This document shows, piece by piece, positions 1-64,000 of a stretch of 64,000 nucleotides of DNA (within the stretch, counting starts at the first letter, position 1; the number at the start of each line of letters is the position of its first letter). The DNA comes from an uncultured bacterium (lineage in GTDB: Bacteria > Muiribacteriota > Ozemobacteria > Ozemobacterales > Ozemobacteraceae). The notes below the pieces were generated by a model. The model saw only the letters and a list, made by a program, of their open reading frames with translations. It did not search any database and was not told the DNA's origin. Where the stretch lies: positions 6,414-70,413 of the forward strand of contig CAZADH010000003.1 of assembly GCA_964483805.1 (NCBI GenBank). Direction: 5' to 3'. A program made the position numbers and the translations under genes.

Positions 1-62
1 TTCTGTCGGTCGTTTCCTCGACGTTCACGCCTGATCGAGCCATAAACAGACACGGTCTAAAC

Positions 63-97
63 AGAAACCCCGCGGCGTTGTCGCCGCGGGGTTTCTG
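63..97. terminator. GC-rich hairpin (gaaaccccgcggcg-ttgt-cgccgcggggtttc) with T-rich flanks; bidirectional rho-independent terminator
   Basis: Perfect 14-bp inverted repeat followed by tttctgatttc on the plus strand and a T-run on the minus strand; lies just downstream of the minus-strand gene ending at 129. Confidence 0.7.
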
Positions 98-128
98 ATT
101 TCGGGTCACACCAACCCGGAGCCTGGCG

Positions 129-1889
129 TCAGTCCTCGGTTCCCCAGTCCTGCACCTTGAGCATCTCGATCTCGGCATCGTTTTCTTCGGGCGGCGCAAT
201 GCGTGCCATCGGTGTTGCCGTGTTGTCCTGTTCATCATCGGGGAAGGTGATTCGCGGTTCGTCGGAAGTTACCGGCGACGAGATGGCGAGCCCCGCGGCG
301 GCATTATTGGCGGCGGGTTTTCTCGCCGGAGCTCTCGCAATGCTGCTCGGTTGCCGCAGATCGTCGAGCAACGGCGCCAATTCGCCGGCCTCCGACGTCA
401 AAATATCCATTTCATCGGGACGAAACTCTTTGCCTGTGGCGACCACGTCGCCCTCGGGTTTCGCGTCGGCTTCGGCGTACAGTGTCTGGACCTCGCCCCC
501 CGGCGACTCGAGCGATTGTGGACTCTTGGCCGACAGCATCGGTGCCGCCGACCGCGCTGGAGCGGGATTGGCCCCGAGCAGGAACAACGGCAGGCGATCG
601 CGGACCGCGTCGCGGCGCGCCGCAGCGGCCATCTGACCGGCATCGTTGCCCTGTTCTTTCAGAACCGGCTCGGTGGCCCGTTGCGCCCGCGCCACGGTCG
701 AACGCAGGGTCGTCACCGCTTCTTTTCCGCGCAGGAACAGGCCGTAGATTTGATTGTGGGCGTAAGCCAGCATCTGGGGCAGATCCTTGGCCGACTCATC
801 GATCGGCTGTTGGTACCGCAGGGTCTCGGTCATTTTGTCGGCCGCCGTCTGCATCACCTGTTGGTGGCGCTCGGCCGCGTTGCGCAAGTGCGCGTCGGCG
901 AGCTTCAGCACGTTACCGATGCTCTTGAGCGCACTGTCGACCTGCGTCGTCTGCGCGAAAATCTTCTCGCGCGCCGGCACCGGCAGGTTCACCAACGGGT
1001 ACTGTTTGTAGGCAAAGTGATCGCTGAAGCGCAGGGTTTGCTGGATGGTGGTGCGCATCTGCGCGAGGCCGGTGCGCCCCTGTTCCGCGGCGGTCTGCAC
1101 GTTGAGCAACATCCCACGGGTGGCTTCGTTCTCGGCCTTGATCTGGCCCATCAGTTGTTTCGAGGCTCCCAACAGAACATCCACAGCGCCAACCTTCAGC
1201 GCCGGAATCAACTCGATGGTCTGTGCCGTCTCGCCCACCAACGACGCCAGTCCCTCGGTTGCGGCCAAACCCGCACGTGTCTGCACCGCCAACGCCCCGA
1301 ACCCCTGATGAATCTGGCCGATCGTCTGGTCGATCTTCGCAAGCGTCTCTTCCTGGGGTGCCGCGATGCTCTGACTCAGTTGCCGGGTCATGACCAGGAG
1401 CTGACCGACTCCGGTCCGCAGTTGCTCGTAGGTCGTGATTCCCGTCTTCAGGGATTCGCGCGACAATTGTGTGTCGAGCGTGAACAACTTGGCGGCTATT
1501 TCGCCCAGTTTGCGGCTGCCCGCCCGCGCCCCGATCGACCGCGCGGGCGCCTGTAATGCCGCTCGGGCCGCGCTCCAACGGGCTTCGACCGCCGTCCGCA
1601 GGTCAGAACGCACGGCTCCGTCTTCGGTCGGTTGTTCGGCTGAGGTAACCGCGTTTTTGAAGAATTCGGGCAGCGCTGTCCCGGATGAACCAGCCCGAGC
1701 CGACACCGGGGGCATCTTGTCGAGCGCCACGGTCTGACGCTCTTTGCCCTTGGGCGTCTGCAGCCATTCGCGCAATCCAGCCTCGGCAGGACTGACAGAC
1801 AGACCCATCCACACGCTCACGAACAACGCACACGGCCACACTCTCTTGCTCACCGGAGCAGACGTGACCGATTGCCGGGTGCAACTCAT
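129..1889 (-). CDS. Hypothetical secreted protein with long alpha-helical/coiled-coil regions
   Basis: Long ORF; chose the internal ATG at 1887-1889 (MSCTRQ...) because a perfect AAGGAGG lies 5 nt upstream and a signal-peptide-like hydrophobic stretch follows; no recognisable catalytic motifs. Confidence 0.55.
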   Translation of the reverse strand: MSCTRQSVTSAPVSKRVWPCALFVSVWMGLSVSPAEAGLREWLQTPKGKERQTVALDKMPPVSARAGSSGTALPEFFKNAVTSAEQPTEDGAVRSDLRTAVEARWSAARAALQAPARSIGARAGSRKLGEIAAKLFTLDTQLSRESLKTGITTYEQLRTGVGQLLVMTRQLSQSIAAPQEETLAKIDQTIGQIHQGFGALAVQTRAGLAATEGLASLVGETAQTIELIPALKVGAVDVLLGASKQLMGQIKAENEATRGMLLNVQTAAEQGRTGLAQMRTTIQQTLRFSDHFAYKQYPLVNLPVPAREKIFAQTTQVDSALKSIGNVLKLADAHLRNAAERHQQVMQTAADKMTETLRYQQPIDESAKDLPQMLAYAHNQIYGLFLRGKEAVTTLRSTVARAQRATEPVLKEQGNDAGQMAAAARRDAVRDRLPLFLLGANPAPARSAAPMLSAKSPQSLESPGGEVQTLYAEADAKPEGDVVATGKEFRPDEMDILTSEAGELAPLLDDLRQPSSIARAPARKPAANNAAAGLAISSPVTSDEPRITFPDDEQDNTATPMARIAPPEENDAEIEMLKVQDWGTED

Positions 1890-2013
1890 GGCAGCCTCCT
1901 TAAAGGCAAACACATCTTTTGCCCTTAACATCGGCAACCTTCTGAAAACCTTTGAATCACTCGTTCCGTTTGCCGGTCGCCCACTGCCGGGGCCGCCGTA
2001 GTAGAATCCAGGC

Positions 2014-4260
2014 GTGAACACTCCCGACCAACCCCCTGTTCGAGCAGCGATGTGGCTGGAAACCACGGTTGCTGGCCTCGGCGCGTTCCTGTTGTTTCTC
2101 GTGCAACCCTGGATCGGCAAACAGCTTTTGCCGTGGTGGGGTGGCAGTTACGCGACCTGGGCCATTACCATGGCGTTCTTCCAGGTGACCGTCTTGGGCG
2201 GCTACCTGCTCGCCCATCTCGCCTTCGCCGGCGGGCCGACCCGCCTGCGCCTCAGTGGTCTGGCAGCGGCATTGGTCGCGTCGGTCTTCTTTGTGTTCCG
2301 CAATCTGCAGCTCCCGCTGGCGACGCTCGAGGCCGTCCCACCGACCCTGGCGTCGCAGTGGTGGTTTCTGGCCTCTTTCCTCGGCGTTCCCGTCGTTTTG
2401 CTGGCGATGACCAGTCCGACGCTGCAAACGTGGCATGCATCGCGGTCGGGCCCGGGCACCGAGATCCCGTGGTCGTTGTATGCCGCATCCAATGCGGGTT
2501 CTTTCGCGGGACTTCTGGGCTACTGCTGGATTCTCGAGCCCTTTTTTGCCACCCAGGAAATCTGGCAGATCTGGTCGACGGGATACCTCGTGTGGGCCGT
2601 TTTGCTGCTCGCTGCCGCGCCGTGGCGAGCGAACGCCAGTAAGCCGCAGCAACCCGGCACCCCGTGGACGCTGCGCAGCGACTGGATCATGCCGGCCCTG
2701 GCCGGATCGGCCACGCTGACCGCCATAACCAACGCGCTCACCCAGGACGTGCCGCCGATTCCGCAGGTCTGGACGATCGCTCTGGCGGTCTATCTGACCA
2801 GTTACATCCTCGTGTTCAAGCCGGGTTGGTTCAACCTGTTTGCCTGGATGCAGCGCGCGCACTGGATCCTCGCCTTCTGTCTGGCGGTCACCGTGGCGGT
2901 GCATTGGCAACTGAACCTCGGCGCTGTCGTGCAATCGGCCTTGTTGCTGGCATTCTTGTTCGGCGCCAACGTGCTGGCGCACGGAGCGTTGGTCTGGCGC
3001 GCCCCGGAAGACCCGACGCAGATCACCCGGTTCTATCTCGCCATCGCGCTCGGCGGCGCTCTCGGCTCATCGCTCATGGCATTTTGTGCACCTGTTGTAT
3101 TTACAGGGCTCGGAGAACTGGCTCTGGTTCTGGTATTGACCGCCGCCGCCGTCTGGAACCAGACCCCGTGGCGCCGCGATCGCTCCGATCCGCTGGTGAC
3201 GGGTCGGATTGTCGGCGCCGTGCTGATCTTCGGCATCCTGCCGGCGGCGTTGGTGCCGTTCTATCCCCACACCCTGCCGTTCATCTATGTCGCCATGCTG
3301 GCGATGATGGTCTACGGCTTCGTCATGATGGCGCAACTGGCCGAGGTCGGGCGCAACCAGGCTCTGGTTTTGCTGATCGTGGCCGGGTGTTTCTGGATTC
3401 AGGATGCACTGATCGTTCCGGGGAACCTGCGCCTGGCTGCCCGCACGTATTATGGCCTCTATCGCGTGTTTGACCGCGATGATGTCCGCTATCTTCGGGT
3501 CGGATCGGTGTTTCATGGGCACGAGATTCTGGCGGGTGCCGATCGCCGCAAACCGCTGTTTTACTATCACGAGAAGACGCCGATCGGCAGTTTCTTCGCG
3601 CGCCCCGAGGCAACCTGGACCCGCGCCGGCATTGTCGGCTTGGGCGCGGGGGTGCTCGCTGCGTATGGCCGGACGGGTCAGGCAATCGACTTCTATGAAC
3701 TGGACCCGACCGTGGTCAGCATTGCCCGGACCCACTTCAGTTACCTGGCCAGCGCCACAGCCAGTGTCTCGTGCATCATCGGTGATGGCCGTCTGCAATT
3801 GCGCCGGCAGCCGAGTCATACATACGATATATTGCTACTTGATTGTTTCAACAGTGACGCGGTGCCGGTGCATCTTCTCACCCGCGATGCCATCAAAGAA
3901 TATGTGCGCGTCATCCGTGCCGACGGCATCGCCCTCTTTCACGTGTCGAACTCGACCTTCAATCTTGCTCCCCTGGTGCATGCAGCCGCCCGCGATCTCG
4001 GCCTGATCAGCCGCCAGGCCCAGAACCCCGCCGAAACCACGCCGCGGGCCGCAACCACGCGCTGGGTCGCCCTCGGCACGCCAGCGGGGATCGAGCGTCA
4101 CCTGGGGAATCTCGTTAACTGGCGTGAACCCGAGGCACGCGCGCTGCTGCTCCCGGCCTGGACCGATCAACACTCGAGCCTGCTGTCGGTCTGGCCGCCG
4201 GACCTGTCGTTGCTGGTGGCGTCACGCAGTGCATTGACGGCCAAGCCGCTTGACGATTGA
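2014..4260 (+). CDS. Fused polytopic membrane domain / spermidine synthase-like (PABS) methyltransferase-fold protein
   Basis: 748-aa ORF. N-terminal ~480 aa is highly hydrophobic (many predicted TM helices). C-terminal region has spermidine-synthase-like motifs (GLGAGVLAAY...DFYELDP...DILLLDCFNSD). Start is GTG 2014 or ATG 2050. Confidence 0.7.
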   Translation: MNTPDQPPVRAAMWLETTVAGLGAFLLFLVQPWIGKQLLPWWGGSYATWAITMAFFQVTVLGGYLLAHLAFAGGPTRLRLSGLAAALVASVFFVFRNLQLPLATLEAVPPTLASQWWFLASFLGVPVVLLAMTSPTLQTWHASRSGPGTEIPWSLYAASNAGSFAGLLGYCWILEPFFATQEIWQIWSTGYLVWAVLLLAAAPWRANASKPQQPGTPWTLRSDWIMPALAGSATLTAITNALTQDVPPIPQVWTIALAVYLTSYILVFKPGWFNLFAWMQRAHWILAFCLAVTVAVHWQLNLGAVVQSALLLAFLFGANVLAHGALVWRAPEDPTQITRFYLAIALGGALGSSLMAFCAPVVFTGLGELALVLVLTAAAVWNQTPWRRDRSDPLVTGRIVGAVLIFGILPAALVPFYPHTLPFIYVAMLAMMVYGFVMMAQLAEVGRNQALVLLIVAGCFWIQDALIVPGNLRLAARTYYGLYRVFDRDDVRYLRVGSVFHGHEILAGADRRKPLFYYHEKTPIGSFFARPEATWTRAGIVGLGAGVLAAYGRTGQAIDFYELDPTVVSIARTHFSYLASATASVSCIIGDGRLQLRRQPSHTYDILLLDCFNSDAVPVHLLTRDAIKEYVRVIRADGIALFHVSNSTFNLAPLVHAAARDLGLISRQAQNPAETTPRAATTRWVALGTPAGIERHLGNLVNWREPEARALLLPAWTDQHSSLLSVWPPDLSLLVASRSALTAKPLDD

Positions 4261-4285
4261 GGCCCCAGGAGTGACCTGGGGCCTC
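4261..4285 (+). terminator. Hairpin ggccccagg-agtga-cctggggcc immediately after stop of the 2014..4260 gene
   Basis: Perfect 9-bp stem directly downstream of the stop codon. Confidence 0.55.
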
Positions 4286-4305
4286 ATCGCGGGAGTCGCA
4301 TTACC

Positions 4306-4363
4306 CAGAGGCGACAATCGGATTTGAACCGATGAGTGACGGTTTTGCAGACCGTTGCCTTAC
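4306..4363 (-). repeat. 58-bp direct repeat identical to the 3' part of tRNA-Cys (anticodon stem to acceptor 3' end plus 3 nt): putative attachment-site duplication (island left end)
   Basis: Sequence cagaggcgacaatcggatttgaaccgatgagtgacggttttgcagaccgttgccttac is identical to 20635..20692 inside and just 3' of the intact tRNA-Cys gene; the 5' part of the tRNA is absent here. Confidence 0.8.
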
Positions 4364-4416
4364 TACGTCCCTGGAGCGCCGCTCCATTAGCGACTTTCAA
4401 TGGTTGCACAGAATAC

Positions 4417-4463
4417 ATCGTATGGATGTCGATCGTGGTGGTCGAACGCGACTGCTCCACAGA
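4417..4463. promoter_or_regulatory. Copy 1 of a ~48-bp conserved element (…cgtatggatgtcgatcgtggtggtcgaacgcgactgctccaca…) upstream of hicAB
   Basis: About 85% identical to 5161..5210, which sits upstream of the vapBC-like pair; a sigma70-like -35/-10 (TTGACG 4480-4485 / TAATAT 4501-4506) follows before the hicA ATG at 4516. Confidence 0.5.
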
Positions 4464-4515
4464 CTGCGTTCCAACGATCTTGACGGATATTACATTATTG
4501 TAATATCGTCCTATA

Positions 4516-4707
4516 ATGACAGGTAGGCAGGTCATCAAGATCCTCGAAGCTCATGGTTGGCGGCTGGCACGCATCCATGGCAGTCACCACGTCATGGTCA
4601 AGCCCGGCGCACCACGATCGGTCCCGGTGCCCGTGCATGGCACCGCCGACATCGGCAAGGACCTCTTGAAGCGCATCGAGCGGCAAACTGGAGTGAAACT
4701 GACATGA
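4516..4707 (+). CDS. hicA: HicA-family mRNA interferase toxin
   Basis: 63 aa; motif ...ILEAHGWRLARIHGSHHVMVKPG... matches HicA (YcfA-like) toxins; ATGA overlap with the downstream antitoxin. Confidence 0.8.
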   Translation: MTGRQVIKILEAHGWRLARIHGSHHVMVKPGAPRSVPVPVHGTADIGKDLLKRIERQTGVKLT

Positions 4708-5117
4708 ACTTTTCTTACCCATTCACGATCAAACCTCAGAGCGACCGGGGTTACCTGGTTGAGTTCGTCGATATCGAAGAGGCCTTTACCGAAGGGCAAA
4801 CCATTGAGGAAGCGGTGTTCAACGCCCAAGAGGTCCTGACCGCCATTCTGGAGCAGCGCCTTGAAGACGGCGCCGATATCCCACTGCCATCGGCGGGAAA
4901 ATACAAGTACCGCACCACTCCATCGGCGTCAGTGCAGGCCGCCCTGCTGGTTCACAAGTCGCGCAACGGTACCAGCCTGGCTGACCTTGCCCGAGCGCTG
5001 GGCGCCTCCTGGCCGGTGGCGCAACGTCTCGAAAAACCCAAACACTCGCCAACCCTGCGGCAACTGGAACGGGCAGCAGCAGCATTGGGCAAGCGGCTCA
5101 TCCTGTCGTTTGAGTAG
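4704..5117 (+). CDS. hicB: HicB-family antitoxin (RNase-H-like N-domain + C-terminal HTH)
   Basis: 137 aa starting MNFSYPFTIKPQSDRGYLVEFVDIEEAFTEGQTIEEA... (typical HicB N-terminus); C-terminal helix-turn-helix-like segment; start codon overlaps the hicA stop. Confidence 0.7.
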   Translation: MNFSYPFTIKPQSDRGYLVEFVDIEEAFTEGQTIEEAVFNAQEVLTAILEQRLEDGADIPLPSAGKYKYRTTPSASVQAALLVHKSRNGTSLADLARALGASWPVAQRLEKPKHSPTLRQLERAAAALGKRLILSFE

Positions 5118-5160
5118 GTCGACAGCAGCGCCAGAAGTGGGTTCTCGCAGACCCAGAGCA

Positions 5161-5210
5161 TACGTCGTATGGATGACGTTCGTGGTGATCGAACGCGACT
5201 GCTCCACAAA
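5161..5210. promoter_or_regulatory. Copy 2 of the ~48-bp conserved element, upstream of the vapBC-like pair
   Basis: tacgtcgtatggatgacgttcgtggtgatcgaacgcgactgctccacaaa; paralogous to 4417..4463. Confidence 0.5.
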
Positions 5211-5345
5211 TTACCTCACGCAGGTGGGATCGTACCATGGGCGTGATCGACCGGCAACTGCTGGTATGTCTTGCTTCACTCCGACTTCGTCGTTGCTTTG
5301 TGCTATTATTACCGTGAGCCGGAATACGGCTGGAGGAGCACAGTC

Positions 5346-5570
5346 ATGTCGGCATTGACCCGCGAAATCGACCAGGAAATCTCGGCCCTGCCCGAGGAAC
5401 TCCAACGGCAGGTCCTCGACTACATCCGGCAACTGCGCACTCGGCGAATGCCCGGAGTCCCGGGGCCGCAGATGGTCCGGTTTGCCGGCATGTTTACGGC
5501 CGAAGAGGCCGACGCCATGTTGGCCGACATCAACGCCGCCTGCGGGCAGATCGACCATGGCGGCTGGTAG
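5346..5570 (+). CDS. Putative type II antitoxin (VapB-like) partnered with the PIN toxin
   Basis: 74 aa, acidic/helical; GGAGGAG RBS 8 nt upstream; 14-nt overlap with the downstream PIN-domain gene. Confidence 0.55.
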   Translation: MSALTREIDQEISALPEELQRQVLDYIRQLRTRRMPGVPGPQMVRFAGMFTAEEADAMLADINAACGQIDHGGW

Positions 5571-5973
5571 AGTTCTTCTCGACACCAACATCGCGATCCC
5601 TCTCCTCGCCAAGGATGCGGTCATCCTGCGCCGCCTGGAAGCCCCCATCGAGGTCTTCGTCCCCAGCATCGTCATCGGCGAGCTGTACTACGGCGCATTT
5701 CATTCGGCACGTGCCACCGAAAATGCACGGAAAATCAGCGAATTTGCTCTGTCCATGAAGGTGCTTGGTTGCGACATGCATTCAGCCCGGCTGTATGGTG
5801 AAATCAAAGCCGCGCTCCGCAGCATTGGGATGCCGATCCCCGAAAATGACCTTTGGATTGCCGCCGTGGCCCGACAGCACGAACTCACCCTCGTCACTCG
5901 CGACGCACACTTTGCCAAAGTGCCCAGTCTGTCCGTCGAGGACTGGTCGGTCGAGTCACCCGGCGGCACCTGA
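5557..5973 (+). CDS. vapC: PIN-domain ribonuclease toxin (VapC family)
   Basis: 138 aa; LLDTNIAIPLL...D...E...TRD pattern of PIN acidic residues; overlaps the upstream antitoxin gene. Confidence 0.75.
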   Translation: MAAGRVLLDTNIAIPLLAKDAVILRRLEAPIEVFVPSIVIGELYYGAFHSARATENARKISEFALSMKVLGCDMHSARLYGEIKAALRSIGMPIPENDLWIAAVARQHELTLVTRDAHFAKVPSLSVEDWSVESPGGT

Positions 5974-6063
5974 AGTCGCGGGGCGATCCCACGTTCATCT
6001 GGGTCCCTCGTCCATGCTTTTCACCATGTCGACGCCGCCCGGATGTAGTGGTTTGGGCACGGC

Positions 6064-6126
6064 CAAATTCGAGAAGCTCACCGTCAAATTCGATGAGCTG
6101 CCGAGCAAATTAGAGGAGCTCGTCGG
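6064..6126. repeat. Three tandem 21-bp repeats (CAAATTCGAGAAGCTCACCGT / CAAATTCGATGAGCTGCCGAG / CAAATTAGAGGAGCTCGTCGG)
   Basis: Direct inspection; two-helical-turn periodicity in the spacer between vapC and the next ORF. Confidence 0.6.
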
Positions 6127-6147
6127 CCAACCCTGAGGTGCTCGACA

Positions 6148-6438
6148 ATGGTGCGCCTGGTTCCAGGGGAGATTGAGTTCGAGGTTGATAACCCTGAGCT
6201 GCTGCCCAAGAAGTATGTGTTCCATGAAGTTCAGGAGTCGTTGAACCCACTCTGGGGCCGAATTGAACGGGCCCTGGAACGTGGCGAGGTAATCCCCGGT
6301 ATTCGACGGGTCCCCGCCACGCCGGTGGTCAAGATCACCAAGGTTGCAATACAATCGAGGTCAAAGTCAGCGGCGAATTCGGCCAAGAACAGGAGGTCGA
6401 AAGCATGCTTGCGCGCATCAAGAAGGTCTGGCTCGTAA
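6148..6438 (+). CDS. Hypothetical small protein
   Basis: 96-aa ORF with GAGGTG RBS; overlaps the start of the next ORF; no recognisable domain. Confidence 0.3.
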   Translation: MVRLVPGEIEFEVDNPELLPKKYVFHEVQESLNPLWGRIERALERGEVIPGIRRVPATPVVKITKVAIQSRSKSAANSAKNRRSKACLRASRRSGS

Positions 6439-7460
6439 CCACCTTCGTGGTTGTCGTGTTGGTCCCGGCGGGTATCGGTGAGTATCTCAGGTGGAATAGA
6501 AACCCTGACATGGCGACCAATGCGTTGGCGGCGGCCCAGAACCATTGGGCGGCCAAGAACTATGACGGAGCATTGGCGGTCTACGATTACGTGATCGCCA
6601 ACGACCTCGACGGGGTCGATGTGGCTGAGGCCAGCCGCTCTGCTCTGCTCGATCTGCGGTACTCGTGGTCGAGCACGCTGAAGAGCGGTGTGTCCGGCTA
6701 TGTGACGGGCGAGATCGAGGATGGTGCCTCGCTCGTTGGTTGCGTGGCCGCCGATCTCACGGTGGTGGGCGATGTCCGGGACCTGATCAAACAGGGTTAC
6801 CGGAAGCTCACCGGTGGCGAGGTCGATACGATCAATGCTGCCTTGTCGGCGGCGGGATTGGGGATGACCGTGCTGCCGGAGATCGGCGCCGGCATCTCGA
6901 TCTGCAAGCAGATGCTGAAGTTCATGAACCCAGCGGTGAAAGCCCGTCTGGTGAGGCTGATCGAAATGGCCAAGGAAGCCAAGAATGCGACGGATCTGGT
7001 GGCATTCGCCGAGGATATCGGCAAAGCCTACGGCAAGATCGGCACTGGCATCTTCGGGGTCCTGCGCTCTGCAGGTAACGCCGAGGAGCTAAGCACGATC
7101 CTGAAGGTCATCGAGGCCGGCGGCAAGAAGAGCTACGCTGTTCTGCTGATTGGCGGCAAGGCTGCGACCGAGTTCATGACCGAAGCGATGAAGCAGGGTG
7201 TGGCGCTGACCGGCACTGCCGGCAAGCACGCGTTACGCTTCGGTCTGCAGTACCCGAAACTGGGTGTGCGTTTGGCGAAGATCACCAAGACGGTCGGCTG
7301 GGACCACTTCGATGTGGCGGTGATCGCTGCGGCTGACCTGCTGGCGAAGTTGTCGTTGCAGACGACTTTGCTGGCCGGGTTGGCGGTGTGGCTGTGGTTC
7401 CATTGGCTTGACGTACTCGGGCTGATGGTATTCCGCAGCCGGAAACAAGCGGTGGCGTGA
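6405..7460 (+). CDS. Hypothetical membrane-anchored protein
   Basis: 351 aa; N-terminal TM helix (VWLVTTFVVVVLVPAGIG) and C-terminal hydrophobic helix; otherwise no recognisable motifs. Confidence 0.5.
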   Translation: MLARIKKVWLVTTFVVVVLVPAGIGEYLRWNRNPDMATNALAAAQNHWAAKNYDGALAVYDYVIANDLDGVDVAEASRSALLDLRYSWSSTLKSGVSGYVTGEIEDGASLVGCVAADLTVVGDVRDLIKQGYRKLTGGEVDTINAALSAAGLGMTVLPEIGAGISICKQMLKFMNPAVKARLVRLIEMAKEAKNATDLVAFAEDIGKAYGKIGTGIFGVLRSAGNAEELSTILKVIEAGGKKSYAVLLIGGKAATEFMTEAMKQGVALTGTAGKHALRFGLQYPKLGVRLAKITKTVGWDHFDVAVIAAADLLAKLSLQTTLLAGLAVWLWFHWLDVLGLMVFRSRKQAVA

Positions 7461-7483
7461 GCTGCCGCTTGGCAGTAAAGGAA

Positions 7484-7508
7484 GGCGGGTGATGGGCCCG
7501 CTTTTCTT
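7484..7508 (+). terminator. Possible rho-independent terminator (gcggg-tgatgg-cccgc + TTTTCTTT)
   Basis: Short GC stem followed by a T-run after the 6405..7460 gene. Confidence 0.35.
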
Positions 7509-7590
7509 TAGCGGTCGGTGCGGTTGGGAACGGACAAAGAGGGAACAACCTATGCCCTGGGCCCCGGGCTGGTGGGGCTTACCACAGCCC

Positions 7591-7887
7591 GTTACCTGGC
7601 ACCCCAAAAACAGGTAACGGAGGGCGACCCCACACCAAGCCGCACAAACAGAGGACAGAGAGCAGATAGAAATACATTATGTTACCTAAGTTACCTGTTT
7701 CCTGATGAGGGTGTCTACGTATGTGGGCTTCTGCGTGTGTCTCTTCACCCACCAAATACATGGTCATACACACGCACACGTGTATATACGGAGTGCCTCG
7801 TCGAAAAACAGGTAACATAGGTAACAGGGGGTGATGAAAATGTCGTTGAGTGGCTCTGGGAGCGAGGCTATGGCCGTTACCTGTCTG
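7591..7887. promoter_or_regulatory. ORF-free region A with clustered CAGGTAAC/GTTACCTG boxes, including palindrome GTTACCTG-N12-CAGGTAAC (7591..7618)
   Basis: Boxes at 7591-7598, 7611-7618, 7681-7687, 7690-7697, 7809-7816, 7820-7825 and 7876-7883; same box order and orientation as region B (11481..11905). Confidence 0.6.
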
Positions 7888-7981
7888 CAAAAAAACGATA
7901 GGAAATCAACGACCCGTGCAACGCATGGCATCCGACGTATTGCCTCAAAACCCTGGCGGGGACGTGCCAGCCTACCCACCG

Positions 7982-10900
7982 TCAGTTTGCGTTCTTCACT
8001 ACTCTGAAGCCGGTCCACCGACTCTTGTAGGTCGGCGAAACACCGTTTCGCCAAGCGGCCCGGCAGTATTCGGCACCGTTGTCGATGCTGCCTCCCCTGT
8101 AGACCCGGCCACTGCCGGACGATGGGCCACGGGGATCGGCTGCACTGCCGCTCTCGTATTGCGTCGCGTACCAATCCCAGCACCACTCCCACACGTTTCC
8201 AGCCATGTCGTAGAGGCGATTCGAGTTTGGGCGGGACGTCCCGGGCACGTGCGTGGTCGCGCCACTATTGGTCGAATACCAGCAGTAGGCACCATCTATT
8301 GAACCGCCCCAGAAATAGGCAGTGGTTGAGTTCCCGCGATACGAGCCCTCCCACTCAGCTTCGGTTGGCAAACGATAACCGTTCGCATCCCAGTCGCACG
8401 TCACAACGTCACCAACGGCAATGGAAGTGGCGCCGGCCTGGTTTCGGTAGGCAGGAACACAGCCAAGGCGCACGCTCAATGCATTGCAGAAATTAACTGC
8501 GTCGAACCACGAAACCTGCTCAACAGGGCGAGACAGATCACCCGTGAAATACGATGGATTGACCTCTGTCACCGCTTTGTACTGCGCCTGGGTCACTTCA
8601 GTCGTCGCCATCAGGAAGGCCCGACTGATAGACACCTGATGTTGCGGCCCTTCGGAGCTTGACCGATTTGACTCGTCCGCTGGGCTCCCCATCGTGAACG
8701 TGCTCGCTGGAATTTGAACGAAAGCCATCGAAGCTCCGCCTCCGAGATCAGCTACACTCACTCCAGCCAGTTTCGCAATCTCCGAAGGAGTAAGTTGACG
8801 GTTGAAGACGCTGACATCATCAATCTCTCCCTGAAAGTTAGTTCCTGCATAGAACGAGGAACCAAGACGCATCCCCGTCAGGGCTGGGGCTGTAAGCATG
8901 CTTCCTGTATAGGAATTGCTGGCGATGAGAACCCCGTCCAAGTAAGTTGCCATCCCCTGTGAACCCCACGTCCCGACAACGTGAAACCAGCGTTCCACCG
9001 TAGGTACCCTGCCAGTGTCGGCCCATCTCCACCCCAATGGAGGTGGCGCGTAGACCCCGAACATCAGAGTATTCCCGCCGAACGCACCAATACTGAGGAG
9101 ATCACCCGTGCTTGTGATGCCAGAAAACACGTGAAGACCTTGCGTGGCCGTCCGAATCCAACTGGTCGGTTGGAACCACATTGAGATGGTTCCTGCCGTG
9201 AAGCCATTGATGATGGCAGGAAGGCCACCCTGCTTGTTACACCATCAAACGAAAAGGCGGAATTGACTCTGCCCCAACGGTCGATCGCAGGTGTCGTGTT
9301 CACTGCAACTCCGTCACGCCCAAGCCCTGATGCATCATTCGCGTTGCCATCCAGTGGATAATGAGCGACGAGGCCATCCGTCACGCCAATGTCCGTGCCA
9401 CCGTTAGTTCCCGTGCCTGCCTGCGCCGACAGACGGGTTACCTTCACTTCCTTATACCCCAGCCATACATTGTCTGCGACATTCGTCATCACACAGAATC
9501 CAACAGTCTTGGTCATGCCGACGGGAATCCAGCTGATGTCGAAGTCTGCACTCCGCATCTGCACCGAAGAATCGATGTTCAGAAAATCGTGCCCGTGGCT
9601 TGTGGAGTCACAGTAGGAGTAGAAGTAATATTCGGGGGAACCCGCCCCTACCGAAAGAGCGGGAACCCCAATGCGAATGGTCGTCGAACTGGTCGCGAGT
9701 CCGTCAAGGGGCGTCACCTGGCCATTCGAGACCGTCTTGAAGTCGAGATCAGGGTGTCCGACGAGACCACCCCGAGCCACATTATCAAAGACATCGCCGA
9801 TTGAGTTCCAGTCGATTAGCGATGCCTTTGCTACCAACGTGAACCTTGTGAACATCACGGGCATCTGTCCTTGACTCGGATTCAGTCGCATCTCGACAGG
9901 TTGGATCTGTCCGTTGGTGAACGTGGTAGACCGCTCAATGCCAGGGTAATTCGGGTCGTAGAACCAGATGGTTGACCCGTTCGCGCGATAAACAAGCAGC
10001 GCGTGTCCGTGACCCCCCTGCGCATCCGCTACCCCGAGGAACAGGGGTGCCTTCGTCACCCGCAAGGCTGCTTTCATAGCAGCAAAGGTAATCGTATGAT
10101 TCAGATCGAAACCCGTGCCGTGCACAGACGATGATTTCTGGAGGCGCGAGCAAAACCTGATTGTTTGGGCGTCATCCTGCCAGGCCACCTTGGTGGAATC
10201 CGAGTTCCAAACCGTCGTGCCGTTGGTCCAGAAGTTGTAGAGGGACTGCCCGCCTCTCCCATATCTCTCGTAGTACCAAGCGGCACCGAGCGTCATGCCC
10301 GTGCAGATACCACCTTGCGACAGACTCGAACCGCAATTCTCAGTTCGCCATCCGTCACGCTGTGGCCGAAATCCCGTGTCGACGTCGGGCGAGATGACGT
10401 CAGCGATCGGAAACGCGATCACCGCGATCGGGAGAATCGTGGGGAGAATCGTCACCAACCCACGTCGACTCGGAGAGGTCGACGAGTTGACCTGCGTGGA
10501 AAATGTGAGCTGTCCGTTTGAATAGCCGGTCACAGGCAGCACCGTGACGGCCCCCGTCGTCGGGTCGGTCTGGACCGCAAGCGCAATCTCATCCTGACGG
10601 GCGGTTGTCGGTACGGTGATTGAGACGGGACCACTACTCGGAACACCGGTTGATTGAACGACAATAGCAGGGGCCACTGGTCGTCCAGTGCTTATCGGCA
10701 GAGACAGCGAACTGACGCTTGCACAACTGACCTGGAGCTGGGTCGGCGTCGAAAACGCACCGGCGGGAATGTCAATCTTGAGCCCGGTCAGCGGTGATGC
10801 AGCAGTAACCGTAACGGTCTGCGTGCCCGTGGAAGCGCTGATTTCTTGCACGACCGTTGGCGTCTCAGTCACCACAGTCGAGAACGGGACACCATCAGTC

Positions 10901-11460
10901 TGCCACAAACTGAGCAGGCTTTCGACGGCGGCCGAACTGGCTCTATCAACTCGGGAAATGAGCGGAAACAACTGGCCACAGGCACCCATGCGAACCTTTG
11001 CGAACAAAACCGGGTTGGCAACGACATCGGCAATGCCATGAAAATCTGATTGGCCTGCAATTTGCCCACCCTCGACACGGATGGAGGCGATTGTCGGCAG
11101 TGCCAAGATCTGGAACGTGGCCTCGACAACACCATTCGTGACCGAGACCGTTTGCGAAGCCACGATTGTCGGTGTGGCCATGTTGCCCGGTTGAACAGAC
11201 GTGATTACAAAGGTCACGGTCGGGTTTGTCGTGGTCGTCGCAACCTGAAGGGACGCTCGCCCATTGTATGAATCAACCTTGAGAGAAAACCTCAACGCCG
11301 CATGCCCAACGTTAACAGGACTCGTTACCAAACCCTGGATTTGACCGGGAGAATCCGAAAAAGATACCCCAGTGGACTCCTGGGGCAAACACCCCGCCAG
11401 CACGAGCACAAAGACAATACATACGCCCACGAGGGCGATCGTGAGGATCCTCTGTTTCAT
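7982..11460 (-). pseudogene. Frameshifted gene for a ~1160-aa surface lipoprotein: lipobox signal peptide + Ig-like/beta-rich region + C39-like cysteine peptidase domain + LamG (concanavalin-like) domain + FGE-sulfatase (formylglycine-generating-enzyme family) domain
   Basis: ORF 9064..11460 (signal ...VLVLAGC; CTGMTLGAAWYYERYG ... GGHGHALLVYRANGSTIWFYDPNYPG resembling C39-like peptidases) ends inside a LamG domain (...SFDGVTSRVAFLP). The domain continues in another frame (AIINGFTAGTISMWFQPTSW...) into ORF 7982..9181, which ends with FGE-sulfatase motifs (GYRLPTEAEWE...YDMAGNVWEWCWDWY...RGGS). A single-nucleotide indel near 9215-9218 restores one reading frame. Confidence 0.7.
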
Positions 11461-11480
11461 GGTCGGTCTCCGGGTTGAGT

Positions 11481-11905
11481 GAAGTTACCGGGGGTAACTA
11501 ATGGGGTTCTGGCACCACGATATCATAAGACGGCGGCGGGGTGCTCGGACCACCGAGACAGATTCGCCGACAGGGGATTGTATGCACATGCATACTGCCA
11601 CTCGGGACATTATTCCCACGGAATACCACGTCACCAGGGCGCCAACGTCAGCGCCAGTCACCTGGGGTTGCCTCCGGTTACCTGGTGAATCTACAAACAG
11701 GTAACCGTCATTGACCCCATTGGGGGACCTATGAACAGACGGAACGCAACAACCATAAGAAGATAGATTACCTGGGTTACCTATTTCTTTCATACATACC
11801 CTATACGTATGGGCGCTCTCTCCGCCCCCCCCCCCGACCACGTGCGACATAATACGTATAGGTGGGTGTGTGCCTGCCGAAAACAGGTAATCCAGGTAAT
11901 CCGGA
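11481..11905. promoter_or_regulatory. ORF-free region B upstream of the lipoprotein gene with clustered CAGGTAAC/GTTACC boxes, including palindromes GTTACC-N3-GGTAAC (11484..11498) and GTTACCTG-N13-CAGGTAAC (11677..11705)
   Basis: Further boxes at 11767-11782 and 11884-11900; paralogous arrangement to region A; contains the presumptive promoter of the 9064..11460 gene. Confidence 0.6.
11825..11835. repeat. Homopolymeric C11 (G11 on the coding strand of the downstream gene) tract
   Basis: Eleven consecutive C at 11825-11835 inside regulatory region B, ~365 bp upstream of the lipoprotein start codon. Confidence 0.8.
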
Positions 11906-12002
11906 GCAGGCAGGGTGGTGCCTGATGGCTTCGGTAGCAGATCCACAAACATTACCGATTGCCGGCGAGAGATGGGTAATCAACGGAGAATCGTGCTTTG
12001 CC

Positions 12003-12617
12003 TTACTTCAGGAACGGCAGCATGAGCCGGCGCACGTCGGCGACGACGGCGGCATCGATGGACTGCAGTTCCTGGATGATTCTCGGCCAATTAGTTGGAT
12101 ACAGGAAGCGAGTGTGAACAACCTTGATGTCGAGAGAACGAATCCTATCCATTAAGCGGTTTTCGCCCTCAGCAAGTTCCTTCTTGTAACCACTGCCGAT
12201 GATGACAACACCAACCCGGGTCTTCACAAATGGATGGGCGGCCAACGCGTCAACATGGGCCCGGATCTTCTCCGGAATGCTCGACCGTATCTCGTCTTTG
12301 TCTTGTCGTTCCATGCGGAGCGGTATCGGAGAGATGTCTGCAAAGGCAATCGGGCTACGCTCGTTGCCAGGGCCGTTGCCAAGTAACCGAGCCTTCAACT
12401 CTCGGGTAGACAACTTGGGATCAAGCAGTTCGCCGATCAACTTGTGCGCTGTGTTCCAGAACCCGCACCTTGGTGTGCCTTTAAGATCGTAGGGGCCAAT
12501 GTCCGGGCCGCCTTCGCCCAAGAAATTCGCTTCTCTCCCCACCACGAGAATCATGTTTTTGAAACCTGGCACCAGTTGGCCGTCGCCCAGAACCGAGATC
12601 ATTGGATGTTTGCTCAT
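12003..12617 (-). CDS. Hypothetical protein (possible Rossmann-like C-terminal half)
   Basis: 204-aa ORF in an operon-like arrangement downstream of the sigma-54 activator; no confident domain assignment. Confidence 0.45.
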   Translation of the reverse strand: MSKHPMISVLGDGQLVPGFKNMILVVGREANFLGEGGPDIGPYDLKGTPRCGFWNTAHKLIGELLDPKLSTRELKARLLGNGPGNERSPIAFADISPIPLRMERQDKDEIRSSIPEKIRAHVDALAAHPFVKTRVGVVIIGSGYKKELAEGENRLMDRIRSLDIKVVHTRFLYPTNWPRIIQELQSIDAAVVADVRRLMLPFLK

Positions 12618-12689
12618 CCGACCCTCCTCTCCTATGTTGAAGGTGCCAACGAAATTCGCACATGGCGATCCGTCGCGCAGAACAAGGGT

Positions 12690-12949
12690 TCACTCCAGCG
12701 CCACTTTGATGACAACCCGCCGTTCACCTGGAAGAATCTCGATCTTCTCGATCTTTCCAGGCCACTCGTCAAAGGTCATCCGCTCAACGAATCGGCCGCT
12801 GTCAGCGTCGATGAGGCGCAACAGATCGTTCGCAGAGGCACGCCGCGCAGGAACAGATGACCCCTTCCGGTTGGTCTTCACAACAACCTCGTAATCCCCC
12901 TCGTTTCCGAACACGAAATGATACTCAGGCATGATGGCCCTCCGTTCAG
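12690..12949 (-). CDS. Hypothetical small protein
   Basis: About 86 aa (MTERRAIMPEYHF...); lies between the activator gene and the 12003..12617 gene on the same strand. Confidence 0.35.
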
Positions 12950-12972
12950 TCATACTTTGGGCGTTGATCGGC

Positions 12973-14604
12973 CTACTCGTTCGCCAAACGTTTTCGCAAG
13001 GTGTTCTCCGCCACATCCAGTGTCTTTGCAAGCGTCTTGATCGGAACATGACTCCACCGCTTCCGGACAGCACCTACATACTTTCGCATGACGGCATCAC
13101 ACGTGGCAGGTTCCGGCAAGGTCGCAACAAGTTGGTTGATCGCCTCATCCACCGTGCCCGACGGACAGTTCGTTGCAAGCGCAGTGCCGGCCCGTGGCTC
13201 TGACCGGCCTGAAGCCCCTTGTCGGGACGGATCCGTTCCGCAGGAAGTGCGTTTGGCGTCCTGCATTCGTTCACGAAGCTCATCGATGACGTCTCTGCTC
13301 TTGCCCAATTGCAGGTGGACCTTCACAACCGACACAAGTTCACGAAAGTTGCCGGGCCACGAGTAGCCCTTGAGAACATCGAGATTCCGAGTGAAGAAGC
13401 TCAATGCCTCATCGACGGTGATATGGCGTTGTCCCTCGCGGATGTATTTACGAAACACTACATGTCTTATGACACGAATGATGTCATCGGGCACATCGCG
13501 CAGGGCCGGGGTGCGGATTACGACGTCGGCGATTCGAAAATAGAGATCGCGACGAAGCGTACCGTCGTGCAGCATATTCTGCATGCGAGGCTGGCCAGCA
13601 GCGATGATGCGAACATCCGCTTGCTTCTCATCAGTCCCACCCACCTGGCGGTATCTGCGTGTTTGCAGAAAACGCAGCAAATCCGCCTGCACGGCTGGGG
13701 GCATGTCCGGCAACTCGTCGAGGAACAGCGTTCCACCGTTCGCCTCGCCGATTAACCCTTTGGTTGTGGAGTGCGCCCCGGTAAATGCACCCTGCACATG
13801 CCCGAACAGCTCGGATCGCAGGATCTGCTCCTGTAGACCAGCACAGTTGATCGCAACGAACTTCTTGCCGCGACGCCGACTGAAGTCGTGCAGAAAGAAC
13901 GCCGCGGCTTCCTTGCCCGTACCCGTTTCCCCGATCAACATCACCGACAGGTCGCTTGACGCTACTGAAGCGACTTCGCTCTTGAGGCGGTTGATGGCCG
14001 GAGTGCAGCCTGCAAGGAATGGCAGGCCCGCCTCATGATAGTGTGCCACCGCCTGTTGGAGCGTAGGGCCGATCTGTTTCTGAAACTGATCGCTTCCCGC
14101 CAAACGCCTTACTGTCTCAACTGCATCACGCATCAGCGACGGAGATTCAAACTGCATTAGACATCGATCAGCCAGGTAGTTGAGGATCATGAACAAGGCC
14201 TCTTGATTACTGGCGAATGCCTTGCACACAGGCGTCCACGCGGAACCTGGTCTGAATAGCCTTTCCCCGGCGGTGACCAGATCCGGAGCAATGGAATTGC
14301 GCACACCAATCCCCTTGAAAAACGAGGCGTTCAGCCTGCCATACTTGTCCGACCCAACCCACGTGACATCCGCCTTCCTTGCCAGGTTCTTCAATAGACG
14401 CCGTGACTCGTCGATCCGGCGCACATCTTTCAGAAAAATCACGATCTCGCGAGCAGGCGGTTTCTTGCACCACTCAGGCAGAACCTCCAAGATTGCTTTG
14501 CTGCCGACGTTCACGATCTTGTCGGTCGGAACGTAAACCATCGCAGCGGCGATTAGCCCCTCTGCGTCAGGACTGATTGCGAGTATCCGATCGCGTGGTG
14601 CCAT
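12973..14604 (-). CDS. Sigma-54-dependent transcriptional activator (bEBP, NtrC family) with an atypical ~230-aa N-terminal sensory domain
   Basis: AAA+ sigma-54 interaction domain with Walker A (GETGTGKE), the GAFTGA motif, an arginine finger and a C-terminal HTH. The N-terminus is not a canonical receiver. ATG 14602-14604 with AGGAG RBS preferred over the GTG at 14634. Confidence 0.85.
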   Translation of the reverse strand: MAPRDRILAISPDAEGLIAAAMVYVPTDKIVNVGSKAILEVLPEWCKKPPAREIVIFLKDVRRIDESRRLLKNLARKADVTWVGSDKYGRLNASFFKGIGVRNSIAPDLVTAGERLFRPGSAWTPVCKAFASNQEALFMILNYLADRCLMQFESPSLMRDAVETVRRLAGSDQFQKQIGPTLQQAVAHYHEAGLPFLAGCTPAINRLKSEVASVASSDLSVMLIGETGTGKEAAAFFLHDFSRRRGKKFVAINCAGLQEQILRSELFGHVQGAFTGAHSTTKGLIGEANGGTLFLDELPDMPPAVQADLLRFLQTRRYRQVGGTDEKQADVRIIAAGQPRMQNMLHDGTLRRDLYFRIADVVIRTPALRDVPDDIIRVIRHVVFRKYIREGQRHITVDEALSFFTRNLDVLKGYSWPGNFRELVSVVKVHLQLGKSRDVIDELRERMQDAKRTSCGTDPSRQGASGRSEPRAGTALATNCPSGTVDEAINQLVATLPEPATCDAVMRKYVGAVRKRWSHVPIKTLAKTLDVAENTLRKRLANE

Positions 14605-14623
14605 TGAGATGCTCCTGGTCAAG

Positions 14624-14644
14624 AGTGTTATCACAGAATAACAC
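14624..14644. promoter_or_regulatory. Perfect palindrome GTGTTAT-N6-ATAACAC overlapping the 5' end / promoter region of the activator gene
   Basis: 7-6-7 inverted repeat seen directly; ~20 bp upstream of the preferred ATG. Confidence 0.5.
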
Positions 14645-14806
14645 CACGGTTGCCGAGAGCATATTTTGATGTGTTGCCGCAGTTTCTGCCCACCCTGTCA
14701 TAGTCTAGGAGTTCGTCCCCGAAAACCTCCGCGACTGAAGGTTCAGTCGCAGAAGGCCCATTTGTTCACATGCGGTGACATCCAGCTCGGTGAACGAGCG
14801 ACCGAC

Positions 14807-16369
14807 TTAGCTTTGGCGAAGGGCCGACAAACCCGCCAAGAGTCTTCTTCCTGCCACAACCGCCGAAGGGTGGGCGCGCGTCGCACACGGAAGACCGACT
14901 AATTCTGCGGTCGCCCGCTGCCATTCGGACAGTGTCTCTGACGCAGCGCTACCGCACCCGGACCGAACGGCCTGAGCCGCCTTCTTCTCGCCCTCAGGCT
15001 CTTCCGTATTACTCTCTGCAACCCCTTGGATTACGGCTCTCGGAAGCCCCAGCACGCGCCCTGTGAGGACCAGAGCCGACGATCTGCTCCGCCTCAGGAT
15101 CAGGCCGGCACGAACGGCATACTCCCCACCGATCGCACTGATAATCCGATCGACGAGTTCATCCCGCCTGCTGGCGTCCACGTCGAGATCCAAGGATGGG
15201 ACCACAAGCCGTTTGCGGTCAAGAAACGTGCCGGTCCCAGGGCCTCGACCAGCGGAACAGTCCGCAGTCAGCCCGAGGACGAAACCAACCAGGCATGATC
15301 CCGCCGATCGGTGAGGAGGGAGCACCGCGATATCCATTGCTTTAGCGACGTCCAAAATCTTCGCACCAAGAATGAAATACTCTGTAAGGCCGAGGTCGTC
15401 GATGGCACGCAGTTCGGTTTCGAGCAGGCGAAGGTGCGTGTGGCCAAGGCCGCGCAGACTCAGACCAGCACGGCAACGCTCGGCCAACTCGCTGAGTAGG
15501 TCGTTGTCAAAGCGCAGCTTGGGTAGCGTGAGCGTTCCCAGATCGAGGTCGACAGAGCACAGATCTGCAACGCGTCGTGAGTTGGCCAATGCTTCCGGGA
15601 TGTCGCAGAATGTTGCAGCCATTTCCTTGCCAGACTTCAACCAGAACTCATCGGTGGGGAAGTGAACTCGGGTGGGGTCGTCGATGGTCGCTCCTGTCAC
15701 GCCTGCCAGCAAGATTTCGTGGGCGCGGGCATGCTCCCTTGTCACATAGTGCACGTCGTTGGTGGCCACGACGCCGACCCGGAGGCGCCTGGCGAGCCCT
15801 AGGAGTTGCGGCATCAGACCTCGTTGCTCAGGAATACCATGGTTCTGGAGCTCGATAAAGAATCGGTCGCGCCCGAACAGGCGGGTCCATTTTTCGAGCG
15901 CAACCTCAGCATCTTTCTGCATTCCTCGCAGGAGAAGACCTGGAATCTCTCCCCACAAACATGCGCTAAGCCCAACCAATCCGCGACAATGTTGCGCCAG
16001 GAACTCGAACTCGACATGCGGTCTCGACAAGGAACCGCGATGGGCCCGGGTCACCAGCGCAATCAGGTTTTGGTAACCAGTCGAATTCTCGGCCAGCAAT
16101 ACAATGTGTGTCACGCTGATCGGGGGGCACGCCTCACTCCGTTCGCTGCCAACCGTCAGCTCAATGCCATGAATCGGTTTGATTCCGCGTTTCTTGGAGG
16201 CAACGTGGAAAGCCACCGACCCTTGGAGCGTGTCATGGTCGGTCAGAGCCAGAGCGGACATTCCCATTGATGCGGCCGCATCGGCAAGTTGGCCGACTCT
16301 TGCGGTGCTGTCGCCCATGCTGTGCTCGCTGTGAACGTGAAGGTGGACGAAATCGTTACTCGTTCGCAT
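14807..16369 (-). pseudogene. Truncated DNA polymerase III alpha (DnaE/DnaE2-like) N-terminal fragment: PHP domain plus the beginning of the palm
   Basis: HLHVHSEHSMGDS...LALTDHD PHP metal-binding motifs; ORF is only ~520 aa versus >1000 aa for DnaE and stops with no downstream continuation in any frame. Confidence 0.6.
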
Positions 16370-16630
16370 GGTCCCTCCGTTGCGTTCTCTCGTCGTCACC
16401 ACCCAGCCAAGCAACTTTCGGGCCACGCAAGATCTTCAACTGGAATTCAGCGAATCGCTGCACTTCGCCGGCCTTGAGCGGCGACAGGTAGGTGCGCGGC
16501 GCGTCGCTGGCGAGAGCAATCGGCGTGATGTGCGCCGCTATCCGGTCCAATGCCTAGATGCCCCGCCTTGCTGCAACAGAGCCGCATAGTCATCGGCAAC
16601 CGTGCAGCAGGTTTGGGCCACTACTTGACC

Positions 16631-17644
16631 CTACTCAAGATCTTCTGCCGGTTGAGGAACAAACACCTTCTTCAGAGGAATGATGCTCTTATACGCTGAA
16701 TCCATCTTGTCATAGTATCTGAGCACCAGGTCGACCAGTTCCTGCCCGTCAACCAAGCGCAGGTTGCTCTTGCTTCTGGCAAAAGCTCTTGCCTGGCTGC
16801 TGAACGTGCTGAGCGAAACGAGCAGGCCATACTCTGTTGAGGCGACTTTGCCGTACAACGCGGAAACGGCTGGATCCCCAATCGTTCCGTCATTGCTCTT
16901 AACCTGCACCTTCACAATTGGCGGAACAAAGCCAAGTTCGTCCGTGTGTGCGATGATGTCAACGCCACCATCTGGTCCTTCGGGAGAAACCCTCGTGTGG
17001 TAGCCCATTAACCCGAGAATGTGGGCGACAAACTCAGAGAATGGATGCCCCTTCAGCTCCTGAGAGAGTTGTTTCAGAATGAAATCACGCGTCGTTTCCT
17101 CGATCTCTGCCGCCACTGGCGCAATCGTCTCGTCAACGTCAGGATCCACGATGTCTGGTTTTTCCTTGGAGTCCATGCGCTTGTAAATCTCGTCTGCATA
17201 GTTTCTTATCTGAAAAAACGACATCGCCGAACCCATCTCAAAAAGGGCCCCTTGAGAAAACGCAGTCCTCGGGATCGCCCTCAACCACTGGACTTTCCTT
17301 CGATTTGGATATCTTGGAACCAACTCAGTCGAAAACTCGTAGCCACCAACGACCTTTGCAACGTTGACCGTCCGATCATGCCTTCTGGGATAGATAACCA
17401 AGTCTCCCACCTTCATTTCATGAACAAAGCGATAGAGTTGGCCCGCGTAGTTTGCTATCGCCCCTTTTTTGACAGCCGCGTATGCTTTTTTGATGGCCTC
17501 TTTGAATGCGTCCCTGGACTTGCCAATTGAGGAGAGGTCCCCGAGCTCAGCCCAGCCCAAAGCGACACAGGGCTTTGTCATGAACAAGCCGTCGGCGTCA
17601 CCCACACGTCCGCCATGGATCCCCCACACAGTTTGTGTTGTCAT
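16631..17644 (-). CDS. mrr: Mrr-family type IV (modification-dependent) restriction endonuclease
   Basis: Mrr_N-like winged-helix N-terminus and Mrr_cat core (GYHTRVSPEGPDGGVDIIAH ... VKVQVK) with the PD-(D/E)xK arrangement; start at ATG 17644 (AAGGA RBS) preferred over 17680. Confidence 0.75.
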   Translation of the reverse strand: MTTQTVWGIHGGRVGDADGLFMTKPCVALGWAELGDLSSIGKSRDAFKEAIKKAYAAVKKGAIANYAGQLYRFVHEMKVGDLVIYPRRHDRTVNVAKVVGGYEFSTELVPRYPNRRKVQWLRAIPRTAFSQGALFEMGSAMSFFQIRNYADEIYKRMDSKEKPDIVDPDVDETIAPVAAEIEETTRDFILKQLSQELKGHPFSEFVAHILGLMGYHTRVSPEGPDGGVDIIAHTDELGFVPPIVKVQVKSNDGTIGDPAVSALYGKVASTEYGLLVSLSTFSSQARAFARSKSNLRLVDGQELVDLVLRYYDKMDSAYKSIIPLKKVFVPQPAEDLE

Positions 17645-17949
17645 TTCACAGTTGTCCTTTGCATGATTGCAGGCCATCATACGAGATACATACGTCGATG
17701 GCCATCGATACGCATCCCATTGGCCCCATGCAATCGTCGGAATTCACCTGTTTCGAGAACACAGGGGCATTTGACGTGGCGCTGGACGCTTTCACCATCC
17801 GATGGGCACATCGAATGTTGCTCGTTGGCAGATCATAAATTGATGTTGCGTCGTCACTCGCTCCATGAGGCGAATGCACGTGCATGTGCGGATGGAAACC
17901 GCGTTTTCATTCGTGATACCATCGAACTAGACGAAGGAGAGGACGCCAG

Positions 17950-18375
17950 ATGAGCTTGAATGCAGCCCCGGCCAAACACCGCACCCAGATCACCGGCAAC
18001 GTCGGCTTGTACTACGTCTGCTACAAGCTTTCACGGATGGGCTGGAACGTTCTGCCCACCTCAAGGAACGCCAGGGGCATCGATATCATTGCCTACAGCC
18101 AGGACGCCTCGCGTTACGTGGCGATCCAGGTAAAAGCGTTGAGGAAACGGAATCCGGTGCCGCTGGGCAAAGACCTCGACAAGATCATGGGCGACTTCTG
18201 GGTGATCGTGAACAACCTGGCCGGCGAACCTGCTGCGTTCATCCTGAGGCCCAAAGAGGTAAGGAAGCGTGTCCATGAAGGTGTGAAGAACGGAGTGAGG
18301 AGTTACTGGCTTCAGCCAAAGCAATATGATGTAGGTCAATTCCGTGAGGCCTGGCATAGGATTGGGCCGGGATAA
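17950..18375 (+). CDS. Small PD-(D/E)xK-type nuclease-fold protein (hypothetical)
   Basis: 141 aa; GIDIIAYS ... YVAIQVK resembles the D...(E/Q)xK motif of restriction-endonuclease-like folds; GAAGGAG RBS. Confidence 0.45.
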   Translation: MSLNAAPAKHRTQITGNVGLYYVCYKLSRMGWNVLPTSRNARGIDIIAYSQDASRYVAIQVKALRKRNPVPLGKDLDKIMGDFWVIVNNLAGEPAAFILRPKEVRKRVHEGVKNGVRSYWLQPKQYDVGQFREAWHRIGPG

Positions 18376-18406
18376 TTGTGACCGAGAACCAAGGCGGAGG
18401 ATCGAC

Positions 18407-19543
18407 ATGAAAGCACCAGCACACCCGAACTTGGCGGGCGTTGTTGTCTTCATCCTGTGGGTATCGGTCGCTCTTTTCGTGGTCGGATGCGCCACTCGGG
18501 ACAGCAACCCGTTGACGGTGACAACAGGTTCGACAATCAGCACACTGGCACCGACCACCGGCGCGAGAGTGCTACTGTCGGTTCGCCTCGACGGATTCGA
18601 TGGTCGCCCCAGCGTCGTTACGTCCAGCGGCTCAACACCACCAACCGTAACAGCAGTTCTCGTTACATTCGACTACGCCGCCGTTCCCCCTGCAATGACA
18701 ACCGTTGCCACGACTATGCCTGTGTCGATCGACGGCGTGGCCACAGCATCGTTCAGCAATCTGCCCATCAGACCTACGCTGGCCAGGGTCGTCGTGAACG
18801 GCGGGACGATCTCTACGTATTCGCGGTTTCGTGGTGGTGCCGACTTGGTGGCAGGTTCGAACGCCATCGTCGTGAACCCGGAGAGCAGTGCTTTTCAAGG
18901 GGATCTTGTAGGATATGCCCTCGAAAAGATCGTATCGAGTGCTGGCTATCTGACACAGGTGCGGACTGGCCTTGTCGCGGCAATTCGGGCAAGAACCTCG
19001 GTGCTGCAGGGGAGATCTCCAAGTTCGGCGTATTCGGATGTCGACGCGAACCTGCCGGTGATACTTGCGGCGTTGTCGAGCACAGGTATTGGGACAGGTT
19101 CTGGGACCGGGGTTGGAACGGGCACGGGTTCTGGATCGGGGACTGGAACCGGCACAGGGACCGGGGTCGCATTGACCGCTGATCAACTGCTCACCGCCCA
19201 ACTGATTGGCACGTGGAAAATGTCATACATTACATTCAGCCTGACTGGCCAACTGCGACAGGTCGTCCCCAATTCCCTGGGCCAGATTACGACGATCACC
19301 TTCAACGCAGATGGTTTGGGGATGAGCGTCGACTACTCCCGATACACCTCGACCCAAATGACCTATTACCAGACGAAGGAGACCACGGGTGTCGTCACAT
19401 ACGCTTCGTGGTTCATCTCGAACGGCAGGATGGTCTCGACGTCCAGCGAGGGAACCTTCACGAACTCAGTTGCTATTCAGGGAAACACGTTGACGCAAAC
19501 GTCGATGGATGGGGAAGTGGCGTTGTGGACGAGGGTTTCGTGA
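18407..19543 (+). CDS. Lipoprotein with a Gly-Thr/Ser repeat linker (hypothetical)
   Basis: Signal peptide with lipobox (FVVGC); internal GTGSGTGVGTGTGSGSGTGTGTGTG linker; GGAGG RBS. Confidence 0.6.
   Translation: MKAPAHPNLAGVVVFILWVSVALFVVGCATRDSNPLTVTTGSTISTLAPTTGARVLLSVRLDGFDGRPSVVTSSGSTPPTVTAVLVTFDYAAVPPAMTTVATTMPVSIDGVATASFSNLPIRPTLARVVVNGGTISTYSRFRGGADLVAGSNAIVVNPESSAFQGDLVGYALEKIVSSAGYLTQVRTGLVAAIRARTSVLQGRSPSSAYSDVDANLPVILAALSSTGIGTGSGTGVGTGTGSGSGTGTGTGTGVALTADQLLTAQLIGTWKMSYITFSLTGQLRQVVPNSLGQITTITFNADGLGMSVDYSRYTSTQMTYYQTKETTGVVTYASWFISNGRMVSTSSEGTFTNSVAIQGNTLTQTSMDGEVALWTRVS
19085..19180 (+). repeat. Tandem hexanucleotide (GGNACN)n repeat encoding the (GT/GS)n linker
   Basis: About 16 consecutive 6-nt units seen directly. 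Confidence 0.7.
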
Positions 19544-19604
19544 ACGGCCATATGCAATCGCATATCGCCCACGTCACCGCCGGCATCGCCAGAAAGGCCG
19601 GATC

Positions 19605-20486
19605 ATGACCTACCGCCGCCGCCCACCTCGATACAACCGTGACGACCATGAGGCCTTCGGACATACTGCCGAATGGGACCGCAGGGGCGCGAAGGCAATC
19701 CCGCCGCTGCATACCTGCAGATTCGAGACCGAGAACCACCATGCCTACATCAACATGCAGATCAGGCCGGAACACCGGAATCCTCAGTCGATGCAGAAGT
19801 TGTCGGCCGAGATCTTTCCTCTCACTGGCCACAAGCTCGTTTGCGTGCAAGAGATCGGCGAAGACACGATAGAACGCTGCCTATACCAGGCTCAAGACGC
19901 CAACGACCTGACGCCCGATGCCGGCGCCGAGTTTCGCCTACGGATCACCGTGAACTGTCGCGATGTGGTCAGCTTCATCATTCCACCGTCATACGGAGAC
20001 AAGATTGGGGCGAAGCATGCTCTGCTGGCTGTATTGCGAAAGTACTTCGTTGACTCGTTGGGGAAACCCATTGTCCGGGGCATTCCCGAGACGAGAGCCG
20101 ACACCGACCTCGGTAAAGAACAACGAAAAGAGCGGCATCACCGCAGGTATGAAACCCCGCACTCAGAAGCGCCGGGCTCCCCGATCGAGGAAATGCTGGC
20201 AGCCGAAATGACCCGGTGCGGCATTGTTTTCACGCCCCAACCACAGAGCTTGATCGACGAGAAGTTGTTCACCCGACCAGACTTCTTGGTCGAGGAGCTC
20301 AAATTGATCATCTACTGCGATGGGTTCGAGTTTCACGCTACCAAGGAACGCATCATCCGCGACAAACAGCAAGACAGGGTATTGCAGATCAATGGGTTCC
20401 GCGTGTTCCGGTTCTCGGGATCGGAGATCGTGGCCGATGTTAATCGGTGCGTACGGGATGTGCTGGAGTTGAAGACAAAGGGTTGA
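19605..20486 (+). CDS. DUF559 (Vsr-like endonuclease fold) domain protein
   Basis: C-terminal ...PDFLVEELKLIIYCDGFEFHATKERIIRDKQQDRVLQINGFRVFRFSGSEI... typical of DUF559; N-terminal ~190 aa unassigned. Confidence 0.55.
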   Translation: MTYRRRPPRYNRDDHEAFGHTAEWDRRGAKAIPPLHTCRFETENHHAYINMQIRPEHRNPQSMQKLSAEIFPLTGHKLVCVQEIGEDTIERCLYQAQDANDLTPDAGAEFRLRITVNCRDVVSFIIPPSYGDKIGAKHALLAVLRKYFVDSLGKPIVRGIPETRADTDLGKEQRKERHHRRYETPHSEAPGSPIEEMLAAEMTRCGIVFTPQPQSLIDEKLFTRPDFLVEELKLIIYCDGFEFHATKERIIRDKQQDRVLQINGFRVFRFSGSEIVADVNRCVRDVLELKTKG

Positions 20487-20574
20487 GACGGGATTACCGG
20501 TTGGTTTTAATGACAGGCAATCGAGATGATGGCCCACAAACCATGATGGGAAGCGCGAAACTCAACCTCGTTAA

Positions 20575-20613
20575 ACGAAACCGAGACCCAGAAAGTCTGC
20601 TCTGGGTCTCGGT
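20575..20613. terminator. Hairpin ccgagacccag-aaagtctgc-tctgggtctcgg with a T-run; shared terminator between the DUF559 gene and the tRNA cluster
   Basis: 11-bp perfect stem followed by tttcgg. Confidence 0.55.
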
Positions 20614-20637
20614 TTCGGACGGACTGACCGCCAACAG

Positions 20638-20709
20638 AGGCGACAATCGGATTTGAACCGATGAGTGACGGTTTTGCAGACCGTTGCCTTACCACTTGGC
20701 TATGTCGCC
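20638..20709 (-). tRNA. tRNA-Cys (GCA)
   Basis: Reverse complement folds as a cloverleaf with 7-bp acceptor stem, T-loop GGTTCAAATCC and anticodon loop CTGCAAA; no encoded CCA. Confidence 0.85.
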
Positions 20710-20723
20710 GAGCCATGAAAAAG

Positions 20724-20796
<73 letters not shown>

Positions 20797-20813
20797 ATTC
20801 AGACAACTAACAG

Positions 20814-20887
20814 CGGGGCTGACGAGACTCGAACTCGCGGCCTTCTGCGTGACAGGCAGACGTTCTAACCGACTGAACTACAGCCCC
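20814..20887 (-). tRNA. tRNA-Asp (GUC)
   Basis: Reverse complement: acceptor GGGGCTG/CAGCCCC, anticodon loop CTGTCAC. Confidence 0.85.
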
Positions 20888-20902
20888 AGGTGCTTCGTCA
20901 AG

Positions 20903-20974
20903 TGGGCGATGACGGGATCGAACCGCCGACAGCCTGCGTGTAAGGCAGGTGCTCTGCCACTGAGCTAACCGCCC
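20903..20974 (-). tRNA. tRNA-Val (UAC)
   Basis: Reverse complement: acceptor GGGCGGT/ATCGCCC, anticodon loop CTTACAC. Confidence 0.85.
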
Positions 20975-21155
20975 TTGACTGGATGAGATGATATCGTACC
21001 CACCAGCGGAAGTCAAGCGGTGAAACGCAATGGATCCGCACCGGCCTCGCCGATCAACGCAATGCCGCTGGCAATCAAGATTTACAGAGAGGCAACGGCT
21101 CCGCGATCGGTGCCACCCGACGAAACGAGGGTCAACACACACGACCCTTCAGGAC

Positions 21156-21617
21156 TCAGAACGAAACGACCTTCTGCACCTTATTGATGGCTTCGAGAAA
21201 ATCGAAGTTGTTGGCGAGGCGGCCAACCCGCAACTTCGCCTTCATCTTGAACACCTCGAGCGCGTGGGCTGACACGAGAATACGTACCCCGGCCTTTTCG
21301 ATCTGGTTGAGAATCGGCAGGTACCGACTGCCCTCGACGCAGATGCGCACCGCACGATTCCAGAAAATCAGGTATTTCGGGATGATTTCGCTTTCGGAAA
21401 GCGTTACCAGCAAATGGCGAAAGGAGCGTCGCCCCAGCTTGTCATGGTGCCCCAACCACGGCGCGGTAAACACCATCGCATAATTGGAGATATTGGCGGA
21501 CGCAGTCCACACCCGCTTTTCGAAGAGCACGTCTTCGAAGTAGTTGTGATTCAGTTCGTTGATGGGTGACAGATGGTGTTCTCGCGGCGCTGCAGAATTC
21601 TCGACATTATATTGCAT
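21156..21617 (-). CDS. DsrE/DsrF-like family protein
   Basis: C-terminal GVRILVSAHALEVFKM...ANNFDFLEAINKVQKVVSF resembles the DsrE/DsrF fold; start taken at ATG 21617. Confidence 0.4.
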   Translation of the reverse strand: MQYNVENSAAPREHHLSPINELNHNYFEDVLFEKRVWTASANISNYAMVFTAPWLGHHDKLGRRSFRHLLVTLSESEIIPKYLIFWNRAVRICVEGSRYLPILNQIEKAGVRILVSAHALEVFKMKAKLRVGRLANNFDFLEAINKVQKVVSF

Positions 21618-21839
21618 GCCTTCACCGCTCGCAAGCACCAGACAACGCCACCCGCAGGTGGATCGTGCCGTTTGCCCCCTCATAAAGATGCTTGACTCAC
21701 CCTGGCGCCTATGCTATGGTTTCACACTAATTGTGCCTTGTCCGCTCTAGATCAGCGTTGTACCCGATCGAGATGATGGAGAAGAGCTCAACAAGCGGTC
21801 AGATTCAACGATCGTGACACGAAAGGAGATCGTCGCCAA

Positions 21840-22610
21840 ATGTTCTCTCGAAAGTCCGTAGCCGTCATCATGGGGGTTTTGTTCCTTCTGTCGATCAGTT
21901 TTGCTGCCATGGCCCAGGAAAAGGTCCTGTTGCAGTACGCTCCCAAGCCCGGTACCACCGCCAAATACAAGCTGGCCATCAATGGTGTCACCACCGTGAC
22001 CGCCATGGACCGCGCCCAGAAGACCGACCTCGAGACCGCGATGACCCTCGAGCAGAAGGTTACCGGCGTTGATCCCGAGGGCAAGCTCGACATCACCACC
22101 ACCATCCTCGACGGTACCATCACCGTTAACAAGGTCCCGACCCAGTTGCCGGCGACCGGCCAGGTGATCAAGGTCAAGATGGCCAAGAATGGCGAAGTCC
22201 TCAGCTCCGAGGGTGCCGATCAGTCGACCAACTTCCAGCAGATGCAGATCAAGTTCCCCGAGAAGCCGGTGGGCGTCGGTGACAGTTGGTCGACCACGAT
22301 CAACCCGAATCCCCAACTGCCGATCCCGCTCGAAGTCAAGTACACCATTCAGGGCTTCGAGACCGTCGACGGCAAAGAGTGCGTGAAGCTGCAGAGCCGC
22401 GTTACCACCAATCAGGGTGACCAGGGCAGCATCAACCTCAATGTCGAGGCCGATGGCAAGATCTGGTTCGCGTACAAAGAAGGCATCATGGTCAAGAACG
22501 AAGTCGTGTCGAACATGGTTATGGTCATGACGAACGACCTCGGCGGCGGCAAGAAAGAAAAGATCGACACCCGCATGAACCTGACCATGCGCATGGGGTT
22601 GGCGAAGTAA
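21840..22610 (+). CDS. Hypothetical secreted protein
   Basis: 256 aa with a clear signal peptide (MFSRKSVAVIMGVLFLLSISFAAMA); beta-rich, lower-GC codon usage; the long antisense ORF 21747..22757 judged a shadow. Confidence 0.6.
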   Translation: MFSRKSVAVIMGVLFLLSISFAAMAQEKVLLQYAPKPGTTAKYKLAINGVTTVTAMDRAQKTDLETAMTLEQKVTGVDPEGKLDITTTILDGTITVNKVPTQLPATGQVIKVKMAKNGEVLSSEGADQSTNFQQMQIKFPEKPVGVGDSWSTTINPNPQLPIPLEVKYTIQGFETVDGKECVKLQSRVTTNQGDQGSINLNVEADGKIWFAYKEGIMVKNEVVSNMVMVMTNDLGGGKKEKIDTRMNLTMRMGLAK

Positions 22611-22620
22611 TTCCGGTTTT

Positions 22621-22649
22621 CTTGACACCCCCCCGGGTCCCGTACTTAT
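22621..22649 (+). promoter_or_regulatory. Near-consensus sigma70 promoter (TTGACA-N19-TATAAT)
   Basis: Exact consensus hexamers; followed by a ~270-nt leader containing a hairpin (22785..22813) before the ATG at 22919. Confidence 0.5.
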
Positions 22650-22918
22650 AATGGGGTCAATAAATCCAAAGGCTCCTTGAAAAACATAACGGGACCCGCT
22701 TAGAAAGCCAAGTTGCATAATCGGCTCGTACACTGGTGCAGAGACGACGAGCAACACGGCGAGCAGTAGTAACGAATGGAAGCTGGGCCCCCACTTTGCC
22801 CGAGGTGGGGGCCTTCTTCATACCCGAAGCCCAACCCAAGGTAGCGTTCCCAAGGAGGTGCGTTCGGCTCGTTCAGTTCTCAACTCATCAGTCGTCTGTT
22901 TCAAAGGAGGAATGGAAT

Positions 22919-23857
22919 ATGAGGTTGAATCGCAAGTTCATGAAGGCAGTGGCGACAACCTTGAGCGTCCTGATGCTCCTGGTCAGCCCGGCGTTCTTCC
23001 CCAGCAAAGCTGAAGCCGGTCTGTTCACGAAGATCAAGGACACTGTCAAGGCTCATCCGGTTCGGTCGGCTCTTGCGGCCGTGGCCGTTGGTGCAGGTGC
23101 GTATCTTGCTGCCCCTCACGTCGCTGCAATGATCGGTGTCGCGGGTGGTGCTATTTCGACGGGTGGTATCGGTGCTGCCGTTAGCGGTATCGGCGCTGGT
23201 ATTGCCGGAATCGGTTCCACCATCTGGGGCGGTCTGGTTGCCGCCGGCGGTTTCGTCACTGGTACCCTGGGTGCCATCGGTGGCGCGATCGGTTCGATGT
23301 TCTCGGGGATCGCCGGGTTCTTCACCGGTATCATCGGCAGCCCGTTGTTTGTGCCGGCCCTTGTGATCATCGGCGCCGCGGTGATTGGTTACTTCCTGTG
23401 GAAGAAGTACAAACGCCAGAACCAGTCCATCAGCAATGGTAGTGGCCTGCCGACCGTCGGCCAGACCCCGAACGTTGGTATCCCCGGCGAAATCGTGGTC
23501 AATCCCGATGTCATCCCGACCACCAACGAAGTGCCGCCGAGCTCGACCAATCCGGCCACCACTGAGATTCCGGTGGGCGCGAACGTTCAGGCTCCGAGCA
23601 CCACGGCCAACACGGGTGCAGGCACTGTGACCGCTGCTCCGGTTGAAGCTGGTGATGCGTTGAAGACCGCGCACAGCGATTATATCGCGGCCTACAACAA
23701 GTACATCAGCACGATTACCGCCATCGGTGGTTCCGAGAATCCCGATGAAGAGCTGCGCAACAATATGCGGAAGGACGAGAGCCAGAAAGCTCTGACCGAC
23801 TACCGCGAAGCCTACAATCGCTACATCACCTTGCTCCGCCAGAGCAACTCGAAGTAG
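22919..23857 (+). CDS. Glycine-zipper membrane protein (hypothetical)
   Basis: AGGAGG RBS; signal peptide; ~110-aa Gly/Ala/Ile-rich segment (GVAGGAISTGGIGAAVSGIGAGIAGIG...) followed by a TM helix and a Pro/Thr-rich tail. Confidence 0.6.
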   Translation: MRLNRKFMKAVATTLSVLMLLVSPAFFPSKAEAGLFTKIKDTVKAHPVRSALAAVAVGAGAYLAAPHVAAMIGVAGGAISTGGIGAAVSGIGAGIAGIGSTIWGGLVAAGGFVTGTLGAIGGAIGSMFSGIAGFFTGIIGSPLFVPALVIIGAAVIGYFLWKKYKRQNQSISNGSGLPTVGQTPNVGIPGEIVVNPDVIPTTNEVPPSSTNPATTEIPVGANVQAPSTTANTGAGTVTAAPVEAGDALKTAHSDYIAAYNKYISTITAIGGSENPDEELRNNMRKDESQKALTDYREAYNRYITLLRQSNSK

Positions 23858-23867
23858 CTCATACGAA

Positions 23868-23904
23868 ACCCCCGAACCGGTGCCCGCCGGTTCGGGGGTT
23901 TTCT
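23868..23904 (+). terminator. Rho-independent terminator aaacccccgaaccgg-tgcc-cgccggttcgggggtttt
   Basis: Perfect stem followed by a T6 run after the 22919..23857 gene. Confidence 0.75.
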
Positions 23905-23908
23905 TTTT

Positions 23909-24835
23909 TCACCGGGTGGTCTCGGCGATGAAGCCGTGCCACTCGGCCTCGACCGTCTCCCGCGGGTTCCGCCAGCCATGCCCACCGCTCAATGCGGCGC
24001 GCACGGCATCGGCATTGGCGTTGTTCACCCCGGCAAACACCCCGATGCTCCCCGGTTTCACCATGGTGGCCATGCGGGCGAAGTTGTCGAGCAGTATTGA
24101 CGATGTAATGTTGGCCACGAGCCCGTCGGCAGGCACAGTCGGGACGTAGTTCTCGAGTCCACCGTGGACGACGCGCAGCCCCGCCTCCACATGGTTGAAC
24201 GCGGCATTCTTGCGCAGGTTCTCGATGGCCGGACCATCGATCTCGAGGGCCTCGACCGCTGCCGCGCCACGCAAAAGCAGGTAGATGGCCAAAATGCCGG
24301 ACCCCGCCCCGAGATCGAGCCAGTTTCTTCCACGCGGATCGATCTGCTCGAGCCAGTGGAGACACAACCGCGTGCTCTCGTGGGTGCCGGTGCCGAAGGC
24401 CATGCCCGGCTCGATGATGAGCCGCATGGCGGCCCCCGTGGACCCGTCTGGCCGCGGTGGATCGAACTGCGCGTCCGCCGTCGGCGGCGCGATCAGGATG
24501 CGCGGGCTGACCCAGAACGGCTTGAAGTTCTCGCGGTACCGCCGCATCCAGTCTTCATTGTCGGCGTAATCGCGCACCTGCGGCACCAACCCCGGGCAAC
24601 CGAGATCAGCGGCCACACGCTGTACCTCGGCGGCAATCGCGGCGGAGTCCTGTTCGATCGAACTAACCAGAAACGAGAAGACCGTGAACCCGGTCGACCG
24701 ATAAGACTCCTCGTCGCCGCCTTCGACATCGACGATCTGCGGCGAGGCAAACCAATTGAGGCCCAAGCGATCGGCGAGGCCGGCGAGGGGTTCCTCGAGA
24801 TGCTCGGGGATGGTGAAATCGAGTTGGCGCAGCAT
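23909..24835 (-). CDS. prmA: Ribosomal protein L11 methyltransferase
   Basis: GTGTHESTRLCLHWLE and LDLGAGSGILAI motifs typical of PrmA. Confidence 0.85.
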   Translation of the reverse strand: MLRQLDFTIPEHLEEPLAGLADRLGLNWFASPQIVDVEGGDEESYRSTGFTVFSFLVSSIEQDSAAIAAEVQRVAADLGCPGLVPQVRDYADNEDWMRRYRENFKPFWVSPRILIAPPTADAQFDPPRPDGSTGAAMRLIIEPGMAFGTGTHESTRLCLHWLEQIDPRGRNWLDLGAGSGILAIYLLLRGAAAVEALEIDGPAIENLRKNAAFNHVEAGLRVVHGGLENYVPTVPADGLVANITSSILLDNFARMATMVKPGSIGVFAGVNNANADAVRAALSGGHGWRNPRETVEAEWHGFIAETTR

Positions 24836-24839
24836 CCGA

Positions 24840-25655
24840 TCAGCCTTTCTGTCCCGCGATGGTCACCCGACAGAACCGTTCATGAAACGACCGGGTCACA
24901 GTGACCAGTTTGGGATCGAGCAGTTCGTAGACCTTGGCAGCAACATCGCTGGGAACGCCACCGAAATAGGCCTCAGCAATGCTTCCGGCAATACACCCCT
25001 GGGTGTCGGCATCACCCCCGAGCGATACGGCCTTGCGCACCGATTCCTCGTAACTGTCGGCTTCGAGAAAACAGAGAATCGCTTCGGGCACCGAGCCCTG
25101 GCACGACACGTCGAAGCGGTAGTTCAAGCGCACGCCGGCAACGCTGCGTTTCAAGTTGTAGGCGAATGTATTGATGATGTATTGCCTGATCTCATCTTTG
25201 GGCGTTGCGCGACGCGCGAGAAAGATGGCCGCCGCCGTGGCCTGCGCGCCCTTGATACCTTCCGGGTGGTTGTGCGTCACCTCGGCGCTCTTCTTCGCTT
25301 CCGCCAGCACCCGGTCGAGATCGTTGTGGAACCAGGCCACCGGACTGACCCGCATCGCCGACCCATTGCCAAAGCTGTGGTAGGGACCGGCATCGTTCGA
25401 CCGCGCCCAGGTTTCGAACTTGCCGGCAAACCCGGCATACGGAAACGCGCGATAATACTCGCGGTAGACCTCGGCGTAACCCCGTCCGTTCAGCAACGCG
25501 TCGGCCGTGGCGACTGTCAATACACTGTCATCGGTGAAACACGAATGTCGTGAAAACAGCGGAAAGTTTTCGTCTTTCTGGGCGTGGCGCTCATAGGGCG
25601 AACCGATCATGTCTCCGGCAATGGCACCGAGCATATAACCTCCCTGGGTCAGCAA
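24840..25655 (-). CDS. ADP-ribosylglycohydrolase family protein (DraG-like)
   Basis: GDMIGSPYE ... FTDDS ... GNGSAMR ... GGDADTQGCIAGSIAEAY motifs of the ADP-ribosylhydrolase family. Confidence 0.75.
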   Translation of the reverse strand: MLTQGGYMLGAIAGDMIGSPYERHAQKDENFPLFSRHSCFTDDSVLTVATADALLNGRGYAEVYREYYRAFPYAGFAGKFETWARSNDAGPYHSFGNGSAMRVSPVAWFHNDLDRVLAEAKKSAEVTHNHPEGIKGAQATAAAIFLARRATPKDEIRQYIINTFAYNLKRSVAGVRLNYRFDVSCQGSVPEAILCFLEADSYEESVRKAVSLGGDADTQGCIAGSIAEAYFGGVPSDVAAKVYELLDPKLVTVTRSFHERFCRVTIAGQKG

Positions 25656-25719
25656 TCACACCGTGTGGACACACGGCGGCGTTCCGGCATTTCCGTCGAG
25701 ACATGGGGCAAACCACGCA

Positions 25720-27276
25720 TCACTTCGCCCCGATCCCGATTTCGGCGACGTCGAGCAGGCGCCGATCACGCTCGGCAAGATAGTTGCGCAGAATGAACGC
25801 GAGATCGGGTTTCACCAGCGCGTCGAACACCACTCTGCCGTCGCGCAACACCTGCACGGGCCGCTCGAGGTCGACCATCTCGGGGTGGATGCGGATCCGG
25901 CATTTGCCCAGGCACGACCCATCGATGGTGAAACGGTTGCCGCACCGCACGACGCGCGCCGCAGCAGATGGAGCTTCGCGTTTGAACACGTAGTACAACT
26001 TCGGCGGCGGCAGGCGACCCGGCAACTCGATCGTCGCGCTCGCACGCTGTACTTTCAGCGGGAAAACGTCGCCACGCTTGACCGTCGCCTTGATCTTGTC
26101 GAGCTCGTCGGCATCCTTCACCGGGCGTCCGGCCGCGGCAATCAGCAGGTCTCCCGTCTGCAGACCAATAGACGCTCCGTAACCGTCGGCCATCACCTTG
26201 CCGACCCCGACCCCTGCAGAAGCGGGCTCGGGAACAAAGCCGATCGAGACCCGATCGTCGATCAGCGTGGCATTGAAATCCTGGTGCCAGGCGGCGGGAG
26301 TCGCCATGACAATTTCGTCGATGACGAACCAGCGGCAGCGCCCGAACTTCGGGTCGCCGGCTTCCCAGTAAAGCTGGGCCGGAAACGGATCGCGCGGATG
26401 GCGGGTCAGGAAGTTTGCAATACGCGGTATTTCTGTCGGTGCGTAGTCGAATTTGTGTTCGCCCGGCAACTCGCGACAGGTCAGGGCACCACCAGCCCGA
26501 CGCGCCATCTCGAGAACCGGCCCCATCTGGGCCGTCGGATACAGCGAATCACGATCGGTGGTAACCGCATAGACCGGGGTCATCGCCAGATTCGGCGCAT
26601 AGGTCGGCAGATTGCCGTCGAGACTGCCGACACCGAGGTGCCCGTTCAAAGCGACGATGGCCGCAAAATCAGACGGTGCGACCATCCCATGCAAAAAGCC
26701 GGCCGAGGCACCATCGGAGAACCCCGCCAGCCAGACGCGGTCGTCATCGACGTTGCAGCGGCTCTTCACCATGCGGATCTGCCGCCGGATGTTATCCATG
26801 CCGACGTCGTCCCACCAGGTGGCCCCGGCCTGACCGAACGGGAACAGCACCAACCACCCGTGTTTTCTCGCCGGTTCGATCCACTCGGATTTGCGCGCCT
26901 GCTCGAGTGGATCGGTCTTCAGTTCCTTGCGGGATACGCCACCGTGCAAGACCACGAGCAGCGGCGATGGCCGACCGGACTCGTAAGCGGGCGGCACATA
27001 CAGGACGTATGGTCGTTCGATCCCGTCCTTACCGGTTAACGAGGCGATCACGCAGTCGTCTTTGCTCGGCAGCGGTTCAAACCGCCCCCGCTCCAGACGA
27101 GAAACCACAGCCCGCCAGTCAGGGGATGCCTGCAATACGATGTGCAGATCGGCCTCGGCCGATGCGGGATCCACCTGGGCGATCATGCGATCGAGCGCGG
27201 TCTCCCAGTCTGCCGCCGCGATGGGCAACGAGACAGACACCATGAGCAGGACAAGAGCAAGCGTGCGTCGAAGCAT
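25720..27276 (-). CDS. Secreted alpha/beta hydrolase (esterase / PHB-depolymerase-like) with a PDZ domain
   Basis: Signal peptide; LVVLHGG ... GFSDGA (GxSxG) motifs; a PDZ-like segment (GVGVGKVMADGYGASIGLQTGDLLIAAAGRPVKDADEL). Confidence 0.65.
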   Translation of the reverse strand: MLRRTLALVLLMVSVSLPIAAADWETALDRMIAQVDPASAEADLHIVLQASPDWRAVVSRLERGRFEPLPSKDDCVIASLTGKDGIERPYVLYVPPAYESGRPSPLLVVLHGGVSRKELKTDPLEQARKSEWIEPARKHGWLVLFPFGQAGATWWDDVGMDNIRRQIRMVKSRCNVDDDRVWLAGFSDGASAGFLHGMVAPSDFAAIVALNGHLGVGSLDGNLPTYAPNLAMTPVYAVTTDRDSLYPTAQMGPVLEMARRAGGALTCRELPGEHKFDYAPTEIPRIANFLTRHPRDPFPAQLYWEAGDPKFGRCRWFVIDEIVMATPAAWHQDFNATLIDDRVSIGFVPEPASAGVGVGKVMADGYGASIGLQTGDLLIAAAGRPVKDADELDKIKATVKRGDVFPLKVQRASATIELPGRLPPPKLYYVFKREAPSAAARVVRCGNRFTIDGSCLGKCRIRIHPEMVDLERPVQVLRDGRVVFDALVKPDLAFILRNYLAERDRRLLDVAEIGIGAK

Positions 27277-27481
27277 GACCGACCCCTTTGGCGGCGCGAA
27301 GCCGCGCTTTCAGACTGGTGTCGATTGTAAACGACAGCATGGGTAGCGCGCCAGTGCGCACGTTGCCTCGGATTGACGGGCACGGATGGTGGTACTACAA
27401 TGCACCTGACCTGATCGCACGAACGTTGCACGCCGAGGCGGGCGGCCCGGCCGGCACTGGATTCGCAGTCTGGAGGACAAC

Positions 27482-28948
27482 ATGCAAGCACTTCGCTGGC
27501 TGACTCTCGTGGTTCTGCTGTGCACCATGGCCGCAGTCGGTTGCGGCGGCGGTGGCGGGGGATCATCGTCAACCAACACCACCGGAACGCCAATCACGGC
27601 AACAACCACGCTGACCGGTGCGCTCGAACTGCCGGCCACCCTGAACCATCAGTTGCTGGCCAGCATCGATCTGGCGTCGAGCACCGACAGCGTCGTCCGC
27701 AACAAGTTCCTCACCACCGGCACGCGCCAGGCCTTCATCAACAACACCGGAGTGGCTTACCCCGTGACCGTCGATCCGGCCACGCTCAGTTTCCGCATCG
27801 ACGGGGTTCCCGAGGCCGGCACCTACAATCTCGACATCAGGGTCGGCAAACTGCGGTGGTTGGCGCAGGTGAGCGGCTCGACCGGCATCGTTCTCAACAG
27901 TCGCTCGACGGCGGCGGCACTGCTGGCGGCGACGCCTGCCCTGTCGCAGGCCCAGCGCACGGCGGCGGTCCTGCTCGCATCGTATCCGGCCCAGATCACC
28001 GGGCTGGCCCAGTATCTCGACACACTGTTCGTCGTCGACCCTGTAAATACACCCAATGACATTCTCGGTACGCAGACCCTGACGACGACCGTCACCAACC
28101 TCGCTGCCCTGATTGCCTCGAATCCGATCGCCGTGCCGGGGGCACAACTCGCCTATCTCAATCTGGGCAACAATGACCTCAACGGCGACGGGCGCGCCGA
28201 TTTTCGGGTCGAGCGCGGCAACAGCGGCATCAGCTATCACGTCGAGCCGCTGCTCGACTCGCGCATGGTTCAGGCCACGGGCTCGGTCGGCAATCTCAGT
28301 TTCGTTTCCGACGCTGATCTGGTCCGGTTCACGCCGACGCAGGGGCTGTATTCCTGGATTTTGAGCACCGACATCAACATCGGTCTGTGGGCACGCCTGA
28401 CCTACGGCCGCACTGCCGACACGTTCATCCGGGTGTGGGTGAAGCGGATCGATTCGCTCGACGGGGTATTCTACGGCATGCCCATCGAGTATCAACTGGT
28501 CAACGGCACCGGCACGGCCATTGCCACCGGCACCAAGGTGTTTCGCAAGTTCGGCTTGACCCCGGGGCTCAACGAGGTCGAGGCCAGCGACTTCATCAAC
28601 GACGGCACCGCCAGCAGCCCGCAGATGCTGATCTACGGAGCCAACGGTCTGGGTTCGCCGTATCAGCAAACGGCCCTGGTGCGCTTCCGCGAGGCTGTCA
28701 ATACATTATCAATCTCGCGCGCGACCACCTATTCGACCGGCTCGGCCGACGGCTACCACCTGAACACGAGCGCTGCGCTCAGCGCGGTCAATCCGTCGTA
28801 TTCGCTGCAGGTCGGCCAGGTATTCGATGCGTATTTCCCGGCGCTGGGCAACTATGCCCTGTTTCAGATCAAAGAGATCGACGCGACCCGCTTCACGATC
28901 ACCGTCGATTACAAGATCAACCGCGCCTACAACGACCCGAGTTTCTGA
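27482..28948 (+). CDS. Hypothetical lipoprotein
   Basis: 488 aa; lipobox (AAVGCGGGGGGSSS); no recognisable domain. Confidence 0.6.
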   Translation: MQALRWLTLVVLLCTMAAVGCGGGGGGSSSTNTTGTPITATTTLTGALELPATLNHQLLASIDLASSTDSVVRNKFLTTGTRQAFINNTGVAYPVTVDPATLSFRIDGVPEAGTYNLDIRVGKLRWLAQVSGSTGIVLNSRSTAAALLAATPALSQAQRTAAVLLASYPAQITGLAQYLDTLFVVDPVNTPNDILGTQTLTTTVTNLAALIASNPIAVPGAQLAYLNLGNNDLNGDGRADFRVERGNSGISYHVEPLLDSRMVQATGSVGNLSFVSDADLVRFTPTQGLYSWILSTDINIGLWARLTYGRTADTFIRVWVKRIDSLDGVFYGMPIEYQLVNGTGTAIATGTKVFRKFGLTPGLNEVEASDFINDGTASSPQMLIYGANGLGSPYQQTALVRFREAVNTLSISRATTYSTGSADGYHLNTSAALSAVNPSYSLQVGQVFDAYFPALGNYALFQIKEIDATRFTITVDYKINRAYNDPSF

Positions 28949-28963
28949 GCAGGAGGAAGGCCA

Positions 28964-29449
28964 ATGACCACGACCGTTCGCGGCACCATCCAGAAGGGGC
29001 AGGGCAAGGCGCAAGACACATTGGCCGAGCAGTTGCCGCTGTTTGCCGACTGTTTTCCCGAGGTTAACGTGTGCCATCCCGGCACCCTCAACATTCTGCT
29101 CGAAAAACCGGTGGTGGTGCTGGTGCCCGACTACACGAGTCCGCCGATCCCGTGGCACCCCGGGTTCAAGCTGGTCAAGAGCGGCGAGGTGTTTCAGTTC
29201 GTGCGCATCCGCTTGAAGATCGATGACCCCGGGTGTCCTGGGGCAGTGCCGGCCTGGATCTACCTCGCGCAGTTCTCGCCCTACCGCCAGAACCCCTTCT
29301 ACGCCGAGGTCATCGCCCCGAAACTGGCGTTCACCGGCACCCCTGCCTGCGAACTGATCATCCAGTCACCTTGCCAGGAAGGTTTGGTGGTGATGGCCGC
29401 CGGCGAGCCTGGCCCGGTGGGATCGAGCAATCGCGACATTTTGCGGTGA
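28964..29449 (+). CDS. DUF120 / archaeal-type CTP-dependent riboflavin kinase-like protein
   Basis: GTIQKGQGKA...PGTLNILLE and ...AEVIAP segments align with the GKVVSGLGEG...EGTLNLKLD / ...IIEIIAP motifs of archaeal RibK. Confidence 0.5.
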   Translation: MTTTVRGTIQKGQGKAQDTLAEQLPLFADCFPEVNVCHPGTLNILLEKPVVVLVPDYTSPPIPWHPGFKLVKSGEVFQFVRIRLKIDDPGCPGAVPAWIYLAQFSPYRQNPFYAEVIAPKLAFTGTPACELIIQSPCQEGLVVMAAGEPGPVGSSNRDILR

Positions 29450-30213
29450 CCGCAGCCTTGTCACGCAATACACGAGCAATATCGTCTTCGCCGCAAGTCA
29501 GTGACGGTGGCCGGGCCCGGCGCTATCAGAAAGACGGTGGGCGCCGCAATGCTCACGAAGACCCCGAAGGCGCGCCAACGCAGCGCAAGATCCTGATCAC
29601 CGGGTTCGAACCGTTCGGCGGTCATCCCGAGAACCCGAGCGGCATGATCGCGTCGCAGCTCGACGGTGAAATGCATTACGGGGCGAAGGTCGTCGGCGGA
29701 ACGCTGCCCGTCGTCTACCGCGCCATCGATGCTCAGTTGCCCGGTTTGATCGACGAGACGCAACCCGCGGCGATCCTCATGCTCGGGCTGGCGTCCACGA
29801 GTGAAACGATGCGTTTCGAGCGACTCGCCCTCAACCTCGATGATGCCCCGGCTCCCGACAACGACGGGGACACGCGCATCGACCGGGTCATCGATCCGAC
29901 AGGACCGGCCGCCTACTGGTCAACCCTGCCGCTCGACGAGATGGCCGCCGCCCTCGAATTGCATGCGGTGCCGGTTTCATTCAGTCGCGATGCCGGTGGC
30001 TACCTGTGCAATCACGTCTTCTTTCGGGCCCGGCACTGCATCGAGCAGCGTCGCGCGTCGGTGCCGACCGGGTTCGTTCACCTGCCCTGGCCGGCTGACT
30101 GGCCCTCATCCACCCGCGTGAACCACCGTCTCGAGTTTGCCACCCTGCACGAAGCCGTGCGTCGCATCGTGGCCATCATTGCCAAGTCTGTTAACGTCAG
30201 TGCGCCGGCCTGA
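29446..30213 (+). CDS. pcp: Pyrrolidone-carboxylate peptidase (pyroglutamyl peptidase I, family C15)
   Basis: KILITGFEPFGG...NPS and downstream Pcp motifs. No in-frame ATG near the conserved N-terminus, so the start is uncertain (GTG 29446 or TTG 29458; the ORF track frame opens at 29233). Confidence 0.65.
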   Translation: MTAALSRNTRAISSSPQVSDGGRARRYQKDGGRRNAHEDPEGAPTQRKILITGFEPFGGHPENPSGMIASQLDGEMHYGAKVVGGTLPVVYRAIDAQLPGLIDETQPAAILMLGLASTSETMRFERLALNLDDAPAPDNDGDTRIDRVIDPTGPAAYWSTLPLDEMAAALELHAVPVSFSRDAGGYLCNHVFFRARHCIEQRRASVPTGFVHLPWPADWPSSTRVNHRLEFATLHEAVRRIVAIIAKSVNVSAPA

Positions 30214-30250
30214 TCGACCGACGCACTGAGTTTCTGAAGCCGACGGGGAA

Positions 30251-31705
30251 CTATTTGCCGAGGTGTTTTGGCCGCACGATATAGCGGTCGGGATCACGGA
30301 GCACATTCGTCGCGCAATGCACGTCGCCCCAGAGCTTGTGATAAGGCGTGTCGTCGATGAAATGCGGGGTCAGGCCAAACCGGGCCACCGACGCGCGAAT
30401 CGAGTCGCGGAAGAGCTTCATCTTCGGGTCGGCGATCACCAGGTGCTTGCGCAGGATCAACTGATTGATGACGCCCGGCAGGTAACCGAGGTAACGGTTG
30501 TTCTTCTTGCCATACAGCATCGGAAACGAAATGATCGAGTGCGCCCGTGAACCGAGGCGGTGCACCTGGTTGATGCGGTCGCACAGCTTATCGACGTTTT
30601 GGTCGATGACACCGGCCAGGGCCAGGTTCTGACGGATGAACAGATCGGCGGTCGTTTTCGAGAACTTCTCGGGGGTGTTCATCGCCCCCGCGAAGGTTAT
30701 CCGGGGAAACCGCTGCCCGCCAGCGTAACCCGAATACGGCTCGTATGCACGAAGTAAAGACACCCACCGTTTTGCGCTCTCGTGATCAGAGTGCAGATAG
30801 TCGTATAGAAACAGCATCTGCTCGCGATATTCTTTCAGTTGAATGTTCTCGATCTCTTCGCGATCGGCATCGAGGACGAGTTTCAGTGCCAACGCAGGAT
30901 CGCCTTTGACCAGCGTGAAACCTTCGCCGGTCTTGTCGTTCGGCACGATCGACAGATACTCATCGCAATGCCCGACGGTCAGCCAGTCGGCCTCGACCTC
31001 AATCATGCGGTCGCGGTAGCCGCACTTCGCAAACAGCTCGCGAAATTCAGGGGTAATCGTATTGCCAACCACGAGCACATCGCACGGCGTCACTTCGATG
31101 TTGCCGCCCATGTCACCACCGCGGGGTTGTTGGCTCGGATTCTTCAGATAGCAGGCGTTCCAGCTCTTGGTCAGGGCCGGCCCCACCAGGCCACCTTCAT
31201 AGAACATCATCGAGGCTGCCGACCGATTGGCATCGAGAATGAGCAAACGCGGCTTCTCCTCACCGCGCAGCTTGACCGTGCCGATTTCGCCCCAGTCCTG
31301 CATCCAAACATCGCTGTCGATCTTGAGCGGTGCCTGTTCGACAAATCGCTTCATCGTGTCTTTGCCCAGTTCCTTTTCGAGCACATCAAAGGTCTCCTGA
31401 AAGGCACCGAACACCATGACCTTGAAGCTGTCGGCCCCACGCAGGCCATCGAGTTCGTGGATCTTGGCAACAATGCGCACGAGATTGGCCACGAATTTCA
31501 CCGTCTGCGATTGCCAACTGGCAACGACCAGTACCTTGATCGGCAGGTTGTTCGGGCTGAGCAGACGAATGCTCTCGATGTCGGCCAGCTTGATCTCGGG
31601 GACCGACGCATCGGTCTTCGGAGACACGGCAAAGACGGGGGCGATAAACGTTACGGCCAGCAGGGCCAGGGCCACAACAAGGGTTCGGGTGCTCGATCGG
31701 ACCAT
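30251..31705 (-). CDS. Secreted protein-arginine deiminase (PAD)-like enzyme, vertebrate-type PAD catalytic domain
   Basis: Signal peptide (MVRSSTRTLVVALALLAVTFIAPVFA); VGHCDEYLSIVP and WGDVHCATNVLRDP closely match the PAD catalytic His and Cys segments (FGHVDEFLSFVP / GEVHCGTNVRRKP); strong GAGGAGGG RBS. Confidence 0.65.
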   Translation of the reverse strand: MVRSSTRTLVVALALLAVTFIAPVFAVSPKTDASVPEIKLADIESIRLLSPNNLPIKVLVVASWQSQTVKFVANLVRIVAKIHELDGLRGADSFKVMVFGAFQETFDVLEKELGKDTMKRFVEQAPLKIDSDVWMQDWGEIGTVKLRGEEKPRLLILDANRSAASMMFYEGGLVGPALTKSWNACYLKNPSQQPRGGDMGGNIEVTPCDVLVVGNTITPEFRELFAKCGYRDRMIEVEADWLTVGHCDEYLSIVPNDKTGEGFTLVKGDPALALKLVLDADREEIENIQLKEYREQMLFLYDYLHSDHESAKRWVSLLRAYEPYSGYAGGQRFPRITFAGAMNTPEKFSKTTADLFIRQNLALAGVIDQNVDKLCDRINQVHRLGSRAHSIISFPMLYGKKNNRYLGYLPGVINQLILRKHLVIADPKMKLFRDSIRASVARFGLTPHFIDDTPYHKLWGDVHCATNVLRDPDRYIVRPKHLGK

Positions 31706-31817
31706 GATGACGCCCTCCTCAATACGATGTACGGCGCGCAGAGTTGGTTTGATCATGATACCAGCGACCCGACAGCAAACACCAGGGCAATGCCAGGCCC
31801 GCCACTCAACCGGAAAT

Positions 31818-33299
31818 CTACGCTTTGTAGGCGCTCAGGGACTTCTTGATCGCCTGCAACAGGGGGTTCGCGTTGAACACATAGCGACAACATGCGTCGA
31901 CCCGCGGGTCGAGACCGATCACGTTTTTGGCGATCTGCGCCAGCACCCGGCGTTTCGGCCAGCGATCATGGAACACGCGCCACGGCAATATCATGTATTC
32001 ACGTTGGATCTGCCGGCGCGAGAATCCAGGGAGACGCAGGTGTGAAGATTTGCGCTCGACCGAACCACTGGTCGGGTCGTCGGCCAACAAACCGTGATCG
32101 AGCGCATACTGATGCAGATCGGTGCCAGGGTAGGGGTGAAAGATCGAACTGAGGCAGAATTGCGGCCGGCAGGCACGAATCACCGACACGGTCTCATACC
32201 AGTCCGCCAGCGTTTCGGAGGGAACGCCAATCAACACGAACAGGTTCAGATCGATGCCGCGACCTCGCAGCTTCTCACAATACGCAATGATCTCGGCATT
32301 CGTGTAGCGCGGGCGCCGCAGGATCTCGTTGCGGATCCGCTCAGAACCGCTCTCGAGGCCAATATTCATGAACGTGAAGTTGGCACGTTGGAACGCATCG
32401 AGCAGTTTCTCGTTGTCGATCAGGTGTTTGCCGACGGCCAGATTGGAGCCGAAACGCATGGGAGTTGCGCGCGACGCATTGAAGGCGGCGAGTTCATCAC
32501 AGAACTTGATCGCCCAATCGACGTTCACACCCAGCGTCTCGACCTCGAAGTAGACCACGTCGGCTTGTGGGAACCGCTCGGCGACCGACCGCAATTCGTC
32601 GAGGATGTGCGGAATCGGACGCAGACGCACGTAGCGCCCGGTTGTCAGCTTGGCCATTGCGTGGTTCGAGCAGTAGGTGCACCGATTGGGGCAGCCGCGT
32701 CCGAGCAGGATCGACGGCATGTGATTGGTGTGCGCCACATGGGGAATCCAGAGTTCACGATTGATGGCGGGAATCGTCGCGAGGTCCTCGATGAAGGGGG
32801 CGGGCCGGTTGCGCTCGATGCCATCGGCGGCCGCGGTAGAGCGGATCCAGAGGTTGGCGATGCCGGTTGGATGGGCTTGACCATCTGCCAGCGCAGCGGC
32901 CAGGGCAGTGACGGCGCGTTCCCCTTCACCGACACAGATTGCATCGAACTCGCGATGCGCCATCGTGGCCTCAGGATTGAGCGAAGCATGGTGACCACCG
33001 AGAATGACGAACACCGACGGATCGGTCTTCTTGACGGCCTTCGCCACCGCGAGCATCGTCGGAAACTGCGTCGAGACGGCGCTCAAGCACACCAGGCGCG
33101 GCTGCAGGCGCGCCATGAATTCGCGCACGTGCTCCTCGACCGGTGTAATCGGTGCGAACACCACGGTCTCGACGCGGTGGCCGGCCTTCTCGAGAACGGT
33201 GGCAATCGACGCGATGCCCATCGAGATGCAGGCCTGATTCACAAGCGGCTTTTCGCGCGAGACGTAGTCGACGACGGAGTAGATGCACGCGATGTTCAT
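31818..33299 (-). CDS. B12-binding domain radical SAM protein
   Basis: N-terminal cobalamin-binding Rossmann domain (...VFVILGGHHAS...) then a GCPNRCTYCS CxxxCxxC radical SAM cluster motif. Confidence 0.8.
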   Translation of the reverse strand: MNIACIYSVVDYVSREKPLVNQACISMGIASIATVLEKAGHRVETVVFAPITPVEEHVREFMARLQPRLVCLSAVSTQFPTMLAVAKAVKKTDPSVFVILGGHHASLNPEATMAHREFDAICVGEGERAVTALAAALADGQAHPTGIANLWIRSTAAADGIERNRPAPFIEDLATIPAINRELWIPHVAHTNHMPSILLGRGCPNRCTYCSNHAMAKLTTGRYVRLRPIPHILDELRSVAERFPQADVVYFEVETLGVNVDWAIKFCDELAAFNASRATPMRFGSNLAVGKHLIDNEKLLDAFQRANFTFMNIGLESGSERIRNEILRRPRYTNAEIIAYCEKLRGRGIDLNLFVLIGVPSETLADWYETVSVIRACRPQFCLSSIFHPYPGTDLHQYALDHGLLADDPTSGSVERKSSHLRLPGFSRRQIQREYMILPWRVFHDRWPKRRVLAQIAKNVIGLDPRVDACCRYVFNANPLLQAIKKSLSAYKA

Positions 33300-33440
33300 G
33301 GTGGGGGGTCTTCCTTGCCACGCTGGTCGAAGTGATGACGACCGATCGATGTCGTTGTCTGGGGTCAACGGGAATTTACTACGGATTCGGTTGGTGGTCT
33401 ATTGTATGATCGACATGAGTCCACACCGTTGGAGGTTCGC

Positions 33441-34301
33441 ATGAGTCGGGTCGTTTGCACCGCCCAAAACTGCGTTTCGGGCCGCCGTCCATGGCGGCAA
33501 ACGCTCACTACGCGCATCGTGCGCGGTCGAGCGAAGCGTCAGATTGCCCACACCCCAACCCACAATGGGCGCAGTGCCACGGGGCCAGATGCGACCGAGT
33601 TGCTGGCCATGCTCGCACGCGCGGCAAACCTGGCTGATCGCTCGTCCGAGAGTGACGCCTACCTGGGCACTCACCGCCGTCGACTGGGCTTGTCGGTGCC
33701 GGTGAAGCGCTCGCTGGTGAAATCGTGGTGTCGGGCCCATCGCGACCTCTCTGCCGATGGTCTGGTCGATGTTCTCGACTCACTGTTCGCGGGCGATCTC
33801 AATGAAGGCATCACCGCCTGCGGCAACCTGTTCGAGGCTTTCCCGGATCTGCGCCGACAGCTCGAACTGAGCCACCTGCATCGATGGCTCGGACAACTCG
33901 AAGGCTGGTGCGAGATCGACAGCACCTGCCAATCGACCTTCACCGCCGCCGATCTGCTCGAACGCTGGTCGGAGTGGCAACCGTTCCTGGCCGGTCTGGC
34001 GGCCGACACCAGCGCGAGTCGACGGCGTGCATCTCTTGTATTGCTCACCCGGCCGGTGCGCGAGTCTGACGACGCACGGCTGTTGCAACAGAGTCTCGCC
34101 AACCTGCGCACCGTCATGGCCGACCGCGACCCGTTGATCACGAAGGCAGTGAGCTGGCTCTTGCGAACGCTGATCGGCCGGCACCGACAGGCGGTCGAGA
34201 AGTTTCTCGACAAACATGAGAACGACTTACCGCGTATTGCGGTGCGCGAGACGCAGACAAAGTTGCAGACGGGACGAAAAACACCGAAGAAAACGTGCTG
34301 A
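33441..34301 (+). CDS. DNA alkylation repair protein-like (AlkD-type HEAT-like repeat) protein
   Basis: Helical repeat protein with ...ITKAVSWLLRTLIGRH... resembling the AlkD/AlkC family; moderate confidence. Confidence 0.45.
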   Translation: MSRVVCTAQNCVSGRRPWRQTLTTRIVRGRAKRQIAHTPTHNGRSATGPDATELLAMLARAANLADRSSESDAYLGTHRRRLGLSVPVKRSLVKSWCRAHRDLSADGLVDVLDSLFAGDLNEGITACGNLFEAFPDLRRQLELSHLHRWLGQLEGWCEIDSTCQSTFTAADLLERWSEWQPFLAGLAADTSASRRRASLVLLTRPVRESDDARLLQQSLANLRTVMADRDPLITKAVSWLLRTLIGRHRQAVEKFLDKHENDLPRIAVRETQTKLQTGRKTPKKTC

Positions 34302-34633
34302 GCCTGCAATGGCGCCCCGGTCGGACACGTTCGCCTGCGGTCAGGTGATGCTCGACGCGGTCGTCGACAGTTTCTGCGTGATCCCGATGAACAGGGGGTG
34401 GCGATCGGGGTCGGTCTCGCGATATACAACCACGGCCAGAATGATGCCCACGACCACGAGCACCAGGATCCGCAGGTTTTGGTGGTCGTTGCCGGCCGGT
34501 CGGTTACCGCCGCCCGCGCCTGAATCGGTCATCGACATTCTCCTTGCACCTGGGCACAACAAGTGCGGGCACCGTCGGCCTTACGACCCACGATGCCCGC
34601 ACTAACTTACAACGTATTGCTACGTCGGTACAC

Positions 34634-36061
34634 TCAGTAGCGGTAATTCTCGGGCTTGTAGGGGCCCTCGACCGGGATACCGATGTATTTGGCCTGCTCC
34701 TTGGTGAGCTTGGTCAGCTTGACGCCGATCTTCTCGAGGTGCAGACGGGCCACTTCTTCGTCGAGTTTCTTCGACAGGGTGGTGACGCCGATCTTGTGTT
34801 TGTTCGTCCAGAGGTCGAGCTGGGCGAGCGTCTGATTGGTGAACGAGGTGCTCATCACAAAGCTGGGGTGACCGTTGGCGCAACCCAGGTTGACGAGGCG
34901 GCCTTCGGCCAGCAAGTAGATGCTCGGACCACCCTTGGGGAAGGTGTAACGGTCGACCTGGGGCTTGATCTCTTCGTGCTTGATGCCGGCCCACTTGGTC
35001 AGCGCCGACACCTGGATCTCGCTGTCGAAGTGACCGATATTGCACACGATCGCCTGGTCTTTCATCTTCGACATGTGCTGGGCGGTGATGATATCTACGT
35101 TGCCGGTGCAGGTAACGTAGATGTCGCCGACGCCGAGGGTCTCTTCGATGGTCTGGACCGGGAAACCGGCCATGGCCGCCTGCAGGGCGCAGATCGGGTC
35201 GATCTCGGTGACGATGACCTGGGCGCCGAAGCCGCGCATGCTCTGGGCGCAGCCCTTGCCGACATCGCCGTAGCCGCACACCACCACTTTCTTGCCGGCC
35301 ACCATGATGTCGGTGGCGCGTTTCAGGCCGTCGGCCAGGGACTCGCGGCAGCCGTAGAGGTTGTCGAACTTGGATTTGGTGACCGAGTCGTTGACGTTGA
35401 TGGCGGGGAAGAGCAGCTTGCCCTCGTCGCGCATCTGGTAGAGGCGATGCACGCCGGTGGTGGTCTCTTCGCTGACGCCCTTGATCTGGGGAACCATCTC
35501 ATGCCAGAGGTCGGGAGTCTGCTTGAGGGTCTCTTTGAGGCTGTTGAGCAGTTCCTGCTCGTCTTCGCTGCCGGCTTTGCGGTTGAGGAACTTGGCATCT
35601 TTTTCGGCCTGGTAGCCGAGGTGGATCATCATGGTCGCGTCGCCACCGTCGTCGACGATCAGGGTCGGGCCGGTGCCGTCGGGCCAGATCAAGGTCTCGC
35701 GCACGCACCACCAGTACTCGGCGAGGGTCTCGCCCTTCCAGGCGAAAACGGGGACACCGGCCTTGGCGATGGCGGCCGCGGCGTGGTCTTGCGTCGAGAA
35801 GATGTTGCAACTGCACCAACGCACGTCGGCGCCGAGCTCGACCAGCGTCTCGATCAGGACGGCGGTCTGGATGGTCATGTGCAGCGAACCGGCGACCTTG
35901 GCACCCTTGAGGGGCTTGATCTTGCCGTATTTCTCGCGCAGCGCCATCAAACCGGGCATCTCGTGCTCGGCGACGGTGATCTCTTTGCGGCCCCAAGCGG
36001 CCAACTCGATGTCTTTCACTTTGTAGGCGGGGCGTTGCGTGGTGGTCTTCTTGCTGTTCAT
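34634..36061 (-). CDS. ahcY: Adenosylhomocysteinase (S-adenosyl-L-homocysteine hydrolase)
   Basis: Full-length AhcY motifs ([19 protein letters not shown]-binding [23 protein letters not shown]); start at ATG 36061 (MNSKK...) gives ~475 aa. Confidence 0.9.
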
Positions 36062-37068
36062 GCGTTCTCGTTCCATTTGGGTACCCATGGGTCCTCCTGT
36101 TTGGATTTGGGACGGCCTGCGGCATGTTTGACCGTGGCCAGGAATACGGGAATTTTGGTCGCACCGGAGACAACCTGCCAGTCGTCGAGCGCGAGCCCGA
36201 CTTCGCGGCAGGACTGGGTCAGACCGGCGCGCGGAAAACCGCACACGCGGTCGTGGCATTTCTTGGCCAGGGCGCTGTCGTGGTGCTGATCGAAGTCGAG
36301 AATGATCATGCGACCCCCGCGCCGAAGCACGCGAGCGACTTCGGCCAGGACGGGCCGGACATCATCGAGGTGATGAAGAACCATCGAGGCGACGACCAGG
36401 TCGGCGCTGTGGTCGGGCAGGGGAAGGTGTTCGAGATCACCGAGTCGAAACTGGATATCGGCACGGCCGCCCTTGTCGGCTCTTTTGCGGGCGGCTTTGA
36501 TCATGGCCTCGGCCCGATCGATGCCGATGTAATGGCGCCCCTGGGGCAACCCACACAGCAGTCGGCCGTCTCCGGAGCCAAGATCGACAATCGTCTCAGC
36601 CTCGCCAAGCATACGTTGTATGACAGTTACCTCGTCGAGCTTGCCCAGGTAACGATCGCGGACCTGATACCAACGGGGGCCGATCTCTTCACGTTCGGTG
36701 GCGAGTCGGCGTTCGCGTTCTTCGAGGCAGGTGCGGGCCCGCCCGAGATCGTGGGGAAAGAATGCGGGATCGGGTGCCGAGGCGGCCAGGACATCGAGGA
36801 GGCCGGGGTGTTCGGGAGACGTGGCAACCGGGCCGGGAAGAAGCGAGTAGGCGACGCGCACGCCCTTGCGGGTAGGCGTAATGAAAGCACAGTCGGTGAG
36901 AACGCGCAGATGGCGGGAGGTTCTGGGTTGCGAGACCCGAAGGACCTGGGCCAGTTCGTTGACCTCGAAGGGTCCGAACAACTGCAACACTCGGATGATG
37001 CGCAGGCGGGTTTCGTCGCCGAGCGCTTTGCAGCCGGCAAGAAAGTGGCGGATGCTCAGGCGGTGCAT
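36058..37068 (-). CDS. ArsR-family HTH regulator fused to a class I SAM-dependent methyltransferase
   Basis: N-terminal ArsR/SmtB HTH ([13 protein letters not shown]...[22 protein letters not shown]); C-terminal MTase motifs ([11 protein letters not shown] ... RMIILDF); ATGA overlap with ahcY. Confidence 0.75.
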
Positions 37069-37113
37069 GGGTTGGCGGCGGTGCGCGGCGCGGTCATCGA
37101 GATATCATTCATA

Positions 37114-37305
37114 AACATATGCAGATATACTTATAGACGAACAGAGACAACTCGTCAAGTCCTTTGTGTACTGGACCGACGGTTCAGACTCAACTGTCTC
37201 CGCGGAACCGCACCGAAAACCATGATAACAGGCGGACACACAGCACGGCACCCGGATGCCTGACCGAGATCAACGATGGTAATAATAAGTATATAAATAT
37301 ATCTG
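37114..37305. promoter_or_regulatory. AT-rich leader with a 13-bp inverted repeat pair (catatgcagatata at 37114-37130 / tatatctgcatat at 37290-37305): candidate ArsR operator/promoter
   Basis: Only strongly AT-rich stretch in the window; reverse-complementary 13-mers 160 bp apart, both upstream of the ArsR-MTase start. Confidence 0.4.
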
Positions 37306-37351
37306 CATATACATATATATTTATCGGCACCCACCTTCGCGGTCGCTGCGC

Positions 37352-40276
37352 TCAAACCCGCCGCGACACCGCCGTCACGCCCGCAGTGTCCGGACTACCC
37401 GCCCCGTCCCAGTGCCACGCCATCACCGTCACGTCGTCGTCGAACGCCCCAGGCCCCACCAGGCCGCGATGCCAGCGCCCCACATTCTCCACCGTCTCCC
37501 GCGGCGTCGCTCCGATCAACGATTGCACCTGCGCCGTCAATCGATCGTAGCCCACCTGCCGATCGGTCCCCGCCAACCGCGACTCGACCAGGCCGTCGGT
37601 GTGGAACAGCAGGACGTCGCCCGGTTCGATCGCGATCTTCACCGTGCGCGGTTGCACCATGCGCATCGCCCCAATCGGAAAACCGATCGCCTCGAGCATC
37701 TCCACCTGGCTGCCCCGCACCAGAACCGGACAATTGTGACCCGCATTCGCCAAGGTCACCGTCCGCGTCGCCAGATCGATCTCGGCCAGCAACAGCGTCA
37801 TGAAGTACCGTTTCTGCAATACGTTATACATTGATCGATAGAGCACTGCCAGCATCGCGCCCGGCGCCCGCAGGTCGGCCAGCAATGTCATCATTGCCTT
37901 CGCCATGGCCACGACCAGCGCCGGACCGGTGCCGTGCCCGGTGACATCGCCGATCGACACGAGCATGCTGTGCGGCCCCGTCGCCCGATAGTCGAACCAG
38001 TCGCCGCCCATCCGACTCGCCGCCTCGCTGCGCCCATAAATCGCCGCCTCGCCAACCCGCAGGACCTCGTGCGGAAACAGGCTCTCCGCGACGGCCCGCC
38101 CCACCTCGAGGTCGGCCAGCCCTTCGAGCATACCGTTGAACGCACCGACCAACCGCCCCAGTTCGTCGTCACCGCTGGCCGGCAGCCGCACCGCAAAGTG
38201 ACGTCGTTCGATCGCGGCAATACCGTCGGCCAGCGCGGCAATCGGCCGCAACAGGGTGCGACGCAACACCAGGCCGGCTGCCGACCCCGCCCCCAGCAGC
38301 ATCACGGCAACCATCAGGAACACGTGATCGATGCGCCGCAGTTCTGCACGCAGTGCCGTGTCTTCATGACAGGCAAAGAAACGCGCCCCCTGCATCTGCA
38401 CGCCGCAAACGCCGACCAGGACACGTCCCCCTCCGCTCGATTCCGTGCGAAAGCGGACAATCGGCAGACCCTGCCGCGACAACACCGGGCCCAGACGCCT
38501 TGTCCATCGCTCCATGCCATACGGGTCGGGAACGGGCAACCGGTCGGCATCGCGGAAACGGGCCACCATCTGCGCCACGCCGAACAACTCGTCACACTGT
38601 TCCCGCGTATCGGCAAGAAACTGCCGAGCCAATTCCGAACCTGTCCATACAATGTAGGCCATCGCGCGGATCTCGCCGTCCCATTCGAGCGGATACATGA
38701 ACAGCCGACCGGTTTCAGCGCCAATCGTCGACTCGGCAATCCGGCCAACCGCCTGTTGCAGTTGCCCGATCATGCGTTCACCGTCGAGTCCCGACGACTC
38801 CGAGGTCGCACCGATCATCTCGATGACCCGGTTCGGCCGCGCATTCGGACGGCTGCGGTTCAACCGCGCAATCATGAACGGCGCCACCACCTGCATCATC
38901 GCCAGCGACTGGCTCGAGCGACCGTCATTGGCGAGACTGCGGCCGCCGGCATCAACGATACCCATGATCATCTTCCCGCGCCGATGCCGCTCGAGCACGG
39001 CCATGACCTCCGACACCACGACATTCTGACTCCCGGAAATGCCACGGCCAAGATGCATCCGCAGTGAGTTTTCCACGGCACTGACCCAGGATGAGTAACG
39101 TGAATCGTAGGCATACAGTCGACACTCGAGTTGTGACACCACCCCATGGCGCAACAACCGTTCCCGCTCCTCGATGAGACCGTTGGTCGCAATGGCCAAC
39201 AAGCCAAGAGGGATGCCCACAGCAAACGCGAACAGCGCCGGCAGTTGCCAACGCAGAGAGATTCCGCCTGCCGACGAGCCGAAACTGAGGGTCCAGGACA
39301 CAACAATGCCGAGCAGAAACAAAACGACGGCCAGAACACACGCGCCTTCCCAGTGAAGGCCCCGCACCGCGCTGCCGCGATCGGTCGCGGTGAGCACCAA
39401 GCGGTATCGTGCGCTGAGCACCTTCTGGACCCACGCGCGCGAGCCCACCCGCATCACCTCACCGGACGTCTGGCCGAGTCGGGCCAGGGCCATGTCGAGC
39501 TCCTGCGACGACACACCGAAACGCGGGGCCTGAACGCCTGATGACCCACGCATGTCGACAATGCCGGCACCCAGCAGCCGGTCCTGACGCCGCATCGACG
39601 ACAGTATGACGGCCATGCCGAGATGGTGTGCCTTGGGGCTCTGGGAAACGAACTCCGCCACCATGCCGTGCGGCCCGGGTTCCTGCATCATGAACCACCG
39701 TCGATGCATATGGGTCGAGGCATCGGTGCGATAATTGAAATGGATCGGCGAGTTATTGCGCGAAAACAGCGGGCCGATCCAGGTGCGGTGGAACGCCGCC
39801 GACCGCGACCACAATTGTTGCGTCGCGTCGGTCATCGCGGCCTTCTCGCACGCCTCCCGAAAGAACGGACGGGCATAGGACGACCTGAGCCGAACATCCG
39901 ACAGGCTGGCCACGATATCGCCGCGGCCGTCGAAAACCAGAAACTCGAGGACCCCCGGGAATGCCCGACGCAGCACCTGCTGCGCACGGCGAAGCCGGAG
40001 CTGCCCCGCCAAACCCGGACCGGGCGAGCGCAGCAGTTTGGGCGCCCATGATTGAAGCATGTACCAGTCGAGGTTCGTATCGACGAAGCCAAATCGGTCT
40101 TCGAGGCGGTCGCATACCCGATCGAGGGCAAGCCGCTCCTGGCGCGCCAACCGTTGCGCATACAGCACCAGGAGCAGGGCGAGCGGCAAACCGACGGCAA
40201 TGGTTGTCACCACCGCCCAGCGCAATCGCGGAAATACATCGCAGGACGAACCCTGGCCGCCGCGTTCGGTCAGCAT
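37352..40276 (-). CDS. Membrane sensor with HAMP domain and C-terminal PP2C-type (SpoIIE/RsbU-like) Ser/Thr phosphatase
   Basis: 974 aa; TM segments, HAMP linker, SpoIIE motifs (GDWFDY...GDVTGHGTGPALV...HTDGLVE). Confidence 0.8.
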   Translation of the reverse strand: MLTERGGQGSSCDVFPRLRWAVVTTIAVGLPLALLLVLYAQRLARQERLALDRVCDRLEDRFGFVDTNLDWYMLQSWAPKLLRSPGPGLAGQLRLRRAQQVLRRAFPGVLEFLVFDGRGDIVASLSDVRLRSSYARPFFREACEKAAMTDATQQLWSRSAAFHRTWIGPLFSRNNSPIHFNYRTDASTHMHRRWFMMQEPGPHGMVAEFVSQSPKAHHLGMAVILSSMRRQDRLLGAGIVDMRGSSGVQAPRFGVSSQELDMALARLGQTSGEVMRVGSRAWVQKVLSARYRLVLTATDRGSAVRGLHWEGACVLAVVLFLLGIVVSWTLSFGSSAGGISLRWQLPALFAFAVGIPLGLLAIATNGLIEERERLLRHGVVSQLECRLYAYDSRYSSWVSAVENSLRMHLGRGISGSQNVVVSEVMAVLERHRRGKMIMGIVDAGGRSLANDGRSSQSLAMMQVVAPFMIARLNRSRPNARPNRVIEMIGATSESSGLDGERMIGQLQQAVGRIAESTIGAETGRLFMYPLEWDGEIRAMAYIVWTGSELARQFLADTREQCDELFGVAQMVARFRDADRLPVPDPYGMERWTRRLGPVLSRQGLPIVRFRTESSGGGRVLVGVCGVQMQGARFFACHEDTALRAELRRIDHVFLMVAVMLLGAGSAAGLVLRRTLLRPIAALADGIAAIERRHFAVRLPASGDDELGRLVGAFNGMLEGLADLEVGRAVAESLFPHEVLRVGEAAIYGRSEAASRMGGDWFDYRATGPHSMLVSIGDVTGHGTGPALVVAMAKAMMTLLADLRAPGAMLAVLYRSMYNVLQKRYFMTLLLAEIDLATRTVTLANAGHNCPVLVRGSQVEMLEAIGFPIGAMRMVQPRTVKIAIEPGDVLLFHTDGLVESRLAGTDRQVGYDRLTAQVQSLIGATPRETVENVGRWHRGLVGPGAFDDDVTVMAWHWDGAGSPDTAGVTAVSRRV

Positions 40277-43200
40277 GGCTTCACCTGACCGTCTGTGACC
40301 GGCTGCAATACAATGAGTGACAGGTCATCATCGAAAGGACGGTCGCCCGACAGCACGGCATGCCGCGCCCGGATCGCCGCTTCCGTGGCCCCTGGTCCGG
40401 CACGTCGCAAGGCCGGCAATTCACGGCCCCACCGCTCGTAATCGAGCGCGATTCCGTCGCTATCGAGCGTTTCAACGAGACAGTCGGAGTAGAAGACCAG
40501 GTATTCGTCTGGGGCCAGGTCGGCGCGAACCCTCTGAAACACAGGGCGCGAACCGGCCCCCAACGGGCGACTGGGAACACCCAGCAAACGAGCGCGCTTG
40601 GGCGACACGATGAACGGATGATTCTGGCCGGCCAGAAAGAGTTCAATACTTCGTATTGCCGGATCGAACGTGGCCACGAGGCAGGTCATCATCCGGCGCC
40701 CATGCATGGTTTGGCGAATGACCCGGTGCAGATCGGTGAGCACCTCGTCCGGTGACGCATCCACATGTTCCTGGCGACGGTCGGCATGGTGCGCCACCAC
40801 CACCTTGGCCATTGCCGACATCAGGGCCGCGGCCACACCGTGTCCCGCCGCGTCACCAATGACAATCATGAGGCGACCGTCGGGCAGCGAGAAGTAGTCG
40901 AGAAAGTCGCCGCCAATGCGCAACGCGGAGCGACAGCGGCCACAGACCGACCACCCCGACATCACCAGCGGTTGGTCGGGGAAGAGGCCTTCCTGAACGA
41001 CCCGCGCCACTTCGAGATCCTGGGTGTCGCCGACCATGGTGTTGAACGCCCGGGCCAGCATGCCCAGTTCGTCGGCAGCCAACACGGGAATGCGCACGTC
41101 GAATCGGCGCTTCTGCATGCAACTGACCCCGTAGGCCAGGTGACCGATCGGCTCGAGCACGCGTCGGGCCAGCAAGGCCCCGGTGGTGATGGTGCAAGCC
41201 AGCACCGCCAGCGCCACCGTCTGGAAACACCATGACAGCCAGGCCAGCTCGAGCCGCACATGCCGATCGGACGACACCGCCACCAGAGAGAACTCGCGCA
41301 ACTCGCGACCGCGAACTCCGGTGAGAATCAGGGTCTCGTCGAACCGTCCCACGGCTGCCCGTGCCGCCCGGGTTTCCGAGCGGATGCGCTCGGCGAAGCG
41401 CGCGATGATGGCCCGATCACGGGACGCCCGCGGTACCGACCACCCGGGACGGGCATCGTGAATGGCATAGATGCGCCGATCGGCCTTCGCCACACCCAGC
41501 GCCGGAACCCTTCGCCAGGCATACTCCCGCTCCGTCCACTCGCGACTCCAGAACACACACAGCATCAACCAGGGCCGCTGACGCGCATCGTGAATTGGAA
41601 ACATCGCGAAACCGAAGCGGATATCGCCGAATTCGGTGATCCCGACCGAGCCAACCGACAGTGCGAGTTTGGTGAAGATGCCCCCGAAATCGGCAACGAA
41701 GTTGCGGCCGGTGACCGCCATCGCGCGCCCGAGAATGCCGAGATATTCGGGCGGCGCGAGTTGCCGCAACACCAACGTCGCGGCATCGCCAACCATGCGC
41801 AACACCCCCAGGTCGACGTCGGCGCTCGACCGCCCCACCCAGCGCCAGACCGAGCGACCGCTGGTATCACGCAACTCGCAGCCGGTCCAGCGAAACCGCC
41901 TTTGCAGGCGGCCCAGCCACGTGGTCAAGCTGGCCAGGTCGTCCGTCGGTGAGTGGCGAACCGGATCGAGGTGCTCCGGCAGTTCCTGCCACTCGGCGCT
42001 CTGATCGTCTTTGAACGAGCGATCGATGCCCACCAGTTGCCGGGTTGCGTCCTCGTGCAGTTGATCGAGCAGCACCTGGCGGCGGTCTGAAAGGTAACTG
42101 AACACGACACCGGCAAGCATGATGATCGGCAGGCCGGCAGCAAAAGCGAAAGCCAACACCAGCTTGGCACGGATCGACGGCGCGACCAGAGCAATCGGGT
42201 CGAATCCGGCCTGCCGCCAGACCACGACACATCCGGCAATCAGCAATACAATGAGAATACATATCAATGTTGCCGCCGTGTGGTCGGGGCGACCACCCGA
42301 CAGGCGGATCAGCACGCTCCACCCGGGGGTCAGGGTCCGGTGCGACCAAAACGCATCGTCACGCCATCCGTGCGGCAGCGATTGTGCATCGAGTTCGGCA
42401 GCCAGGCGCGCCACCGTGGATCCCTCGGACCCGAAACCCCGGCACATACCTGCATCAGCGGTGAAGTCGCGCCCCAGCAAAGCCACGCGACACGACGGTG
42501 AACCGGGATGTCGGGCCCGGTCCCATTGATTGATCAAATCGACCATGCGCCGGACGAACACCGGTCGCGGCGGATCGACGAACTCGAGGCACACGATCAC
42601 CATGCCCCGCCGATGCGGTCCCGACACGAAGACGCAACGACGGCCGTCGGCATGGGTGGCCGCCAGCACCAGGCGATCGTGGATGGCGCGGTTGATGGGC
42701 ACGTTGGCGCCGAGATAGCCGCGCACGAACCCCCGTTGCCGTTCACCGGCCTCCGTGTCACCGGCAAGCATGGCCCGATAATCGGTGTGGAAGCGGCGCA
42801 GAACCTGACGCGCCGCCGGCATGCCGCCACACTGCCCCAGGACGTTGCCGTCACCATCGAGCACGATCCAGGTCGAGGCGACTCCGAGGACCCGGCGGAT
42901 CGCCTGCATTCTCGCCCGACAGACCGCCGCCGGTTGCGCCGCGGCCAGGATGACACGCGTCTGCCTGGCCAACCAGCGTGTCCAGATCGACTCTTCATCG
43001 ACGTAATCCGCCAGACCACGCAGGAGTCTCTCGGCCCGCCGCTCCTGAGCGACCCGCCACCGCACCTCGCTCTCGCGCGCCCGCACTCCGAGAATGAATG
43101 CCCCCAGAAGCAGCGGCACGAGGATCAGAATTACCGAGGTGAAATCGACCCACGACTGTTGTCCAGTCCGTGGGTTTGTGCCGACCGACCCGCATCCACT

Positions 43201-43293
43201 GCCCGAAACGGCTACCATCGTTCGCATGGTAACACGAGATGCATACACCGCCGCGGTTGGTGTAAGATTCCCGTGAACCTCTCCGCAAGCCAC
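40270..43293 (-). CDS. Membrane sensor with HAMP domain and C-terminal PP2C-type (SpoIIE/RsbU-like) phosphatase (paralog)
   Basis: 1007 aa; same architecture (GGDFLDY...GDAAGHGVAAAL...YSDCLVE). Confidence 0.8.
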   Translation of the reverse strand: MACGEVHGNLTPTAAVYASRVTMRTMVAVSGSGCGSVGTNPRTGQQSWVDFTSVILILVPLLLGAFILGVRARESEVRWRVAQERRAERLLRGLADYVDEESIWTRWLARQTRVILAAAQPAAVCRARMQAIRRVLGVASTWIVLDGDGNVLGQCGGMPAARQVLRRFHTDYRAMLAGDTEAGERQRGFVRGYLGANVPINRAIHDRLVLAATHADGRRCVFVSGPHRRGMVIVCLEFVDPPRPVFVRRMVDLINQWDRARHPGSPSCRVALLGRDFTADAGMCRGFGSEGSTVARLAAELDAQSLPHGWRDDAFWSHRTLTPGWSVLIRLSGGRPDHTAATLICILIVLLIAGCVVVWRQAGFDPIALVAPSIRAKLVLAFAFAAGLPIIMLAGVVFSYLSDRRQVLLDQLHEDATRQLVGIDRSFKDDQSAEWQELPEHLDPVRHSPTDDLASLTTWLGRLQRRFRWTGCELRDTSGRSVWRWVGRSSADVDLGVLRMVGDAATLVLRQLAPPEYLGILGRAMAVTGRNFVADFGGIFTKLALSVGSVGITEFGDIRFGFAMFPIHDARQRPWLMLCVFWSREWTEREYAWRRVPALGVAKADRRIYAIHDARPGWSVPRASRDRAIIARFAERIRSETRAARAAVGRFDETLILTGVRGRELREFSLVAVSSDRHVRLELAWLSWCFQTVALAVLACTITTGALLARRVLEPIGHLAYGVSCMQKRRFDVRIPVLAADELGMLARAFNTMVGDTQDLEVARVVQEGLFPDQPLVMSGWSVCGRCRSALRIGGDFLDYFSLPDGRLMIVIGDAAGHGVAAALMSAMAKVVVAHHADRRQEHVDASPDEVLTDLHRVIRQTMHGRRMMTCLVATFDPAIRSIELFLAGQNHPFIVSPKRARLLGVPSRPLGAGSRPVFQRVRADLAPDEYLVFYSDCLVETLDSDGIALDYERWGRELPALRRAGPGATEAAIRARHAVLSGDRPFDDDLSLIVLQPVTDGQVKPC

Positions 43294-43318
43294 CGTATCC
43301 GAGAAAGGACGCCTTGCA

Positions 43319-44136
43319 TGACCACGACGATCGCCTGGTTCTCCGGCACGGGAAACTCACTGAGCGTCGCCCGCGACCTCGCCACGACCCTCGGAGACAC
43401 CACGCTCGCTCCGATACCACGCCTGCTCGCGGCAAAGCAGGTTTCGCCGACCGGGGAGCGGCTCGGCCTTGTGTTTCCCGTGTATTCGTGGGGCATGCCG
43501 GACGTTGTCCGCCGCTACGTCGAGACCCTCGAGACAAGCAATACAAAATATGTCTTTGCCGTTGCCACCTGCGGCGGCTCGGGCGGCGCCACGCTGCGCT
43601 CGCTCGACACCCTGCTCAAACAGCGTGGTGGCCGCCTCGATGCGGGGTTCTACGTGACCATGCCGGGCAACTGCACACCTCTGTACGGCGGCCCCAGCCC
43701 CGACAAACTACCGCATCTCATTGCCCGCGCCGACGCGCGGGTCGCTGCGATCGGCGCACAGATCCGGGCCAATCATCACGGGGTCGAGCGCGACTTCATG
43801 CTCGCCGACTGGTTGTCGTGCCTTCTCTATCCCGGGTTCAGCCGCACGGTCAACGGCAGCGACAAACGGTTCAAGGTCACCCACGCCTGCACGCACTGCG
43901 GCTTGTGTGCCCGCGTGTGCCCGGTCGGCAACATCATCATGGGCAACGACCGTCTGCCGGTCTGGCAGCACCGGTGCCAGATGTGCTTGGCCTGCCTGCA
44001 GTTCTGTCCGACGGAGGCCATCCAGTACTGGCGCCTGACCAAGGGGGTCCGGCGCTATCGCCATCCGCGCATCAGCGCGGCCGACCTGACCGGGCAACAA
44101 CCGCCGACTGAAAACGAAGCCGGGGCAGCGCGCTGA
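43319..44136 (+). CDS. EFR1-family ferredoxin (flavodoxin-like domain + 4Fe-4S dicluster)
   Basis: N-terminal IAWFSGTGNS flavodoxin-like motif; two Cys clusters (CTHCGLCARVCP / CQMCLACLQFCP); the arginine-rich overlapping frame 43314..44111 rejected. Confidence 0.7.
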
Positions 44137-44354
44137 TGGCGTACGGATACATCCTCGGGCTGCCCATTGGCGTGTTTTTCATGCTCGTGTTGTTCGTAGT
44201 GACACCCTTGTTGATCTGGGTGTTCTGGTTGATCATGGGTGCCCTCGAGAAGGCCGGCATGGAACGCCGGGCGCGCTATCAACAGGAGCAACTCGACGCC
44301 GTCGACCAACACCGCGACGCCATCGACAGCGAAACCGGAACCGACGAAAAATAA
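44136..44354 (+). CDS. Small membrane protein (hypothetical)
   Basis: 72 aa; strongly hydrophobic N-terminal 40 aa (two predicted TM helices); ATGA overlap with the upstream stop. Confidence 0.4.
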   Translation: MAYGYILGLPIGVFFMLVLFVVTPLLIWVFWLIMGALEKAGMERRARYQQEQLDAVDQHRDAIDSETGTDEK

Positions 44355-44451
44355 CGCTGCCGGCGGGCACGGCCAACCCCAGCAGCGGCCCCCGGGAATG
44401 CGCATCAATTGCGGGCGCGCTGCGTTGACACCCGAACGGTGGTGGGCTACC

Positions 44452-46068
44452 ATGACAGCACTTCATCAGACCGGGGCACCACGCATGGCCACCACCCGAA
44501 AAACCTCGTCCAAGCGCACATCCGCGAGCAAACCGCCCGCGGCCACGGGCGACGCGACGTTGCAGGCACTGATCGACGCCATCGCTCTCGACGAGGAACT
44601 GGTTCTCGCCAATCTCGCGTTCGATCCGACCATCGCGGGTCGACAATTGAAACAGCGCAACTTCGGGGTTAACGATTTTGCGGGCATCGAGGGCAACCGT
44701 GTGCTCCTCGGAACCATGTTGGCCTGCCTCGATGCCGAAGAGACCCTCAACCTGCCCAACCTGATGGCCCGCCTCGAACACGAGAACAAGGCCGGTCGCA
44801 GCAAACTCGAGGTGGCCGGCGGTCGCGACCGGGTGCATCGGCTGTTCACCAGCCCTTTTTCGGCGCCCGGCGTGAAGCTGCTCGAAGACATCGACCCGGT
44901 CGTCGAGAGCATCCGCGACCGCAATCTCCGCGTCGAGGCACGACGCTCGATGATCGAGTACGCCGAGAAGGTGGCCCGCCCCGACCTCGACGGCTACGAA
45001 ACCATCCACAATTGCATCCAGGCGCTGCGCCAGTTGTTCATGCAGCGATCCTACGGACAGATGACCGGTCTCGACGCCAATATCGAAGAGATGCGCGAAC
45101 TCATCTCTGCCAATCAACAGAAGAAGAAAAGCTATCTGGGTTACAACGTCGAGTTCCCGATTCTGCAGGAGCGCCTGAACGGCATCCAGAAAGAGTTCTA
45201 CCTCATGGTCGCCGGTGCGGGCATGGGCAAGACCACATTTGCCACCCAACTGGCCTGGGAACTCGCCCTCCAGAACCCCGAGCTGTCAGTGATCTTCTGC
45301 TCACTCGATCAGAACCGTCTCGACGTTTCGGCCAAGATGATCTCGCAGTGCGCCGAGGTGCCGATCGATTACGTGCGCAACCCTTATGTGACCAATATCG
45401 CCTTCGAAAAGAAGCGCCAGGAGGGTCTCGAGAAGGTTGCCGGCATGCGCGATCGTATCACCGTCGTCGACGAGAACAACGGGGTTCTCTACCTCGACGA
45501 TATCAAACGCCTGGCCCGCCGCACGCGGCTGAAGTGGGGCGGTGACGTGGCGTTGGTCATCGACCCGATCATGAAGATCCGCCTCAAGGAGCACGGGCTC
45601 AAATTCAATGAGAAGGCCAACGTGCTCGCTTCCGAATTGAAGAGTCTTGCCGCGACCGAAGGCATCACGGTGTTTGCCACCGCCGGCCTGCCCAAAGCCA
45701 TCAGCAATCGCCGGCCCGAACGCGAAGATCTCGAAGAGATCGTCGGCCTGTTGTACGATCCATACGCTGTATTCTTTTTGTATTGCGACTATCTGACCAA
45801 CTTCGACACCCCGTTTCTCGAGTGGCAATGGGGCAAAGACAACTTCATGATTCCGATTTCCGAACTGACTCTGGCCAAGTACAAGATGGGCCAGATCCGC
45901 AGCCGCATCTTCTATCGCTACTACGAATCATTCAGTAAATACAAAGAGTGCGCCCCCCAGGAAGTCGAGAATTACAACGCCATGATCGAAAACCTCGAGA
46001 AGTTCAAAGACCAGAAGACGACGAAGCCGCACGCCGGTGACGGCAAGGGTCGTCAGGAGGAGTTCTGA
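44452..46068 (+). CDS. dnaB: DnaB-family replicative DNA helicase (divergent)
   Basis: DnaB N-terminal helical domain, then a RecA-like core (Walker A AGAGMGKTTFA; C-terminal NRRPEREDLEEIVGLLYDPYAVFFLY analogous to DnaB RESGSIEQDADLIMFIYRDE). Confidence 0.65.
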   Translation: MTALHQTGAPRMATTRKTSSKRTSASKPPAATGDATLQALIDAIALDEELVLANLAFDPTIAGRQLKQRNFGVNDFAGIEGNRVLLGTMLACLDAEETLNLPNLMARLEHENKAGRSKLEVAGGRDRVHRLFTSPFSAPGVKLLEDIDPVVESIRDRNLRVEARRSMIEYAEKVARPDLDGYETIHNCIQALRQLFMQRSYGQMTGLDANIEEMRELISANQQKKKSYLGYNVEFPILQERLNGIQKEFYLMVAGAGMGKTTFATQLAWELALQNPELSVIFCSLDQNRLDVSAKMISQCAEVPIDYVRNPYVTNIAFEKKRQEGLEKVAGMRDRITVVDENNGVLYLDDIKRLARRTRLKWGGDVALVIDPIMKIRLKEHGLKFNEKANVLASELKSLAATEGITVFATAGLPKAISNRRPEREDLEEIVGLLYDPYAVFFLYCDYLTNFDTPFLEWQWGKDNFMIPISELTLAKYKMGQIRSRIFYRYYESFSKYKECAPQEVENYNAMIENLEKFKDQKTTKPHAGDGKGRQEEF

Positions 46069-46070
46069 CC

Positions 46071-47972
46071 GTGGAAACAGCACGAGATCTCTACGGGCAG
46101 GGCGTCGAGTTTCAGGCCAAAGGGCTGTTCGACCTCGCCATTCAATCGTATAACAAGGCGCTGAAGCTCGACAGCGAGAACCTCGACGTCATGATCAACC
46201 TGGGCGCCGCGTATTTGCAGAAGGGCTTGCCCGAGAAAGCCAGCCAGGTCCTGGGCCAGATTCTCGAGCGCAACCCCGACCACGCCATGGCGTTGTTCAA
46301 TCTTGGCAAGGTCCATCTGTATCGCGACGAAGCCGAGAAAGCCCTGGCCGTGTTCGAGCACGCCCAGGCGGTTCTGCCGCACGACCTCGATGTTCGCCGC
46401 AGCATCGGCCAATGCTTGATGCACCTCGATCGTACCGATGAAGCAATGGCCGTGTTCCAGAGTCTCCTCGAACCCCTGGCCGACGATCCGACCGTACCCC
46501 TCGATCTGGGGCGCCTGTTGTTGCGCCGCGACCACCCCGAACAAGCGCTGGGCATGCTCAAGCGTGCGGTGACCATCGCTCCCGATCATACCGAAGCATT
46601 GACCTTGCTGGCGCGGGCGCACCTGGCGATGAATGCCCCCGACAAGGCCTTGACTGCGCTCAAGCGGGCGCAGATGAGCGACCCGCGCAATCCGGAATTG
46701 CACACGATGATGGTCGATGTGCTGCTCGAAAAGAAAGACCTCGAAGCCGCTGTCACCCACCTCAAACATGCGGTGAGTGCCGACCCCGCCTCGCCAACGT
46801 TGAAACGCAAACTCGAAGAATTGACGCGCCGCCTGCCCGTGCTCAAAAAGCGCATCGGCACCTCGACGTTGGTCGAGAAGGCAAGCCCGTATGAAACCGA
46901 GGTCTACGACATCCTCGACGCGCTCTACGATGGTCGCACCCAGCTCGAGCACGCCATCGCCGCGATGAAGACGCTGCTCGAACGCGACGCCACCGACCTG
47001 TTCATCGCCGATGAACTGGCGAACCTGCTCTTTCAGGGCCGGCGGTACGACGAGGCAACCGAGCTGTATTCGCGCATCCACCTTGCCGATCCCGGGCAGG
47101 TCCGACATCGCATCAATCTGGCCAAATCCTTGGCGCTTCAGGGCGAGGTCACCGAAGCCAAAGCGTTCCTCACCGATTCCGCTCGTGACTTTCCGCGCTC
47201 GCTCGAATTGCCGCTGGCCCAGGTCGAGCTGTGTCTGCTCGAACGCGATTTCACCACGGCTCGAACGGTGCTCGAATCGACCTTGGCCAAACATCCGACC
47301 GAGGATCCGCACGCGTTGTTCCTGCTCGGGTACATCTCATTTCGGCAGGGCAACCTCGATTTCGCCCAGACGACGTTCAAAAAACTGCTCAAAATCTCGC
47401 CCGACGATGAAGAGGTCGTGTTGTGGTGGTCGCGTTTGATGATTCTGCGCGGGACGCCGCGTGAAGCGCTGCCCATGTGGGACCGTTTTCAAGACGGGAT
47501 TCAGAGCCTGGTCGAGATCATCACTCGCATCGAACTGCTGATGGCGGCCGGCGAGAACAGCGACGCGGTCAAGGCTCTGCTGCTGACGGTCAAGCACCAC
47601 GAACCGCGCTTTCTCGAGGATCACCTGCTGTTCGGCAAAGCGTATTTTTATTCCGGGGATTTTCACAGCGCCATGGAGAAGTTTCAGGGTGTGCTCGCCG
47701 AGGAACCGAACAATGCCGAGGCACTCACCTTCGCCGCCATCACCTGGTTGATCCGCAACAAGACCCCGCGGTTCTGGTCGATGTGGCAACGGGCCATCGA
47801 AGCCGACTCGCTGCATCCGGTACTGTCGGGCCTCGTTCTGCGGCGCTTGCTTACTTTCACCCAACTCGAACGCATGCTGGCAGAAACGGCCAAAATTCGC
47901 GATCTCATCGTGCAGACCGAGCTCGACAAGGCCCGATTGCAGCATTTCCTGACGCTGGCCCGCACCCCATAA
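46071..47972 (+). CDS. Tetratricopeptide (TPR) repeat protein
   Basis: 633 aa of consecutive TPR-like 34-aa helical repeats; GTG start. Confidence 0.7.
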   Translation: METARDLYGQGVEFQAKGLFDLAIQSYNKALKLDSENLDVMINLGAAYLQKGLPEKASQVLGQILERNPDHAMALFNLGKVHLYRDEAEKALAVFEHAQAVLPHDLDVRRSIGQCLMHLDRTDEAMAVFQSLLEPLADDPTVPLDLGRLLLRRDHPEQALGMLKRAVTIAPDHTEALTLLARAHLAMNAPDKALTALKRAQMSDPRNPELHTMMVDVLLEKKDLEAAVTHLKHAVSADPASPTLKRKLEELTRRLPVLKKRIGTSTLVEKASPYETEVYDILDALYDGRTQLEHAIAAMKTLLERDATDLFIADELANLLFQGRRYDEATELYSRIHLADPGQVRHRINLAKSLALQGEVTEAKAFLTDSARDFPRSLELPLAQVELCLLERDFTTARTVLESTLAKHPTEDPHALFLLGYISFRQGNLDFAQTTFKKLLKISPDDEEVVLWWSRLMILRGTPREALPMWDRFQDGIQSLVEIITRIELLMAAGENSDAVKALLLTVKHHEPRFLEDHLLFGKAYFYSGDFHSAMEKFQGVLAEEPNNAEALTFAAITWLIRNKTPRFWSMWQRAIEADSLHPVLSGLVLRRLLTFTQLERMLAETAKIRDLIVQTELDKARLQHFLTLARTP

Positions 47973-47976
47973 ACAC

Positions 47977-49426
47977 CATGACCGACAAGTCACCGACCCC
48001 GCTACCCCAGAAAACCCTCAACCGCAATGTGCCGCTGTTGCGCCGACGCTTTCGTCGCCTCGCCCGCGTGCGCGGCGCCCGTCTGACCCGCGATATCGGT
48101 GACTTCATCGACCTGCGCGGCTTTGCGATGCCGGTCCTGCTCACCGACCTTCATCGTCTTCCCGTCGAAGTGCAGCGGGTGGTGGCCGGGGTTCTCGAGG
48201 ATTACTTCTTTTTTCATCCTGACCGCGGCATTCGCCACTTTCCGCGTTTGCTTGCGTGCGCCACGCAACTCGACGCCTCGGTGCGCCGACACCTGATTCC
48301 GGCCATCGCCGACGTAGCGGCCCGGGGTGGGACCCGCCTGGCCGGCACCGAACGCCTCGGCGACGCAGCGCGCGTCCTGCTCGAAGCCGCCGACACCGAT
48401 CTGTTGCGCCAGGCCAAGGCCATCGAAGTCCTGGCCGGCACCGACGATCCGAGCCATCTTCCTGCAGTGTTGGCCGCTCTGGCGCGCGCCACCGATGCCA
48501 TCGATTCCTACGAGGGGTTTTCGCTCGCCGAAACCGCTTTGTTTGCCGTCAAGAGGCTTGGTGGCGAGGCCACCTTGTGCTTGCTCATCAATGCCGAGTC
48601 GTCCGCGGCCCGCCAACTGCTGCGGCTGCACTTCGGGGAACAGCGCACGGCCACCATCGTTGCGCCGGTGCTGGCTGCGTTGAGCCGGTTCGACGAGAAT
48701 CGCGCACAATTGTTGTTGAAATTCATCGAACTGGCTGAGTATCCGACGCCCTTCTTCGCGATGGTGCAAGAAGGCTTGAACCATTCCAGCAAATGGATCC
48801 GCCAGACGGCCTCGGCCACGGCGGCACGCCTGGGTAAATCCATCGAACTGACCCGATTGTTCGAGTTGCTCGAAGATCCGGCTCCCGAGGTCCGACTCAT
48901 GGCCGCATCGTCCCTCGGCCATATCGATCGTCCCGAGGTCGTGACCCGCCTGACCGCGATGGCGCAAGCGCCCCACGAAACCCGCGAAATCCGCCTGAAT
49001 GCGTTGTATTCACTGCACCAGTTGCGCAAAGAAGAAGCGCTGGCGGAACTGGCAGCGTCGCCCATTCCCGAGGTGGCACGCCCGGCACTCGGGTTGGCCT
49101 CCCTGCTGAAAGAGCGCAAACAGGGGTTGACCGAGTTGCTGGCCGCACTGCCGGATGCCGATGACCGGGCCGTGGCCGACCTGATCCACTACGTGGCCGA
49201 GATGGCGCGGGCCGACGATCTGCCCAGGCTGTTGGCGGCCAGCGATGGTCTCGCTCCCAGCGGTCGTCTTGTTTTCACCGAGTTCCTCGGCCGGTTTCTC
49301 CACACCCACGCCGGCCCTCTCCTCGACAAAACGTTGGCGGGCCTGCCATCAACACAACGGTCGGCACTCGAACCTCTCCTGCCCAGGCGAGGGCCATTGA
49401 CACCCGTGCCCGGACACGAAGTCTAG
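47977..49426 (+). CDS. HEAT/PBS-lyase-like repeat protein
   Basis: Repeated ...EVRLMAASSLGHI... / ...IRLNALYSL... HEAT-like units; start ATG 47977 (MTDKSPTPL) chosen over the long arginine-rich N-extension. Confidence 0.6.
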
Positions 49427-49490
49427 GCAAACCATTTGAGATGTATTTTGTAAATACAACACACGCGCACCCGCCCGAGACCAACTCCTG

Positions 49491-52400
49491 ATGTCAACCG
49501 TTGTCGTCAGCGAGTTGATTTTGCTGCATGCGGTCGCACTCCTGGCCCTGGGCGCTTGGTTTCATGCCATCCGCCATCGCATCGGCAACGTCGTCGCGTG
49601 GCAGATCGACGGTCTTGGTTTCGGCTTTCTCGTTACCGCGCGCGCGCTCGATCTGCTCTCACCGCTGTCTGACCACCTGATCCTCGATGTTGCCCGGGTG
49701 GGCAGCCTGTGGTGCGCTTTTGCGATCTTCGCCGACCAGTTGTGGCGCGTTCTGGGCTCGATGATCGACGTGCCCGCCACCCACCGGCCGAGGTTCCACC
49801 TGGTTGTTGGTGGAGTCGCCTTGTCGGCATTGATCGTCGCCGGATTCAGCGGGTTCGAACTCGTCCTGCGCACGCTTCTCGTTCCCGCAGTGGCGATTCT
49901 GGCCGCGCGGGTGATCCACTTGCGCGCCGCCATACATTGCCAGGACATGAATGCTTTGCGCGTTTTCATGACGCTGCTGGGTCCCGGCGCCTTCCTTGCC
50001 CACGCCTTCGGCACACCACAGCCCATGGTGTTTGCGCCGGCCTGGCTGGCATCAATCTGGACGCCAACCATGGCCGAGATTGCGCTGCTCATTCAGTTGG
50101 GTACCGCTTTGCTCATGCTGCCGACCGTGGGGTTCTACACCCAACGCCTCGCGGCTGCCGTTGCACCATCGCCCTTCGGCGCCAATCGCTGGCGAGCCCT
50201 CGCCCTTTCGGCAATCTTGTTGTCAGTCGTGCTGCTGGCCGGTCTCGCCGTCGATCAACGCGTGGCCGGTTACGCCAGAGAAGAACTGGTCAAACAAGGG
50301 GCTGTCGTTATCGAGAACGTCGTGCGCGATCTCGACACCCAGATACAGGCGGCGGAACAGGCGGCGCGCCTGTTGGCCGGAACAGCCCGTGTCATCACGT
50401 TGTTTTCCGACCCGTCACCCGCCGCTCTCGACGCCGTCCACCAAGCACTCGACCACTTCAATGGCGTTCTGCATACGTCCGTGTGCTATCTGATGACGGC
50501 CACGGGAACCGTGATCGCCACCTCGAATCGGTTCGAACGCAACAGCTTCATGGGCCAGAACTACGCATTTCGCCCCTATTTCAAAGAAGCGCTGCACGGC
50601 AACACCGGAATCTACCTGGCCCGCGGCGTAACCTCCCAGGAAGTCGGCCTGTACGCGGCCCGACCCGTCGTAACCTCATCAAATACGGTAGGAATCATCA
50701 CGGTCAAGGCTCCGCTCGGACGCATCGGCCTTCCGGACGACTTCGGTGATCGCGTTGCGTTGGTCTCTCCGGATGGGGTCATCCTCACCACCAACCATGC
50801 CCCCTGGAGTTTTTGCTCGGTATGGCCATTGACGGCAGAGCATTACGACCGCGTTCGCCATTCACGGCAGTTCGGCGATTTGTCATCGAGAGCAGTCCTG
50901 TTGCCGGTGATGCCGGCCGACCGGGCGACCGTCGATATCGAGAACCGATCCTGGTTCGTCCAGCGACGCGCCACCCGCATCGCCGGTTGGCAGATCATGA
51001 TGTGGCAGCGTGCGCGGATCGTGGCGGATTACCAGGTGTTCATACTTCTGCTCACTTTGTTGCTGGCTGCGATGGTGGTCATCAATCTCGTGGGCCTGAG
51101 CCGGTCGATCGACATCACCGATCGAATCGCACGTTCGGAGCAGCGTTTCAAGACGATGATGCGTGGCGCCCCGGACGCCATGCTCATTTTCGATGCGGCA
51201 TCCCACAAGATCACCGACGTGAACGCTGCCTGCGAGCGCCTGCTCGGGCACCCCCACACCCAATTGCTGCAGATGAGCTACCTCGAACTCTCCGCCGCCA
51301 CGAGAACCGAGGTCGAAGAGAATACGCGGGCCACCCTCGCCGCCGGCGAGCTGTTTGTGCCGCTGCATCGGTTCAAGCGCGCCGACGGTTCAACCGTCAG
51401 TGCCGAACTGAAAGCCACGGTGCTGTCGCTCGAGAATCACGATAGCCTGCTGGTGTTTGCCCGCGACATCAGCGAGCGTGAGAAACGCGAAACCATGCTG
51501 CATCGCCTGTCGTTGGCCGTCGAACAGAGCGCAAGCATGGTCCTGGTCACCGATACTCGCGGCAATATTGCGTATTGCAACCCCGCCTTCAGTCGGATCA
51601 CGGGCTACTCGATCAGCGAGCTGATGGGACGCAACACCTCGTTGCTCAAATCGGGCATGACTGCGCCCGGGGTGTATCTCGACCTGTGGATGCATCTGGC
51701 CGCGGGCCAGGAATGGCGTGGCGAGTTCATCAACCGCCGGAAGAACGGCGAGTTTTTCTGGGTCACCGCCGCGATCTCGCCGGTGCGCGACACCGCAGGG
51801 GTCGTCGAGAACTTCATGGCGATCATGACCGACATCACCGAGCGACGGCGCACCGAGCAGGCGCTCAAGGAAGCCCGCGACTTCCTCGAAACGGTTCTCG
51901 ACACGGCACTGGCGCTGATCGTCGGCCTCGACCGCAACGGCCGGATCATGTTCGGCAATCGCTGCTTCGCCGAGTTGGTGGGTCGCGAACGCGAGGATGT
52001 CATCGGCTCACACTTTATTCAGACCTTCATCGCCGGCGAGGCAGCGCCTCGCATCGAAAAACAGATGACCACGGCTCTGGCGGGGCAAGCCGGCGCCATC
52101 CGCTTTGAGTGTCCGCTCATCGACGCCAAGAATCAACGACGGTTGGTCGAGTGGAACACCGGAGTGATTCGCGACGACCGCGGCCAGGTGCAGATGGTTC
52201 TCGCCACCGGAATCGACATCACCGAACGCAAGAATGCCGAGGGCGCACTGCAGCAGGCCAAAGAGGTCAGTGACCGTTCGAACCTGCAATTGCTCGAACT
52301 CAACCGCCGCCTCGAGGAGGCCACGCGCCAGGCCACCGAACTCGCGGCCTCAGCGGAGCGGGCCAATTCGGCCAAGAGTGACTTCCTGGCGACGATGAGT

Positions 52401-54545
52401 CATGAAATCCGCACGCCGATGAACTCGATCATCGGTCTGACCGAACTGATGTTCGATCTCTCACCCAACGCCGAGCAGCGGGAGTATCTGACCATGATCC
52501 GCTCGTCGGCGAGCACTCTGCTGACACTGATCAACGATATTCTCGACTTCGCCAAGATCGAGGCGCGCAAAATCACGCTCGAGAACATCGCCTTCGACAT
52601 GCGTGATGTCATCGAGGAGACCGTCCTGTCGTTGGCCATCCGCGCACATGACAAGGGTCTCGAACTGCTGTGCCAGATTGCTCCCGACATACCGACGCAG
52701 GTCATTGGCGACCCCCTGCGTTTCCGCCAGATCATTTTCAATCTGGTCGGCAACGCCATCAAATTCACGGAACGCGGCGAGGTCACCATCGAACTGATGC
52801 GCGACCAGACCCCCGGAACTCCCGGCGGCATGCATCTCGTGGTACGCGATACCGGCATCGGCATCCCCGAAGAACGAATTCAGCGCATATTTACGCCGTA
52901 TTCACAGGCCGACGCCTCGACCTCCCGCCAGTTCGGCGGCACCGGCCTGGGGTTGACCATTTCGCTGCGCTTGCTCGAACTGATGGGAGGCCGCATCTGG
53001 GTCGACAGTCGCGTGGGCGAGGGAAGCACGTTCCACGTGGTCGTGCCGCTCGTCCCGATCTGCGACAAACCGACCGCCATCAGTGCCACCGAATCCCTCA
53101 ACGGCATCACCGCCCTGGTCATCGACGATCACCGCACCACCCGCATGTGGTTGAACGACACCCTCCGGCACTGGGGCATGCAGGCAATGCAAACCGACTC
53201 GCTCGCAGGCGCGGTGCAGGCCATCAAGAGTGCAGTTACTCCGTTCCGCATCGTGATTCTCGACCAAGACCTGCCCCTGCCGACCGGCGAAACCGGGTCG
53301 TCGAGCCAGCTCATCCACGAGGCATTTTCGCCTCGAGATGCCGGACACATCATCACCCTGGGCACCCTTGGTCGCGTCGGTGGCGACCGCTCGCCCCGTG
53401 CCATCCGCCACACCCATCTGCTCAAACCCGTACGCCAGCGCGAGCTGCTACGCGCACTGCTGTCGGCGATCTCGGGTCGTGAGGTACCACTGCCGGTTTC
53501 CGAACACCCGACACCACCTGTGTCCAGTGCGATTACCCCGGCAACGGCCGGCCCGGCCCCGCACCACGGAAGCGGCCCTGTGGCCGCTGCGCCCTCGGTC
53601 TGGCCGACGGGCCGACAACCCGCGCCACCGCTGTCAGATCTCCGGTTGCTCGTGGTCGAAGACAACCCAGTCAACCAACGCCTGGCGAGCCGCATGCTGG
53701 CCCGCATGGGTCACCAGGTCGACATCGTCGACGATGGAGAGAAAGCACTGACGGCCATCCGCGCCGGAAACTACGACATCGTCCTGATGGACGTGCAGAT
53801 GCCGATCATGGATGGGCTCACGGCAACCCAGACCCTGCGCACCGAAGAACGCCAGACCGGTCGACACCAGCTCGTTGTCGCCATGACCGCCCACGCCATG
53901 AAGGGTGATCGCGAACGGTGCCTCGAAGCCGGCATGGACAGTTATCTGTCGAAACCGGTGAAAGCAGAGGAACTCAACGCCATCATCCAGGATCTCCTGC
54001 ATCGTCAAGCTGAGCGCGAACCTCCACCCGCCGACGCCGCCACCACTTTGGTCCAACCACCGGTAGCCAACGAAAGGGGCACACCACCGACGCCGCCTGC
54101 TGAACCGACCGCCGAGGCGGCGCCCGCAACCACCCCACCAGCAGCGGCCCCCCCGGTCGAGTCGGCGCCATCCCCCGAGATCGGTGCGACTGCCCAGCCC
54201 ATATTCGATGAGAAACACCTGCTCTCGCGCATCGACAACGACCGCGATCTGTTGGCAGAACTCATCGACATCTTCGTCGGCAGCACCCCCGAACTGCTCG
54301 ATCGCATCGAGCAGGCAGCGAACGCTGGCGACGCCGTCAAGGTCGAACACACCGCGCACACCGTGAAGGGCGCCGTCGGCAACTTCGCTGCCGAACCGGC
54401 CCGCCAGGTTGCCTTCACCATCGAGAAACTCGGCAGGGCCAAGGATCTGAGCACCGTTCTCGAGCACCTGAGCAACCTGCGCCAGTTGATCGACCAGACC
54501 GTTCGTGAGTTGCGGGCTCTGGTCGAGCGGATGCCGAAGGGATGA
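49491..54545 (+). CDS. Hybrid sensor histidine kinase / response regulator (membrane N-domain, periplasmic sensor, multiple PAS, HisKA, HATPase, two receiver domains, Hpt)
   Basis: 1684 aa; H-box (SHEIRTPMNSIIG), N/G boxes, receiver Asp motifs (LVVEDNPVN...DIVLMDVQMP), C-terminal Hpt (HTVKGAVGNF). Confidence 0.85.
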   Translation: MSTVVVSELILLHAVALLALGAWFHAIRHRIGNVVAWQIDGLGFGFLVTARALDLLSPLSDHLILDVARVGSLWCAFAIFADQLWRVLGSMIDVPATHRPRFHLVVGGVALSALIVAGFSGFELVLRTLLVPAVAILAARVIHLRAAIHCQDMNALRVFMTLLGPGAFLAHAFGTPQPMVFAPAWLASIWTPTMAEIALLIQLGTALLMLPTVGFYTQRLAAAVAPSPFGANRWRALALSAILLSVVLLAGLAVDQRVAGYAREELVKQGAVVIENVVRDLDTQIQAAEQAARLLAGTARVITLFSDPSPAALDAVHQALDHFNGVLHTSVCYLMTATGTVIATSNRFERNSFMGQNYAFRPYFKEALHGNTGIYLARGVTSQEVGLYAARPVVTSSNTVGIITVKAPLGRIGLPDDFGDRVALVSPDGVILTTNHAPWSFCSVWPLTAEHYDRVRHSRQFGDLSSRAVLLPVMPADRATVDIENRSWFVQRRATRIAGWQIMMWQRARIVADYQVFILLLTLLLAAMVVINLVGLSRSIDITDRIARSEQRFKTMMRGAPDAMLIFDAASHKITDVNAACERLLGHPHTQLLQMSYLELSAATRTEVEENTRATLAAGELFVPLHRFKRADGSTVSAELKATVLSLENHDSLLVFARDISEREKRETMLHRLSLAVEQSASMVLVTDTRGNIAYCNPAFSRITGYSISELMGRNTSLLKSGMTAPGVYLDLWMHLAAGQEWRGEFINRRKNGEFFWVTAAISPVRDTAGVVENFMAIMTDITERRRTEQALKEARDFLETVLDTALALIVGLDRNGRIMFGNRCFAELVGREREDVIGSHFIQTFIAGEAAPRIEKQMTTALAGQAGAIRFECPLIDAKNQRRLVEWNTGVIRDDRGQVQMVLATGIDITERKNAEGALQQAKEVSDRSNLQLLELNRRLEEATRQATELAASAERANSAKSDFLATMSHEIRTPMNSIIGLTELMFDLSPNAEQREYLTMIRSSASTLLTLINDILDFAKIEARKITLENIAFDMRDVIEETVLSLAIRAHDKGLELLCQIAPDIPTQVIGDPLRFRQIIFNLVGNAIKFTERGEVTIELMRDQTPGTPGGMHLVVRDTGIGIPEERIQRIFTPYSQADASTSRQFGGTGLGLTISLRLLELMGGRIWVDSRVGEGSTFHVVVPLVPICDKPTAISATESLNGITALVIDDHRTTRMWLNDTLRHWGMQAMQTDSLAGAVQAIKSAVTPFRIVILDQDLPLPTGETGSSSQLIHEAFSPRDAGHIITLGTLGRVGGDRSPRAIRHTHLLKPVRQRELLRALLSAISGREVPLPVSEHPTPPVSSAITPATAGPAPHHGSGPVAAAPSVWPTGRQPAPPLSDLRLLVVEDNPVNQRLASRMLARMGHQVDIVDDGEKALTAIRAGNYDIVLMDVQMPIMDGLTATQTLRTEERQTGRHQLVVAMTAHAMKGDRERCLEAGMDSYLSKPVKAEELNAIIQDLLHRQAEREPPPADAATTLVQPPVANERGTPPTPPAEPTAEAAPATTPPAAAPPVESAPSPEIGATAQPIFDEKHLLSRIDNDRDLLAELIDIFVGSTPELLDRIEQAANAGDAVKVEHTAHTVKGAVGNFAAEPARQVAFTIEKLGRAKDLSTVLEHLSNLRQLIDQTVRELRALVERMPKG

Positions 54546-55468
54546 GGGCAACGCGTCGCCCCAACGACCTGCGCATCGGCTTTCACGTCTCCATCAGCCC
54601 ATCACCACTGCGGGTTTTCGAGCGCATCAACGAACGCGGCATCGACACAGTGCAGATCTTCACCAAGAGTCCCCGCACCTGGGCAGCTCCCACCCTCGAT
54701 TTGCCGCTGCTTGCCGAGTTCCGCCGCCGGTGGCAGGAAGCCGGCCACCATCCGCTCGTTGCCCACGCGAGCTATCTGCTCAACCTGAGCGCCGAAAACG
54801 CAACGGTGCGCCAGCAATCGATCGCGGCTCTTCGTCAGGAAATCGGCCGGGCCCATGCCTTCGGCGCAGAATACATTGTATTACACGTCGGCCATCATTC
54901 GTGCCCGGCAAAGAGAGTTTCGCGAATGGTCGACGGCCTCAATGAGATGTGGCGGGGGTTGCGCCCCACACTCACCGCCGACCCTGGTCTCGATCCCGAG
55001 CATCCACCGATGCTGTTGCTCGAGAACACGGCGCGCCGGCAGGAGACTGCCGACGACGATCTGCGAGAACTGGCGGCGGTTCGCGCAGGTCTCGATTTCC
55101 CCAGTGGCGTCTGTCTCGACACCTGTCATGCCTTCCAATCGGGTCACGACCTGAGCACGGCAACCGGCCGCCGTTCCTGGGTAACGGCCATCACGCGCCA
55201 CCTGGGCACCGGGGTCGTTCGCGTCATCCACCTCAACGACAGCCTGCGGCCATGTGGCACCGGTGTCGATCGGCATGCGGGCATCGGCGCGGGAGAGATC
55301 GGCGCGTCGGCACTGGGTACACTGCTTCTCGACCCGCTTATGCGCGGCATGCCGATCATCATGGAAACTCCCGGTGCCGGTGAAAAAGATCCCTCGACCG
55401 ATCTGAAAAACCTCGCTGCATTGACTCGCGCACTCACAGCCGCCCGCCGGGCCAAAGCTGTAAAATGA
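54542..55468 (+). CDS. nfo: Deoxyribonuclease IV / endonuclease IV (AP endonuclease family 2)
   Basis: HASYLLNL ... LHVGHH ... DTCHAFQSGHD ... IHLNDS motifs of Nfo; ATGA overlap with the kinase stop. Confidence 0.8.
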   Translation: MRATRRPNDLRIGFHVSISPSPLRVFERINERGIDTVQIFTKSPRTWAAPTLDLPLLAEFRRRWQEAGHHPLVAHASYLLNLSAENATVRQQSIAALRQEIGRAHAFGAEYIVLHVGHHSCPAKRVSRMVDGLNEMWRGLRPTLTADPGLDPEHPPMLLLENTARRQETADDDLRELAAVRAGLDFPSGVCLDTCHAFQSGHDLSTATGRRSWVTAITRHLGTGVVRVIHLNDSLRPCGTGVDRHAGIGAGEIGASALGTLLLDPLMRGMPIIMETPGAGEKDPSTDLKNLAALTRALTAARRAKAVK

Positions 55469-55668
55469 AAACACGTCGCATGCAGACAGAGCATTTTACA
55501 CCCGGCAAATTTTTCGAACACGGTACAGCAAAGGTCGACGCCTGGCTGCATCGCTCCTCCCGCCTGTCGTGCCCGATCCCCTGGTCACTCGCGCGTTCTG
55601 CTCTGCATTATCGGGGTCCGACACCGATGGGAACGCTTCTTGCTATACTGTTCAGCGGAGTCCCTGAG

Positions 55669-56217
55669 ATGCGCCAGAGGTGGAGACCCCGCGTGCAACG
55701 TCACGGCACAACATTGCTCGAGATCATGTTCGCGCTCGTCATTCTGGCGACCGCGATGATTCCGATCGCCTCGGTGATGGGCTACGGCGCCAAGACCACG
55801 GTCAAAGATTTCCGCACCATCGAGGCGATTCAGCTCCTGCAGAAAACTGCCAACATGTTGCTGCAAGAGCCCTACCGAAACCTGCCGTTGAATCAGGCGA
55901 CGTACGCATCGGCGTATGCATTGAATCCGAGCATTCCGCTGGGCACTGCGATCAAGGGCCGCGAGACGACCTACGCCATTGAGTTTACCTGCGTCGAGGT
56001 GTCGCCGGTACGGTTCTCCGCATACCTGATCAACGTGAGCGGCGCCACATTCAACGAGGCGAGTCCGCAGCCGGCCGACTTCACCGGGCCCGTTTCCCAG
56101 AGCTTCGATCACTGCGTTAAGCGTCTTCAGGTGAGGGTTACGTGGGTCGAACCCAATGGCACACCACGCCAGATCGACGCCATCACTTTCCGGGCCGATC
56201 TGAATCGGCGAGGCTGA
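55669..56217 (+). CDS. Prepilin-type N-terminal cleavage/methylation domain protein (type II secretion/T4P pseudopilin-like)
   Basis: Short basic leader then G|TTLLEIMFALVILATAMIP class III signal sequence. Confidence 0.7.
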   Translation: MRQRWRPRVQRHGTTLLEIMFALVILATAMIPIASVMGYGAKTTVKDFRTIEAIQLLQKTANMLLQEPYRNLPLNQATYASAYALNPSIPLGTAIKGRETTYAIEFTCVEVSPVRFSAYLINVSGATFNEASPQPADFTGPVSQSFDHCVKRLQVRVTWVEPNGTPRQIDAITFRADLNRRG

Positions 56218-56741
56218 TGATGACCGAACGATCGAGACAAGCCAGGCAGACTCGCCGCGGCATGGCCATCGTTGTCGTTTTGACCTTGTCGATGGCGCTG
56301 TTGATCATGAGTTCCGCCTACATCTCGACCCTCCACAACCAGGCACCCGTCAACCCCGACCTCCTCAGCAGCATACAGGCAGAGCTCATGGCCCAAGGCG
56401 CAACCCAGATCGCCATGCTCAAGTTCAAAGAGATGCCCAGTTGTTTGTATTACGCCGCCATTGCCTCGAAGAGCGGCAACGTCACCCCCTACAATCTGTT
56501 TCGAGGATCAGGTGCGGTCAGCGGCGACAACAAAGACGGCGACTGGTTGATGAACGCATCCTTCACCTGGCCGATCCATGCCACCTGCAACACAAACTTT
56601 CAGATGCTGTCTTCGCAGATGTACAAAGAGATGAACATCCGGATCATCACGGTGGTGAACTACACGGCCCTCGACGGCCGCACACTATCGAAGTCGTTCG
56701 AGCAAACCATCAATGGTGTGCGCCAGAAGGTGGGTCCTTGA
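56217..56741 (+). CDS. Pseudopilin-like membrane protein (GspK-like minor pseudopilin candidate)
   Basis: Basic N-terminus then hydrophobic helix (RRGMAIVVVLTLSMALLIMSSAYI); translationally coupled (ATGA) to flanking pseudopilin genes. Confidence 0.5.
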   Translation: MMTERSRQARQTRRGMAIVVVLTLSMALLIMSSAYISTLHNQAPVNPDLLSSIQAELMAQGATQIAMLKFKEMPSCLYYAAIASKSGNVTPYNLFRGSGAVSGDNKDGDWLMNASFTWPIHATCNTNFQMLSSQMYKEMNIRIITVVNYTALDGRTLSKSFEQTINGVRQKVGP

Positions 56742-57529
56742 TGAACGCTCACGCCTCCTGGGCTCGTCGAAGCGCCTTCACCCTCACCGAGGTGCTCATT
56801 TCGTCATTGGTGCTCTCCCTGTTCCTCGGTGGCGCATTCTTGCTCTTCCGCACCGGCGCAAACTCTTTTTCCGGAGGCAGTTGGCGAGCCATCGAGCAGA
56901 AGAAGATCCAGTTGTTCCTCGAGGAACTCGTGCGCGACCTCGAACAGGCATCGGGGCGCATTATCAAGATCCAAGCCAACGGCAGCAATGTCGGATGGAA
57001 CGGTGTGCCCGGGGGCACGCCAACGCCGATCTACATCAACAACCTCGTGTATTCGGCCAACACGGCAGCCAAGAAGTATTCCCTGGATCAATCCAACTGG
57101 GTGTGCCTGATGGTCTTCAACGTGACGCGTCCGTGGAAAGAGAACAACGCGACCTTCGGCACCCCCCTCGAGCGGGGAAAATGGACGGGCGTCTCGCTGT
57201 GGGCGCGCAATCGCGAGATTCGCTACATTCGCAGCGGCAGTCGCGCCACTTGGGACGCGACGCCGCAGGCATTTCCGGCCGGCATCACCACCCCGGCGCC
57301 GGCGAACGTCGTCGCCGGTGGGGATTTCGAACCTGGAACGGAGAACATCCATGACCGCATCGTCGACGCCACATTCGACGACCTGTCGATTCTCGGCTCC
57401 GGAACACCCGTCGTCTCGCTCGAGATCCGCACCACGACAACACGTCGCGTTCACGGTACTGCCAATACGAGTTTCGAGGAGGCGGCCGTCGCCAAGCTCG
57501 CTTCCGGCACCTCGGTGACGACGTTCTGA
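56741..57529 (+). CDS. Prepilin-type N-terminal cleavage/methylation domain protein (pseudopilin)
   Basis: AFTLTEVLISSLVLSLFLGGAF N-terminal pilin-like helix. Confidence 0.65.
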   Translation: MNAHASWARRSAFTLTEVLISSLVLSLFLGGAFLLFRTGANSFSGGSWRAIEQKKIQLFLEELVRDLEQASGRIIKIQANGSNVGWNGVPGGTPTPIYINNLVYSANTAAKKYSLDQSNWVCLMVFNVTRPWKENNATFGTPLERGKWTGVSLWARNREIRYIRSGSRATWDATPQAFPAGITTPAPANVVAGGDFEPGTENIHDRIVDATFDDLSILGSGTPVVSLEIRTTTTRRVHGTANTSFEEAAVAKLASGTSVTTF

Positions 57530-58410
57530 TGAACCCCACGATTCCGGAGGACCAACAAATGCGCATCTGCCTGGAACCGCCCGCCCAGAAGGCACCCAGC
57601 GCCCCGGTGCCGCCGCGACAACTGCTCCGATGCGGGGTTGTCGCGTGTTTATTGCTATTGTATTGCTCATTCGACTGGGTTACCGCCCAGCCCCGTAGCA
57701 CCGGGAGCGACAGCAGTTACGGTGTCGTCGATGTTCGTGTCCTGCTGGCCTGCCATCCACTGATGGCCAAGTTCGACGCCCACTCGCGACGATTTCGCGA
57801 GACGGCTTCGAGCGCCCTGGGAGATCCCGATGAGACCCGGCAGCATCTCGAAAAGAAGCGCAACGCGCTGCAGAGCGAACTCGCCCAACTCGACGACCAA
57901 CTCAAACGCATTCTCGCGTCCGGTGGCGATCGCGCCCAGAGCGAGTACCACGCCTTCTGGCAGAAACGTTCACAGTTGAAAGAGGAGTACGATCTGCTCG
58001 AAAGTGCGCGCGAAGCGGCATCGCTCCAAGGCAATTACGTCAACGGTCTGCCGCCCCCCGACACGCTGATGCCCATTTTCATGCGCATCAGCCACAGCAT
58101 TCGCTCGGTATTGCGCAATTTGCAGACCCGGTACCGCTTGGTCGCCATTCTCGACGCCTCGGCTCTGCAACCGGAAACACCGCCACCCGGCACGCTTGCA
58201 CTGCCGGCCCTGCCAAGCAATCTCCACTGGAATCTGTGGCGGGGGGAACCCCTCGGCGACGGCGACATTGACGCGTGGATGAGCGGTTGTCGTGCCCATT
58301 TCGCCCAACTCGCCCCGGTCCGTTTCGCCCGGCCGGACAAGGCCGGCGCACGGGATCTCACTCTCGAAGCGCTGCGCGAATTGCGGGCGACGCCGGCAAA
58401 ACCACGATGA
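57529..58410 (+). CDS. Hypothetical secreted protein (paralog A; coiled-coil, possibly Skp/OmpH-like)
   Basis: Signal sequence; shares the LACHPLMAKFD motif and helical architecture with the next gene. Confidence 0.5.
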   Translation: MNPTIPEDQQMRICLEPPAQKAPSAPVPPRQLLRCGVVACLLLLYCSFDWVTAQPRSTGSDSSYGVVDVRVLLACHPLMAKFDAHSRRFRETASSALGDPDETRQHLEKKRNALQSELAQLDDQLKRILASGGDRAQSEYHAFWQKRSQLKEEYDLLESAREAASLQGNYVNGLPPPDTLMPIFMRISHSIRSVLRNLQTRYRLVAILDASALQPETPPPGTLALPALPSNLHWNLWRGEPLGDGDIDAWMSGCRAHFAQLAPVRFARPDKAGARDLTLEALRELRATPAKPR

Positions 58411-59441
58411 ACAGACAATCCGCAACCAGGAGGTATGGTTTCATGCGCGTTCCGCACCACCGTATGGCGTTGCCGATGGTGATCGCGATTATGTTGCTGT
58501 CGTATTGCCCATGGCCGTGCTTTGCCCAGGGCGCCGCCGCAGGTTTGCCGGTGATGTATTCGATCGACTACAAAATGACACTTGCCCTGCATCCGCTCAT
58601 GGCCAACTACGACCTGGTGCTCGGTCGGCACCTGCGCGGCGAGATCGCCTTCCACGATACGAAGGTCATGAACGAGGTCAACGCCCGCATCAACCAATTG
58701 AACGCTGCCGCCCAGCCTCGCATCAAGAGCCTGCAGAAGAAGTTCGATCTGCTCGCGATCGAGCGCAGCAAGGTCGGCGAGCGCATGCAGGCCATGGTCG
58801 GTCAGGCCAATGCCGAGCGCGGCACCTTCGATCAGGTACAAACCAACAAGGCTCAGAAAGGCAAGATTGCCGACCTCGATCGTCAGATGGTCGAGATTCA
58901 GGCCCAGATGCAGGCGGCACAGGACGAAGTGCTCGATCCCATCTACCTGACCCGGGCCCAGTCGAAAGAGAGAATCAACCAGGCGTTGACCGAGATCGAC
59001 CACCTGCTCGCGAACATCTCGGCGCAGCGCGGTGGAGCCATCATCATCGATCGCGACTTCGTGCGCCCGACCCCGCTACAGAGCCAACAGATCAACACGG
59101 CGGCGACGGTGGGTGCCGATCCGCTGAGCATCAACCTCTTTCAGAAGGTGCTCACCGGTGATCTGGTTGCCAGGATCCCGGAGGTGTATCAGAAGGATCC
59201 CGAGTTGCAGCGCTATGCCGCGCAGATGCGGGCTCAAATGGCGACCGGCTTCGATCGCAATGTGGCAACCCAAATGTCGAAGGCCCCCCTGTATGCGGCA
59301 ATTCCTGCGACCGGACGCCTGTTCCTGGTCGGCGGCGAGCAGGCCGATCTCACCCGACAGGTTATCACCGAAATATATCGTCAACACAATGTGCGCACAG
59401 AAGTGGCGCAGCGGATTCTCGCCGCGATCAAGATCGACTGA
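58407..59441 (+). CDS. Hypothetical secreted protein (paralog B)
   Basis: Signal sequence (MALPMVIAIMLLSY...); LALHPLMANYD motif; Q-rich coiled-coil; ATGA overlap with paralog A. Confidence 0.5.
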   Translation: MNRQSATRRYGFMRVPHHRMALPMVIAIMLLSYCPWPCFAQGAAAGLPVMYSIDYKMTLALHPLMANYDLVLGRHLRGEIAFHDTKVMNEVNARINQLNAAAQPRIKSLQKKFDLLAIERSKVGERMQAMVGQANAERGTFDQVQTNKAQKGKIADLDRQMVEIQAQMQAAQDEVLDPIYLTRAQSKERINQALTEIDHLLANISAQRGGAIIIDRDFVRPTPLQSQQINTAATVGADPLSINLFQKVLTGDLVARIPEVYQKDPELQRYAAQMRAQMATGFDRNVATQMSKAPLYAAIPATGRLFLVGGEQADLTRQVITEIYRQHNVRTEVAQRILAAIKID

Positions 59442-59496
59442 AGCGTGCGGCTGATGGGGCCGCGAGCCGATGGGGCAATCGGACACGGGGAGGTAA

Positions 59497-62400
59497 ATGC
59501 GTATGTTGCACACACCAGTCAGCGACAAATCCTGGGCATGGCCATTGGTGGTGGTCATCCTCCTGGCGACCGTCCTACCGGCATCGGCCGAACTCGCCAA
59601 GGAGTATCAGCGCAACGGTGAGTGCTATCTTCTGGTCGGGCACAGCAATCCCACGTTCCGCGGGGTCTACCGGCTCAACAACCCCGCCGGCGAACCCGAC
59701 GGCAATCCCCTCGGCCGCCTGTTCGACCCACAGGATTCCTATGGCATTTCGGTCAACCTCAACCGTCAGGTTTACACCTTCAGCGTCACGGTGGCCCCGA
59801 CCTACACGTTCGACGCGAGCGTCACGTTGCCAAGGTTGTTGAAGGCGTACGGTGGTGTCGGTCTCTACGGTGCCCACTGCGACACCCGCAAGTCCTATTA
59901 CGTCAGCACCGACGGCATCACATACAATCAGTCGAACCAGCCTGTGTATACTACTGCGGGCCCAATGGGCAATGAGAACGGCGTCAGTTGGGGCAGTTCC
60001 AATCTTTCGTGGGGCTGGAGTGGCATCGTCGTGCCGACGGCCCAGTATCCCTGGGGCTGGTACGTCCAGAAAACCGCTGTGTACTGCGACAGCAACTGCA
60101 TCTACACGAACGGCTATAGCGACGCATACTGGTGCTACTTCCTGAGCACCGATGCCAGCGGCTATGGCAATGTGCCAAATGGCGGTTGGTGGCAGAGTCG
60201 CGATCCCGACCCGGCCGGCCGACCCGGCAATCTCTTCTACTGGGATCGCGCTTTTCGTAAGTACACCAAGTACGATCTGTTGCGTTGGCAGAAGTCGCTC
60301 GGCGTTCAAGGCGGTGGTGCCCCAGTCTATGCGCAATACATGGGCCCGGCCGACTCGATCTACGACGAGATCGTCAAGCGGTCGCGCATCTCGGCGTGCA
60401 TGAATTGCGTGTGCGTGAGCGGCAGCAACGACTCGTCCTTCCCGACGACGCCGAAATACGTATGGTTGGCCTTGTCGCCGTTCGGTCGTACCTATTTGTA
60501 TTCACGCACCGAGACCAGCACTGCAGACGGCCAGGTGCGCCTCAACGGCAGTCCGATGTCGTATCCCGCAACCAACATCATTGGCTATCTCAATGATCTG
60601 TCGACGAAGTGGATCGGGGTATCGAGTCAGAACCTGACCTCGGATTACGTCTATCTGCTGGGCAAGCGCATCGTCAAGGAATGGCTCGCCGCCTACAGCA
60701 TCACCGTGCCGGCCGACTTCGATGTTCATGCGGTCGCTGTCTCTGACCAGTGGTGGCTCGAGGGTGGCATCATCTTTGCCTACGACAAGAACAACGGCTA
60801 CGTCTACCAGTTCATCCGCAACGACAAAGGCGGCGCCAACACGTGCAAGTCGAAACCCACCTCGCGGTATCTGGGCACCAACATCGATGACGTGCGGGCC
60901 GACGGTTTCGGCAACTGTTTCTATTCGAAAACCACGGTCACCCCGGCCACCACCGGCATCACCTGGCCCCAGGCAACGTCGTTCACCCTCGCCGGAACAT
61001 CGGGGGGGCGCAGCTACGGCTACGTCTGGTACAACCAGAAGGTCGACAAAACGGTGTTCAAGAGCGAGCTGGGTTCGACCATCAGCACCGAGGTTGGCAA
61101 GGTCTTTATCGGCAACAACGTATTCCGGCGCTTGTTCTCCGTTCCTTCGGCCCGCTGGGGCCTGCTCACCCTGGCCCTTCTACCCACCGAGGAAACCACG
61201 GCCGGGTGGCAGTGGAACAGCGCTTTGGCGCAAACCACCTCGGTCACGGAACCAGGGCGCGTCCAGCTTGGCGTCATCAACGTGGCCACCCCGCCCGTCG
61301 TCGAGAAACCCAACGGGCGCACCGGGGCGATCGACATCATTGCCAAAACGCCCGGCATGCCGATGTACCCGAATTGGACCACGCCGGTCTTGCAGGGTCT
61401 CTACGAATTCGGCGTCGAAAACGCCCCCGAGTGGAACGGCAAGATCAACATCGTCACCCCCGGCAAGAGCAAGTGGGCCGGCGACACCAACGGCAACGGG
61501 TTCGAAGGCGGGTTCGTCAGTTCGGTCAAGAACGACTCCGCCAGCATCGACAACTCCCCCGACGTTTTGTATACCTGGCGTATTTACAAAATCCAAGACA
61601 GCTATCTCAACCCACTGACCCCGAACGAGTTGGTCAAGGAAGTGGTCGACACGACTGTTCCTTCGATCAAATGCTACCTGCGTTCAGGCGTATTCCAGAT
61701 CGAATGCTCGACAAAATTCAAGTGGTATAACTACGACGTATTGACATTCGGCTCGACGGTCGCGTCTCTGGCCGAGTGTTTGCGGCCGACCGGCGGAGGT
61801 TATGAGATCGCCTCGGCGGCGACTCTGCCCGATCCGTCCAACATCATCAACGTTGCCCATTTTCCGGGCATGCATGCGGTGCCGGCCAAAACCGCGGTCT
61901 ACATGGTTACGGTCAATCCGGGGCCACCACCGCCAACCGGCACACTCGTCGATATCCAGAATCACACCGCCGCGGTGCCACCGCCGCCAGCCGTGCCGGT
62001 GCCGCCGACCACGGGATGGAAGAACCCGTCGGTGCTCGGTTCGATGAAGTACCATGTGGCCACGCAGGGCCAGACCCTGTGGTGGCGCATCGACCCCGCG
62101 CTGCTCAACAATCTGTGGAACCTGCCGACGATCACCGACTCGAACCGGGTGCCGGGTACCTTGAAGTGGCAGAGTGACGCCCAGTTCGACTGGGGGTTCG
62201 CGGTGATCATGCCCAACGGCACCGAGTATGCGCCGTTGCAGGTGTCGCGCTACACCAACGAAACGACCAAGAACACCGCAATCACGTTCGGTCTCGATTT
62301 CCCGACCGACCCGCAGGTCGGTTCGCTCACCTGCACGGCCTATCGTGACTGGGAGTACGAACGCAACGTCTACGACATCGACGGCAACTACCTGGGCACC

Positions 62401-63750
62401 GAGAAGGTCACGGGCCATGTGCAGTACGACGGTCGCGTCAATGTTCTGGTCATCGACACGCAACCGCCAATCGTTCGAGCGGTCAACGGGGTGACGACCC
62501 TGCCGCGTAATCCGTTGTTTTACGGCACCACCTATGGGCTCGTCGATGCGGCTGTTCCGGGATACGCCAATCCGGCAAGTTTCTCGATTCTCGTCCGCGA
62601 CAACAACCCGTTTGCCAACATGAACATCACGAGTCCGATTCCGCAGAGCCGACACAATCGCGCCACCCGCCTCAGCGCCACGTTCTACTTCGAGCGCGGC
62701 GCTGGGAAGGGGTTGTTCCCGACCACGGCAAGCCCGACCAAACTTGCGTATTACACCAGTCCCGGTGCGGGTCCGTTGTCACCGACGACGGTTCCCGACA
62801 TCACCACGGCCTGGGTCACGCAACCCGGTCGCGCCTTGATGCGCAAGCCGTTGCCCTACACGCCCAGCGCCACCTACAGCGAAATCCTGTATGCACTCAA
62901 TATTGCCAACTGGAACGACATGCAGGACAATACCACCGATCCAACGGGGCTCGACTACTACCGGCGTTGGCCGACCAACTTCGCCAACAACTCGCCCATT
63001 GCGGTGTACAATGCAGACGGCGCGGTCGGCGCTGCCCATCCTGGTTATGCTCTGTTGTTCGTGGCCAGCGACAGTTCGGGCAACTTGCGAACGGTCATGG
63101 ACATGTCCGGCAAACCCGTTCCGGATCCCACTCACCTCGGCAACGTCTGGATCAAGGACACGTTGCCACCAGTCGCCTGGGCCAGCATTCGCGACTATGC
63201 CAACAGTTTCCCGCCCGAGACGATTCTCAATAACCTGCCCGCCTATACGTCCGGCGTCATCCGTTACGATCTCTTGCCGACAGCAACGCAGTGGACCCCC
63301 AACTCGAGCGGCAATTTCTACAATGGCGCGCTGGGCAACGTGACCGGCATCCCCTGGTCGCTGGCCTCGCCGCTACCGGTAGCGGTCGGCACGCATCCGC
63401 CCGAGATCCAGGAAGGTATGGAGGTGTTCTTGAGCCTCTTCACGGGCGACAACATCGCCACCGCCACGACGCCACGGGCCAGCATGTCGATTCTCGGACC
63501 GATGGCTGGTTCGCTGTTCTACGAGCGTTTGGCTTCGACGATCAGCGCCAACACCACCAGCAGTTACCCGAATATTCGCGTGCTCTTGCAGCACCCGGGC
63601 GTCTATAACTGCACCCTGACGGTGTCCGATACCGCCATCGATTTCCCCGGCACGGCTGCCCCCAACTCGCGCGAGGTTCGTTTCGGCATTATCGTTTCAC
63701 CTACGCGCATGGACATTCGCGTGCTCGATCGCAAGCAAAACAAATACTGA
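59497..63750 (+). CDS. Giant secreted protein (1417 aa), hypothetical adhesin-like
   Basis: Signal peptide; Y/W/G/N/T-rich beta-type composition; no catalytic motifs recognised. Confidence 0.6.
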   Translation: MRMLHTPVSDKSWAWPLVVVILLATVLPASAELAKEYQRNGECYLLVGHSNPTFRGVYRLNNPAGEPDGNPLGRLFDPQDSYGISVNLNRQVYTFSVTVAPTYTFDASVTLPRLLKAYGGVGLYGAHCDTRKSYYVSTDGITYNQSNQPVYTTAGPMGNENGVSWGSSNLSWGWSGIVVPTAQYPWGWYVQKTAVYCDSNCIYTNGYSDAYWCYFLSTDASGYGNVPNGGWWQSRDPDPAGRPGNLFYWDRAFRKYTKYDLLRWQKSLGVQGGGAPVYAQYMGPADSIYDEIVKRSRISACMNCVCVSGSNDSSFPTTPKYVWLALSPFGRTYLYSRTETSTADGQVRLNGSPMSYPATNIIGYLNDLSTKWIGVSSQNLTSDYVYLLGKRIVKEWLAAYSITVPADFDVHAVAVSDQWWLEGGIIFAYDKNNGYVYQFIRNDKGGANTCKSKPTSRYLGTNIDDVRADGFGNCFYSKTTVTPATTGITWPQATSFTLAGTSGGRSYGYVWYNQKVDKTVFKSELGSTISTEVGKVFIGNNVFRRLFSVPSARWGLLTLALLPTEETTAGWQWNSALAQTTSVTEPGRVQLGVINVATPPVVEKPNGRTGAIDIIAKTPGMPMYPNWTTPVLQGLYEFGVENAPEWNGKINIVTPGKSKWAGDTNGNGFEGGFVSSVKNDSASIDNSPDVLYTWRIYKIQDSYLNPLTPNELVKEVVDTTVPSIKCYLRSGVFQIECSTKFKWYNYDVLTFGSTVASLAECLRPTGGGYEIASAATLPDPSNIINVAHFPGMHAVPAKTAVYMVTVNPGPPPPTGTLVDIQNHTAAVPPPPAVPVPPTTGWKNPSVLGSMKYHVATQGQTLWWRIDPALLNNLWNLPTITDSNRVPGTLKWQSDAQFDWGFAVIMPNGTEYAPLQVSRYTNETTKNTAITFGLDFPTDPQVGSLTCTAYRDWEYERNVYDIDGNYLGTEKVTGHVQYDGRVNVLVIDTQPPIVRAVNGVTTLPRNPLFYGTTYGLVDAAVPGYANPASFSILVRDNNPFANMNITSPIPQSRHNRATRLSATFYFERGAGKGLFPTTASPTKLAYYTSPGAGPLSPTTVPDITTAWVTQPGRALMRKPLPYTPSATYSEILYALNIANWNDMQDNTTDPTGLDYYRRWPTNFANNSPIAVYNADGAVGAAHPGYALLFVASDSSGNLRTVMDMSGKPVPDPTHLGNVWIKDTLPPVAWASIRDYANSFPPETILNNLPAYTSGVIRYDLLPTATQWTPNSSGNFYNGALGNVTGIPWSLASPLPVAVGTHPPEIQEGMEVFLSLFTGDNIATATTPRASMSILGPMAGSLFYERLASTISANTTSSYPNIRVLLQHPGVYNCTLTVSDTAIDFPGTAAPNSREVRFGIIVSPTRMDIRVLDRKQNKY

Positions 63751-63762
63751 CGCCCGGCTCAT

Positions 63763-64000
63763 GGGCATGATCGACCACCGCCACTGCGCCCGCACCTTCT
63801 GTGCTGTCCTGGTGGCGGTAGTTTGTTTCTGCACGCCGGCGGCGACCCATGCGTGTTCCGAGTACCAACACGTATGGCAGACGGTCGGCGAGAACTCAAC
63901 CGCGGAGCTCACCCCACAGGTTCTCACCGTCTTTCTCGAACTCGTGGCCCGTCATCTTCCCGACCCGCCAGCATCGTGGGGACTGACCATCGTAGGTCTA
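63763..64000 (+). CDS. Partial ORF (5' end) for a signal-peptide-bearing protein, continues beyond the window
   Basis: MGMIDHRHCARTFCAVLVAVVCFCTPAATHA... open to the window end. Confidence 0.3.

Follow-up and report, generated by a model that had tools for sequence, protein, structure and literature searches.

A decaying, integrase-less block of accessory genes flanked by direct repeats of tRNA-Cys in an uncultured Riflebacteria-like bacterium

The stretch of DNA analysed here, 64 kb in length and denominated below the window, derives from an uncultured, Riflebacteria-like bacterium, and hosts a 16.3-kb block of accessory genes (the island) just downstream of a tRNA-Cys gene. The tRNA-Cys(GCA) gene (minus strand, from 20709 down to 20637 or 20638) is intact, being called by ARAGORN and scoring 70.1 bits with the Rfam tRNA model, and closes a Val-Asp-Phe-Cys array which spans positions 20637-20974 according to ARAGORN and Rfam. 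The tRNA-Phe, tRNA-Asp and tRNA-Val genes (20723-20974, minus strand; ARAGORN) make up the rest of the native array, and lie outside the island. A repeat search identified two copies of a 58-bp sequence, identical at 58/58 positions and found in direct orientation. The right copy, attL-like (20635-20692, minus strand), comprises the 56 nt at the 3' end of tRNA-Cys and 2 nt downstream; the left copy, attR-like (4306-4363, minus strand), reproduces exactly this 3' part of the gene. An earlier note on this DNA had described a tRNA-Cys and an exact 58-bp copy of its 3' portion bracketing about 16 kb, and the tRNA calls and the repeat coordinates agree with that description. The repeat begins at tRNA position 18, and runs through the 3' end of the gene and 2-3 bases beyond. 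For a tRNA att core, 58 bp of identity reaching the D-loop is rather long. Its inner edge is sharp, as identity drops from 58/58 to 14/24 at 4363/4364. When up to 3 mismatches are allowed, the 58-mer is found only twice in the 64 kb, against 0.00 matches expected from shuffles. No match to the 58-mer was found among 2.9 million viral contigs.

The left copy is not called as a tRNA by ARAGORN. Over positions 4309-4372 it scores 31.6 bits with the Rfam tRNA model, whose gathering score is 29, the D-arm being largely missing, and by its sequence it looks like a non-functional tRNA fragment. A GC-rich hairpin read from the sequence (4261-4285) separates it from the stop codon of a gene encoding an MFS/spermidine synthase, and is likely the original bidirectional terminator, common to the tRNA array and to this convergent gene. 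A second hairpin with a 17-bp stem (20576-20617, minus strand), detected by blastn as a self-complementary 17-mer, lies within the island, some 20 nt beyond the 3' end of the intact tRNA-Cys, and probably now terminates the tRNA operon.

The DNA between the repeat copies encodes HicAB, a VapBC-like pair, a Mrr-type and a DUF559/Vsr-like nuclease, a sigma-54 activator, a truncated DnaE and two related lipoproteins. The HicA toxin (4516-4707; Pfam HicA_toxin, E=1.7e-16) and the HicB antitoxin (4704-5117; HicB_lk_antitox) lie on the plus strand (4516-5117), and were called also on the independent contigs L010 and L011. The VapBC-like module (5346-5973, plus strand; called also on L010) results from the association of a PIN-domain toxin (5557-5973; Pfam PIN, E=9e-18) with an ORF of 74 aa (5346-5570), which by its position is a putative antitoxin. 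A predicted membrane protein of 351 aa (6405-7460, plus strand), assigned to no family in family searches, is intact in the window, and is broken in two JGI assemblies by a TAG at 6792. A large lipoprotein (7982-11460, minus strand) features a signal peptide and a lipobox, followed in the domain searches by LamG (Pfam Laminin_G_3) and FGE-sulfatase domains. Frame analysis shows that in the window it is split into ORFs of 798 and 399 aa by a 1-nt difference at about 9225, where L010 has one extra base and a single lipoprotein ORF of 1,159 aa. The frameshift noted previously in this gene is therefore present in the window, but is not fixed, and is a polymorphism or an assembly error rather than the mark of an established pseudogene.

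The sigma-54-dependent AAA+ transcriptional activator (12973-14634, minus strand; Pfam Sigma54_activat, E=7e-58) measures 522 aa as called on contig L012. Its N-terminal 200 aa or so belong to no family, and the matches obtained with NCBIfam and PADLOC, RtcR-like among them, concern the AAA+ part only. The adjacent DnaE-like gene (14807-16426, minus strand) encodes the PHP domain and the beginning of the pol III alpha domain (Pfam, partial DNA_pol3_alpha), corresponding to about 45% of the full-length protein; its homologues, its own copy aside, are at most 40% identical. The gene ends at TAA in the window (14809), a codon replaced by AAA in L012, where 34 codons are added; despite this polymorphism, the gene is truncated in both. 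A Mrr-family restriction-endonuclease-like protein (16631-17680, minus strand; Pfam Mrr_cat, E=4e-25) matches over its full length PDC-S02 (PADLOC, E=3.8e-131), a PADLOC candidate single-gene defence family. This is the one gene in the island with a full-length match to a PADLOC model, and PADLOC did not reveal a complete multi-gene defence system. The ORF of 141 aa on the opposite strand (17950-18375, plus strand) is weakly similar to PD-(D/E)xK nucleases (Pfam Mrr_cat_2, E=2e-4, under the curated cut-off), and is matched at about 3e-6 by two PHROGs families of unknown function. It is followed by a lipoprotein of 399 aa (18344-19543, plus strand; lipobox identified in the translation), whose N-terminal 100 aa or so are paralogous to those of the large lipoprotein (BLASTP, 36% over 98 aa, E=9e-7). 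A protein of 325 aa (19509-20486, plus strand) with a C-terminal DUF559/Vsr-like endonuclease domain (Pfam DUF559, E=6e-8; weak matches to NCBIfam vsr and PADLOC Vsr) fills the tRNA-proximal slot, where an integrase usually sits. The two toxin-antitoxin modules, the truncated dnaE and the sigma-54 activator of the earlier note have all been recovered; of its three nucleases, the Mrr and DUF559/Vsr-like ones are substantiated by domain matches, and the third is a weak candidate. Differences between samples are few, and three of them are disruptive (CAG/TAG at 6792, TAA/AAA at 14809, the 1-nt indel at about 9225). Together with the DnaE-like gene, truncated to about 45% in two assemblies, these are signs of decay.

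The island was scanned for mobility genes with Pfam in six frames. The scan covered all long ORFs, gap segments of at least 35 aa and alternative-frame segments of at least 60 aa, and recovered HicA, which served as a positive control. Recombinase, excisionase, transposase, relaxase and phage structural domains were not found in the island, nor were T4SS and replication-initiator domains. No recombinase domain emerged at E<=1, and NCBIfam, PADLOC and PHROGs searches of the unannotated ORFs did not detect one either, as anticipated in the earlier note, which had seen no tyrosine or serine recombinase in any frame. Nor are fragments of an integrase detectable in any of the frames, and ICE or phage backbone genes have left no trace in the island. 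A prophage remnant was considered, but structural, lysis and replication genes of phages did not turn up even as remnants, PHROGs having returned weak matches to families of unknown function, and these for two nuclease-like ORFs only. A 55-nt repeat found beside the toxin-antitoxin cassettes was evaluated as a possible attC site of an integron or CALIN. This was rejected: the repeat occurs in two copies only, neither of which follows the second cassette, the folds of their single-stranded DNA are not conserved (z = -2.2 vs -0.6), and no integron integrase was found.

The region has been compared with the corresponding loci of relatives belonging to the candidate phylum Riflebacteria. In four lineages the order PrmA, ORF of about 300 aa, DUF6263, small ORF and tRNA Val-Asp-Phe-Cys is kept, the same array being located at the syntenic position in the relatives L013/L014, L016/L017, L018 and L020. 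Synteny breaks in all four right after tRNA-Cys, and the region downstream differs in every relative. The gene at the left flank of the island, an ORF of 663 aa assigned to no family (129-2120, minus strand), is a marker of the ancestral, uninterrupted arrangement. Homologues of this ORF are found directly downstream of tRNA-Cys and in the same orientation in L016/L017 and L020 (tblastn, 35-36% identity over 485 aa, E=1e-75 and 1e-71), and in the reciprocal search the ORF is their sole match in the window. The window differs in that the MFS/spermidine-synthase gene is interposed between the ORF and the left repeat copy. Island proteins have no tblastn match in the loci of the relatives. As tRNA-Cys is directly followed in two relatives by the left-flank homologue, with no island gene in between, the island is best described as an insertion at the 3' end of tRNA-Cys. 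The evidence for an empty site, a comparison suggested in the earlier note, holds at the family level, as it relies on a homologue 35-36% identical; scans of genomes and metagenomes for an empty site in the same or a sister species returned either the occupied right junction or nothing.

Compositional analyses, also suggested there, were less informative. Tetranucleotide distances are 0.23-0.32 in the island and 0.12-0.17 in the core, and most island genes have GC3 values of about 0.60-0.69, versus 0.70-0.82 in core genes. The island hence deviates from the core, but its low GC is not specific, because the conserved native genes located to the right of the array, at 21-23.9 kb, have the same atypical GC and tetranucleotide make-up. 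Composition is accordingly weak evidence of foreign origin.

The island is plausibly a mobile element that was inserted long ago into the 3' end of tRNA-Cys, leaving an ordinary scar, and that has since lost its own integration machinery and carries a decaying cargo; a probability of about 0.75 is assigned to this reading. The locus features an exact repeat with a sharp edge, an intact tRNA-Cys, no recombinase domains, a synteny break at tRNA-Cys and disruptive polymorphisms. Repeat, edge, lack of a recombinase and synteny break all lend support to the origin proposed in the earlier note, insertion into the tRNA 3' end by an element now integrase-less, and either immobilised or mobilisable in trans. 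A mobile element with an attP matching tRNA-Cys from D-loop position 18 to the 3' end would have entered the last gene of the native Val-Asp-Phe-Cys array through site-specific recombination. Integration would have rebuilt a complete tRNA-Cys at 20637-20709, and pushed the original tRNA 3' end, along with the old terminator hairpin of the array, 16.3 kb away, to 4306-4363. We infer that an integrase carried out the insertion, was encoded within the element and was then deleted; an excisionase, if there was one, and possible transfer or replication modules would also have been removed at a later stage. The two toxin-antitoxin pairs, the nuclease-type defence genes, the regulator, the lipoproteins and the DnaE fragment would represent the leftover cargo, which would be under relaxed selection and could no longer excise by itself.

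Alternatively, the island may still be a functional, cis-mobilizable element (CIME), with intact attL and attR sites. Its excision, and possibly its transfer, would then depend on an integrase supplied by another locus of the genome or by an incoming, related element that targets tRNA-Cys. Trans-mobilisation and accretion are documented for integrase-less, att-flanked CIMEs (PMC5704250), and the 58/58 identity of the repeat copies implies that the presumed core sites have not decayed. However, the 64-kb window contains no integrase, no third repeat copy or tandem element indicative of accretion, and none of the contigs scanned had an attP-type or empty attB junction. Disruptive polymorphisms and a truncated gene moreover point to decay rather than to an actively selected mobile unit. 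On balance this alternative is unlikely, and its more specific version, in which the 58-bp att cores of a functional Riflebacteria CIME are recognised by a tRNA-Cys-specific integrase present elsewhere in the genome or in the community, is to be regarded as quite improbable. Were it true, defence and toxin-antitoxin cargo would move between cells in the lack of mobility genes of its own, and the element would be the first of its kind described in the uncultured phylum Riflebacteria.

Very little credit is given to the hypothesis that site-specific integration never occurred, the distal copy being the remnant of a local tRNA-Cys duplication kept identical by gene conversion, and the DNA in between having piled up piecemeal at a hotspot. 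The weak similarity past the 58 bp (14/24, binomial p of about 0.001, uncorrected for the choice of the end point) would fit a longer duplication, as would the score of the left copy, slightly above the Rfam threshold as for a D-arm-less tRNA; similarly, a cargo that is heterogeneous and devoid of backbone genes, and a region downstream of tRNA-Cys that is different in every relative, are what a general hotspot would produce. Yet identity falls from 100% to about 58% at a single position, as predicted for the boundary of a recombination core and not for the uniform decay of a duplicate, and the 5' stretch of the partial copy is unlike the tRNA-Cys 5' half, which is strongly conserved, of any relative. 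Only the 3' portion is kept, with the complete gene next to the native array and the fragment next to the flank that was ancestrally downstream, an arrangement typical of integration; besides the left copy, the window hosts no tRNA-derived fragments. It is hardly credible, finally, that two loci, or an extrachromosomal element and the chromosome, have been artificially joined through the 58-bp repeat. The contig is metagenome-assembled, other assemblies of the organism are fragmented and of low coverage, and positions 4336-4430 are spanned by no independent contig, none leading from the left copy of the repeat into island DNA, as L010 and L011 begin at 4430 and 4435, respectively. Against an artefact, the independent JGI contig L009 extends at 100% identity from 17605, within the island, to 20820, in tRNA-Phe, and by spanning the whole right repeat copy confirms the attL junction in its integrated form. 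On the left, the Logan contig L006 breaks off after exactly 30 nt of the repeat copy, which is k-1, as expected of a k=31 assembler at a true repeat, which places the left flank into the same repeat. Segments of the island were in addition found again in two JGI samples at 99.9% identity or more.

The insertion scar has counterparts among known systems. CIMEs have been defined as a category of integrase-less, att-flanked elements (PMC5704250, 2017). Like these, the island lies between direct repeats, the 3' end of the target tRNA gene being one of them, lacks integrase, excisionase, relaxase and conjugation genes, and consists of cargo only. By contrast, described CIMEs are mostly from Firmicutes, are assignable to known ICE or IME families, and are often in tandem with a live element, whereas the island has neither a backbone remnant naming the parent element nor a tandem partner. 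Resemblances extend to tRNA-associated islands and prophage remnants such as Prophage 05 of Pseudomonas fluorescens Pf-5, which is a prophage remnant at tRNA-Cys with 84-bp direct repeats (PMC2647930). Shared features are the target, a long repeat covering anticodon and T arms, accessory cargo and traces of degradation; composition is atypical as well, although here beyond the island too. Those elements, though, keep an integrase, intact or frameshifted, beside the tRNA, a place taken here by the DUF559/Vsr-like nuclease gene. The Mrr-type PDC-S02 candidate, the additional nuclease-like ORFs, HicAB and the PIN-toxin pair are reminiscent of defence islands and TA-rich regions, but lipoproteins, sigma-54 activator, DnaE fragment and membrane protein are unrelated to defence. 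With repeats identical at 58/58 positions at its ends and no recognisable integration or transfer genes, the island qualifies from its sequence as a decaying, integrase-less, CIME-like element, of a kind already known.

Integrase-less, att-flanked islands being well described, no new mechanistic question is raised. The analysis also recommends caution with MAG-derived sequences, in which low GC, here spanning conserved native genes too, and an apparent pseudogene frameshift, here gone in a second assembly, should not be trusted at face value. The candidate phylum to which the host lineage belongs is poorly sampled (Riflebacteria/Ozemobacteraceae relatives from anaerobic digesters). In annotating its genome, positions 4364-20634 can be marked as horizontally acquired, decaying accessory DNA, and a hotspot of insertion can be placed at the 3' end of the Val-Asp-Phe-Cys array in the Riflebacteria-like lineage.

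Four tRNA genes lie in a row on the minus strand, tRNA-Val (20902-20974), tRNA-Asp (20813-20887), tRNA-Phe (20723-20796) and tRNA-Cys(GCA) (20637-20709), as called by ARAGORN and confirmed by Rfam. A repeat search of the whole window found one long direct repeat, which ties the last of these genes to a distant site. The two copies, 4306-4363 and 20635-20692, are identical at 58/58 positions and run in the same orientation; they cover the tRNA from position 18, in the D-loop, and extend 2-3 bases past its 3' end. Another 24 nt beyond the repeat are weakly similar (14/24). Allowing up to three mismatches, the 58-mer is found at these two sites only in 64 kb, and at 0.00 sites in dinucleotide shuffles. 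The intact tRNA-Cys and the exact copy of its 3' portion described in the earlier note are thus confirmed. The complete tRNA-Cys is next to the native conserved array and the 3' fragment next to the ancestral downstream flank, which is the arrangement expected from a circular element carrying a tRNA-matching attP and recombining within the tRNA gene. At 4363/4364 identity falls from 58/58 to about 58%, and this drop marks the edge of the shared core. The Rfam tRNA model nevertheless aligns 4364-4372 as a 5' acceptor strand, the D-arm being largely missing (31.6 bits, gathering score 29). In none of the relatives does the 5' half of tRNA-Cys, which is strongly conserved, resemble this stretch, the tRNA-likeness of which is read either as a residue of the attP of the element or as chance. 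No further tRNA-derived fragments occur in the window, and there is therefore no sign of tandem accretion. A strong hairpin (20576-20617) is found on island DNA just downstream of the intact tRNA-Cys; a GC-rich hairpin (4261-4285) lies 20 nt from the 3' fragment, and also directly after the convergent MFS gene. The best sigma-70-like promoter match of the scanned region (21016-20988, minus strand; TTGACT/17 nt/TATCAT, 10/12) is located just upstream of tRNA-Val, and is consistent with a single putative promoter for a four-tRNA operon.

The host is present in several metagenome data sets; no publication came up in a literature search for the accessions of the sample and the assembly. All named relatives of its PrmA protein (23909-24835) belong to Candidatus Riflebacteria/Ozemobacteraceae, at no more than 52% identity, and a search of 5.8 billion proteins with the product of the left-flank gene (2014-4260), an MFS/spermidine synthase fusion, gave nothing more than 37% identical, its own copy aside. 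The host is accordingly placed in this group, as a divergent and uncultured member. Loci surrounding PrmA orthologues were compared in four related lineages (L013/L014, L016/L017, L018/L019 and L020). In all, order and orientation are as in the window from 24.8 to 20.6 kb: PrmA (50-51% identity), an ORF of about 300 aa (52-57%), DUF6263 (70-72%), a small ORF (53-61%) and the array tRNA-Val-Asp-Phe-Cys. Synteny stops exactly at tRNA-Cys, beyond which every lineage has a content of its own. Directly after tRNA-Cys, L016/L017 and L020 carry, in the same orientation, a homologue of ORF 129-2120 (35-36% identity over 485 aa, E = 1e-75 and 1e-71), which was the only match in the window in the reciprocal search. 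Relative to this arrangement, the window features the 16.3-kb island and the MFS/spermidine-synthase gene between tRNA-Cys and ORF 129-2120. No island protein matched any of the relatives' loci. The arrangement seen in the relatives is, as judged from gene order, evidence of a putative empty site at the family level. Evidence for the empty site that the earlier note proposed to look for comes from related lineages and not from the same species: no conspecific empty site was detected in either genome contigs or metagenomes searched with the left-flank protein. The 56/58-mer hit no genome, no viral contig and one JGI contig, which carries the occupied right junction. The left-flank gene itself separates the partial tRNA copy from the ancestral neighbour and has no counterpart at the relatives' loci. 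In sequence it is closest, at no more than 37% identity, to homologues of Gemmatimonadota, Planctomycetota and other phyla, and in composition it resembles the host. The gene may have been acquired at the same hotspot as the island, longer ago, and have ameliorated since.

The long ORFs encode no integrase, resolvase, transposase, relaxase or excisionase domain at E <= 0.01. The island was also searched in six frames, by concatenating stop-to-stop segments via X linkers. Neither the 88 segments outside the long ORFs (35 aa or more), nor the 94 alternative-frame segments under them (60 aa or more), revealed a recombinase when scanned at E <= 1. The sole real match was HicA (E = 1.7e-16), the recovery of which shows that domains are detectable inside concatenated queries. 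Comparison with PHROGs assigned no mobility function to ten unannotated ORFs, small excisionase-sized ones included; these resemble a membrane protein, lipoproteins and small soluble proteins. For the 204-aa and 351-aa ORFs in particular, sequence profiles speak against a recombinase. Similarly, no recombinase was found in the other large ORFs of the window. The absence of a recombinase in any frame, noted earlier from the sequence, holds at profile-HMM sensitivity for folds known to Pfam, and a hidden or decayed recombinase within the island was rejected, all six frames being devoid of recombinase matches.

The content of the island was defined by Pfam, PADLOC, NCBIfam and PHROGs searches, and by gene calls on JGI contigs. 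At the left end are located two toxin-antitoxin modules, HicA (4516-4707) with HicB (4704-5117), and a 74-aa ORF (5346-5570) paired with a PIN toxin (5557-5973). A direct repeat of 55 nt (4407-4461 and 5154-5208; 89% identity, with an exact 20-mer in common) precedes each module. It is found in two copies only in the window, has no conserved ssDNA fold and no attC-like structure, and was rejected as integron attC or attP arm sites on these grounds; it may be a common regulatory segment or a relic of cassette duplication. A 351-aa membrane protein without family (6405-7460) is followed by the gene of a large LamG- and FGE-sulfatase-domain lipoprotein (7982-11460), two ORFs lacking annotation (204 aa, 12003-12617; 87 aa, 12690-12953), a sigma-54 AAA+ activator (12973-14634) and a DnaE-like fragment including PHP and part of the pol III alpha domain (14807-16426). 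Next come an Mrr-family protein (16631-17680), matching over its full length the PADLOC candidate defence family PDC-S02 (E = 3.8e-131), a small ORF weakly similar to PD-(D/E)xK nucleases (17950-18375), and a 399-aa lipoprotein (18344-19543), which shares a paralogous N-terminal region of ~100 aa with the large lipoprotein (36% identity, E = 9e-7). A DUF559/Vsr-like nuclease (19509-20486) adjoins the tRNA. A non-coding element of about 300 nt is found in two diverged copies in the same orientation, A (7590-7890), in a convergent intergenic region, and B (11676-11950), just upstream of the large lipoprotein gene and beside the perfect palindrome GTTACCgggGGTAAC (11486-11500). The copies, about 74% identical by column, have as hallmark GGTAAC/GTTACC motifs at conserved spacings. 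With up to one mismatch, AAACAGGTAAC occurs eight times in the window versus 0.29 expected, and seven of the eight matches fall within the two copies. The element matches no Rfam family, and was rejected as sigma-54 promoter or enhancer for the island activator, as eight such matches were counted versus 5.6 expected, none in the repeats.

The truncated dnaE of the earlier note is recovered: in the window as in the JGI contig L012, the gene covers about 45% of a full-length polymerase and ends some 70-170 nt short of the next gene. The nearest non-self homologues are 37-40% identical and come from mixed phyla. This is therefore a genuine fragment, and its being a recent duplicate of the host dnaE was rejected. 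Many of the homologues are also short (420-680 aa), with PHP and the beginning of the pol III alpha domain, and several reside on long contigs (e.g. 143 kb and 188 kb), where truncation by a contig end is not an obvious explanation. Short DnaE-like proteins may form a stand-alone family, in which case the island copy would belong to it and would not be a broken gene. Few differences separate the window from the JGI contigs, and three of them affect stop codons or reading frame. CAG at 6792 is TAG in L010 and L011, which splits the 351-aa ORF; TAA at 14809 is AAA in L012; and L010 carries a 1-nt indel at about 9225. In the latter version, the two lipoprotein ORFs merge into one of 1,159 aa with an uninterrupted LamG domain. 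The frameshift of the giant lipoprotein, previously reported, does split the frame in the window, but is not fixed, and represents a polymorphism or an error of the window assembly; an error on the L010 side is also possible, as its differences lie within 42 nt of the contig end. As proof of decay the frameshift was consequently downgraded. The overall cargo pattern fits relaxed selection on dispensable genes.

The region 20975-23900, to the right of the array, resembles the island in its low GC (0.55-0.57), and its tetranucleotide distance is high. A second island was rejected there, because all Riflebacteria relatives examined have syntenic orthologues, 52-72% identical, of its three genes (175 aa; DUF6263 at 21840-22610; ~312-373 aa). 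Composition is therefore a weak criterion in this genome, and the atypical composition of the island is not specific to it. At 21747-22757(-) the longest-ORF call is a shadow: the real gene, DUF6263, is on the plus strand. Contigs of the window organism from five other assemblies all break at 21.9-23.65 kb (21921/21922, 22794, 23466, 23645 and 23649), and beyond 21922 the ENA contig L007 departs from the window over its positions 1-33, which suggests strain-level variation in or beside the DUF6263 gene. Elsewhere, a 609-aa ORF (44239-46068) with a weak DnaB_C-like helicase domain (E = 5e-18) and a 300-aa unannotated N-terminus lies where GC dips locally (0.553 at 45-46 kb), and could be a primase-helicase of mobile-element origin. 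Two adjacent paralogous genes on the minus strand (37352-43293) encode large HAMP and SpoIIE (PP2C phosphatase) proteins of 974 and 1,007 aa.

An assembly chimera is very improbable. An exact scan of JGI metagenomes with the 58-mer retrieved one contig, L009 (sample 3300009776), which matches 17605-20820 at 100%. The match begins in island DNA, crosses the entire repeat with tRNA-Cys and ends in tRNA-Phe, which confirms the integrated right junction independently. Other JGI contigs cover the island segments 4430-9232, 4435-7122 and 11841-18369 at 99.9% identity or more. The Logan contig L006 (SRR12133404) matches 726-4335 and ends exactly 30 nt inside the left repeat copy, the point at which a k=31 graph is expected to break on a true repeat. 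The passage from the left repeat to the island (4336-4430) rests on the assembly of the window itself and on this graph break, exact-protein look-ups having returned short contigs only, none crossing the left repeat.

A local duplication of the tRNA-Cys gene would produce the repeat with no integration event; given the abrupt drop in identity at one position, and junctions laid out as for an integrated element, such an origin is unlikely. In the best-supported account, to which we assign a confidence of about 0.75, an integrase would have inserted the element at the 3' end of tRNA-Cys, and deletion would later have removed the integration and transfer modules. That the element may still be moved in trans is doubtful, if less so than a duplication. 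Lacking an integrase, the island falls outside the class of integrase-bearing tRNA islands; in structure it conforms to CIMEs (cis-mobilizable elements), whose function would be putative here. The view of the earlier note, of an island integrated at tRNA-Cys and then immobilised or mobilised in trans, is supported, once corrected for a frameshift that is not fixed, a composition that is not island-specific and an empty site seen at the family level only. Genomic scars of this kind are ordinary and well understood; what is unusual is the host lineage.

Follow-up and report, generated by a model that had tools for sequence, protein, structure and literature searches.

The window, which is the whole 64-kb stretch of DNA that was analysed, contains two similar box-bearing regions, modules A and B, inside a 16.3-kb island. 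A tRNA-Cys gene forms one boundary of the island and an att-like repeat of the 3' portion of this gene forms the other (Table 1). Its GC content is below that of the left flank, no integrase was found within the 16.3 kb, and the island is gene-decayed. A lipoprotein gene lies between the modules. The frameshift described for it in the initial annotation is real in this sequence: 1 nt is missing at 9225 in comparison with L218, a 99.6% identical metagenome contig whose lipoprotein ORF is intact. On the other side of module B are a 204-aa ORFan for which homology to helicases or to any family was not detected, a sigma-54 activator (bEBP), and a truncated DnaE-like polymerase gene that is possibly a relic of the replication module of the island. 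Module A sits between convergent 3' ends, and a 351-aa gene has its own terminator-like hairpin and T-run (7485-7509) ahead of it. The gaps also contain mechanical ORFs, such as 11485-11952, that match no family.

Table 1. Genes, island boundaries and box sets at the locus (positions in the window)
Feature	Position	Strand	Description
Distal att-like copy of tRNA-Cys 3' part	4306..4363		Left boundary of island
Module A IR1, outer inverted pair	7591..7618		GTTACCTG-N12-CAGGTAAC; exact matches
Module A left tandem iterons	7681..7697		GTTACCT-AA-GTTACCTG, 9-bp period
Module A centre	7698..7808		GC 0.50 vs flanks 0.58; 26-nt alternating purine/pyrimidine run; inner palindrome 7715-7740 / 7768-7793
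Module A right tandem iterons	7809..7825		CAGGTAAC-AT-AGGTAAC, inverted relative to left pair
Module A IR3, outer inverted pair	7876..7906		GTTACC-N19-GGAAAT, second box degenerate; then conserved ATCAACG
Lipoprotein gene between modules	7982..11460	-	C-terminal Laminin_G_3 and FGE-sulfatase domains; N-terminal 798 aa are ORFan
Module B IR1, outer inverted pair	11677..11705		GTTACCTG-N13-CAGGTAAC
Module B left tandem iterons	11767..11783		ATTACCT-GG-GTTACCT
Module B centre	11784..11883		GC 0.55 vs flanks 0.57; C11 run; inner palindrome CCTATACGTAT / ATACGTATAGG
Module B right tandem iterons	11884..11900		CAGGTAAT-C-CAGGTAAT
Module B IR3, outer inverted pair	11951..11980		ATTACC-N18-GGTAAT; then ATCAACG
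204-aa ORFan	12003..12617	-	Stop adjoins module B, the place of the helicase gene in relatives
Sigma-54 activator (bEBP)	12973..14634	-	GAFTGA motif, Fis-type C-terminal HTH, novel N-terminal domain
Truncated DnaE-like polymerase gene	14807..16426	-	PHP and part of palm; phrog_405
tRNA-Cys gene	20635..20709	-	3' 56-58 nt repeated at 4306-4363; right boundary of island

Modules A and B have eight boxes each, and the boxes are arranged in the same way. The box is 7 bp long with the core AGGTAAC/T, and the arrays have a 9-bp period. The order in both modules is an outer inverted pair (IR1), a tandem pair, the centre, an inverted tandem pair and another outer inverted pair (IR3), with box signs of - + - - before the centre and + + - + after it, over a span of about 310 bp. 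The elements listed in the initial annotation are present in both regions where it placed them. IR3, a third inverted pair 3' of each right tandem, was absent from that list; since it was found in both cases, each region is a dyad-symmetric set of eight boxes. Some details of region B had been misread: its first left box is ATTACCT rather than GTTACCT, and its right tandem does not have an N2 spacer but has the same 9-bp box period as everywhere else. The TACGTAT segment is present in each region as had been described, but it occurs once in A, to the left of the centre, and twice in B, as the inner palindrome. IR1 of module A aligns with 11674-11705 of region B at 78%, and the distance between IR3 of module B and the stop codon of the 204-aa ORF is about 20 bp. 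The sequence CAGGTAAC occurs 13 times in the 64-kb window while 0.65 +/- 0.9 copies are expected, a 20-fold excess that is found in none of 100 shuffles, and regions A and B together hold seven of the 13 copies. AGGTAA is present 31 times (5.4 expected). Two more box pairs with the same geometry are found inside ordinary genes, at 30480-30495 and 36626-36653, a placement that would be easier to reconcile with a chromosomal binding protein than with a phage initiator.

The comparison of A with B shows which parts of the modules are conserved. The two modules, 4.09 kb from each other, share one layout and one orientation, and the distances from set to set in A and B are 94 and 94, 124 and 113, and 91 and 90 bp. 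The box segments are 79-81% identical, while identity in the spacers, centre and flanks is 0.53-0.58, which is the level of shuffled sequence. Box layout and spacings have thus been kept while the sequence between them has not, which places the constraint on box sequence and geometry. A transcript and a recent duplication were both rejected as its source, based on the shuffle-level identity between boxes. The general idea that the regions are arrays of sites for a DNA-binding protein has held up, as nothing but the boxes and their spacing is shared by A, B and 26 other sequence groups. To judge from the sequences, this conservation would match a series of binding sites for a protein that recognizes a specific sequence.

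The same box pattern is found in other DNA. Viral and metagenome collections were searched for a composite pattern consisting of a tandem pair, 90-120 nt, and an inverted tandem pair, TTACCTNNRTTACCT-N90-120-AGGTAAYNNAGGTAA. This pattern has 25 fixed bases, and therefore practically no matches are expected by chance. It matches 55 other loci, seven viral and 48 from metagenomes, which form 26 centre-sequence groups besides the two of the window and range in GC from 0.27 to 0.71. Modules of this type have 8-12 boxes in all including outer inverted pairs, and the grammar is two to four AGGTAAC boxes with a 9-bp period, followed by a centre of about 100 bp and the boxes in inverted form. Each contig has one cluster, and none of the 55 loci has a second module several kilobases away. 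The high-GC locus L242 has the layout most like that of the window (outer inverted-repeat sets, a core of three minus and three plus boxes, and an outer inverted-repeat set), and its cluster is directly 3' of a DUF3854/DUF927 helicase gene. In the L230 group the cluster is accompanied by an integrase and transposases with no helicase within 5 kb, making it another orphan. The initial annotation had named a duplicated mobile repeat present at many unrelated loci as a result that would speak against its reading, and this is borne out in part. The architecture is indeed present at many unrelated loci, but it appears there as an origin-like module and not as a transposed repeat.

The related clusters belong to uncultivated phages, satellites and small replicons, and most of them are next to genes for SF3 primase-helicases. 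Such a gene is within 1.7 kb in 34 of the 55 loci, and in 31 of these 34 the cluster is 3' of the helicase stop codon, at a median distance of 20 bp; the distance is at most about 100 bp in 29 of the 34. The helicases belong to the DUF927/Cch-like, D5_N plus DUF5906, VapE-like and DUF3631 families, and their partner primase domains are of the Toprim, Prim-Pol, NrS-1 or UL52 type. Among them is one that matches two solved structures, PDB 5DGK (SCCmec Cch) and 8TCH ("pathogenicity island protein"), and one with a match to the ASFV C962R primase-helicase. The association of the box grammar with primase-helicase genes extends over at least 14 helicase groups, and no BLAST-detectable similarity was found between families in the C-terminal domains of the cluster-adjacent helicases. 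Searches of the 64-kb window with jackhmmer and tblastn found no primase-helicase or remnant of one, and therefore neither A nor B has the adjacency of helicase gene and origin that is typical of SaPIs.

The composition of the centres was compared with that of their surroundings. In the family as a whole, centre GC is on average 9.6 points below that of the flanks and is lower in 68 of 74 cases, a drop that is barely present in module B (0.55 vs 0.57). Alternating purine/pyrimidine runs in the centres are longer than in shuffles, and the centre of module A is presumed to be an unwinding region. Hairpins of about 140 nt are predicted for A and B on both strands, with energies of -57 to -69 kcal/mol and z-scores of -4.8 to -7.7. 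GC-skew around the related loci was uninformative.

Regions A and B are probably two copies of an iteron-type replication-origin module of the kind found in phages and satellites, an assignment that comes from sequence comparison. We infer binding, melting and replication at the modules as follows: the inverted iteron sets would be occupied by initiator hexamers, unwinding would take place in the centre with its alternating purines and pyrimidines, and two helicases would load, giving bidirectional replication. The mobile context was counted in favor of an origin, since the island has lower GC than the left flank, is bounded by a 58-bp repeat of tRNA-Cys sequence and contains a DnaE-like fragment. 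The modules are in a decayed island without an integrase and there is no primase-helicase in 64 kb, so they are probably either relics of one or more degraded replicative elements or origins that are fired only by a cognate initiator from a phage or other element, supplied in trans.

Proteins other than a replication initiator could also bind such boxes. The adjacent sigma-54 activator had been proposed as the binder, and it is a genuine bEBP with a C-terminal HTH. The inverted repeats near its gene and the position of module B, upstream of a neighboring gene and of the lipoprotein ATG, resemble the UAS of NtrC-family activators. In addition, a weak -24/-12-like site, AGGCAC-N5-CTGC (11923 to 11908, minus strand), adjoins the right tandem of B, and the extra box pairs are inside chromosomal genes. 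However, this site has at least three mismatches to the consensus (TGGCAC-N5-TTGC), and no match with two or fewer mismatches faces the lipoprotein gene. Across the window there are 40 matches with up to two mismatches where 32.6 +/- 5 are expected, which is chance level. A sigma-70-like promoter was not found in region A or B either, and the convergent 3' ends around module A mean that no promoter is needed there. Four loci with three full-length homologues of the bEBP (L247-L250, 46-49% identity) have boxes at background level and no clusters, and the box grammar recurs in phage-like contigs by primase-helicase genes and not by bEBPs. It is improbable, then, that the modules are activator or operator arrays through which this bEBP or another transcription factor controls the lipoprotein gene. 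It is also unlikely that the boxes form some other cis site that a small conserved protein binds in mobile elements, although several observations point to it. Examples would be a partition centromere, a locus for incompatibility or handcuffing, and a site for packaging. Short repeats arrayed on both sides of a central region are typical of parC-type centromeres and iteron control loci, and the lack of detectable homology between helicase C-termini of different families would agree with a separate binding protein. Clusters in L189, L190 and L024 are within a few kilobases of terminase or portal genes, and a pair of modules separated by 4.1 kb is reminiscent of P4 ori/crr or plasmid inc loci. 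With a small protein as binder, the pair in the window would be control or hitch-hiking sites. In contrast, the position of the clusters just past the helicase stop in 29 loci is the signature of a SaPI origin, and no ParA/ParB/ParR-like gene recurs beside them. In L207 lysis genes stand between the cluster and the terminase gene, so the cluster is not at cos.

Explanations based on transposition or on RNA structure have much lower probability. The units 7680-7826 and 11766-11901 have terminal inverted repeats of 21-31 nt and near-perfect hairpin folds, and there are two of them around a single gene inside a mobile island, as might be expected of two MITE copies or, as had been suggested earlier, of the paired ends of a non-autonomous element carrying the lipoprotein gene. 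Both possibilities are very improbable because no target-site duplication is found at the hairpin units, A and B point in the same direction, and each has a dyad symmetry of its own and an interior at background identity. In the relatives, each contig has a single cluster in a fixed place past the helicase gene with no dispersed copies, and a transposase is near the clusters only in the L230 group, where it is not adjacent. Strong predicted hairpins on both strands and the location of module A between convergent genes could also suggest a structured non-coding RNA or a bidirectional terminator, which is hardly credible for several reasons. Rfam gave no match on 6500-13000 except one sub-threshold chance CRISPR-DR match. 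The centre is not self-complementary across families (median fold z-score of -0.45 for 24 family representatives), and therefore the hairpin fold is due to the inverted boxes alone. The outer box pairs are conserved even though they are outside the hairpin, and the 351-aa gene already has its own terminator-like structure.

The origin assignment, if it is right, has consequences beyond this locus. One short grammar would mark origins in many kinds of uncultivated phages, satellites and small replicons, so that origins could be located by a simple sequence feature and each matched with its primase-helicase. There is also a question of specificity, as helicases of several families are found beside one 7-mer while SaPI iterons are element-specific. 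For this genome, two puzzling "regulatory" gaps would now count as parts of the replication machinery of a mobile island that is decayed or depends on a helper, and the sigma-54 activator is no longer presumed to be the binder. A bolder and rather doubtful proposal is that the AGGTAAC module is a cross-phylum, "universal" origin grammar read by many unrelated SF3 primase-helicases or by one common factor. The island would then be a minimal replication parasite with two complete origins and no initiator, and its amplification would depend on a phage or element that brings a cognate helicase into the cell. In such a parasite A and B might cooperate by analogy with P4 ori and crr.

Known replication systems share some of these features. 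In SaPIs the iterons are immediately downstream of rep, with at least two oppositely pointing iterons on each side of an AT-rich centre, and they are bound by the C-terminal winged helix of Rep (PMC9371898). The self-loading Rep binds the iterons flanking the AT-rich region through this domain and melts the region. Modules A and B likewise have two short iterons on each side of the centre, with the sides opposed. The relatives resemble SaPIs and PICIs in having short iterons directly 3' of the helicase gene and at least two opposed iterons on each side of the centre, and their neighboring helicases include the homologues of Cch and of the "pathogenicity island protein" mentioned above. The differences are that the box here is the 7-bp AGGTAAC with a strict 9-bp period and extra outer inverted pairs, that AGGTAAC is common to many helicase families in hosts of widely varying GC, and that the modules in the window are present twice and lack a helicase gene. 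Phage P4 has two cis regions a few kilobases apart, ori and crr, that contain the same short iteron, TGTTCACC, in direct and inverted copies. Its initiator is alpha, an SF3 primase-helicase encoded within P4, with a C-terminal winged-helix domain that binds the origin. A and B are similar in being two iteron-bearing regions in one element, but their box is AGGTAAC and not TGTTCACC, the window has no alpha-like gene, and the 55 related loci have single modules. Iteron plasmids such as P1 (incA), RK2 and F have iterons of 17-22 bp that are usually direct, and their winged-helix initiators of the Rep/TrfA type require host DnaA and DnaB; a second iteron cluster can serve in copy control by handcuffing. 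They have repeated initiator sites adjoining an unwinding element, both of which are presumed for the modules, while the boxes here are 7 bp long, dyad-symmetric and linked to SF3 helicases. The iteron origin is a type that is already known, and what would be unusual here is that it is duplicated and orphaned.

The boxes of gaps A and B, the two ORF-poor stretches on either side of the frameshifted lipoprotein gene, are a real feature and exceed chance. The elements listed there by the initial annotation were recovered at the same positions. Dinucleotide shuffles predict 0.65 copies of CAGGTAAC in the window; there are 13, a count reached in 0 of 100 shuffles, and seven of these copies lie inside A and B. 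Similarly AGGTAA is found 31 times versus 5.4 expected. Within the window, then, the possibility that the boxes occur at background frequency does not hold. A map that took in all GGTAAY and RTTACC sites places eight boxes in each gap, arranged with dyad symmetry over about 310 bp. IR1, an inverted pair, comes first, followed by a tandem pair with a 9-bp period, a centre of about 100 bp, an inverted tandem pair, and a further inverted pair (IR3). The last box of A is degenerate. The four box sets are collinear in A and B, with spacings of 94/94, 124/113, and 91/90 bp.

Only the boxes and their geometry are conserved between A and B, which points to sites in duplex DNA that a protein binds, as the initial annotation had proposed. 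The box segments are 79-81% identical, while the spacers, centre, and flanks have identities of 0.53-0.58, the level of shuffled sequence. This pattern argues against a recent duplication and against a transcript. The unit of tandem pair, centre, and inverted tandem pair has a very stable predicted hairpin on either strand, owing to the inverted boxes and to local inner palindromes. The centre of A contains a 26-nt alternating purine/pyrimidine run, and that of B is hardly enriched in AT, which weakens the case for an origin made below.

The same box grammar is found in many other genomic contexts. A composite pattern with 25 fixed bases (tandem pair, 90-120 nt, inverted tandem pair), for which essentially zero chance matches are predicted, matched 7 viral and 48 metagenome loci. 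One of these, L218, is region A of the window itself in another assembly. The loci form 26 groups by centre sequence besides the two of the window, and the GC content of their contigs ranges from 0.27 to 0.71. All of them have two to four boxes per side with a 9-bp period and the box logo A-GGTAA-C, and most have extra, dyad-symmetric outer arrays; the largest group has the layout +++ --- [centre] +++ ---. The GC content of the centre averages 9.6 points below that of the flanks and is lower in 68 of 74 cases, and alternating purine/pyrimidine runs in the centre exceed the lengths found in shuffles. A 17-base pattern, AAAACAGGTAANNNAGGTAA, gave mostly AT-rich chance matches in genome contigs and 69 mostly chance matches in viral contigs. 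The exception of interest was L024 (360-670), a P2-like prophage contig in which at least eight GGTAAT boxes in both orientations fill about 200 bp between a tRNA-Ser gene and portal/terminase genes, a similar box in a different context from the other clusters. Two further viral contigs (L027, 7245-7345; L032, 1129-1232) have arrays of AGGTAAA boxes with 9-bp-period pairs and an adjoining palindrome, which may represent a related iteron grammar with another last base. Searches of GenBank phages and PLSDB plasmids with the clusters by blastn gave no match. A literature search for AGGTAAC or GGTAAC iterons gave nothing relevant, and the box family appears to be without a published description as far as we could find.

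In the related loci the boxes are closely associated with primase-helicase genes. Clustering and annotation of the surrounding ORFs placed an SF3-type primase-helicase within 1.7 kb of the boxes in 34 loci. In 31 of these the boxes come after the stop codon of the helicase gene, at a median distance of 20 bp, and in 29 they are within about 100 bp of it. In the high-GC locus L242, a cluster with nearly the overall layout of the window modules directly follows the 3' end of the helicase gene. The helicases, which make up 14 or more groups, belong to several families (DUF927/Cch-like, D5_N plus DUF5906, VapE-like, and DUF3631) and are fused to primase modules of the Toprim/DUF3854, Prim-Pol, and NrS-1 or UL52 types. 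The helicase gene is followed by one for a family-A DNA polymerase in the largest group. One helicase matches the solved structures 5DGK (SCCmec Cch) and 8TCH ("pathogenicity island protein"), and another matches the primase-helicase C962R of ASFV; among characterised phages, protein searches gave no close relative of the cluster-adjacent helicases. Two contigs of 4.4-4.6 kb (L200 and L240) share 14-box arrays and a Prim-Pol/DUF5906 helicase gene; one has the cluster downstream of the gene and the other upstream, as a circular replicon of about 4.5 kb would.

Gaps A and B lie in a 16.3-kb island between the tRNA-Cys gene and a partial copy of it, and the GC content of this stretch is lower than that of its left flank. 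The source genome is present in digester metagenomes (JGI 3300010429 and 3300009776; SRR12133404).

Coordinates of features in and around the island, with further island gene content (window positions)
Feature	Position	Strand	Remark
Partial tRNA-Cys copy	4306-4363		Identical to the 3' part of the gene over 58 bp
Direct repeats, 55 nt	4407-4461 and 5154-5208		89% identical
Gap A	7461-7981		Between 3' ends of convergent genes
Gap B	11461-12002		Between stop of 204-aa ORFan and lipoprotein start
204-aa ORFan	12003-12617	minus	Stop codon faces B
Sigma-54 activator gene	12973-14634		
Truncated DnaE-like polymerase gene	14807-16426		Directly upstream of sigma-54 activator gene
tRNA-Cys gene	about 20635-20709	minus	
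hicAB, vapBC-type toxin-antitoxin pairs			In island
Mrr-type nuclease; Vsr/DUF559-type nuclease			In island
Several ORFans			In island
Frameshifted lipoprotein gene			A and B on its two sides
Tandem box pair, AGGTAAC-N2-AGGTAAC	30480-30495		Inside PAD-like gene
Box pair, GTTACCT-N14-AGGTAAC	36626-36653		Inside ArsR-HTH/methyltransferase gene

No integrase was found in the island. The 55-nt repeats flank hicA/hicB just within its left end and may mark a small nested cassette. The DnaE-like fragment (539 aa) has a PHP domain and part of the palm and stops shortly past a HAAGVV-like motif; it may be the relic of a replication module. The 204-aa protein had no match in homologue, PDB, or NCBIfam searches, and its single-sequence AlphaFold model (pLDDT 35.7) was too poor for use. 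No close relative of this ORF or of the sigma-54 activator was found in viral contigs. The lipoprotein ends in an FGE-sulfatase domain, and its N-terminal part is an ORFan in homologue searches. Compared with the 99.6% identical contig L218, 12 of 14 SNPs and a 1-nt indel fall inside 186 bp of its gene (9191-9376). The indel, at 9225, causes the frameshift, and coding-strand adenines are the sites of 7 of the 12 SNPs. A DGR reading of this gene was rejected, the window having neither a template repeat nor a reverse transcriptase.

Overall, A and B are probably two orphans of a widespread family of iteron-type origin modules, which normally adjoin SF3 primase-helicase genes. They are orphans because no primase-helicase or remnant of one is detectable in the 64-kb window. 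The helicase adjacency that defines the origin family is lacking at both, and B adjoins the 204-aa ORFan instead. Either one or more replicative elements decayed and left them as relics, a reading that fits the truncated DnaE-like gene and the missing integrase, or they are origins that need an initiator provided in trans. A helicase is likewise absent within 5 kb of the cluster in at least one further family, the marine L230 group (L230, 8842-9348; also L202, L223, and L225). That region has a tyrosine integrase gene and two transposase genes, and the GC skew changes sign within about 500 bp of the cluster; in the other relatives the skew around the clusters mainly follows the transcription strand and is uninformative. 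Two box pairs elsewhere in the window weaken the case for an origin. They have the same geometry as parts of the modules, and each has an estimated probability of about 0.002 under random placement of background sites; in L249/L250 the tandem pair is missing from the PAD orthologue.

Other explanations of the boxes fare less well. The sigma-54 activator, proposed in the initial annotation as the box-binding protein, is a real bEBP with a GAFTGA motif, a Fis-type HTH, an RtcR-like AAA core (RtcR is its best NCBIfam core match), and a novel N-terminal domain of about 205 aa. However, with up to two mismatches allowed, no -24/-12 site points toward the lipoprotein gene, matches of that quality being at chance level, and no sigma-70-like promoter was found in either gap. 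Module A, between convergent 3' ends, needs no promoter. In addition, box clusters are absent from loci with three full-length homologues (46-49% identity), and together these results count against the activator. A homologue in L247 (8001-14190; 48% identical) adjoins GmrSD and SNF2-helicase genes, which hints at a family of defence- or stress-linked regulators. Like the window's activator gene, it is near a gene of DnaE type, in its case one for PolIII-alpha less than 8 kb away. The alternative that A and B are paired ends of a non-autonomous element fails, since both have the same orientation, a target-site duplication is absent, and relatives have a single cluster at one fixed position. A structured RNA is unlikely, because centres in the relatives are generally not self-complementary (median z -0.45) and an Rfam search of 6500-13000 gave nothing relevant. 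A further weakness of the origin reading concerns the protein that reads the 7-mer. The C-termini of the helicases are not detectably alike across families, yet one 7-mer lies beside many presumed initiators; a common binder rather than the various helicases may recognize it.

The origin module resembles known replication origins of mobile elements. With 4.09 kb between them and in direct orientation, the two full modules are reminiscent of P4 ori/crr. This arrangement has no counterpart among the 55 relatives, and since no internal att copy was found, tandem insertion is unsupported as its source. Origin function and box binding are putative for A, B, and every other member of the family, as judged from sequence. 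Initiator hexamers would bind the inverted iteron sets, the centre would then melt, and two helicases would load there. A by-product of this analysis, and a more interesting one, is how widely the box module is spread over helicase families and hosts. The SaPI origin has iterons directly downstream of rep, with at least two per side in opposite directions and an AT-rich centre, and a self-loading helicase binds them through its C-terminal winged-helix domain (PMC9371898). The arrangement of cluster and helicase gene in the relatives is that described for SaPI origins.

Follow-up and report, generated by a model that had tools for sequence, protein, structure and literature searches.

A single-base frameshift divides one gene for a predicted multidomain surface lipoprotein, probably as a recent strain-level break

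Two overlapping open reading frames (ORFs) on the minus strand of the stretch of DNA analysed here (the window, 64 kb in length) raise the question of whether they are two genes or the pieces of one, and, if the latter, what kind of event separated them. Both ORFs lie on the strand and at the coordinates given for them in the original prediction (Table 1). The frame of ORF2 is offset by -1 from that of ORF1 and is open upstream as far as a TGA at 9247..9245, while ORF1 stops at 9066..9064; the two frames overlap by approximately 180 nt. When the fused protein is searched against the window (tblastn), the match is interrupted at residues 748-750 (window 9211-9223). The Laminin_G_3 profile (PF13385) is matched in the ORF2 frame over positions 17-151 only (E 2.8e-22, 79.9 bits against a cut-off of 27.6), and the end of ORF1 (...LVAHYPLDGNANDASG...SFDGVTSRV) reads as the absent first strands of this LamG domain. 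The region 7982..11460 is a single gene, of which ORF1 and ORF2 are the pieces, with the frame offset falling inside LamG; for annotation it is best treated as one (pseudo)gene. A search for a sigma-54 promoter upstream of ORF1 gave nothing above chance (no matches on the minus strand of 11461..12000). Another decayed gene, a DnaE remnant, lies nearby.

Direct proof that this is one gene with a single-base frameshift in LamG, as had been proposed, comes from an intact allele. Metagenome contig L081 is 99.6% identical to window positions 5776..9586 (3.8 kb) and contains one extra A, reading GGTGGACCTTCC where the window reads GGTGG-CCTTCC, at position 9225|9224. The missing base had been placed in the CC run at 9215-9218; it is instead the A of D746, about 7 nt away. 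The L081 gene reads in one frame across the junction (...SRVDLPAVINGFTAGTISMWFQ...), and its LamG domain spans the junction to match the full Laminin_G_3 profile (E 5.8e-23, profile 1-151). The intact protein has 1159 aa, where a fused length of ~1160 aa had been predicted. Comparison with orthologs had been named as a check on the one-gene reading, and both L081 and the closest Riflebacteria relatives carry single ORFs, not two genes; in the latter the conserved core (ZU5-like plus peptidase domain) and a C-terminal FGE-sulfatase domain occur together in proteins of 1392 (L003), 1103 (L005), 1150 (L002) and 1088 aa (L004). These relatives have no flanking genes in common with the window, and because of this absence of synteny they are taken as family members and not as proven orthologues. 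For close orthologues, a word-index search of 5.8 billion clusters returned only the ORF1 protein itself (P0001), and a first scan of genome contigs returned no match. The locus is a worked example in which one near-identical metagenome contig fixed the exact missing base and virtually excluded recoding.

Table 1. Features of the divided gene, in window coordinates.
Feature	Position	Strand	Basis or remark
ORF1 (P0001), 798 aa	9064..11460	minus	5' part of broken gene
ORF1 out-of-frame tail, last ~53 codons	9064..9223	minus	
ORF2, 399 aa, mechanical ORF from internal ATG	7982..9181	minus	start within LamG
Lipoprotein signal peptide, lipobox L-A-G-C at residues 21-24	11389..11460	minus	sequence read by eye
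N-terminal beta-sandwich (Ig-like) module, terminal FHGxADL motif	11026..11301	minus	
ZU5-like beta-sandwich, residues ~195-330	10471..10878	minus	
Papain-fold cysteine peptidase-like domain, residues ~345-570	9751..10428	minus	
N375	10336..10338	minus	conserved 125/125
C386	10303..10305	minus	conserved 123/125
H486	10003..10005	minus	conserved 123/125
D502	9955..9957	minus	conserved 125/125
Beta-sandwich domain(s) after peptidase, residues ~575-680	9421..9738	minus	AF2 secondary structure, pLDDT 80-90
LamG first strands, ORF1 frame	9225..9363	minus	GLVAHYPLDGNANDASG...SFDGVTSRV
Rest of LamG (Laminin_G_3), ORF2 frame	8774..9224	minus	Pfam profile match
FGE-sulfatase domain (SUMF1-like, C-type-lectin-like fold)	7994..8722	minus	then stop codon 7982..7984
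1-nt deletion site	9224..9225	minus	lost base is A of codon GAC (D746); alignment with L081
Divergent patch, 186 nt	9191..9376	minus	12 of 14 substitutions relative to L081, plus indel

The favoured reading, with a probability of about 0.6, is that this one gene carries a genuine and very recent strain-level frameshift that is neither programmed nor reversible. Loss of one A in codon 746, within LamG, would cause translation from the real start to end after an out-of-frame tail of ~53 residues, and would leave the remainder of LamG and the FGE-type domain stranded, with neither a start nor an export signal. Downstream of the divergent patch, approximately 1.2 kb (9190..7982) is identical to L081 and shows no decay; the break must therefore be very recent, or else an artefact of assembly. 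The frameshift appears to have come with, or arisen within, the short divergent patch, by recombination or as strain variation. Clustering of the substitutions in this patch is strong (P<5e-6 by simulation). Seven of the 12 are synonymous and the other five conservative, with eight at third codon positions; as judged from the sequence, they look like real evolved variation. A paralogue that might have served as a gene-conversion donor was sought in the window by tblastn and copy search, and none was found.

A serious but minority possibility is that the organism's gene is intact and that the A was lost as an assembler or polisher threaded a strain-variable region. The indel lies within the patch that holds 12 of the 14 substitutions, a pattern that would also result if an assembler passed from one co-occurring strain to another, and the zero divergence from the intact allele downstream is as compatible with an artefact as with a very recent mutation. 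Evidently the sequence comes from a MAG-type draft, P0001 being found on a single 88.7-kb contig only. In addition, the substitution cluster is situated 212-398 nt from the end of L081, which is itself a low-coverage (2.9x) contig, and the fact that L081 stops ~210 nt past the patch suggests that the assembly graph branched there. However, the break site is a lone A in GGACC and not a homopolymer, and De Bruijn contigs normally require reads that bear the variant. Only one indel separates the window from L081 in their 3.8-kb overlap, and a T7 run is the same in both, which indicates that the window is not indel-noisy in general. The presence of a decayed gene nearby also argues that real pseudogenes occur in this region. 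The frameshift itself is of minor consequence, being a break at the level of the strain or an error of consensus.

A reversible, phase-variable switch of the C-terminal binding modules, as in the on/off switch of the original prediction, is very unlikely. Two allelic states do exist, as L081 carries the intact gene and the window the broken one; surface proteins are the usual class for contingency switches, and a G11 tract is found upstream of the gene (11825..11835), albeit away from the break. Nevertheless, the break site lacks a slippery heptamer, a homopolymer and any short repeat tract, and this makes both phase variation and programmed frameshifting improbable. The nearby CATCATCA is a triplet repeat and hence could not change the frame.

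Even less credible is that the unaltered sequence gives rise to the full-length protein through transcriptional slippage or a programmed -1 ribosomal frameshift. The downstream frame is wholly open and undegraded and the shift needed is -1, the usual direction for programmed events. The 0-frame codons at the junction are GAT GGT GTA ACA AGC AGG GTG GCC TTC CTG CCA TCA. However, between the -1-frame stop and the change of frame in LamG the sequence contains neither an X XXY YYZ heptamer nor an A/T run; moreover, a strain that is 99.6% identical has the extra base, and no such shift is seen in the four relatives examined (L002-L005).

Equally hard to sustain is a reading in which the locus comprises two genes, one for an anchored protease and the other for a LamG/FGE protein in its own right. 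The ATG of ORF2 at 9181 has an AGGA ~9-10 nt upstream, and ORF1 alone is similar to shorter family members of 420-800 aa. Against this, ORF2 starts inside LamG with the first strands of the domain missing, it has no signal peptide, its exact 399-aa product does not occur in a collection of 15 billion proteins, and a single ORF is found in the intact allele as well as in the relatives. Finally, diversification of the patch by DGR-type mutagenic retrohoming, with the frameshift as a by-product, has a negligible chance of being correct: the substitutions are strongly clustered and DGR variable proteins typically have FGE-sulfatase/CLec folds, but the patch lies in LamG rather than at the C-terminal end of the FGE-type domain, its changes are largely third-position and synonymous, no second copy or template repeat of 9150..9420 is present in the 64-kb window, and no reverse transcriptase was seen among the larger ORFs scanned.

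Restored to one frame, the gene would encode a 1159-aa membrane-anchored surface lipoprotein. Its predicted domain order runs from a lipoprotein signal through an Ig-like module, a short helical linker and a ZU5-like domain to a papain-fold cysteine peptidase domain, a beta-sandwich, LamG and a C-terminal FGE-sulfatase-type domain. The lipoprotein assignment of the original prediction holds: the signal MKQRILTIALVGVCIVFVLVLAGC, read directly, has a positively charged n-region and a hydrophobic h-region, and its LAGC agrees with the lipobox [LVI][ASTVI][GAS]C. Supporting this assignment, at least 90% of the closest relatives (alignment A5) retain G23 and C24. The intact protein may act as a cysteine protease at the cell surface, with LamG and the lectin-like FGE-type domain as putative modules for binding ligands or substrates; truncated ORF1 might persist as an anchored protease deprived of these targeting modules.

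The LamG and FGE-sulfatase domains were correctly foreseen, each matching its profile above the gathering score; for FGE-sulfatase (PF03781) the match covers profile positions 5-255 of 255 (E 2.7e-42, 145.6 bits against a cut-off of 23.3). The same domain is found in FGE-sulfatase-domain lipoproteins (the TIGR02171 family, GldK/PorK and PvdO), whose NCBIfam models match in part; the best NCBIfam score here, however, is 79.6 against a cut-off of 544. No NCBIfam equivalog cut-off is reached by the FGE-type domain (PvdO 67 of 500, GldK 65 of 350, EgtB 55 of 360), so the role of this domain is read from fold class alone. Of the two catalytic Cys of a true formylglycine-generating enzyme (human C336/C341), only one is apparently present in ...RGGSIDNGAEYCRAAWR..., as read by eye.

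The peptidase domain had been called C39-like, and of this designation the predicted papain fold stands but C39 is not supported, as neither Pfam C39 nor C39_2 matches ORF1 or the fused protein at E<=0.1. Among 40 family members scanned, too, no such peptidase family was matched. Searches of Pfam, NCBIfam and PDB sequences with residues 1-700 gave no match, and a profile of the whole family against PDB found only PKD domains, which derive from the C-terminal parts of relatives. The domain was modelled alone (pLDDT 87) because Foldseek results for a 700-residue model were swamped by Ig-array proteins (complement, alpha-2-macroglobulin). In the AF2 model, C386 opens a helix (386-400) and H486 lies in a strand (485-494) that is followed by another at 497-501; N375, C386, H486 and D502 are all retained in the window protein. 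By its Cys-helix, His-strand, Asp and upstream Asn, the modelled domain appears to have a papain-like (clan CA) fold. Its top Foldseek matches are all papain-fold cysteine proteases, although weak (best E 9.6e-3, TM 0.2-0.34).

The nearest structures, which the model resembles weakly, are the protease domain of T-Mac/TDE0362 from Treponema denticola (PDB 9mdk, 9mdm), C66 (IdeS/Mac-1, IdeC) and C10 (SpeB, interpain), all of them secreted or surface papain-fold cysteine proteases. The similarity is confined to structure (E 9.6e-3 to 6e-2 at the same TM range), with no PDB chain similar in sequence. T-Mac has Ig-like domains N-terminal to its protease and is processed to two units (PMC11833123); as far as that source describes it, T-Mac differs from the window protein in being cut by another protease (PrtP) and in having no ZU5-like, LamG or FGE-type domains. 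Peptidase C39/C39_2 domains (bacteriocin-processing, PCAT1-type) share the broad papain-like fold and the order Cys...His...Asp. The C39 domain of PCAT1, however, is only at Foldseek rank 22 (E 0.17, probability 0.38), and the window gene has no ABC-transporter context.

N-terminal to the peptidase lies a ZU5-like domain that the original prediction did not mention. A profile of residues 195-345 against PDB gave the ZU5 domains of Ankyrin-3, -2 and -1 as its best four matches (best E 0.0019), and Foldseek compares the region with ankyrin ZU5 (3kbu_C/D) at a probability of 1.0 and TMt 0.63-0.64; the Pfam ZU5 model matched none of 40 family members scanned. The domain ends in T-Q-V-N-S (322-326) where the family consensus is T-R-H-F-S. 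H-F-S is the self-cleavage motif of PIDD. In the family its columns are H in 98, F in 115 and S in 88 of 125 sequences, while the motif is lost in the window protein (V-N-S) and in its closest relatives (D-L-S or similar). Autoproteolytic ZU5 domains include those of PIDD, UNC5 and ankyrin. ZU5 domains have also been described in bacterial surface proteins, for which autoprocessing by ZU5 has been proposed as a general trait (Zhang et al. 2012, PMC3482391).

The ZU5-like and peptidase core defines a family of 1162 representatives that is absent from Pfam. Its MAG labels include Chloroflexi, Bacillota/Clostridia, Bacteroidetes, Thermotogae, Bipolaricaulota and Riflebacteria, together with archaea including Methanothrix. 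The family is large and occurs widely among anaerobic, uncultured bacteria as well as in some archaea; the window protein has no NCBIfam match. The domain combination is less unusual than had been supposed: besides the closest Riflebacteria relatives, 7 of 149 family representatives (P0015, 16, 21, 22, 23, 24 and 140) join the core to a C-terminal FGE-sulfatase domain. The LamG spacer is the one element peculiar to the window gene.

Tentatively, and with more doubt than confidence, the core (a ZU5-like domain ending in H-F-S, with the papain-fold domain immediately after it) may represent undescribed surface cysteine peptidases that are released or activated by ZU5-type self-cleavage, through the chemistry of PIDD and of the FIIND domain of NLRP1/CARD8. 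On this view the window gene would be a derived member in which the cleavage motif has disappeared and to which LamG and the FGE-type domain have been added. If true, ZU5 self-cleavage would extend to prokaryotic surface proteases a mechanism known mainly from animal cell-death and inflammasome proteins. The Ig-like module that precedes the core is lineage-specific and is common to a further ORF of the window (18344..19543) and to Riflebacteria loci.

The lipoprotein gene is divided on the minus strand between two open reading frames, ORF1 and ORF2. The latter lies in the -1 frame relative to ORF1, whose stop is at 9066..9064, and its frame is open upstream as far as a TGA at 9247..9245. Pfam searches of the ORF2 frame matched both the FGE-sulfatase (E 2.7e-42) and LamG (Laminin_G_3, E 2.8e-22) domains named in the original prediction, but the LamG match begins at profile position 17; the C-terminal sequence of ORF1 (GLVAHYPLDGNANDASG...SFDGVTSRV) reads as the start of a LamG domain. 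A tblastn comparison of the fused protein with the window placed the frame switch at residues 748-750 (9211-9223). L081, a contig found in a metagenome scan (ERZ795054 NODE-18067, 3813 bp, coverage 2.9), is 99.6% identical to 9586..5776, from which it differs by 14 substitutions and a single 1-nt gap. The gap reflects one additional A that L081 carries between 9225 and 9224 (GGGTGGACCTTCCTGCC versus GGGTGG-CCTTCCTGCC in the window). The L081 junction translates in a single frame (...SAFSVDGVTSRVDLPAVINGFTAGTISMWFQ...), and its translation covers Laminin_G_3 completely (profile 1-151 of 151). Thus, the window has a 1-nt deletion in the gene, at codon GAC (D746) of a predicted 1159-aa protein. 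A single gene broken by one lost base, as had been proposed, is therefore confirmed, while the proposed site (9215-9218) was about 7 nt off. The ORF1 product corresponds to an NCBI record (P0001) from one 88.7-kb contig only; the ORF2 product was not found in a collection of 15 billion proteins.

The split gene is probably a real mutation (probability about 0.6). Between 9190 and the stop at 7982 the window shows no difference from L081, and this absence of decay downstream implies that the break either happened very recently or is an artefact. Around the indel, within 9191..9376, lie 12 of the 14 substitutions, a clustering seen 0 times in 200,000 random placements. Seven of the twelve are synonymous and five conservative (E695D, I718V, S721N, V738F, V750I), which argues against random error and, together with the lack of a template repeat within the 64-kb window, against DGR-type mutagenesis. 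The patch resembles real evolutionary divergence between alleles, arising from short-tract recombination or from strains that co-exist. Distinctly less probable as the source of the break is a consensus error at a strain-variable site in the window: the patch is 212-398 nt away from where L081, a low-coverage contig, ends, as would fit a spot where assemblies branch, but the indel is the only one in the 3.8 kb shared with L081 and a T7 run is the same in both assemblies, against a generally noisy assembly. The deleted base is a lone A, and no X XXY YYZ slippery heptamer, homopolymer or short repeat is present at the break site, so neither programmed frameshifting nor slippage during transcription nor phase variation through repeats is likely, and the suggestion of an on/off switch is disfavoured. 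All remaining explanations together are very improbable.

The truncated ORF1 product would still be anchored; it would keep its protease domain and end in a broken piece of LamG and about 53 out-of-frame residues. As this product is at least as long as many members of the family, it may possibly retain function. With neither an export signal nor the initial strands of LamG, ORF2 is unlikely to give a useful product. The break itself is ordinary; what is of moderate interest is the uncharacterised family that combines a ZU5-like domain with a cysteine peptidase.

Residues 1-24 read as a lipoprotein signal with the lipobox LAGC, of which G23 and C24 are kept in the closest relatives (alignment A5). 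Pfam, NCBIfam and the PDB gave no sequence match to residues 1-700. When 1.84 billion representatives were searched exhaustively with HMMER, 1162 relatives were recovered (813 at E<=1e-10), with a common core at about residues 200-570. N375 and D502 (125/125 each), N504 (124/125), C386 and H486 (123/125 each) are near-invariant in a 125-sequence family alignment, and the window protein retains all five. In an AlphaFold2 model built with this alignment (overall pLDDT 79, core above 90), C386 begins helix 386-400, H486 is on strand 485-494 and D502 follows strand 497-501, a predicted papain-like arrangement. Modelled on its own (pLDDT 87), the peptidase domain gave only weak Foldseek matches to the PDB, the best twelve all being papain-fold cysteine proteases (T-Mac/TDE0362, IdeS/Mac-1, IdeC, SpeB and interpain), whereas the PCAT1 C39 domain ranked much lower (E 0.17). 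Thus, the earlier term "C39-like" is right on fold and unsupported on family; the model indicates a papain-fold peptidase whose family is unannotated. Two close relatives, P0013 and P0023, lack the catalytic Cys in A5, and P0013 also the His, so that some members of the subfamily are probably pseudo-enzymes.

The original prediction overlooked a further domain, a beta-sandwich at residues ~195-330 that Foldseek matched to an ankyrin ZU5 domain (3kbu, probability 1.0, TMt 0.63). When a profile of this region alone was compared with the PDB, the four top matches were all to ankyrin ZU5 domains (best E 0.0019). In most of the family the domain closes with T-R-H-F-S (H in 98, F in 115 and S in 88 of 125). 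H-F-S is the self-cleavage motif in ZU5 domains of the PIDD type. The window protein has T-Q-V-N-S at this position, its closest relatives likewise lack the motif (A5), and self-cleavage would not be expected for it given this absence. ZU5 autoprocessing has been proposed for bacterial surface proteins (Zhang et al. 2012, PMC3482391).

Protein collections hold no relatives above about 35% identity. Among genomes, the closest relatives come from Candidatus Riflebacteria/Rifleibacteriota MAGs and one unclassified MAG, with several paralogues in each genome; their database entries carry no precomputed Pfam domains. The window probably belongs to the Riflebacteria lineage as well. In these relatives, one ORF joins the N-terminal module to the core and to an FGE-sulfatase domain at the C-terminus, with fn3, Peptidase_M23 or nothing as spacer. 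The core also occurs with FGE-sulfatase in 7 of 149 family representatives examined, none of which has LamG. Thus, the combination, previously considered unusual, is a variation on a recurring modular theme. The FGE-type domain scores under every NCBIfam equivalog cut-off and is most reasonably regarded as a lectin-like module for binding. Riflebacteria-type MAGs have at least four copies per genome of the family or its N-terminal module (loci L001, L002, L004 and L072 in one; L003, L071, L075 and L077 in another), with differing C-terminal modules (Lcl_C, FGE-sulfatase, M23). Within the window, the ORF at 18344..19543 carries the target's lineage-specific N-terminal Ig-like module (…FxGxADLVA; 36% over 98 aa, E 6e-7), also seen in several Riflebacteria loci, and a Gly-Thr/Gly-Ser repeat linker.

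The surroundings of the gene resemble an island and include Mrr, DUF559, a sigma-54 activator, a decayed DnaE remnant and toxin-antitoxin-like ORFs, the last judged by eye from their translations. The DnaE-like remnant has an in-frame stop followed by about 25 further DnaE-like codons (TELDVTACEQMGLLRLNLQ), ends just short of the activator gene and appears to be a decayed paralogue. No sigma-54 promoter motif was found upstream of ORF1. A candidate slippage-prone G11 tract is located upstream, 365 nt from the start codon of the lipoprotein; no other homopolymer in the 64-kb window reaches 10 nt, and the L081 span does not extend to this tract.

Features of the window and single-ORF relatives of the lipoprotein
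Feature	Position	Strand	Details
ORF1	9064..11460	minus	798 aa
ORF2	7982..9181	minus	399 aa
Single-ORF relative	L002 5527..8979		
Single-ORF relative	L003 722..4900		
Single-ORF relative	L004 5773..9039		
Single-ORF relative	L005 5800..9111		
tRNA-like weak Rfam hit	4309..4372		31.6 bits; not called by ARAGORN
Putative toxin-antitoxin pairs	4557..5973		read from translations
G11 tract	11825..11835	minus-strand sense	within intergenic 11461..12002
DnaE-like remnant	14700..16426	minus	539 aa; PHP + partial DNA_pol3_alpha
Mrr endonuclease	16631..17680		
ORF with Ig-like module	18344..19543	plus	399 aa; no Pfam hit
DUF559 protein	19509..20486		
Four tRNA genes	20637..20974		tRNA-Cys/Phe/Asp/Val cluster
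Adjoining genes	29233..33368		Peptidase_C15-domain protein, protein-arginine deiminase (PAD)-like protein, B12-binding radical SAM enzyme
HAMP-SpoIIE (PP2C phosphatase) sensor proteins	37352..43293	minus	two tandem paralogues, ~1000 aa each
Hybrid histidine kinase	49491..54545		1684 aa
ORF	59497..63750		1417 aa; no Pfam hit

Elsewhere in the window, the Peptidase_C15-domain protein has a ~118-aa N-terminal extension, and it and its two adjoining genes may form a peptide-modification cluster.

Follow-up and report, generated by a model that had tools for sequence, protein, structure and literature searches.

A conserved, unannotated operon of Riflebacteria probably encodes a chaperoned giant adhesin that a type IV pilus-like machine displays or exports

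Tip modules of the minor-pilin/PilY1 type are central in pilus priming, adhesion and surface sensing, and the periplasmic upkeep and tip loading of a very large non-pilin protein is a poorly understood step. In the type IVa clusters (fimU-pilVWXY1Y2E of Pseudomonas aeruginosa and the sets of Myxococcus xanthus), a stand-alone operon apart from the machinery encodes a V/W/X-type (= I/J/K-type) pilin core with one member lacking Glu5, a very large Sec-exported non-pilin protein and then a small protein in the PilY2 position, and alternative paralogous sets occur. PilY1 carries its propeller at the C-terminal side. The pseudopilin genes of type II secretion systems (T2SS) are normally found within gsp operons alongside the machinery. 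The Verru_Chthon cassette, which is lineage-specific and prepilin-like, also holds a very large protein A; it is not known to include Skp-like genes. According to the accepted model, the V/W/X core complex is capped by a terminal subunit that lacks Glu5, and PilY1 acts as the plug (bioRxiv 10.64898/2026.02.12.705559). Myxococcus has several minor-pilin/PilY1 sets and a cluster-encoded periplasmic helper of PilY1 (PMC8833165). Flavobacterium cannot export its giant adhesin SprB without a SkpA trimer, which serves there as a fixed structural component, and the skpA operon contains another Skp paralog; the established roles of Skp are otherwise confined to outer-membrane protein biogenesis (PMC10994853).

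Seven closely spaced genes on the plus strand occupy positions 55669-64000 of the window, i.e. of the 64,000-nucleotide stretch of DNA analysed here, the seventh being cut off at the window end. Comparative evidence and structure prediction indicate that this operon is conserved and unannotated and that it probably encodes a giant adhesin which is chaperoned and then mounted on, or passed through, a machine resembling a type IV pilus. All six genes described in an initial annotation of the window were present. The unit does not end with the giant gene (g6), as had been proposed, since a seventh gene starts at 63761 (63761-64000, start only) and its homologs are located directly downstream of the giant in three other loci (L002, L005 and L009). 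Its predicted product is small and secreted, has a mature end starting with ...AC↓SEYQHVW and matched no Pfam family. The overlaps reported at 56217 (g1/g2) and 56741 (g2/g3) exist; like that at 57529 (g3/g4), they are one-base TGATG overlaps and not ATGA, which occurs solely at g4/g5 (58407-58410). Public gene calls on an identical contig place the ATG starts of g4 and g5 at 57559 (283 aa) and 58443 (332 aa), respectively. Because GGAGG and AGGAGG precede these codons 8-9 nt upstream, they are as likely as the overlapping starts, and for g5 the 332-aa form is favoured. Exact look-ups with g5 and nfo found nothing but short Logan contigs that agree fully with the window, and that with the giant gave no match. 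A promoter/terminator scan yielded counts at chance level, with no terminator-like site above chance expectation.

The first three genes encode the pseudopilins PP1, PP2 and PP3, and their reading as prepilin-like genes was borne out by class III signal peptides, by Glu5 in two of the products and by weak matches to GspI/PilV/ComGE, GspK and GspJ/ComGF. PP1 (g1, 55669-56217, 182 aa; cleavage motif RHG↓TTLLE with Glu5) matched N_methyl (PF07963) with E 0.003 and 17.5 bits (cutoff 21.2), ComGE (E 0.0037) and gspI (E 0.023), and Leu and Glu5 are invariant among the seven members of its alignment (A5). PP2 (g2, 56217-56741, 174 aa; RRG↓MAIVVV) combines a pilin-like leader with a helix lacking Glu5, as in GspK and PilX. 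It matched the N-terminal region of T2SS_GspK (E 0.0047), the model of which comprises 307 positions and is thus far longer than PP2; among seven orthologs (A6) Gly-x-Ala is invariant and the +5 position is never Glu. The absence of Glu5 makes PP2 the putative cap. PP3 (g3, 56741-57529, 262 aa; SA↓FTLTE with Glu5, conserved C-terminal ...TF) matched ComGF (E 9e-4) and N_methyl with 21.5 bits against the cutoff of 21.2, the sole pseudopilin match above a curated cutoff, and Glu5 is invariant in its seven orthologs (A7).

When all 21 trio members were scanned, N_methyl was matched by 13, ComGF by five and GspK and gspJ by four each, with best family-wide E-values of 4e-4 (gspI), 2.4e-4 (gspJ) and 2.2e-3 (GspK). 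The curated cutoffs for GspI, GspJ and GspK (NCBIfam TIGR01707, TIGR01711 and NF037980) were not reached (gspI 15.2 versus 44.35 bits; GspK 16.5 versus 130). A PDB search with the three pseudopilin profiles matched the N-terminal helix and nothing beyond. Verru_Chthon cassette protein C was matched by five of the 21 (best E 7.5e-5) and proteins B and D by one each, all below the cutoffs of the cassette models (NCBIfam TIGR02596, TIGR02598 and TIGR02599). Convergent, weak sub-threshold HMM matches therefore suggest that PP1 is GspI/PilV-like, PP2 GspK/PilX-like and PP3 GspJ/PilW/ComGF-like.

The trio is followed by two genes of the HP.M family. Both products carry signal peptides. Paralog A (g4, 57529-58410, 293 aa) shows the motif YGVVDVRVLLACHPLMAKFD together with the C-terminal AGARDLT, and paralog B (g5, 58407-59441, 344 aa) shows MYSIDYKMTLALHPLMANYD together with the C-terminal GGEQADLT. 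BLASTP aligned g4 and g5 over the N-terminal 58 aa alone (38% identity, E 3e-6), while their family profiles (hhalign, A2 versus A1) aligned over approximately 221 columns with a probability of 98.1% and E 8e-14, so that the paralogy recognized in the initial annotation extends over the full length. The core of the shared N-terminal motif noted there as HPLMA (H, P, M and the C-terminal G) is invariant among 58 diverse homologs. The family comprises at least 208 clusters and, as stated at the outset, is unannotated: no annotation was found for HP.M.

Three independent lines support the early guess that these paralogs belong to Skp/OmpH. First, 36 of the 58 HP.M members matched PF03938 below threshold (best E 4.5e-6); g4 and g5 themselves do not reach the gathering threshold of this model and gave no match even at E ≤ 1. 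Second, the profile of the 58 HP.M members (A8) aligned with that of 20 Riflebacteria OmpH proteins carrying PF03938 (A12) over 71 columns (hhalign probability 93.2%, E 2.8e-7), an alignment which was significant only with the 20-sequence OmpH profile and not against a single OmpH sequence. Third, when the AF2 model of g5 (mean pLDDT 60) was compared by Foldseek with 350,542 chains, the top three matches were SkpA 8gl8_G and Skp 1u2m_C and 1sg2_C, albeit weak ones (E 0.045-0.17). The model, which may represent the jellyfish fold of Skp (small beta core with a long helical hairpin), consists of strands (38-42, 62-64 and 199-203) flanking a long helical hairpin (helices 73-124 and 129-164), with an inserted region at low confidence. 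A PDB sequence search with HP.M profiles returned generic coiled coils alone. HP.M proteins share with Skp/OmpH the signal peptide, the N-terminal strand (F/Y)G.VD, the C-terminal strands ...V.D and GG.D(L/I)T..V and, as far as the g5 model suggests, the long helical hairpin. They differ in the invariant HP.M..(F/Y)D motif, which is absent from OmpH, in an insertion of approximately 100 aa before the last strand and in size (260-390 aa versus 187-207 aa for canonical Riflebacteria OmpH). Profile homology, PF03938 matches and the Foldseek ranking together indicate that the HP.M family is a highly divergent branch of Skp/OmpH, and its members may act as Skp-like periplasmic chaperones for the giant.

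[quoted passage not shown] As the Flavobacterium SkpA trimer is a fixed structural element for SprB export (PMC10994853), HP.M proteins might not be holdases but might help to build a docking platform in the periplasm that positions the giant or the secretin, comparable to SkpA in the T9SS Extended Translocon. The insertion of approximately 100 aa and the extensions absent from canonical OmpH would fit such a role. On the other hand, no translocon partner was identified, the inserted region is modelled at low confidence and the TPR proteins encoded close to some of the loci are not orthologs; we regard this explanation as distinctly improbable. TPR/HEAT proteins upstream in the window and in L002, L007 and L009 were also considered as parts of the module, by analogy with the T9SS TPR protein SprE, and rejected, as they show generic TPR similarity alone.

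The giant (g6, 59497-63750, 1417 aa) is a predicted Sec-exported all-beta protein with a signal peptide. It had been described as secreted and Tyr/Trp/Gly/Asn-rich, a composition that is correct in part, the protein being rich in Thr, Gly, Pro, Asn, Tyr and Trp (Y 5.7%, W 2.9%, N 6.5%). Searches of Pfam, NCBIfam (Verru_Chthon protein A, TIGR02600, included) and PDB sequences gave no match. All taxon-named members among its 32 homologs belong to Riflebacteria, and none of the 32 contains a Pfam domain. The AlphaFold (AF2) model of the giant has a pLDDT of 84.3, and its best Foldseek matches are integrin alpha ectodomains (integrin alphaV, E 1e-9). In these, Ig-like thigh and calf domains come after a beta-propeller head, and the predicted fold of the giant would fit such a head on Ig-like legs; the C-terminal domain was judged PKD-like by eye. 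A conserved D-x-N-x-N-G loop at residues 663-668 recalls the Ca-binding loops of integrins. Sequence identity to integrin alpha is 8-10% and TM-scores are approximately 0.1, the latter because domain orientations differ, and the match is a resemblance of fold that does not imply common ancestry. By its modelled fold, the giant looks like an adhesin. Of the substrate types proposed at first, a large adhesin is in line with this, while an S-layer protein found no specific support. The C-terminal residue is aromatic in close homologs and is not conserved in L016-L018. An outer-membrane barrel was considered and rejected on the basis of this loss and of the modelled propeller and Ig-like domains. 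The giant differs from PilY1/PilC in sequence, as none of 33 giant family members matched PilY1/PilC models, and PilY1 was not among its top 50 Foldseek matches. Furthermore, its best-conserved region, which may hold the propeller, is N-terminal, at the opposite end from the PilY1 propeller.

One of the searches for related loci was seeded with a 5-sequence subgroup. An HP.M gene adjoins a giant homolog in every one of 14 independent loci (Riflebacteria and one Wallbacteria). Thirteen of them have flanks long enough to judge the pseudopilin trio, which is adjacent in 11, with at least three gene orders and unrelated surrounding genes, so that a large non-pilin protein adjoins a minor-pilin-like trio in these 11, as in PilY1/PilC-type contexts. 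Paralogs scattered without such links would have spoken against the module first proposed; instead, HP.M probes always lay beside a giant homolog and usually beside the trio. Chance juxtaposition of unrelated lineage-specific genes is hence extremely improbable and effectively refuted by synteny, given the linkage in 14 loci with differing flanks and gene orders up to phylum-level divergence, and given genes that are tightly packed or overlapping with terminator-like sites not above chance. One locus carries HP.M as a fused two-domain protein, suggesting that the paralogs act together. The module is present in paralogous versions (type 1 and type 2).

Two distant loci, L016 (Candidatus Wallbacteria) and L017, contain the HP.M-giant pair with no pseudopilin gene within 10 kb, which suggests that the link between chaperone and giant is the primary one. 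This would also suit a chaperone-client pair for a surface- or outer-membrane-associated giant that uses another export route, with the pseudopilins serving a separate and merely co-regulated function in Riflebacteria. The aromatic C-terminal residue in close homologs and the fact that the only established Skp roles concern outer-membrane protein biogenesis (PMC10994853) point in the same direction. However, unless the functions are shared it is difficult to see why the trio should stay adjacent through at least three gene-order rearrangements, the modelled propeller, Ig-like domains and PKD-like C-terminus are not those of a membrane beta-barrel, and the genomes retain a canonical OmpH gene adjoining bamA. 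Such an arrangement therefore appears unlikely to us.

Machinery genes were sought in the surroundings of the operon. Pfam scans of 30 other open reading frames of the window revealed no secretin, ATPase, platform or peptidase, and the window contains no GspH/FimU-type adaptor, no major pilin and no prepilin peptidase. Neither in the window nor in the flanks of the type-2 loci, where Pfam scans likewise detected no machinery genes, are the pseudopilin genes found among gspC-M; a secretin gene is present only in L010, 4 kb upstream of the module, and in the other 13 loci no machinery gene lies close by. The trio resembles the GspI-GspJ-GspK tip of the T2SS in its best HMM matches and in the Glu5-less K-type subunit, and differs from it in scores far under the curated cutoffs and in the lack of adjacent gsp machinery. 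If it formed a short pseudopilus tip, the folded giant could be recognized as cargo and pushed through a secretin and either released or kept at the surface, with the Skp-like proteins keeping it soluble. The GspI, GspJ and GspK matches, the secretin gene in L010 and the Sec signal peptide and soluble multi-domain beta fold predicted for the giant would agree with T2SS-type secretion, which we nevertheless consider improbable in view of the 13 loci without nearby machinery and the absence of GspG and GspH from the module. As for the giant itself, comparative and structural evidence does not distinguish a role as cargo from one as tip adhesin.

The operon has most in common with the minor-pilin/PilY1 clusters, from which it differs in having no FimU/GspH-type fourth pilin and in that its helpers are Skp/OmpH-family proteins. 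It shares with them the stand-alone position apart from the machinery, the V/W/X-type core with one member lacking Glu5, the very large non-pilin protein exported by Sec, the small protein that comes next, where PilY2 would be, and the alternative paralogous sets. TfcP of M. xanthus is a precedent for a cluster-encoded periplasmic PilY1 helper (PMC8833165). A literature search found no description of the module and none of Skp in pilus clusters. We therefore favour, as a plausible reading that falls just short of an even chance, a stand-alone accessory operon serving a type IV filament machine, whether a type IV pilus or a T2SS-like one, that is encoded elsewhere in a Riflebacteria genome, with Skp-like loading of a tip adhesin. 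In such an operon, PP1, PP2 and PP3 would be processed by prepilin peptidase and form the core tip/priming complex in the inner membrane. The giant would be exported by Sec and then kept in the periplasm by its two dedicated paralogs of the Skp/OmpH family, which probably form a mixed oligomer with long helical arms, before being handed over to the pseudopilin tip complex. Extension of the filament via a secretin would expose the integrin-like giant on the cell surface, with the giant acting as a tip adhesin in the role that PilY1 plays with PilVWX. The analysis establishes the gene anatomy, the pseudopilin signatures, the homology between HP.M and OmpH, the giant's match to integrin alpha in predicted fold and the conserved linkage of the genes; contacts between the proteins, chaperoning, reliance on a type IV filament machine and a location at the tip are inferred. 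More tentatively, and with rather less confidence than for the accessory operon as such, HP.M might be a branch of Skp/OmpH repurposed as dedicated, probably hetero-oligomeric loaders of an integrin-like adhesin of approximately 150 kDa onto a pseudopilin tip with a Glu5-less cap. All testable parts of the minor-pseudopilin, chaperone and cargo module suggested by the initial annotation, namely trio signatures, Skp kinship and linkage, held.

If HP.M proteins are such loaders, a module that supplies Skp-like chaperones of its own would make the loading of giant proteins open to experiment. It would represent the first role of the Skp family in type IV filament biogenesis and, after T9SS SkpA, a second case in which Skp was independently recruited for exporting a giant adhesin, extending the recent finding of Skp roles outside outer-membrane protein biogenesis (PMC10994853). 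Seven unannotated protein families are defined here, among them HP.M, the giant, the three pseudopilins and the small protein with a Cys start. As they are found in Riflebacteria and Wallbacteria, both uncultured phyla, dozens of 'hypothetical' genes there could now receive an annotation. HMMs were built for HP.M, the giant and the three pseudopilin families, and the PP1 family HMM found orthologs in 11 loci.

The seven genes from position 55669 to the end of the window lie on the plus strand with almost no intergenic space. They encode a prepilin-like trio, PP1 (55669-56217, 182 aa), PP2 (56217-56741, 174 aa) and PP3 (56741-57529, 262 aa), two paralogs of a family named HP.M for its HP-x-M motif, HPM_A (57529-58410, 293 aa) and HPM_B (58407-59441, 344 aa), a giant secreted protein (59497-63750, 1417 aa) and g7 (63761-64000), which runs past the window end. 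This confirmed the gene set of the initial annotation with small corrections: the ATGA overlaps placed there at 56217 and 56741 are one-base TGATG overlaps, as is the PP3/HPM_A junction, while ATGA occurs between HPM_A and HPM_B. On an identical 7-kb contig, public gene calls place the starts of HPM_A and HPM_B at 57559 and 58443, respectively. Since GGAGG or AGGAGG lies 8-9 nt upstream of both, these starts are no less plausible than the overlapping ones. Promoter-like and terminator-like sites occurred at chance level, and thus nothing argues against a single operon. The module (trio, HP.M genes and giant) does not differ in GC content from its surroundings and is preceded by nfo (54542-55468) and a hybrid histidine kinase of 1684 aa.

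PP1 and PP3 carry class III signal peptides (...RHG before TTLLEIMFALVILA and ...RSA before FTLTEVLISSLVLS, respectively) with Glu at +5. PP2 (...RRG/MAIVVVLTLS) has the same layout without Glu5, and this pattern was invariant among seven orthologs per protein. HMM matches were weak yet consistent: ComGE and gspI for PP1, the GspK N-terminus for PP2, and for PP3 ComGF (weak) and N_methyl (above its cutoff). Over 21 family members, IV_pilin_GFxxxE matched 11, ComGE 10, gspI and PilV 6 each, ComGF and Verru_Chthon cassette C 5 each, and gspJ and GspK 4 each. By score, none of the three belongs to a gspI/gspJ/GspK-type equivalog, and sequence comparison with solved pseudopilins detected nothing past the N-terminal helix. 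No further prepilin-type N-termini were found in the whole window. In the core tip/priming complex GspI-J-K, equivalent to PilV-W-X, the filament is capped by the subunit that lacks Glu5 (bioRxiv 10.64898/2026.02.12.705559). Because of the Glu5 pattern and the weak HMM matches, the trio follows the same logic.

By BLASTP, alignment of HPM_A with HPM_B was confined to the signal peptide and motif (E 3e-6); their family profiles aligned end-to-end in hhalign (98.1%, E 8e-14), which bears out their description as paralogs. A word-indexed search with HPM_B returned 6 relatives only, and exhaustive HMMER over 1.84 billion representatives gave 208 homologs at E <= 1e-3, of which 73 reached E <= 1e-10. 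Nearly all of the 147 matches listed share the N-terminal signature (V/I)D-x7-HP-x-M-x2-(F/Y)D. Across 58 diverse members H, P, M and one C-terminal G never vary, and D and T of GG.D(L/I)T hardly do. The commonest Pfam match by far was PF03938 (OmpH), found in 36 of these 58 (best E 4.5e-6) and in 4 of the 16 closest members; HPM_A and HPM_B themselves did not reach it. In hhalign the 58-member profile aligned with 20 canonical Riflebacteria OmpH proteins (93.2%, E 2.8e-7). An AF2 model of HPM_B (pLDDT 60) shows a short strand, a hairpin of ~50- and ~36-residue helices, a third helix and a strand; its top three Foldseek matches among 350,542 PDB chains, weak at E 0.045-0.17, were T9SS SkpA (8gl8_G) and E. 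coli Skp (1u2m_C, 1sg2_C). These comparisons support the earlier guess of Skp-like proteins. Unlike OmpH, HP.M proteins carry the HP.M motif, are longer (260-390 versus 187-207 aa) and have an insertion of ~100 aa, poorly modelled, ahead of the last strand. Since neither reaches PF03938, we place HPM_A and HPM_B in a divergent sister branch of OmpH, outside that Pfam family.

In Flavobacterium, SkpA, which shares its operon with a paralog, forms a trimer built permanently into the T9SS Extended Translocon, and export of the giant adhesin SprB depends on it (PMC10994853). By analogy the HP.M proteins might be structural components of a docking platform, which we regard as improbable.

HMMs of all six families were run on each ORF of loci fetched through HPM_B homologs (L002, L005, L007), giant homologs (L009-L011), a distant HP.M subgroup from a GTDB genome scan (L012-L015, three of them with taxon names, all Ozemobacteraceae or Riflebacteria) and very distant HP.M representatives (L016-L018). 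With the window, this gave 14 independent loci with an HP.M gene. A giant homolog adjoined it in all 14, and the trio was adjacent in 11 of the 13 with enough flank. The order PP1-PP2-PP3-HPM(-HPM)-giant-small protein (Type 1) occurs in the window, L002, L005, L009, L010 and L018, the last with a single HP.M gene. In Type 2, two or three HP.M genes are followed by the giant and PP3-PP1-PP2 (L012-L014; L015 starts alike and is truncated past the giant). L007 reads HPM_A-HPM_B-giant-PP1-PP2-PP3, and L011 PP3-PP1-PP2-HPM-giant, with a further HP.M gene plus a degenerate HP.M-like one on the opposite strand. The flanks are unrelated (kinase and nfo; RR and HEAT-CheR; an RND pump; rsfS; tig-clpPX; an LPS heptosyltransferase). 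Scattered, unlinked paralogs were thus not what these loci contained, and chance juxtaposition of the genes is very hard to credit.

Two loci depart from the trio association. In L016 (Candidatus Wallbacteria, GCA_028687545.1) the two HP.M genes are degenerate and the giant homolog, of 1734 aa, is remote (HMM E 5.8e-16). In L017, a 664-aa protein (10001-11995) of two tandem fused HP.M domains adjoins a giant homolog of 1612 aa (E 1e-132) whose tail is acidic and rich in Asp and Ser; as a Rosetta-stone hint, the fusion suggests that the paralogs act together. No pseudopilins were found within 10 kb of either module. Because these loci have the pair without pseudopilins, we regard the chaperone-giant pair as the invariant core and the trio association as the rule in Riflebacteria. 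That the pair is simply a chaperone with its surface-protein client, independent of pseudopilins, accords with L016 and L017 but is hard to square with the loci that have an adjacent trio; we consider it unlikely. In L006 (NCBI assembly GCA_002631825.1), PP2 and PP3 form one fused ORF (6730-7989) and the giant is split in two (9675-14056); all three are intact in a near-identical Logan contig (L005), and the L006 forms are likely assembly frameshifts.

The giant has a cleavable signal peptide (...LPASA/ELAKEY) and is rich in Tyr, Trp, Gly and Asn, as initially described, and in Thr and Pro as well. All 32 homologs are 'hypothetical', none has a Pfam domain, and every taxon-named one is from Riflebacteria; the 33-member family gave no meaningful Pfam match and no PDB sequence match. 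Conservation is best in the N-terminal ~760 aa. A confident AF2 model of residues 32-1200 (33-sequence alignment, pLDDT 84.3) was all-beta, with integrin alphaV and alphaX ectodomains as best Foldseek matches (E 1e-9 to 1e-6), followed by other multi-Ig or FN3 ectodomains and complement C3/C5. Because of these matches, the predicted fold is consistent with a beta-propeller head on a stalk of Ig-like sandwiches. The C-terminal ~100 aa, outside the model, look PKD/Ig-like by eye (...GVYNCTLTVSD...), and the D-x-N-x-N-G loop of residues 663-668, with GGF after it, is kept in most homologs and recalls integrin Ca-binding loops. As modelled, the architecture is that of an adhesin or surface protein, and a membrane barrel was rejected on this ground. 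No test run gave homology to PilY1/PilC.

The g7 family comprises conserved secreted proteins of 245-321 aa whose mature end opens with Cys, AC(S/T)(E/D)Y.H(L/V)W; they match no Pfam family and the lipobox is non-canonical. Homologs lie 3' of the giant in L002 (15604-16569), L005 (15365-16150) and L009 (14179-14916), the position of PilY2 in pil operons.

HPM_B is 100% identical to one NCBI/Logan protein, and the nearest named relatives of HPM_B and the giant are 'Candidatus Ozemobacteraceae', 'Candidatus Rifleibacteriota' and 'Candidatus Riflebacteria', which assigns the window to an uncultured Riflebacteria member. Riflebacteria are diderms; L010 carries bamA-ompH-lpxD-lpxC/fabZ-lpxA 3' of its module. 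Its bamA-ompH-lpxD cluster (17558-19938, 3 kb 3' of the module) shows that this lineage has kept canonical OmpH alongside the HP.M paralogs.

Pfam scans of 30 further window ORFs revealed no secretin, ATPase, platform protein or prepilin peptidase, and a type-2 locus is flanked by housekeeping genes. Only L010 has a PilQ/GspD-type secretin (142-2016), 4 kb 5' of the module. As no other machinery was found nearby, the module stands alone, like minor-pilin/PilY1 operons. A cluster-encoded periplasmic helper of PilY1, TfcP, is already known from Myxococcus (PMC8833165). We tentatively favour a model, not quite at even chances, in which the trio assembles into a capped tip or priming complex. The giant would be exported by Sec, held in the periplasm by the Skp-like paralogs and handed over to the trio complex, and a type IV filament machine encoded elsewhere would show it as a tip adhesin. 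T2SS-like expulsion with the giant as cargo, which the weak gspI, gspJ and GspK matches might recall, seems doubtful. The comparative evidence supports the dedicated pseudopilin, chaperone and cargo module proposed initially, whose function is inferred.

The type of system, in which a minor-pilin cluster includes a large protein associated with the tip, is already known. Its components are new at the sequence level: apart from N_methyl in PP3, none falls into a family at Pfam/NCBIfam threshold, and the HP.M family, described before as unannotated, indeed has no such model. We found no literature report of the module, nor of pilus or T2SS clusters containing Skp-family genes. It is a clean and testable, if lineage-restricted, example of a Skp branch apparently put to new use in a tip module of type IV filaments.

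Large TPR and HEAT-repeat proteins as well as signalling proteins lie 5' of several copies (window 46071-49426, L002 1230-7080, L007 2-1357, L009 1-50); similarity among the TPR proteins is limited to generic repeats, and they are probably not part of the module. FGE-sulfatase-domain proteins directly adjoin it in L005 (6382-7212, minus strand) and L017 (17167-19785, minus), and a Laminin_G_3/FGE-sulfatase protein lies 46 kb away in the window (7982-9181, minus); given how many such paralogs this lineage has, the recurrence could be coincidental. Two paralogs of ~1000 aa that overlap in tandem (37352-40276 and 40270-43293, both minus) each combine HAMP and SpoIIE (PP2C phosphatase) domains, and in L009 a CHASE2-SpoIIE protein lies immediately 3' of the module. 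The domain content of a 539-aa ORF (14807-16426, minus) is limited to PHP and a portion of the DNA pol III alpha NTPase domain, which may reflect truncation or splitting of dnaE, or else a break in the assembly. Genes for an Mrr-type restriction endonuclease (16631-17680) and for a DUF559 protein (19509-20486) lie close by. Protein-arginine deiminases of the PF03068 family are uncommon in bacteria, and a 501-aa ORF (30251-31756, minus) matches this eukaryote-type profile at E 2.9e-24 (positions 179-388 of 395).
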